Source of the DNA: an uncultured virus (IMG/VR IMGVR_UViG_3300003962_000201)
Taxonomy: Duplodnaviria; Heunggongvirae; Uroviricota; Caudoviricetes
Reading direction: 5' to 3' (one strand)
Virus record (IMG/VR): IMGVR_UViG_3300003962_000201
Length of the DNA: 20,000 bases
The notes under the pieces were generated by a model. The model did no database searches and was not told the DNA's origin. It worked only from the letters and a program-made list of their open reading frames with translations. The first letter of the stretch is position 1. Every line of letters begins with the position of its first letter. Shown in pieces: positions 1 to 20,000 of this stretch. The position numbers were made by a program, and so were the translations under genes.

Positions 1-510
1 TCTTCTTTGAAGAAATTATTTCAAACATTTTTAAACTCTGGAAAGCTGGATTATGAAGATGCCGACTCGCTGGAATACGGCGGAAGTCCGGGAACTTATG
101 CAAACATGGAGGCAGGGAATTTTGATGACCTTTCGCCAGACATTAAAGCAATCATTATCGGGTTTATCTTAAAGACCCCAATAAGGATTTTGAAAGGCCT
201 TGTTGAAATTTCCGACCCGAACATTTTTATCGCTTCCAAGATTGCGCTCGCCGCCCGGCTCGCGTGCAAGCCTTTGCCTGTGGCCGTTCCTAGCCTCGCT
301 CTTTTGCCCTCAAATGTATTTCCGCCGCCGCCGCTAGGGCCTGGAATTGGACCGCCTATAAGCCCTCTGGGGTTTGCTTATCTCGCGATTGATGCTTTTG
401 ATAGTATCCCAATACCCGGATGTGAAGAACCCGAAGAAAGCGATAATTATGATAAACCTTCACAAGATGAAGTTAGGAGAAAGTTTTGCGATGAAAACGG
501 GGGAAGTTAA
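1..510 (+). CDS. C-terminal part of a hypothetical phage protein with a Pro-rich segment (5'-truncated by the window)
   Basis: Frame 1 is open from base 1 (TCT TCT TTG...), so the TTG at 7 is probably not the true start. The stop TAA at 508-510 directly abuts the next ATG at 511. Contains PSNVFPPPPLGPGIGPPISPLG. Confidence 0.7.
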   Translation, partial: SSLKKLFQTFLNSGKLDYEDADSLEYGGSPGTYANMEAGNFDDLSPDIKAIIIGFILKTPIRILKGLVEISDPNIFIASKIALAARLACKPLPVAVPSLALLPSNVFPPPPLGPGIGPPISPLGFAYLAIDAFDSIPIPGCEEPEESDNYDKPSQDEVRRKFCDENGGS

Positions 511-891
511 ATGTCGGGAATAGCTCCAAAATTGCCTTTAAGATTTTCCACCGATGGGGGTTTCGCCCAGACGCAGACGCTCAAAGAAACAATTCAGCAA
601 AACTTTAAAAATCTTCTTTTAACCTCTCAGGGCGAGCGGGTGATGGACATCAATTTCGGCGTGGGCCTTCGCGCCCTTCTCTTCGAAAACGACAGCGTTG
701 CTACTCGAAATAATGTTGTTGCTAAAATAAAACAACAAGCGGGAATTTACATGCCGTTTCTCAACATAGCGGCTGTCAAATTCTTTACAAATTTAGAAAA
801 CTCCTTGCTGGAAGCGAACGAAATAAACATTCAGGTTTTTTATTTCATCATTCCTCTTGAAAGCAACGATTTTATTTCAATAAATTTGTAA
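511..891 (+). CDS. Baseplate wedge subunit, T4 gp25 / GPW_gp25-like (sheath-initiator type)
   Basis: 126 aa with the family-typical motif 'IQQNFKNLLLTSQGERVMDINFGVGLRALLFE' (LLxT..GER.m.p.FG..l..lLFE). It lies directly upstream of a gp6/J-like gene. Confidence 0.9.
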   Translation: MSGIAPKLPLRFSTDGGFAQTQTLKETIQQNFKNLLLTSQGERVMDINFGVGLRALLFENDSVATRNNVVAKIKQQAGIYMPFLNIAAVKFFTNLENSLLEANEINIQVFYFIIPLESNDFISINL

Positions 892-895
892 ATTC

Positions 896-901
896 TAATT
901 A
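896..901 (+). promoter_or_regulatory. TAATTA motif 9 nt upstream of ATG 911 (candidate late promoter or translation signal)
   Basis: Lies in the 19-nt intergenic gap. The same hexamer precedes the starts at 2746, 13043 and 17578. Confidence 0.35.
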
Positions 902-910
902 ATAGTTAAA

Positions 911-2716
911 ATGTCTAACAATAAGCGTTCTCCCACCATAATACGATACACTTCACGAGATTTTGAAAGCATTAAGCAAGATTTGGTGGAATACGCCAAG
1001 AGAAACTATCCAGACTCCTACAAAGACAATAGCGAAGCCGGGTTCGGTGCGATGATGCTTGATGCTGTTTCAATAATCGGCGACCAATTATCTTATTACC
1101 TTGATTATTCCGTTAATGAAAGCACTATGGAGACCGCCGCGGAATACAATAACATCTTGAAATTAGCCAAGTTTTTGGGATACAAATACAAAGGTGTTCC
1201 AACTTCACAAGGAATTCAAACATTTTACTTGATAATTCCTGCGAATACAATAGGAAATGCTCCGGACAGAAATTATTTACCAATCTTAAAAAAAGGAAGT
1301 GAAATTGCTTCTCTAAACGGGAATGGTTTTATTGTTAATGAAGATGTTGATTTTTCTAACATAAATAATGAAATTGTTGTTGCGAGAGTTGATGATAATA
1401 CAGGAACTCCAACAGCTTACGCTGTTAAATCATTCGGCCAAATAATTTCTGGAAAACTAATTGAAGAATTGGTTGAAGTTGGTGAATTTAAAAAATTCTT
1501 AAAATTAGAGTTAGGGTCGGCAAACATTGCGGAGATTATTTCAATTCACGATGAAGAAGGAAACGAATACTTTGAGGTTGAAAATTTAACACAAGATACG
1601 ATTTATAGACCAATCGCAAATCGCGATGCGACAACGAACATTTATTCTAAATCAATTTTAAGACCATTTTTGGTTCCAAGAAGATTTGTTGTTGAACGAG
1701 AATTAAATAAGACATTTATTCAATTTGGCTTTGGCGGAGAACAAAACTCCTCTGTTTCTCAAATAATAGACCCATCAAGAGCAATTTTAAAAGAATACGG
1801 AAAAGATTACATAAGCAATACCTCTTTTGACCCAGGTAAGCTCCTTGAAACAGATGCTATGGGAATTGCCCCAGCAAATACAACATTAAGAGTTGTCTAT
1901 CGGGTGAACACGCAAAGTCAAGTCAACGCTTCTGTTAATTCCGTAACACAAATAACAAATCCTATTTTTGAGTTTTCTAACATCTCTTCTTTGGACGCAA
2001 ATCAAGTTGCTTCTGTTATTAATTCCCTGGAAACAAATAATGACGAAACAATCATAGGGGATACAACACCAATAACCACAGATGAATTAAAAATTCAAGC
2101 GTACGGAACATTTAGTTCCCAAAATAGAGCGGTTACTCTCCAAGATTACAAAACCTATGTTTATTCTATGCCGGGCGAGTTCGGTTCAATTAAAAGAGTA
2201 AATGTTATTCAGGATAAAAACTCCTTCAAGAGAAATCTTAATTTTTATGTTATAAGCGAAGATAGTTCCGGAAAACTTGTAACAACAAATGATACAATTA
2301 AGCAAAACTTAAAAATTTGGCTTGAAAATGGAAAAATGATAAATGATACGATAGACATTCTTGATGCTGTCATCGTCAATTATGGAATTGAGTACCAAGT
2401 TATTGGAGATTTAAACATAAACAAATTTAACATTTTATCATCCTGCAACCAAGCCATTCGGGATTATCTTCAAATCCTTCCTGAAATTGGTGAAAACTTT
2501 TTCATAAGCGAGATTTTTAAAATCTTGAATGATGTTGATGGAGTTGTTGATGTTGTCGGTGTTAAAATTGTTCCAAAGACCGGTGGTGTTTATTCTTCTG
2601 CCACATTTGATTTTGAGAAAGAAACGGTTTCTAACGGAAGATTTGTTAAAGTTCCCAAGAACGTCGTGGTTGAGTGCAAATACCCGAAAAATGACATTAA
2701 GGGTTCTGTAAGATAA
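911..2716 (+). CDS. Baseplate wedge subunit, T4 gp6 / baseplate-J-like
   Basis: 601 aa. N-terminal 'YTSRDFESIKQDLVEYAKRNYPDSYKD..EAGFGAMMLD..SIIGDQLSYYLD', then 'LAKFLGYK', and C-terminal 'QNRAVTLQDY', all typical of gp6/J-like wedge proteins. Adjacent to the gp25-like gene. Confidence 0.9.
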   Translation: MSNNKRSPTIIRYTSRDFESIKQDLVEYAKRNYPDSYKDNSEAGFGAMMLDAVSIIGDQLSYYLDYSVNESTMETAAEYNNILKLAKFLGYKYKGVPTSQGIQTFYLIIPANTIGNAPDRNYLPILKKGSEIASLNGNGFIVNEDVDFSNINNEIVVARVDDNTGTPTAYAVKSFGQIISGKLIEELVEVGEFKKFLKLELGSANIAEIISIHDEEGNEYFEVENLTQDTIYRPIANRDATTNIYSKSILRPFLVPRRFVVERELNKTFIQFGFGGEQNSSVSQIIDPSRAILKEYGKDYISNTSFDPGKLLETDAMGIAPANTTLRVVYRVNTQSQVNASVNSVTQITNPIFEFSNISSLDANQVASVINSLETNNDETIIGDTTPITTDELKIQAYGTFSSQNRAVTLQDYKTYVYSMPGEFGSIKRVNVIQDKNSFKRNLNFYVISEDSSGKLVTTNDTIKQNLKIWLENGKMINDTIDILDAVIVNYGIEYQVIGDLNINKFNILSSCNQAIRDYLQILPEIGENFFISEIFKILNDVDGVVDVVGVKIVPKTGGVYSSATFDFEKETVSNGRFVKVPKNVVVECKYPKNDIKGSVR

Positions 2717-2730
2717 TTTGTTAAAGTTCA

Positions 2731-2736
2731 TAATTA
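2731..2736 (+). promoter_or_regulatory. TAATTA motif 9 nt upstream of ATG 2746
   Basis: Lies in the 29-nt intergenic gap, with the same spacing as the motif before 911. No Shine-Dalgarno site is visible. Confidence 0.35.
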
Positions 2737-2745
2737 CATTAACAA

Positions 2746-4185
2746 ATGACGATTTTTAGATTATCAGCCTCAAAAGATAATTCAATAACAAACGCTTATT
2801 CTTATAATTTAACAACCCGAATGACCGGAGCAAATAACGGTGCCGCGGATGTTAATGAAGTTTTTAGCATTTTCGGGCAAGCATCGTCATCTTCACAGGA
2901 GATTTCACGGGCTCTTTACCAATTTCCTATTGATACATTCTCAACCCGCCGATCTCTTGGTCTTCTTCCTGTTTCTGGTTCTGTTTCGTTTTTCTTGAAA
3001 CTCTCCAACGCGAGACACGGAGAAACTTTACCAACTCAATTTACCTTAGTTGTTAATCCTTTATCTTCCTCTTGGGATGAAGGCGGAGGTCTTGATTTAG
3101 AAAATGGAAAAGACCTCTCTCCTGTTGGTCAATTTGGCTCAAACTGGATTTATCGCTCTTCTGGTTCTTTATGGACCTCTCAAGGAGGAGATTTCTTAAC
3201 TTCCTCGGTTTATTCGCAATACTTTGAAAATGGTGATGAAAACCTGTCCATCGACATAACACCTTTGGTTGAAGAGTGGATTTCGGGAACAACTCCTAAT
3301 AACGGCTTGATTGTCCGCCTTTCAGGAACACAAGAGAGCGGCTCAAATCAATCATTTTATACCAAGCGTTTCTTTTCGCGAGGCTCGGAATTTTTCTATG
3401 AAAGACCTTGGATAGAGGCGAGATACAACGACAACATCTATGATAATAGAAATAATTTCGCAGCCTCTTCAACGCTCGCAACAGCGCAAGAAAATTTGAA
3501 TGTTCTTTATTTTTACAATTATGTCCGTGGAGCGTTGCGAAACATTCCGGCAGTCGGGACAAGTTCTGTTTATGTCTCTTTCTGGACTTCCGCGTCAGCG
3601 GGAACACAACTTTTAACAGCGCCAACAACTCCAATAACGGGCGGGTGGCTTTCAACTGGAATTTACACAGCTTCGGTTGCTTTGGATACAACCTCTTCGG
3701 TTGTTTATGATAGATGGTTTTATTCTTCAACCTCCGGTGAAGTTTATTTTCATACTGGAACAATTTATCCTGTTTCAATAAAAGAAAATCTCCCAGATAC
3801 TGAATTTATTATAAACATTAAAAATTTGAAAAAAGTCTATAATACAACCGAAAAATCTCGCTTGAAATTATTTGTTCGTCAAAAAAATTGGAGACCGACA
3901 ATCTATTACAAAGCAACCGAAACAGCAAAGAATTTGATTTTATCAAGTTCTTATTACAAGATTTTCCGTGCTGTTGATGGTTTTGAGGTCATACCTTACG
4001 GAACAGGCTCAAATGAACATACAAGATTGTCTTTTAATGGAGATGGTAATTATTTTGACTTGGATTTCAATTTATTTGAGCCGGGATACATGTATTCTAT
4101 TAAAATTCTTGTTAAAAACAGAGATAATGAATACTTGGAGCAAAAAGAAACATTTAATTTCAGGGTAGAAAATAATGTCAATTAA
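2746..4185 (+). CDS. Putative virion structural protein with an N-terminal DNRLRE/CBM96-like beta-sandwich domain
   Basis: 479 aa. The pattern 'SRALYQF...SSWDEG...NW......W...GGDF...IDITPLVEEWISG..PNNGLIVR...FFSRGSE...RPWIEARY' resembles DNRLRE-type domains. Sits within the baseplate cluster. Confidence 0.6.
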   Translation: MTIFRLSASKDNSITNAYSYNLTTRMTGANNGAADVNEVFSIFGQASSSSQEISRALYQFPIDTFSTRRSLGLLPVSGSVSFFLKLSNARHGETLPTQFTLVVNPLSSSWDEGGGLDLENGKDLSPVGQFGSNWIYRSSGSLWTSQGGDFLTSSVYSQYFENGDENLSIDITPLVEEWISGTTPNNGLIVRLSGTQESGSNQSFYTKRFFSRGSEFFYERPWIEARYNDNIYDNRNNFAASSTLATAQENLNVLYFYNYVRGALRNIPAVGTSSVYVSFWTSASAGTQLLTAPTTPITGGWLSTGIYTASVALDTTSSVVYDRWFYSSTSGEVYFHTGTIYPVSIKENLPDTEFIINIKNLKKVYNTTEKSRLKLFVRQKNWRPTIYYKATETAKNLILSSSYYKIFRAVDGFEVIPYGTGSNEHTRLSFNGDGNYFDLDFNLFEPGYMYSIKILVKNRDNEYLEQKETFNFRVENNVN

Positions 4186-7100
4186 GAACCTGTTCAACAA
4201 AAACGACATTCTTCAAATTCTTCCTGCGACAACCGAAGAAGAAATTTCTCGCGAAATTGAAAGCGAAGGATACATAAGTTCCTTTATTGAAGAACAAAAT
4301 AAGTTTCTCCCAAGAGTAGACCTATCAAATCCGGCCAATTTTGCTCGTTGGGGTTCTGCGGAGCAATACTATCTCGACAGTATCGAGTACATCGCTGAAA
4401 CTTATCCTTATGATGGATCTTTAAAAGAAAAAGTAAATTGGTCTTTAAGTTCTTCTTATCTTGATTTGTACCTCTTTGAAAATGAATACCCAAGAGTAAA
4501 TGGTTATGTTAATCTTGGATTAAACTATGGAACGCAAGTTTCGTCAAGCTCCAATTATTCTCTTGTTGATAATTTATCCTACATTTTCTTAAAAGGCGGC
4601 CCAAATTCCGCCTCGGCCGGAATGGAGGGAAAACCTCTTGCGGAAACCTTTAATTTATCAAATTATTATAGCACCGCCTCAAATAGAGAAAATAATCTTG
4701 AAATAGACCCGAATGCCGGAATAACAATTGAATTTTGGATGAATAAAGTTTCAGCCTCGGTCGGTTCTGGGAAACAGGTTATTTTTGATTTGTGGAATTC
4801 TCGTTCTTATGCCGACACAAATTACGGAAGAATTCGTCTTGAAATTAGACCACAAATTACCGGAAGCCAAAATCAATTCTTTCTCGAAATTCGTTCCGGA
4901 AGTTCCGGCCTTTCAGCTCAACGAGCAGATACGACAATTCCAATCGGCAACAACCTTTTAATCACCGGAAGCGATTGGAAACAGTATTCTTTGACCGTAA
5001 AAAATTCCGGAAGCCAAATGGTCGCGGAACTTTGGACTTCTGGCGTTCTTAATGATACAATCATAACAGGGTCTTCAATCGGGGCCATAACCGGCTCTAT
5101 GATTGCGACCATAGGTTCTCTCATAACATCTGTTTCGGGCGCCAACGGCGGATTAGGGTGGGGCAAACTCTCTGCTTCTCTTGATGAATTTAGATTTTGG
5201 AAAGTTAAACGAAACGCCGAGCAGATTGGTCGTTATTGGTTTACCCAAGTCGGCGGTGGAACAAATACCGATTTAGCAAATACTAATTTAGGAATTTATT
5301 ACAAATTTAACGAAGGTGTTTGGAATAGCTCCTCAATTGATTACGCTGACGCGAAAATTCTTGACTATTCCGGTCGCATCTCTAATGGAAATCTTGTCGG
5401 GTATTCTCTTGGTATGCGTTCAACATCTTCCGCTATGGTTCTTGCTGGTGCAACCGAAAGAGAATTCCAAGACCCAATAATTTATTTATCTCACCCAAGG
5501 GTTCAAGAATTTCTTTCGGCAAAGCAAGAAATAGGATTTAACCACGATGTTTCAGGGTCATCAAATCTTTATTTTATGTTCCCTGCTTGGATTAGAGAAG
5601 AAGACGAGAAAGACAACGCTTTTGTTCTTAAAAAGTTTTCTCAAATTATCGGCAAATCTTTTGATGACCTCCATCTCCAAATTGAGAGTTTCTCAAAGAT
5701 AAAGCACCCGGATTATACAGAAACAACCGAACGGCCTTACAATTTTACAAGCAGACTTGTCAATTCAACAGGATTGTTTGTTCCTGAACTTTTTACGCAA
5801 GCGGAGGCTCTTGAGGCTCTTGCGAACCGAAGTGAAATTGAAGAGTTTGAGAATAAACTTTACGAAATTAAAAGCAGAATTTATGAAAACATTTATAATA
5901 ATTTGTCTTTCATAAACAAATCAAAAGGAACAGAAAAATCTTTTAGAAATTTGTTTCACGCATTTGGAGTTGATGATGATTTATTGAAAGTTAATCTCTA
6001 TGTTGATGGAGAAACTTACAAATTTGAAAATAATTTAAAATTTGGCGTTGCCCGTAAAAAATTTGCCGATTTCAACAATCCCGATAGATTTGATGCGACA
6101 ATTTATCAATTTACATCAAGCCAAACCAATAGTCGTTCATTTATCTCAAATCTTTCTGGAACAAGATTTAACGGAGAGACATACGAAATTGAGTGCCTCT
6201 TTCCAAAGAAATTTGAAAGAGACAGCGAACTTTACTTTGAGACAACCTTTTTGTCTTCTTCCATCTTTGGAGGACACACGGCAAATACAGGAACAACCCA
6301 AAACAATTTGGGTTGGAACTCTCCCGACATTTTCAATTTCCAAGTCTACTCTGTTCGCGAAAGCCAAGAGAGTAAAAATGTTTATTTCCAACTAACTGGA
6401 ACTTCCGGAGGGTCTGTTCCAAATCTAACTTCTTCTGTTTTCAAAGATGTTTATGATAATTCCAAGTGGAATTTGTTTGTTAGAATTAAACCAAATGGGT
6501 ATCCTTACGCTTCAGCGACTTCTGGCTCAATTTCAACTTACACAATAGAATTTATTGGAAAAAATTATGTTCTTGATGTTCTCGTTAATTCTTTCGCGGT
6601 TTCCTCAACAATTCCTTCATCATTTTTGAGCGGCGCTCGAAGAATGTATGCCGGCGCTCATAGACAAAATTTCACAGGCACCGTTATTGATAGAACAGAT
6701 GTTAAAATTTCTAATCTTCGGTATTGGGTCTCCGCTTTGGAAGATGAAGTTCTTGATTTGCACGCAAAAGATGCTTTTAATTATGGAACAATAAACCCTA
6801 TTCAAAACGCTTATTTGAGCGACAGAAACCTTTTTGGAAACGACATTCAGCAAATTCCATACGGACAAACTCTTGCTTTGTACTGGGATTTTTCAAGCGT
6901 TTCTTCTTCCGGACCATCAAGCGACGGAAACCCAACAACTTATGATGCGACCTTTGAGGTTGCAGATTTATCTTCTGGTTCGGCGGAGTTAAGACAGTCT
7001 TTACCAGCAATTAGAGATGCTGTCAATTATTTTTATCCAGGTATCGGTGGATTTTATCCTCCAAACGATACAAACGCAATTAATCAGGAATACCTCCAAA

Positions 7101-10100
7101 ATGCTGAATTAATGTTGCCGGAGGTTCAAAACTCTTCCAACCTTGTATCAATCTTAAACCAAGATGATGAAGTTTTTACAAGAGAAAGCAAACCTATAAA
7201 ACATTTTTTCTCCGTTGAGAAGAGTTTTAACTCAATCATTTCAAAAGAAATGTTGAAAATGTTTGGAACAATTCAGGCTTTTAATAATTTGATCGGCGAA
7301 CCTGTTAATCGTTATAGACAAAATTATAAAATGCTTGAAAAAATGAGAAGCATTTATTTTAGCACGATTGAAAACAAACCGGATTTTGATAGGTTCTTGG
7401 AATACTTTAAATGGATTGATAGTTCAATTTCCACGATTGTCTATCAATTAATTCCGGCGACCGCAATTGCTTCTCAAAAAATTCGAAATGTTGTTGAAAG
7501 CCACATTTTAGAGAGAAATAAGTATTGGACCAAGTTTCCAACTATGGAGTTCAAGACACCAACACCAGAAGGCGGGATGCGAGGCATCAACGAGCGATTG
7601 TATCCAGGAGCCTCCGGGACAGCCCCAGCAAACGGTTTGCAGGCCTCAAATGGTTATTGGTGGAGAGCGCGAGCGGAGCGACAAAACCCCGCCATAACCT
7701 CAAATAACGCGAATGCGGACATTTCGCGAAACATCATTCTCTCTTCAACCTATTCAGCGCTTGAGAGAAGCTTTTCAACTCCTTATCATTTGGATGTTTT
7801 AAAGACACCGGATTTAACAAGCTCTTTGTCTCCAGTTTCGGTTGTGAATGTTAAAAACTCTCGGGCAGTTTCATCATCTAATGATGAAGGATTTGTTGCG
7901 AACCCCGTTGAAAACTTTGTTCCTCTTCATGGGGCCTATGAAAAACTAGGAAACTACAAAGAAGATTATGAAATAATTTCAACATCCGGAAGAAAAAATC
8001 AAAATAGATTTTTTATCAAATCTGGTGGTTTATCGGTTGCTTATGCAAATTCACAATTTATTTCGGGAGTTAATGAATTTCAAACATTAAACCGGTCAGG
8101 TTCCTCCGCGAAAAACAAATGGGTTTTCGTTGAAAAATTTAGCGCTCCGGGTGGACCCGAAACCAACGCAGCGGCCGGCTTGGATGTCGAAGCTGGGGAA
8201 TACTCCATTTACAATTCGGTCAACGAGAGAAACAAAATTGTTAGAAGCCAGCTTAACCGATGGTCGCAAGATTATAATGTTTGGGGCGGTTCCTCATCAA
8301 TTTCTGTTGGCGCCCAAGAAGTTCCCGGGTATCATAAAATAAACCGGAATACTTCATACCGAAATGAATTGAGCGGAACATCAAATTCAATTGTCGTCTC
8401 TGCATCAAGAGATAATCTCTTTATTCAACGACCACTCCCGGCAAACGACATTCAGTATTCCTGGATAACGGCTTCGCTCAACGCGGGAATAACGCAACCT
8501 TTTGGATTTTTGACCGAATTTTATAGAGCAACAGGAACAGCGACCTCTTCTTCTTTGACTTTCCTTTCGCAATCTTTAAGTTCTTCTTTGGTTTCCTTTG
8601 TCGGCATCGTGAATAACCTTGAAAAAGACCTTGACGAAGCCGGTCACTTTTTATCATCAAGCGTTTCCGCCAACGGAGAACTCTTAAATGAAAGAATTTT
8701 AAATCTTAATGGGCCTTACGGGCATTCAACTTGGAAACAAATTCGAGCAGGACAAACAATCTCCGGGAGGTGGCTCAACAAAAATAATTTTATTTCCATA
8801 ATGGATGCTCCCAGAGATTTTATTTTTATTGATGAAAACGGGAAGCAAGAAAAAGTTTTCGCGCGACCTGGAACCTTCAAGGATTATAAAGAAAGCCCTT
8901 TTTCAAGTAAATACAAACCGATGGTTCATTCATTAAAGATGAAGGATACTGGGCGAGATTTATTGTTTGTTCATTCTTATGCGAACATAATTTCTTCTTT
9001 TGGAAATAACGAAATCATTAATAAGTTAAATTATAAAAATTGCGAACCACAAATTTATGATAAATTAAAAGAAATTTACATAAACACCGATTTGACAGAC
9101 GAAACAAGCCCGATAAGCAAAGTTAATAAAATTGTTTATAGCGAAGTTGTTTTTCCAAAAGAAAGCAACACCGGCTTAAATCGCTCAAGAAGCAGAGTTT
9201 TTTATTCAAAAGAGACAGCATCTTTCTCAAACCAATCTTGGACTTCGACCGGAATTGGTTCTGGAAATTATGCGGTTCTTTCAAACGTTATTAACGGAGC
9301 AGACATTCACATTTTCGCTCGAAGAACTTTCTGGCGAGATGACCCAGGATTGAGAAATCGAAAAAGGCCGGTTGTTTTCTCAAACAATCCTTCGCCCGGC
9401 GGACAAACAGTTTATTCAACAACCCTTCCAAATTCTATGAATGTTCGTGATGGTTTCGCATCTTCTATTTGGCCTTTTGGGACGCACTGGTTAAAAAACG
9501 GAACTCTTGGGGATGGCCAAAACGACATTCACATTTCGGGAAATGATAATTTTGATTTCGGGGAACTCAACAAACCTTATCGTTTTGATATTTTCTCTTG
9601 GTATAAGAATACTGTTGTTTCTGGAACACAAGATTATTATTATTCAATTTATCCAACAGCAAGCATTTCTTTCTTTTATCCAGCAGTATTTTTGCCGATA
9701 ACTTGTTCTCGCGTCAACGCTGGAACAACTTTATTTACGCCAAACGGAGTTGAATTAACGATGCCTTGGAGGGTCGCCGAGGAAAGTGGCCGAAGACCTT
9801 TCTATGATACATACGAAGATTTCTCAGCGGATGTTAGAGCGATAGGAAAAGATTATTCACAAATTCCTGAGTTTACAATTGATGGACAATTAACTTATTT
9901 TGTCGCTAATCAAGGAGGTAATTTTAGGGCGCTGACAAATACTTTCTTGGGTTTGATTGGCGGCGAAGCTTCTTCGAGCGCTCCTTCAACCACTGGAAGA
10001 TTTAGTGATAATTTCTTTAACACTTTCGTTCATTCGGACTCTTTAAAGCGATACGGGAAAGTCCTTAATGAACACCGAGATTATGGTGTCTCTAAAATAA

Positions 10101-12457
10101 AAATTAAAGCAAGCGGTATTAAAAAACTTCTTCCTTATAGAGGTTTTTATCCTGTTCAAAGAACGATGCAACTTGCAAGTCTTTTATCATCTTCTTTGAT
10201 AGACAACATCAGGGTTAATGTTAATCCAATTCAAAATTCTCAATCTTACGCAACAATAACCATGATGCAACCTTACTTCGCACCCGGAATTATGTATAAT
10301 ACGATTAAGGCGGGCATTGCCGTTGATTATCCAATTATTGTTCCATCAACTAGCGTAACGGCAATTAATTTGGTTCATCTTTATGTTTCTCATTCAATTA
10401 ATGCCGGCATAAGTGTTGTTGAGTATTTGACCGATAATCGTTTGCCTTTTGAAAGTCTTATTGATTTGAAAGGATTTCCGGTTCAATCATTTGTTCCTGG
10501 CTCAACTCCAAGTCTCGGGCCAAGCAACATTTTGCTTTATCCTGAATTTATTTCCGGAAACGCTTTCAATGCTGATGAAGCCAGAACTATTAACGCCATT
10601 TGGAATGGAAAATTTAATAATCCTCTTTATTCTATGGCTATGAATAACTTTTTAGCAGAAACTTCAAAATTCTTCTTAAAAGACGGAAAGTATAAAACAA
10701 TTTCATCAAAACCAGAAAAAGACATTAAAGGTAAGTTTGAATCCGGAAAAACATACTTGATGGATGTTGTTTTGTATAAACAAGGCAATTTCGCGATGGT
10801 CGAGAGCCACTGGAACCAAGATAATTTATCTTATTATTTTGATGATTTAACAATCCCTGGCCAACACTTCACTAACAAGTCGGGGTCGTTCTCTGGAAGA
10901 TACTTCGGCCCGGCATGTAAATTTTTCTACAGAGAAGAAACTCCAAGTGAATTCCTTCTTACAAGCACTTTTGACCTCGTTAAAGACCCCGCCCAAGCTC
11001 CTTTTACTCCTCCGTATTTTTACGGAACAGCGAAAGCAACTTTAAGGTATGTTGCCGACGGGACCGAAACCGGAGATGATGTCCTTTCGAAAGTTTTAAG
11101 TCGAATTCAAATTACTTGTTCTATTGATGGAATGCCTTGGTTGGGAAGCAACACTCCGCCAGAATCAACAGCACATAGACATGTGATGCCTATTACCTCA
11201 TCCATTAATCTTTTAGGCATCTCCAAGAACAAGTCGGTTTCTTATAATCTTGGAAGTCAAAATAATGGAAAGTTCTTGCCTGGCTCCGCGACAGATCCGG
11301 AAACAAATGCTTTAAATACTTGGGTTATTTCTCCAAAGTTTGAAACGCCTGTTTTAAATGTTCGCGGAAGACCAACAGGATTTTTTAACTTTACAACCGG
11401 AAGCGTTCCAACTTATCTTTATGGAACTCAAAGCTCCATCTGGACAACTCACGACGGGATTGTTTATAATTCAGCATCTTATGGGCGTTCTATTTGGATG
11501 AATTACGCGGCAATTCCAACAGCGAGCGATGGTATTTTCTTTCAAATTAAAGAAACCCTTGATGCGACCAATTATTCTCAAAACTCTCCATTTGGCTCTT
11601 TGATTGATGTTATGGGATTTGATACAACTCCTCAAAGAGTTGGAGAGTTGCCTGATGATGGAGAGCGTGAAATAAGCGAACTTCTTGTTGCAATTCCGTT
11701 TGTTGATTATGAAATCAACGAAACAAATGAATTTGCTGAAACAACAAAAATTATTGGAAAAAACTTTTTCACAATTAAGAAAAACATTTGGGATTTCCAG
11801 AAGAAACAGGTTGATAATAATGCTCCCGCAATAACTCCGGATAGTGGTCTTGGAACTGGAATTATCAACGAGACGTCCATAAGCGAAATGTATAAAATTT
11901 TACAAAAGTATGTAATTCCCCCGGAAATGAATTTCTTGCTTTATGACGACATTCAGCCATTCGTCATCTATCCTTTGGAGTTCTCGCACAGACTTTCTCG
12001 CCAAGAGGTTGCCGACATCTGGCAAAATGTTTTGCCGGACATAGGTTTAATCGCTCAAAAAGAGGACAGCGAATTTGTTCACAATACCGGTCTGGTTGAT
12101 TTTTTCCACGGAAAAAAATTACCAGAAGACATTCGTTGGATGGTCTTTAAATTAAAGAAAAAAGCGGCGATAAATTACTTTACAACCACGGCGGATAGTA
12201 GCGACGATGACCGGTTCAAGTTTGATTTTAAAGTTGGCCGAAAAGAACCTGAATACTCATTTAACTGGCCTTATGACCAGTGTTCCCTGGTGGAATTGGC
12301 TAAAATTGAGGTTGGTGTCGAATTGTCGCCAAAAGACTTGACAAATGTTGCGAACACCGCGAACATTCAGCCCGGGCAAGAAGCATTAGGAAATAACCCT
12401 ACACTCCAAACAGGAATTTCAAAAGGCCGACAATTAAATGGAAAACTTAAAAGTTAG
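4175..12457 (+). CDS. Giant (2760 aa) baseplate/tail protein with a gp7/P2-gpI-like segment and two LamG/concanavalin-A-like domains
   Basis: LamG-like 1 at ~4720-5310 ('ITIEFWM...LDEFRFWKVKRNAEQI...LGIYYKFNEG'). gpI/gp7-like segment at ~5570-5970 ('FPAWIREED...IYNNLSFINKSKGTEKSFRNLFHAFG'). LamG-like 2 at ~6175-6895 ('TYEIECLF...ISNLRYWVSAL...LALYWDFS'). The start overlaps the upstream gene by 11 nt. Confidence 0.7.
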   Translation: MSIKNLFNKNDILQILPATTEEEISREIESEGYISSFIEEQNKFLPRVDLSNPANFARWGSAEQYYLDSIEYIAETYPYDGSLKEKVNWSLSSSYLDLYLFENEYPRVNGYVNLGLNYGTQVSSSSNYSLVDNLSYIFLKGGPNSASAGMEGKPLAETFNLSNYYSTASNRENNLEIDPNAGITIEFWMNKVSASVGSGKQVIFDLWNSRSYADTNYGRIRLEIRPQITGSQNQFFLEIRSGSSGLSAQRADTTIPIGNNLLITGSDWKQYSLTVKNSGSQMVAELWTSGVLNDTIITGSSIGAITGSMIATIGSLITSVSGANGGLGWGKLSASLDEFRFWKVKRNAEQIGRYWFTQVGGGTNTDLANTNLGIYYKFNEGVWNSSSIDYADAKILDYSGRISNGNLVGYSLGMRSTSSAMVLAGATEREFQDPIIYLSHPRVQEFLSAKQEIGFNHDVSGSSNLYFMFPAWIREEDEKDNAFVLKKFSQIIGKSFDDLHLQIESFSKIKHPDYTETTERPYNFTSRLVNSTGLFVPELFTQAEALEALANRSEIEEFENKLYEIKSRIYENIYNNLSFINKSKGTEKSFRNLFHAFGVDDDLLKVNLYVDGETYKFENNLKFGVARKKFADFNNPDRFDATIYQFTSSQTNSRSFISNLSGTRFNGETYEIECLFPKKFERDSELYFETTFLSSSIFGGHTANTGTTQNNLGWNSPDIFNFQVYSVRESQESKNVYFQLTGTSGGSVPNLTSSVFKDVYDNSKWNLFVRIKPNGYPYASATSGSISTYTIEFIGKNYVLDVLVNSFAVSSTIPSSFLSGARRMYAGAHRQNFTGTVIDRTDVKISNLRYWVSALEDEVLDLHAKDAFNYGTINPIQNAYLSDRNLFGNDIQQIPYGQTLALYWDFSSVSSSGPSSDGNPTTYDATFEVADLSSGSAELRQSLPAIRDAVNYFYPGIGGFYPPNDTNAINQEYLQNAELMLPEVQNSSNLVSILNQDDEVFTRESKPIKHFFSVEKSFNSIISKEMLKMFGTIQAFNNLIGEPVNRYRQNYKMLEKMRSIYFSTIENKPDFDRFLEYFKWIDSSISTIVYQLIPATAIASQKIRNVVESHILERNKYWTKFPTMEFKTPTPEGGMRGINERLYPGASGTAPANGLQASNGYWWRARAERQNPAITSNNANADISRNIILSSTYSALERSFSTPYHLDVLKTPDLTSSLSPVSVVNVKNSRAVSSSNDEGFVANPVENFVPLHGAYEKLGNYKEDYEIISTSGRKNQNRFFIKSGGLSVAYANSQFISGVNEFQTLNRSGSSAKNKWVFVEKFSAPGGPETNAAAGLDVEAGEYSIYNSVNERNKIVRSQLNRWSQDYNVWGGSSSISVGAQEVPGYHKINRNTSYRNELSGTSNSIVVSASRDNLFIQRPLPANDIQYSWITASLNAGITQPFGFLTEFYRATGTATSSSLTFLSQSLSSSLVSFVGIVNNLEKDLDEAGHFLSSSVSANGELLNERILNLNGPYGHSTWKQIRAGQTISGRWLNKNNFISIMDAPRDFIFIDENGKQEKVFARPGTFKDYKESPFSSKYKPMVHSLKMKDTGRDLLFVHSYANIISSFGNNEIINKLNYKNCEPQIYDKLKEIYINTDLTDETSPISKVNKIVYSEVVFPKESNTGLNRSRSRVFYSKETASFSNQSWTSTGIGSGNYAVLSNVINGADIHIFARRTFWRDDPGLRNRKRPVVFSNNPSPGGQTVYSTTLPNSMNVRDGFASSIWPFGTHWLKNGTLGDGQNDIHISGNDNFDFGELNKPYRFDIFSWYKNTVVSGTQDYYYSIYPTASISFFYPAVFLPITCSRVNAGTTLFTPNGVELTMPWRVAEESGRRPFYDTYEDFSADVRAIGKDYSQIPEFTIDGQLTYFVANQGGNFRALTNTFLGLIGGEASSSAPSTTGRFSDNFFNTFVHSDSLKRYGKVLNEHRDYGVSKIKIKASGIKKLLPYRGFYPVQRTMQLASLLSSSLIDNIRVNVNPIQNSQSYATITMMQPYFAPGIMYNTIKAGIAVDYPIIVPSTSVTAINLVHLYVSHSINAGISVVEYLTDNRLPFESLIDLKGFPVQSFVPGSTPSLGPSNILLYPEFISGNAFNADEARTINAIWNGKFNNPLYSMAMNNFLAETSKFFLKDGKYKTISSKPEKDIKGKFESGKTYLMDVVLYKQGNFAMVESHWNQDNLSYYFDDLTIPGQHFTNKSGSFSGRYFGPACKFFYREETPSEFLLTSTFDLVKDPAQAPFTPPYFYGTAKATLRYVADGTETGDDVLSKVLSRIQITCSIDGMPWLGSNTPPESTAHRHVMPITSSINLLGISKNKSVSYNLGSQNNGKFLPGSATDPETNALNTWVISPKFETPVLNVRGRPTGFFNFTTGSVPTYLYGTQSSIWTTHDGIVYNSASYGRSIWMNYAAIPTASDGIFFQIKETLDATNYSQNSPFGSLIDVMGFDTTPQRVGELPDDGEREISELLVAIPFVDYEINETNEFAETTKIIGKNFFTIKKNIWDFQKKQVDNNAPAITPDSGLGTGIINETSISEMYKILQKYVIPPEMNFLLYDDIQPFVIYPLEFSHRLSRQEVADIWQNVLPDIGLIAQKEDSEFVHNTGLVDFFHGKKLPEDIRWMVFKLKKKAAINYFTTTADSSDDDRFKFDFKVGRKEPEYSFNWPYDQCSLVELAKIEVGVELSPKDLTNVANTANIQPGQEALGNNPTLQTGISKGRQLNGKLKS

Positions 12458-13043
12458 TTTATTATTCTTATTTTTAATAAATTGTTCATGTGATGGAGTG
12501 ATTCAAGAAGACCAAGGGTTCTTTAGCAAGAACAGTAAAACTTTTGAACAATCTGGGTGTGAAAGAATAACTATTGATAAAGAATTAAAACAAGTAAAGG
12601 TTTCTATTCAATCAGCCGAGGAAGTTGAAATTTGTACGAGAGAAGCAATAGAATTTTGGAACCGAGAGGTTGAAGGATTAAATCTTGTTTTTACGGGTTA
12701 TTATGATTTTGATAAAATTGAAGATTACAACTTTATCGCTGTTAGACAAGAAAATGAAATACCTAATAAAGAAGATGATTTTTTTACTCGGTATTTAGGA
12801 AGCATGTTTTCTTATCCAACCCTAGATTGTGTCTTCAAGTACATCTCTATCGTTGTTGTACCTCAAGACATAAATTCTATGTGCGACACTATGAAGCACG
12901 AAGTAGGGCACGCATTAGGGTTAGACCATGATACGATAGAAGGCTCGATAATGACCCAGCAAAGATACAGAGAGTGTGAAAATGATGAATGTTTCATAAC
13001 GAACAAGGATTTATTATTGTTGAATAATTATTTCAAGCAATAA
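12438..13043 (+). CDS. Metzincin zinc metalloprotease (matrixin / peptidase M10-like), probably exported or lipid-anchored
   Basis: HEVGHALGLDH (HExxHxxGxxH) at 12897-12929, followed by the Met-turn-like 'SIM' at 12945-12953. 'REAIEFWN' matches the 'A...W' helix of matrixins. Hydrophobic N-terminus ending in Cys (MENLKVSLLFLFLINCSC). Confidence 0.85.
   Translation: MENLKVSLLFLFLINCSCDGVIQEDQGFFSKNSKTFEQSGCERITIDKELKQVKVSIQSAEEVEICTREAIEFWNREVEGLNLVFTGYYDFDKIEDYNFIAVRQENEIPNKEDDFFTRYLGSMFSYPTLDCVFKYISIVVVPQDINSMCDTMKHEVGHALGLDHDTIEGSIMTQQRYRECENDECFITNKDLLLLNNYFKQ
13025..13030 (+). promoter_or_regulatory. TAATTA motif 12 nt upstream of ATG 13043, inside the 3' end of the protease gene
   Basis: Same hexamer as before the starts at 911, 2746 and 17578. 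Confidence 0.25.
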
Positions 13044-14029
13044 TGAAATTTCTTGATGAAAAAGAACAAGTTTTAGACATCCAATTAACTTCTTTTGGAA
13101 AACATCTTTTATCAAAAGGTTTATTTAAGCCTTGTTATTATGAATTTTTTGATGATGATGTAATCTATGATTATCAATCCACAGGTTTTATAAGCGAAAG
13201 CCAAAACAGCATTCAGGATAGAATTTTTGAGACGCCGCGCCTGGAGACCCAAACAAATTACGGCGGGATAGAAAGACAGATTTTAGAAAAAATTAAATTT
13301 GTTAGAGATAATGTTGTTCTTGAAGACCAGCAGGGCGTTTCAATCCAGAATGAAATTGATAGGAATTTATCCCTAAAATCCCCAATTGGTTCAATAAAAT
13401 TGGAAAGCACCAACGCTCCAGCGTGGAACATAAATGTTTTAAATGGCGAATTAACAAGCTCTTTAACTTATCTTTCCGGCACAAACGCAATAATAAAAAT
13501 ACCACAACTTAACTGCAAAGATGTCCTCTTCAAGCGGCAAGTAAAAACAGGTATGCCCGTCTCCAACAACATTTTAAGAGAGATGGAAAATGCCGAAGCA
13601 GGAAATGATACAGGTCTTTTAAGCGTTGTCTTTCCTGACGGGTCCTATTTGGATGTTGATGAAGACTTCTTGCTTTTAAAAGTTGAAGAATTAAACATAG
13701 AAGATGACGGCGAGAACTTTGAGATGGAAATCTATGAAATCCTTTCAGGAAATCTTGAAAACGAAGAAAAACTTGTTCCATTATTTTTTTACGAAAAGCC
13801 GTATGTAATTCAGGATGATTTGCTCGTTATGGAAAATGAAGCGAGAACACCAGAAATAAATAAAAACTTTATCAATTATTACTTAAACATAAAGACGGAT
13901 GCTGATTTACCAAATGAAATCATTTGTTCTCTTCCAAAAGAAGATAGACCTTTTGATGTTGTTTGTTTGGATAATCAACCAACAAATACTTTGTATGACG
14001 AAGAGACTGACCCAGAGGAGAAATGCTAA
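13043..14029 (+). CDS. Hypothetical acidic phage protein, probably structural (baseplate-associated)
   Basis: 328-aa ORF coupled to the upstream gene by a TAATG overlap. N-terminus 'KEQVLDIQLTSFGKHLLSKGLFKPCYYEFFDDDVIYD'. No domain confidently recognised. Confidence 0.75.
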   Translation: MKFLDEKEQVLDIQLTSFGKHLLSKGLFKPCYYEFFDDDVIYDYQSTGFISESQNSIQDRIFETPRLETQTNYGGIERQILEKIKFVRDNVVLEDQQGVSIQNEIDRNLSLKSPIGSIKLESTNAPAWNINVLNGELTSSLTYLSGTNAIIKIPQLNCKDVLFKRQVKTGMPVSNNILREMENAEAGNDTGLLSVVFPDGSYLDVDEDFLLLKVEELNIEDDGENFEMEIYEILSGNLENEEKLVPLFFYEKPYVIQDDLLVMENEARTPEINKNFINYYLNIKTDADLPNEIICSLPKEDRPFDVVCLDNQPTNTLYDEETDPEEKC

Positions 14030-17000
14030 TGAATAACGAATTATTTGGGTCTTTTATTCCTGATGTCTATTTTTCTAAAATAACTCTTGAAACCTCCGCT
14101 GGCTCTGCTTTTGTTTCCTTGGCCCCTGTCGATTCCGGCGTGAGCCTCGTTAAACAAAGAATTGATAAAAATAAAGTCGCAAGCATAGCATCCGCTTTTG
14201 ATAAGAACTCTCTTGATAAAGACGAAGCCCCATCGTTTTGTAAAATAACTTTAGATTTGGTTGCGAAAGATACTCTAAAAAAAGATTACATCTTGAATTG
14301 GATGGAGCAGAATAACTTTACCAAATTCCTAAAATTTGTTGTCGTTCAGCTGGAAAATAAAGAAACAATTGATTTTGTTGAAAAAAACGGCATCCTAGCT
14401 CTTGAAAAGATTAATCCAGATGAAAGGCATAAATACAGATTTTCTAAAAAAATCTTAAAAGTTCCGCAAGATGTTGTCGGCGGCGGCGATGCGGTTAAAC
14501 AACAAGAAGATGTCTTTAATGATAAAGGAGAGAAAATAATTAACATTCCTTTTAGAACTTCATTTTTAATTCAAAAAGACCCACAAGATTTATGTTATTT
14601 TTCTTACTCTTTTATAGACATAAATGAAATTTCAAGAGAATTTGGATTTTCTAACGAAAATGTTGGCGACAACTTGTTTTACGGAAACTTAATAAGAGAA
14701 AATGTTATTTCTTTGGGCCTTCTAAATAATCAATCTTATGTCTTTCTTGATAAGGATAATAATCCTTGGTTTGGTCCTGTTTTTGAAAGGGGCGGAAAAT
14801 TCTATCAAGAACAACAATTCATTAATGAATTAAAGAGGTTTTCGTTTGAGAATAATAAAATTCAAGATTTTAGAAAAGTTTCGCGAATTGATAGATTGTT
14901 GCTTGATTTCTCAATAGCCAACAATTTAAGACTTAATTCAAAGTTAGATAAGACATTCTCACAAAAGATAATTGTTAAAGAAGGGAAATCTTATTTTTCT
15001 AATCTTTGTTTGTCGCAAGACCAAGACGGAAACATTAGATTTTTCTTTGGATTTGACGCAAGAAGATTTCTACAAGATAATTCTCTTTACGGAAAATTGT
15101 TTTTAAATGGAAAACAATTTGAAGAGGCTGTTCGGCGGTCTTTCATTCAATCTATAAAAATTTATAGAAAACGAATTGCTGGTTCTGCCGAAGCGGGAAG
15201 CGAACCAAGAAGAGAATACCTTTTTGACGAAAATCAACCTCCTTATGTTATTGTTGAAAGCAAAGATGTTTTAGGCAATTTTAATACCTTAACAACAATA
15301 AACAATAAAAAAAGTTCTCTTAAAGAAATACCATCTCTTTTTGTTGAAGACCCAAATTCGGTCGGTATAAGGTATTTTACAGGAGCAGACAAAACCGTAA
15401 AAAACAATACGGACGGGTATTATCAGTATTCCGCTGAATTATCTTTTATGGACGGCTCGGTTGTTGTTCTCGCGAATAAATTAAATCAATTAAAACAAAG
15501 CAAGGCTCAATTAAACTCGTATTATGTCCTTTCATCTAAACCAGAGAATTTTGATGTTAATTTGAATAGATTTACAAATGCTTTTTATTCCAAGATGAGA
15601 GTTAAATACGGGCTTGGAAATGATAATGCGCCTTGGTTCAAAGCGGTAGATGACTATCTTGACTTTATTAACATAACAAGTGAACTTAACCGAATTGAAG
15701 AGGAAGAGTTGAGAAAGCAATTGTACATCTATAATCACCCGAGAACTGGAAACCCTAACGGGATACAGACAACAATTTCTTTAATAGATAATCTAATAAA
15801 TAAATTAGAAAAAGCCTTGAAATTATTTAATCAAGCAACCAATTTAGGATACATCCCAAACGGAGATGTTAAAGAAAGTTCTGTTTATTTTAAGCAATCA
15901 AATAATTCCAAAAATCTAACAACAGAAAAAACTTTTTTTGAAATTGTTAATACATCAAAATTAACAAAAGATGGATACGAAGTCCTTGATGTTGATACTC
16001 CCGATGATGTTTCTGGATTAAAATTAATAACTGGTCAAGATTACAATCGACGAGTTGAGAGAGAAATTGATGTTCTTTTTGAAAGAAAAGACGGGATTAA
16101 ACCGAACATAAATTTAGAAGTTGGCGGAGAAAGATACACAGAAAACGACAGCATAGATACGACAAGTTATTCTTATTTAGGGTTTTCTTACGCTCTTGAG
16201 AGAGGCATTAAAAGTTTATCGCGTGTCGGCAATTCTCCCGGACCTTCACAGCCGAGCGACAGTTTTGTTAATTTTTCTGTTTCTTCTAAAAAATCAAACA
16301 ATTCTTTAAATGTATCCAAAAATAATACTCCCATAGGTGTTCCGGAAGGAACATCTCTATCGAGAGAGCAGATTTTTACAACGACAAACATAGAGAAGTT
16401 TTCTGCCGAATTAGGTTTAAATGTTATAAAAGAGGTTGTCCGGGCGCCTTCCATAGTTGGAAGACCAAACTTACCACGATTTACGGCGGTTAGGGATAGT
16501 TCTCCGGTCGATGAATTGGTTCATGAAGAAGTTTATTGTTTTAATAGACAATCTTTTGATGATGCCTTTGACGCTTCGCCGGTTTTGTTAAATCTTGTTG
16601 AGAAAATTTCTCCCTCCCCTAACAATAGATTTAGAGTTGGAAACTCGGCCGGAAACTCTGTTTTTGCCGATAAAAGAGAAAGAATAAGAACAACAGACAT
16701 AAAGATGTATGATTTAACAAATAAAATAAATTATGTTAAAGAACTTGTCGCAAATCCTGAAAATGTTAAAAGCGAATTATTTTTTAGAGGAAGACCGCAC
16801 AATACAACTCTTAATGACGCTTTGAGACAATTACCGAACCACACAAAAGCGATGTTCTTATCTTATACAAAACCCGAGGTCGTCAAGACAAATTGGAGCA
16901 AAGAGCTAGGGCAAAACGGAAATCAAATTCCAGGACAAAAAACTAAATTTGATTTGTTCCAAAACTTTTTACAGACGATAGAGGTTTTTACAGGATTTAA

Positions 17001-17568
17001 GACAGACGAAAAAACGAAGGAACCTTTAATAAAAGAGGAAAGCTGGATGCCTCTAACTCTTGAAATGTATAATAAAATTTTCAGCAAGACCTTGCTATGT
17101 CGTATGAGAACTTATAAAAATGAGTTCGTTGGCGTCATTCCGGAAGAAACCCTTGAAAAACCAATTTTTCACCAATACTTCTTGGTTTTATCTCAACCAA
17201 GACCGCAATTAACTCTTCCTCCTCCTATAACCCTCATTAGACCGGAAGTTCTTCCTTCAAGACCTTCCTTGACGGGTCTTCTCAACACCGCCGGCATAAC
17301 CCCCGAGACAACCAGTTCAACGGGCGTTGGACCTTCCGCTGGTGTTGGAACAGGCGCTCCAAGACTTAACCAGGCTCCTCCGCCCGGCGAATTGGTCTTC
17401 GAACCTGAAGGTGTCGCAACCGGGGAACAGCAAAGATGCTCCAATTTATTAAATGATGCTCTTTTGGATACTATCCCTATTGAACAAACAACCACCAATG
17501 CTGGAGGTATTTATGAAAATTCATCTCTTCAAGGCGGGACAAGAACCTTAAATCTTATCGGGTCTTAA
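14023..17568 (+). CDS. Large hypothetical phage protein (~1180 aa) with a Pro/Thr/Gly-rich C-terminal tail
   Basis: Long ORF with codon usage like its neighbours. The true start may be ATG 14029, which forms a TAATG overlap with the upstream stop and has GAGGAG at 14015-14020, 8 nt upstream. Confidence 0.8.
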   Translation: MLMNNELFGSFIPDVYFSKITLETSAGSAFVSLAPVDSGVSLVKQRIDKNKVASIASAFDKNSLDKDEAPSFCKITLDLVAKDTLKKDYILNWMEQNNFTKFLKFVVVQLENKETIDFVEKNGILALEKINPDERHKYRFSKKILKVPQDVVGGGDAVKQQEDVFNDKGEKIINIPFRTSFLIQKDPQDLCYFSYSFIDINEISREFGFSNENVGDNLFYGNLIRENVISLGLLNNQSYVFLDKDNNPWFGPVFERGGKFYQEQQFINELKRFSFENNKIQDFRKVSRIDRLLLDFSIANNLRLNSKLDKTFSQKIIVKEGKSYFSNLCLSQDQDGNIRFFFGFDARRFLQDNSLYGKLFLNGKQFEEAVRRSFIQSIKIYRKRIAGSAEAGSEPRREYLFDENQPPYVIVESKDVLGNFNTLTTINNKKSSLKEIPSLFVEDPNSVGIRYFTGADKTVKNNTDGYYQYSAELSFMDGSVVVLANKLNQLKQSKAQLNSYYVLSSKPENFDVNLNRFTNAFYSKMRVKYGLGNDNAPWFKAVDDYLDFINITSELNRIEEEELRKQLYIYNHPRTGNPNGIQTTISLIDNLINKLEKALKLFNQATNLGYIPNGDVKESSVYFKQSNNSKNLTTEKTFFEIVNTSKLTKDGYEVLDVDTPDDVSGLKLITGQDYNRRVEREIDVLFERKDGIKPNINLEVGGERYTENDSIDTTSYSYLGFSYALERGIKSLSRVGNSPGPSQPSDSFVNFSVSSKKSNNSLNVSKNNTPIGVPEGTSLSREQIFTTTNIEKFSAELGLNVIKEVVRAPSIVGRPNLPRFTAVRDSSPVDELVHEEVYCFNRQSFDDAFDASPVLLNLVEKISPSPNNRFRVGNSAGNSVFADKRERIRTTDIKMYDLTNKINYVKELVANPENVKSELFFRGRPHNTTLNDALRQLPNHTKAMFLSYTKPEVVKTNWSKELGQNGNQIPGQKTKFDLFQNFLQTIEVFTGFKTDEKTKEPLIKEESWMPLTLEMYNKIFSKTLLCRMRTYKNEFVGVIPEETLEKPIFHQYFLVLSQPRPQLTLPPPITLIRPEVLPSRPSLTGLLNTAGITPETTSSTGVGPSAGVGTGAPRLNQAPPPGELVFEPEGVATGEQQRCSNLLNDALLDTIPIEQTTTNAGGIYENSSLQGGTRTLNLIGS

Positions 17569-17571
17569 TTA
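17566..17571 (+). promoter_or_regulatory. TAATTA motif 6 nt upstream of ATG 17578, overlapping the preceding stop codon
   Basis: Same hexamer. Its TAA is the stop codon of the upstream gene, which weakens its independence. Confidence 0.25.
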
Positions 17572-17577
17572 TAAAAA

Positions 17578-20000
17578 ATGGCTAATGAAATTAAAATAAA
17601 AGATAAATCATCTGTTATTGCTTTATCAAAGAAAAGAATTATTGTTGAAAACGAGATTTACAACGAAACGCCATTTTCCGCAGGAATAACGGGAGCCCCC
17701 GGGATTGCAGATAATTTGAGAGGCCGACTTGATGCTTTTTGGAACAAAGGAAAGTTCCAAGGTGTAAGTATCATAAAGCCGGTCATTATCCAGTATCAAC
17801 CGGCGGCAACCATTTCATCATCTTCATTCGGGGAGTTCGAGCAAAAATTTAAATTAACAGCAAATTCCGCATTTTACAGAGATTTAAAGGATTTGTATTG
17901 GAAATCTTTTATTTCCAAAGATTTTTTGGTTGGAAATACGAATACAAGAAATACAAAACTTCTTCAAGATGTTGTTCAAATTTTAAAGACATTTGCGAAC
18001 GGAGAAGTCCTAACAAATAAAGATTTACAGGTTGTAAGTCTTGCTGGTGAAGAGGTTAAAGGGGTTTTGACTGAAACGGAGACTTTAACGCTAAATAACA
18101 TTTTAAGAGGCAACCAAACAGGAAACATAAGAGAAGGAACATTAAGATTAATAGGAACTCTTGAAAGAGAAAGTCTTAAACCTCAATTTCCTCCGGCGGT
18201 TTCCATCGAGCAACCTCCGCAAGTTCTTATTGTTAATGAGGTTCCTCGCGAGGTCGCCCCAAGAGGCCCTATCGAAATCCCTGTTGATTCCACCTTCAAG
18301 GTTAATCAGGTCTTTACCGACCACGCTTGCGATGCTCCGGCGGCGTATTCAAAAGAAGAAATCTCAAATCTTAAAATAACCATCGGCGGCTTGTTCGCGG
18401 ATGTTTTAACAAATTATAATTTCTTTATTGAGCCCTATGAACGGATGCTTGACGATGCAACCATCCCCGAAACACTCCTGCCTTCGTTATACGCCTTTGG
18501 AACGGAAAGGGAACCCGAGTACCTCGACGACCACGATACGATAATGGAGGCCCACCTAACGCTTTATAATGCCATTCCTGATGTTTTTGTTGATGCCGTC
18601 AATTCTCGTGGAGAAAAAATAGGAGAAACAGATAAAGGAGAATACTTTGATAAATTCTCTTATCACTTTAATGAATTTCAACAAAACAATAGACAGGGTT
18701 TTGATACATTATCATCAAGATTTACGAATTTGGTTGTTGGAACAAACAATTTTAAGACATCGCAAGATTATAATAACATCAAATTTGTTATGCCGATGTA
18801 TAACGAAATAACATTTAAGACCGATGTTAGAACCGAAATAGCAACCGCATTAAATCAATCAAAATTATCATCACAATTGATTGTTGATACGATTGAAAAT
18901 AAAATGGGCTCCTCGCAAAAACTCTTCGCGGTGATGACGCAAGATAGAAGAGACCCTGATAATTCTAGAATAGACAGCGTCATCAATTATAAAACGGAAC
19001 AAGAATTAAAGATTTGGAATTTTGACGATTGGATTGAAAATTACTTTCAAAGGCCAAACACCTTCTCCAACCTTAATTCAATTGTTTTCGTTGGGAAAAG
19101 ACAAGATGACGATAAAATGACTTATGATACATCTTATCGGTTCCTGAAAAACATTTCTTTTATCATTCTTAAAGGCGTTATTAAAACTTATGTTAAAAAT
19201 AAAATGCGAACCTTTGAAGAAATGATGAAAGGTAAGAAGGCACACACGGAAACTTTATTTTATAGAGTTGATAAAATTGATAAAAGAACCGGAAATCTTA
19301 TTCAAAGTTTCTTTTTGGCGAATTCTAACGAGGTTGATACGGCGACTTTCGTGGATAGTCAAGTCAAATACGGAAAAGAATACGATTATAAAATTTATCT
19401 TATCAACATCGTTGTTGGAACAGAATACCAATACGAAGTTTTAAGCGTTTCAAATACCGATGCGGAAGTCAAAGCGATTTACAAACCTTCGGTCAAGATG
19501 ATAGAAATTCCGTTTTATCAAGAAACCATCAAAGTTTTTGATGCACCCCCGATAAGACCGGATGTTTCAATTTATCCTTATTATTCAACCAATAATAAAA
19601 TAAAATTTGTCTTAAATAATGGAATTGGAAGAGAAAAAGAGTTTCCTATCTTAATTCAGCCGCAGGACAACGCATCTTTTAGAGATGTTCGTATGGCTCA
19701 AAAGGTTTCAAGCGACAAGCCGATAGAATTTGAGAGTGACGACATTCCTTCGGCATTTCAAATTTTTAGGCTTGAAAGCGAGCCGATAAATTATCAAGAT
19801 TTCGCGGGAGCAACAATAAAAATAAAAGAAACAGATGTTGATAGAGAAAGCGCCTTGAAGGCTTCTTCAACCGCGATTATTGACGAAATTGAGCCAAATA
19901 AGAAGTATTATTACACATTCCGGACGGTTGATGTTCATGGAAAAATCTCAAACCCGACATCCGTTTTCCAAATTGAGATGATTGACGACCAAGGAACCAT
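17578..20000 (+). CDS. Large hypothetical protein (>=807 aa, 3'-truncated) with fibronectin type III-like motifs; absent from the supplied ORF track
   Basis: Manual translation from ATG 17578 (MANEIKIKDKSSVIALSKKRII...) has no stop before the window end. FN3-like strand patterns 'FVDSQVKYGKEYDYKIY' (19348-19398) and 'IIDEIEPNKKYYYTFRTVDVHGKISNP' (19876-19956). Confidence 0.85.
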   Translation, partial: MANEIKIKDKSSVIALSKKRIIVENEIYNETPFSAGITGAPGIADNLRGRLDAFWNKGKFQGVSIIKPVIIQYQPAATISSSSFGEFEQKFKLTANSAFYRDLKDLYWKSFISKDFLVGNTNTRNTKLLQDVVQILKTFANGEVLTNKDLQVVSLAGEEVKGVLTETETLTLNNILRGNQTGNIREGTLRLIGTLERESLKPQFPPAVSIEQPPQVLIVNEVPREVAPRGPIEIPVDSTFKVNQVFTDHACDAPAAYSKEEISNLKITIGGLFADVLTNYNFFIEPYERMLDDATIPETLLPSLYAFGTEREPEYLDDHDTIMEAHLTLYNAIPDVFVDAVNSRGEKIGETDKGEYFDKFSYHFNEFQQNNRQGFDTLSSRFTNLVVGTNNFKTSQDYNNIKFVMPMYNEITFKTDVRTEIATALNQSKLSSQLIVDTIENKMGSSQKLFAVMTQDRRDPDNSRIDSVINYKTEQELKIWNFDDWIENYFQRPNTFSNLNSIVFVGKRQDDDKMTYDTSYRFLKNISFIILKGVIKTYVKNKMRTFEEMMKGKKAHTETLFYRVDKIDKRTGNLIQSFFLANSNEVDTATFVDSQVKYGKEYDYKIYLINIVVGTEYQYEVLSVSNTDAEVKAIYKPSVKMIEIPFYQETIKVFDAPPIRPDVSIYPYYSTNNKIKFVLNNGIGREKEFPILIQPQDNASFRDVRMAQKVSSDKPIEFESDDIPSAFQIFRLESEPINYQDFAGATIKIKETDVDRESALKASSTAIIDEIEPNKKYYYTFRTVDVHGKISNPTSVFQIEMIDDQGT

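What the first reader, a model, noticed from the sequence alone, without database searches (positions are those of the whole stretch)
1..20000. Near-total avoidance of the palindrome ATAT in an AT-rich phage: possible footprint of an undescribed ATAT-targeting defence or modification system
Seen: a line-by-line manual scan found ATAT only once, at 9588-9591. If A and T are each about one third of bases, a back-of-envelope expectation is ~250 per 20 kb. The other A/T-only palindromes (AATT, TTAA, TATA) and the near neighbours ACAT, ATAC and ATGT are common, so this is not general A/T or RY-alternation avoidance. The avoidance works through synonymous choice in all three frames. Asn/Asp/Tyr/His before Ile/Met use the C-ending codon (AAC ATT, GAC ATT, TAC ATA, CAC ATT), although AAT, GAT and TAT are common elsewhere. 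Tyr after an A-ending codon is TAC (GAA TAC, AAA TAC, GGA TAC), and ATA is not followed by T. Established: phages purge palindromes recognised by host restriction systems. EcoRV (GATATC), SspI (AATATT) and NdeI (CATATG) have an ATAT core but cover only 3 of 16 flanking contexts, and I know of no characterised 4-cutter for ATAT. Inference: the host may encode a nuclease, DNA-modifying toxin or RM-like system specific for ATAT. Alternatively the phage may encode an ATAT-specific nuclease to degrade host DNA while sparing its own.
Basis: partly seen in the sequence, partly recalled or inferred. Interest (0 to 1): 0.88.

Follow-up and report, generated by a model that had tools for sequence, protein, structure and literature searches.

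The report
Phage DNA purged of ATAT
A wastewater phage has removed almost every copy of the four-letter word ATAT, and about fifteen other short palindromes, by silent codon changes, which points to a host DNA-cutting enzyme for ATAT of a specificity I could not find described.

Summary
ATAT occurs once in 20,000 bases (9588-9591). Expected counts are 196 from base composition, 115 from a trimer Markov model (z -15.4) and 127 from 500 synonymous codon shuffles (lowest shuffle 104).

- **How it is done:** the purge is entirely synonymous, in all three codon phases and all 16 flanking contexts.
- **Not an assembly artefact:** the same DNA turns up in public runs from 12 studies, labelled wastewater, sludge or bioreactor. 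Their contigs match ATAT-free stretches with 0-1 differences.
- **Not alone:** ATAT is the strongest of about 16 purged palindromes, including GATC, ACGT, GANTC, TCNGA and CTNAG. G+C-only palindromes, AATT and TTAA are untouched.
- **Lineage-specific:** 91 relatives' loci average obs/exp 1.03 (minimum 0.84). Two unrelated relatives are partly depleted (0.29 and 0.51).

The best reading is classical restriction-site avoidance driven by an ATAT-recognising, orthodox Type II-like enzyme in the host. Neither host nor enzyme was found. About 800 Bacteroidota genomes show no ATAT purge. Eight literature searches and one methylome supplement gave no ATAT-specific enzyme or methylation motif. This is a known phenomenon with a probably new target.

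The parts
1..20000 (.). ATAT-purged stretch (1 site where 115-127 are expected), also purged of about 15 other short palindromes
9588..9591 (+). the only ATAT, formed by the codons GAT ATT (Asp-Ile); it is one C-to-T step from the GAC ATT form used in 71 of the 72 comparable places
1..510 (+). ORF open at the 5' end, 169 aa, no family match
511..891 (+). gp25-like baseplate wedge protein (PF04965, E 2.8e-10)
911..2716 (+). gp6-like baseplate wedge protein, 601 aa; used to find relatives
2746..4185 (+). 479-aa structural-module ORF, no family match
4175..12457 (+). 2760-aa ORF, no family match; probably a tail fibre or baseplate-distal protein (inferred from position)
12438..13043 (+). 201-aa ORF with a matrixin-type (Peptidase_M10) match, E 2.1e-7
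13043..14029 (+). 328-aa ORF, no family match
14023..17568 (+). 1181-aa ORF, no family match and no usable Atlas hit
17578..19998 (+). ORF open at the 3' end, 807 aa, no family match

Best explanation
This is restriction-site avoidance. The phage is a roughly 200-kb-class myovirus found in wastewater, sludge and bioreactor metagenomes. It replicates in hosts that carry a DNA endonuclease recognising the palindrome ATAT in any flanking context. That enzyme is most likely the nuclease of an orthodox Type II restriction-modification system, whose partner methylase protects the host.

Every ATAT in incoming unmethylated phage DNA is a potential double-strand cut. Variants that lost sites by silent codon changes were therefore favoured, until almost none remained. 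The same process, driven by other enzymes in the host population, removed GATC, ACGT, GANTC, TCNGA, CTNAG and about ten further palindromes.

Shown: the purge, its synonymous nature, its specificity to contiguous ATAT, its lineage specificity, and its reproducibility in independent sequencing data. Inferred: that the agent is a nuclease, that it is host-encoded, and that it belongs to an R-M system.
For: 1. Size of the depletion: 1 observed against 114.5 (trimer Markov, z -15.4) and 126.6 +/- 8.2 (500 codon shuffles, minimum 104).
2. It is purely synonymous, seen in all three codon phases and all 16 flanks.
3. 323 single synonymous substitutions in the window would create an ATAT, yet only one site exists. 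Mutation keeps offering sites, so removal must be ongoing.
4. It is specific to the contiguous word: AT|AT is 0.01 at gap 0 and 0.86-1.18 at gaps 1-6.
5. All the most depleted words are palindromes or interrupted palindromes (obs/exp): GATC 0.06, TCNGA 0.05, ACGT 0.07, CTNAG 0.10, GANTC 0.12, CANTG 0.16, TGNCA 0.21, CTNNAG 0.21, GTNNAC 0.24. Each is specific to its gap. This is the signature of dimeric enzymes that read double-stranded DNA.
6. Relatives with the same baseplate genes are not depleted: 91 loci have mean obs/exp 1.03, sd 0.08, minimum 0.84. Many of them purge other palindromes instead (GGCC most often, also GATC, AGCT, CCGG, CGCG, GCGC, CTAG, GTAC, TGCA), so site avoidance is a family habit tuned to each host.
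7. Two other relatives are partly ATAT-depleted: L048 24 against 81.5, L065 50 against 97.6. This holds over their whole contigs (7 against 19 and 11 against 28 for WWATATWW against WWTATAWW). On the gp6 tree the three ATAT-poor phages are not clustered: 3 changes, the same as the shuffled labels.
8. Rusinov et al. 2018 (PMC6286503, passages read) report that near-elimination of sites in phage genomes is seen essentially only for orthodox Type II systems.
9. Independent data agree. 20 of the 24 listed runs, from 12 studies, hold the stretch or part of it. In one search, 16 listed contig pieces from four runs cover about 6.4 kb of the window with 0-1 differences each (8 differences in all), where about 40 ATAT would be expected if the window's lack of sites were an error.
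Against: - No host was identified, and no enzyme, methylase or methylation motif for ATAT was found.
- By my recall, no ATAT-specific restriction enzyme is characterised, so the explanation postulates an unseen enzyme.
- In about 800 Bacteroidota genomes, the count of WWATATWW relative to the tool's reversed control WWTATAWW was never below about 0.64 where the control count was 100 or more (read by eye). If the host is in that sample, its own genome is not purged. Methylated hosts need not be purged, and the host phylum is itself only a weak guess.
- The window is one-stranded coding DNA with almost no intergenic sequence. It cannot separate a DNA-level from an RNA-level agent on its own.
- Only 20 kb of an estimated 200-kb genome was seen.
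Confidence: 0.62

Rival explanations
1. Self-avoidance. The phage encodes an ATAT-cutting nuclease elsewhere in its genome, uses it to degrade host DNA, and spares its own DNA by having no sites.
For: The purge would look the same under this reading. Earlier notes of this scan (unchecked AI notes) describe giant viruses that lack GATC and carry Sau3AI/MutH-type cutters. The depletion is stronger than for any other word.
Against: None of the 9 ORFs in the window matches a nuclease or methylase family, though the window is only the tail module. This reading does not explain the roughly 15 other purged palindromes, which would each need their own enzyme. The three ATAT-poor phages are not a clade, so a vertically inherited phage gene is not indicated.
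Confidence: 0.1
2. Several host enzymes with longer or degenerate sites that share an ATAT core (SspI AATATT, EcoRV GATATC, NdeI CATATG types, or degenerate forms such as WATATW or RATATY) together remove all contexts.
For: The palindromic hexamers are all empty: AATATT 0 against 23.1, CATATG 0 against 5.5, TATATA 0 against 6.6. The host population clearly fields many enzymes.
Against: All 16 NATATN contexts are empty, including the 12 non-palindromic ones (for example AATATA 0 against 11.1, TATATT 0 against 9.6, AATATG 0 against 9.8). Covering them needs many enzymes or one fully degenerate one, and the latter amounts to an ATAT enzyme.
Confidence: 0.1
3. RNA-level selection. A host endoribonuclease, for example a toxin of a toxin-antitoxin or abortive-infection system, cuts AUAU in phage transcripts.
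For: All genes in the window are on one strand and nearly all of it is transcribed. A palindrome reads the same in transcripts from either strand, so the window cannot exclude this reading.
Against: The target is a DNA palindrome (16 of 256 tetramers are), and it sits among about 15 other purged palindromes, including interrupted ones, that fit dimeric DNA enzymes. I recall no AUAU-specific RNase, and the searches found none.
Confidence: 0.06
4. A cause without a nuclease: DNA structure or flexibility of alternating AT, avoidance of spurious promoters, a mutational bias, or transposon target avoidance.
For: Dick et al. 2009 (PMC2745766, passage read) list ATAT and TATA among the palindromes generally under-represented in an acid-mine community. 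TA-containing words are mildly low here.
Against: The depletion is 99%, while TATA, AATT, TTAA and ATNAT are at 0.41, 1.21, 1.02 and 1.18. 91 relatives with similar genes and composition show none of it. Sigma-70-like and TAnnTTTG matches are at chance level.
Confidence: 0.05
5. Sequencing or assembly artefact, for example systematic miscalling of a modified ATAT motif.
For: Modified motifs are known (recalled) to cause systematic consensus errors in some long-read assemblies.
Against: 20 of the 24 listed runs, from 12 studies, hold the stretch or part of it. Contigs from four other runs match ATAT-free stretches with 0-1 differences. The replacements are synonymous in each of the three codon phases, which an error process that ignores the reading frame would not achieve.
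Confidence: 0.01

Closest known systems
Restriction-site (short palindrome) avoidance in phage genomes (Rusinov et al. 2018, PMC6286503, passages read; Sharp 1986 and Rocha et al. 2001, recalled)
   Same: Short palindromes are removed far below codon-aware expectation by silent changes. The purge is strongest in non-temperate dsDNA phages, is attributed to orthodox Type II R-M systems, and differs between related phages.
   Different: The top target, ATAT, matches no restriction enzyme or methylation motif that I could find or recall. The host and its R-M systems are unknown, so the site-to-enzyme link that defines the published cases is missing.
GATC-free Staphylococcus phage K and its relatives, against Sau3AI (recalled, not checked here)
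   Same: Near-total loss of a 4-bp palindrome across a large myovirus genome.
   Different: There the host enzyme is known. Here the word is A/T-only and the enzyme is hypothetical.
Six-base cutters with an ATAT core: SspI AATATT, EcoRV GATATC, NdeI CATATG (recalled)
   Same: They would select against ATAT in their own contexts; those hexamers are absent here.
   Different: They cover 3 of 16 contexts; here all 16 are purged.
ATAT/TATA under-representation in acid-mine-drainage community genomes (Dick et al. 2009, PMC2745766, passage read)
   Same: ATAT is named among the palindromes that occur less often than codon usage predicts, and it differs between related Thermoplasmatales.
   Different: That is a moderate, community-wide tendency in cellular genomes with no enzyme named. 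Here it is a 99% purge in one phage lineage.
Viruses that lack the site of a nuclease they carry themselves
   Same: Near-total synonymous loss of one 4-bp palindrome.
   Different: No nuclease gene is seen in this window, and the purge covers about 16 words.

Membership tests
Restriction-site avoidance driven by orthodox Type II R-M | The avoided word is a short (4-8 bp) palindrome or interrupted palindrome | tested here: met
   ATAT is its own reverse complement. The other strongly depleted words are also palindromes, each specific to its gap.
Restriction-site avoidance driven by orthodox Type II R-M | Depletion goes beyond base, trimer and codon composition | tested here: met
   1 observed against 196.1, 114.5 and 126.6 expected; the lowest of 500 codon shuffles was 104.
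Restriction-site avoidance driven by orthodox Type II R-M | Achieved by synonymous substitutions without loss of coding capacity | tested here: met
   Codon-context tables: 1 of 72, 0 of 42 and 0 of 116, against 69%, 77% and 36% elsewhere.
Restriction-site avoidance driven by orthodox Type II R-M | Specific to host or lineage, not shared by related phages | tested here: met
   91 relatives' loci: mean obs/exp 1.03, minimum 0.84. Only L048 (0.29) and L065 (0.51) are low, and they are not clustered with the window on the gp6 tree.
Restriction-site avoidance driven by orthodox Type II R-M | The host encodes an R-M system of that specificity | not testable with these tools
   The host is unknown. 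The window's contig is in none of the three collections and no genome is held for it. No ATAT specificity was found in the literature or in the Blow 2016 tables. REBASE is not available.
Restriction-site avoidance driven by orthodox Type II R-M | The host genome itself tends to under-represent the site | tested here: inconclusive
   None of about 800 sampled Bacteroidota genomes has WWATATWW/WWTATAWW below about 0.64 where the control count is 100 or more (read by eye). The host phylum is only guessed, and other phyla were not sampled.
Self-avoidance of a virus-encoded nuclease | A nuclease (with or without a methylase) of that specificity is encoded in the viral genome | not testable with these tools
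   Only 20 kb of tail-module genes are available. 0 of 9 ORFs match a nuclease or methylase family.
Assembly artefact at a modified motif | The motif reappears in independent sequencing data of the same DNA | tested here: not met
   Contigs of four other runs match the window over ATAT-free stretches with 0-1 differences each. 20 of the 24 listed runs, from 12 studies, hold the stretch or part of it.

The most novel reading that the evidence does not exclude
Wastewater bacteria carry a restriction endonuclease, with a partner methylase, whose full recognition site is ATAT. By my recall this is one of only two 4-bp palindromes (with TATA) for which no restriction enzyme has been characterised. 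It is common enough to have left marks in at least three separate phage lineages. The same phage's purge list also names further palindromes for which I recall no enzyme (CANTG, TGNCA, CTNNAG). If so, phage 'negative footprints' can serve as a catalogue of undiscovered restriction specificities.
Probability: 0.55. Interest if true: 0.6.

Novelty: new member of a known kind. Interest (0 to 1): 0.5.

Why it matters
Restriction-site avoidance is textbook biology. Here, however, the most strongly avoided word matches no enzyme or methylation motif that I could find in print.

- **A concrete lead.** An ATAT-specific cutter probably exists in wastewater bacteria. It would fill one of the last gaps among 4-bp palindromic specificities (a gap known to me by recall) and would be a useful frequent cutter for AT-rich DNA.
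- **Host assignment.** A purge list of about 16 words is a fingerprint of the host population's R-M arsenal. It could be matched against methylomes from long-read wastewater metagenomes to assign this phage to a host.
- **Limits.** Without the host or the enzyme, this remains an inference from sequence statistics.

Tried and rejected
- **Finding the contig.** An exact 42-base match in viral, metagenome and genome collections gave 0 hits each. Megablast against phage records gave no match. No whole genome is held. The rest of the phage genome could therefore not be examined.
- **Closer relatives.** The 1181-aa protein had none and the 479-aa protein had two at 40-45% identity. The nearest gp6 relative in 5.8 billion proteins is 58% identical.
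- **Population test.** Of 364 variant places in four runs only 40 were listed. None creates an ATAT, but only about 1.6 were expected, so the test has no power.
- **Host-genome survey.** I compared WWATATWW with the tool's control in 401 + 8 + 401 Bacteroidota genomes, a few of them shared between searches. None was purged. Other phyla were not sampled, and only Pseudomonadota and some high-GC phyla were reachable through handles.
- **Host clues.** 5 of 8 gene starts lack a Shine-Dalgarno motif. TAnnTTTG gave 29 matches against 23.3 expected, which is not significant. Sigma-70-like sites numbered 63 against 54 expected. These are weak hints of a Bacteroidota-like host at best.
- **Tree.** The ATAT-poor phages do not cluster. 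The first tree run did not finish.
- **Protein Atlas.** No usable hit for the 1181-aa protein.
- **Earlier notes of this scan.** Nothing on this genome or on ATAT avoidance.
- **Review of Type II enzymes.** A search of PMC4081073 for a statement on missing 4-bp specificities found no matching passage.
- **Joints.** Contigs that skip parts of the giant gene were laid at 80% likeness and may come from other organisms. They were not pursued.
Full report
**What the window is.** All nine ORFs of 80 aa or more lie on the + strand and are almost contiguous. Two are recognisable: a gp25-like baseplate wedge protein (511-891; PF04965, E 2.8e-10) and a gp6-like wedge protein (911-2716; PHROG baseplate wedge families). 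One 201-aa ORF has a matrixin-type peptidase match. The rest match nothing, including a 2760-aa ORF. This is the baseplate and tail-fibre module of a myovirus. The nearest relative with a complete record is a 201-kb viral contig (56% gp6 identity). The nearest cultured phages are Microcystis phage Mel-JY01 (32%) and Flavobacterium phage immuto (30%). The gp6 family is very large: 3924 proteins at E <= 0.001 among the 8000 scored, and the nearest non-self protein is 58% identical.

**The observation.** ATAT occurs once, at 9588-9591, as the codons GAT ATT. With A 6624, T 5980, G 3744 and C 3652, base composition predicts 196 sites. The trimer Markov model predicts 114.5 (z -15.4, the lowest of all 256 tetramers). 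In 500 within-gene synonymous codon shuffles the mean was 126.6 +/- 8.2 and no shuffle fell below 104.

- Asn/Asp/His/Tyr codons end in T in 818 of 1180 cases in general, but in 1 of 72 before an AT-starting codon.
- Tyr is TAT in 196 of 253 cases in general, but in 0 of 42 after an A-ending codon.
- Ile is ATA in 134 of 374 cases in general, but in 0 of 116 before a T-starting codon.

All three codon phases are emptied (expected 28.5, 45.6 and 51.2; observed 0, 1 and 0). So are all 16 flanking contexts, apart from the single GATATT. Separated half-sites are normal: AT-N1..6-AT is 0.86-1.18 of expectation. In the window, 323 different single synonymous substitutions would create an ATAT. The near-absence of sites therefore has to be maintained against mutation.

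**Not an artefact.** Of the 24 public runs listed, 20 hold the first 10 kb of the window or part of it, and these come from 12 studies. Twelve runs hold at least half of the sampled words. The labels are bioreactor, wastewater, sludge, activated-sludge, riverine or aquatic metagenome. Contigs from four of these runs were laid on the window. Sixteen listed pieces, about 6.4 kb in total, match with 0-1 differences each. About 40 ATAT would be expected in that length if the window's lack of sites were an error. An error process would also not be synonymous in every codon phase.

**ATAT is the extreme member of a set.** The codon-shuffle null was applied to all 2+2 and 3+3 palindromes with gaps. 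Observed against expected counts are:

| Word | Observed | Expected |
|---|---|---|
| ATAT | 1 | 124.5 |
| GATC | 4 | 65 |
| TCNGA | 3 | 55 |
| ACGT | 3 | 46 |
| CTNAG | 4 | 41 |
| GANTC | 8 | 68 |
| CANTG | 8 | 50 |
| TGNCA | 13 | 63 |
| CTNNAG | 15 | 72.5 |
| GTNNAC | 11 | 47 |
| AGCT | 20 | 57 |
| TCGA | 28 | 73 |
| CTAG | 8 | 31 |
| GTAC | 10 | 26.5 |
| TGCA | 18 | 41 |
| GTTAAC | 0 | 10.5 |

Each is specific to its spacing, and the same half-sites are at about 1.0 for gaps of three or more. AATT (1.21), TTAA (1.02) and the four G+C-only palindromes (0.74-1.67) are not purged. TA..TA words are low at most spacings (0.41-0.97), so the 0.41 for TATA looks like a general TpA effect. By my recall, not by any search, GATC, ACGT, GANTC, TCNGA, CTNAG, GTNNAC, AGCT, TCGA, CTAG, GTAC and TGCA are all sites of characterised Type II enzymes. 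I recall none for ATAT, CANTG, TGNCA or CTNNAG.

**Relatives.** I collected loci around gp6 homologues from viral, metagenome and genome collections. Counting the window, 98 sequences are 4 kb or longer, and L001 and L005 are identical. 94 of the 98 have an expected ATAT count of 20 or more.
- Leaving out the window, L048 and L065, the other 91 have obs/exp of 1.03 +/- 0.08, ranging from 0.84 to 1.20.
- L048 (24 against 81.5, z -9.0) and L065 (50 against 97.6, z -6.6) are partly depleted. The depletion is even along the locus, independent of context, and holds over their whole contigs.
- On a FastTree gp6 tree of 93 rows the three ATAT-poor phages need three changes, the same as the shuffled labels. 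The window's sisters L022 and L023, and L065's sister L060, are not depleted.
- Many relatives have purged other palindromes: GGCC in at least twelve loci, and GATC, AGCT, CCGG, CGCG, GCGC, CTAG, GTAC or TGCA in others.

Site avoidance is therefore usual in this phage family. It changes quickly, and it follows something other than phage ancestry, which is what host-imposed restriction predicts.

**Mechanism.** The simplest reading is classical restriction avoidance. Rusinov et al. 2018 (PMC6286503; passages read) report that elimination of sites in phage genomes is essentially confined to orthodox Type II systems and is commoner in non-temperate phages. Applied here, the host or host population carries an enzyme that cuts unmethylated ATAT in any context. 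A 200-kb genome would otherwise carry more than a thousand such sites. This step is inferred: no nuclease was seen.

The rivals fare as follows.
- **A phage-encoded ATAT nuclease.** This cannot be tested on a tail module. It does not explain the other fifteen words or the scattered phylogenetic pattern.
- **Several longer-site enzymes.** They would have to cover all 16 contexts.
- **An AUAU-specific RNase.** The window cannot exclude it, but it is disfavoured because the word is a DNA palindrome among palindromes.
- **Structural or promoter causes.** They do not fit a 99% loss beside normal AATT, TTAA and ATNAT.

**Host.** The host is not identified.
- Five of eight gene starts lack a Shine-Dalgarno motif and have A-rich leaders, a weak hint of a Bacteroidota-like host. 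The Bacteroidota-type promoter box is not enriched.
- I counted WWATATWW against the tool's reversed control WWTATAWW (0 against 13 in the window) in Bacteroidota. The sample was 401 genomes drawn across the phylum, 8 of one order and 401 of a second order.
- Reading the tables by eye, no genome with a control count of 100 or more had a ratio below about 0.64.
- This does not exclude a methylated host, and other phyla were not sampled.

**Is an ATAT enzyme known?** I could not query REBASE.
- Eight full-text searches found no ATAT-specific restriction enzyme or methylation motif.
- The motif and methylase tables of Blow et al. 2016 (PMC4752239, supplements searched) contain GATC, GANTC, TTAA, AATT and CTNAG but neither ATAT nor TATA.
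- The only related statement found is in Dick et al. 2009 (PMC2745766, passage read). ATAT and TATA are among the palindromes under-represented in acid-mine community genomes, and they differ between related Thermoplasmatales.
- Supplements of bioRxiv methylome preprints such as Nanomotif could not be opened and might list such a motif.

**Verdict.** The phenomenon is a known kind, restriction-site avoidance. This scan has already found broad palindrome purges in other viruses, though none involving ATAT. What is new is the target word, and with it the inference that an ATAT-recognising defence nuclease exists in wastewater bacteria.

Noticed in passing
window 1-20000: Besides ATAT, three purged interrupted palindromes have no enzyme that I can recall: CANTG (8 against 50 expected), TGNCA (13 against 63) and CTNNAG (15 against 72.5). 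Each is specific to its spacing.
   Followed up: partly
window 1-20000: Some palindromes are over-represented against the codon-shuffle null: CCGG 80 against 48.7, AATT 334 against 277, TCGCGA 10 against 2.5. Possibly sites protected by methylation, or codon-pair effects. Not explained.
   Followed up: no
window 4175-12457: A 2760-aa ORF with no Pfam or PHROG match sits in the tail module. Contigs of other runs, laid at 80% likeness, skip parts of it (for example 10171 to 10727, 10780 to 12203 and 4488 to 13665). This may mean modular variation between strains, or contigs from other organisms.
   Followed up: no
window 12438-13043: A 201-aa ORF among the tail genes has a matrixin-type zinc peptidase match (PF00413, E 2.1e-7).
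   Followed up: no
L048 (1-12428) and L065 (1-21812): Two unrelated members of the same phage family are partly ATAT-depleted (0.29 and 0.51 of expectation; whole contigs 7 against 19 and 11 against 28 relative to the control). L065 also lacks GATC, CCGG, CGCG and GGCC completely.
   Followed up: partly
L007 (Microcystis phage Mel-JY01, record 143500-185353), L006, L060: Relatives show their own complete purges. Mel-JY01: GATC 0 against 83 and CTAG 0 against 36. L006: GTAC 0 against 10 and GGCC 2 against 27. L060: AGCT 0 against 35, GATC 0 against 66 and CGCG 0 against 18. GGCC is the most often purged word in the family.
   Followed up: partly
L010-L016: Phage contigs of this family are binned into metagenome-assembled genomes labelled Gammaproteobacteria, Legionellales, Parvibaculum, Actinomycetes, Gemmatimonadota and Flavobacteriales. 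These are probably binning by composition, not evidence of hosts.
   Followed up: no
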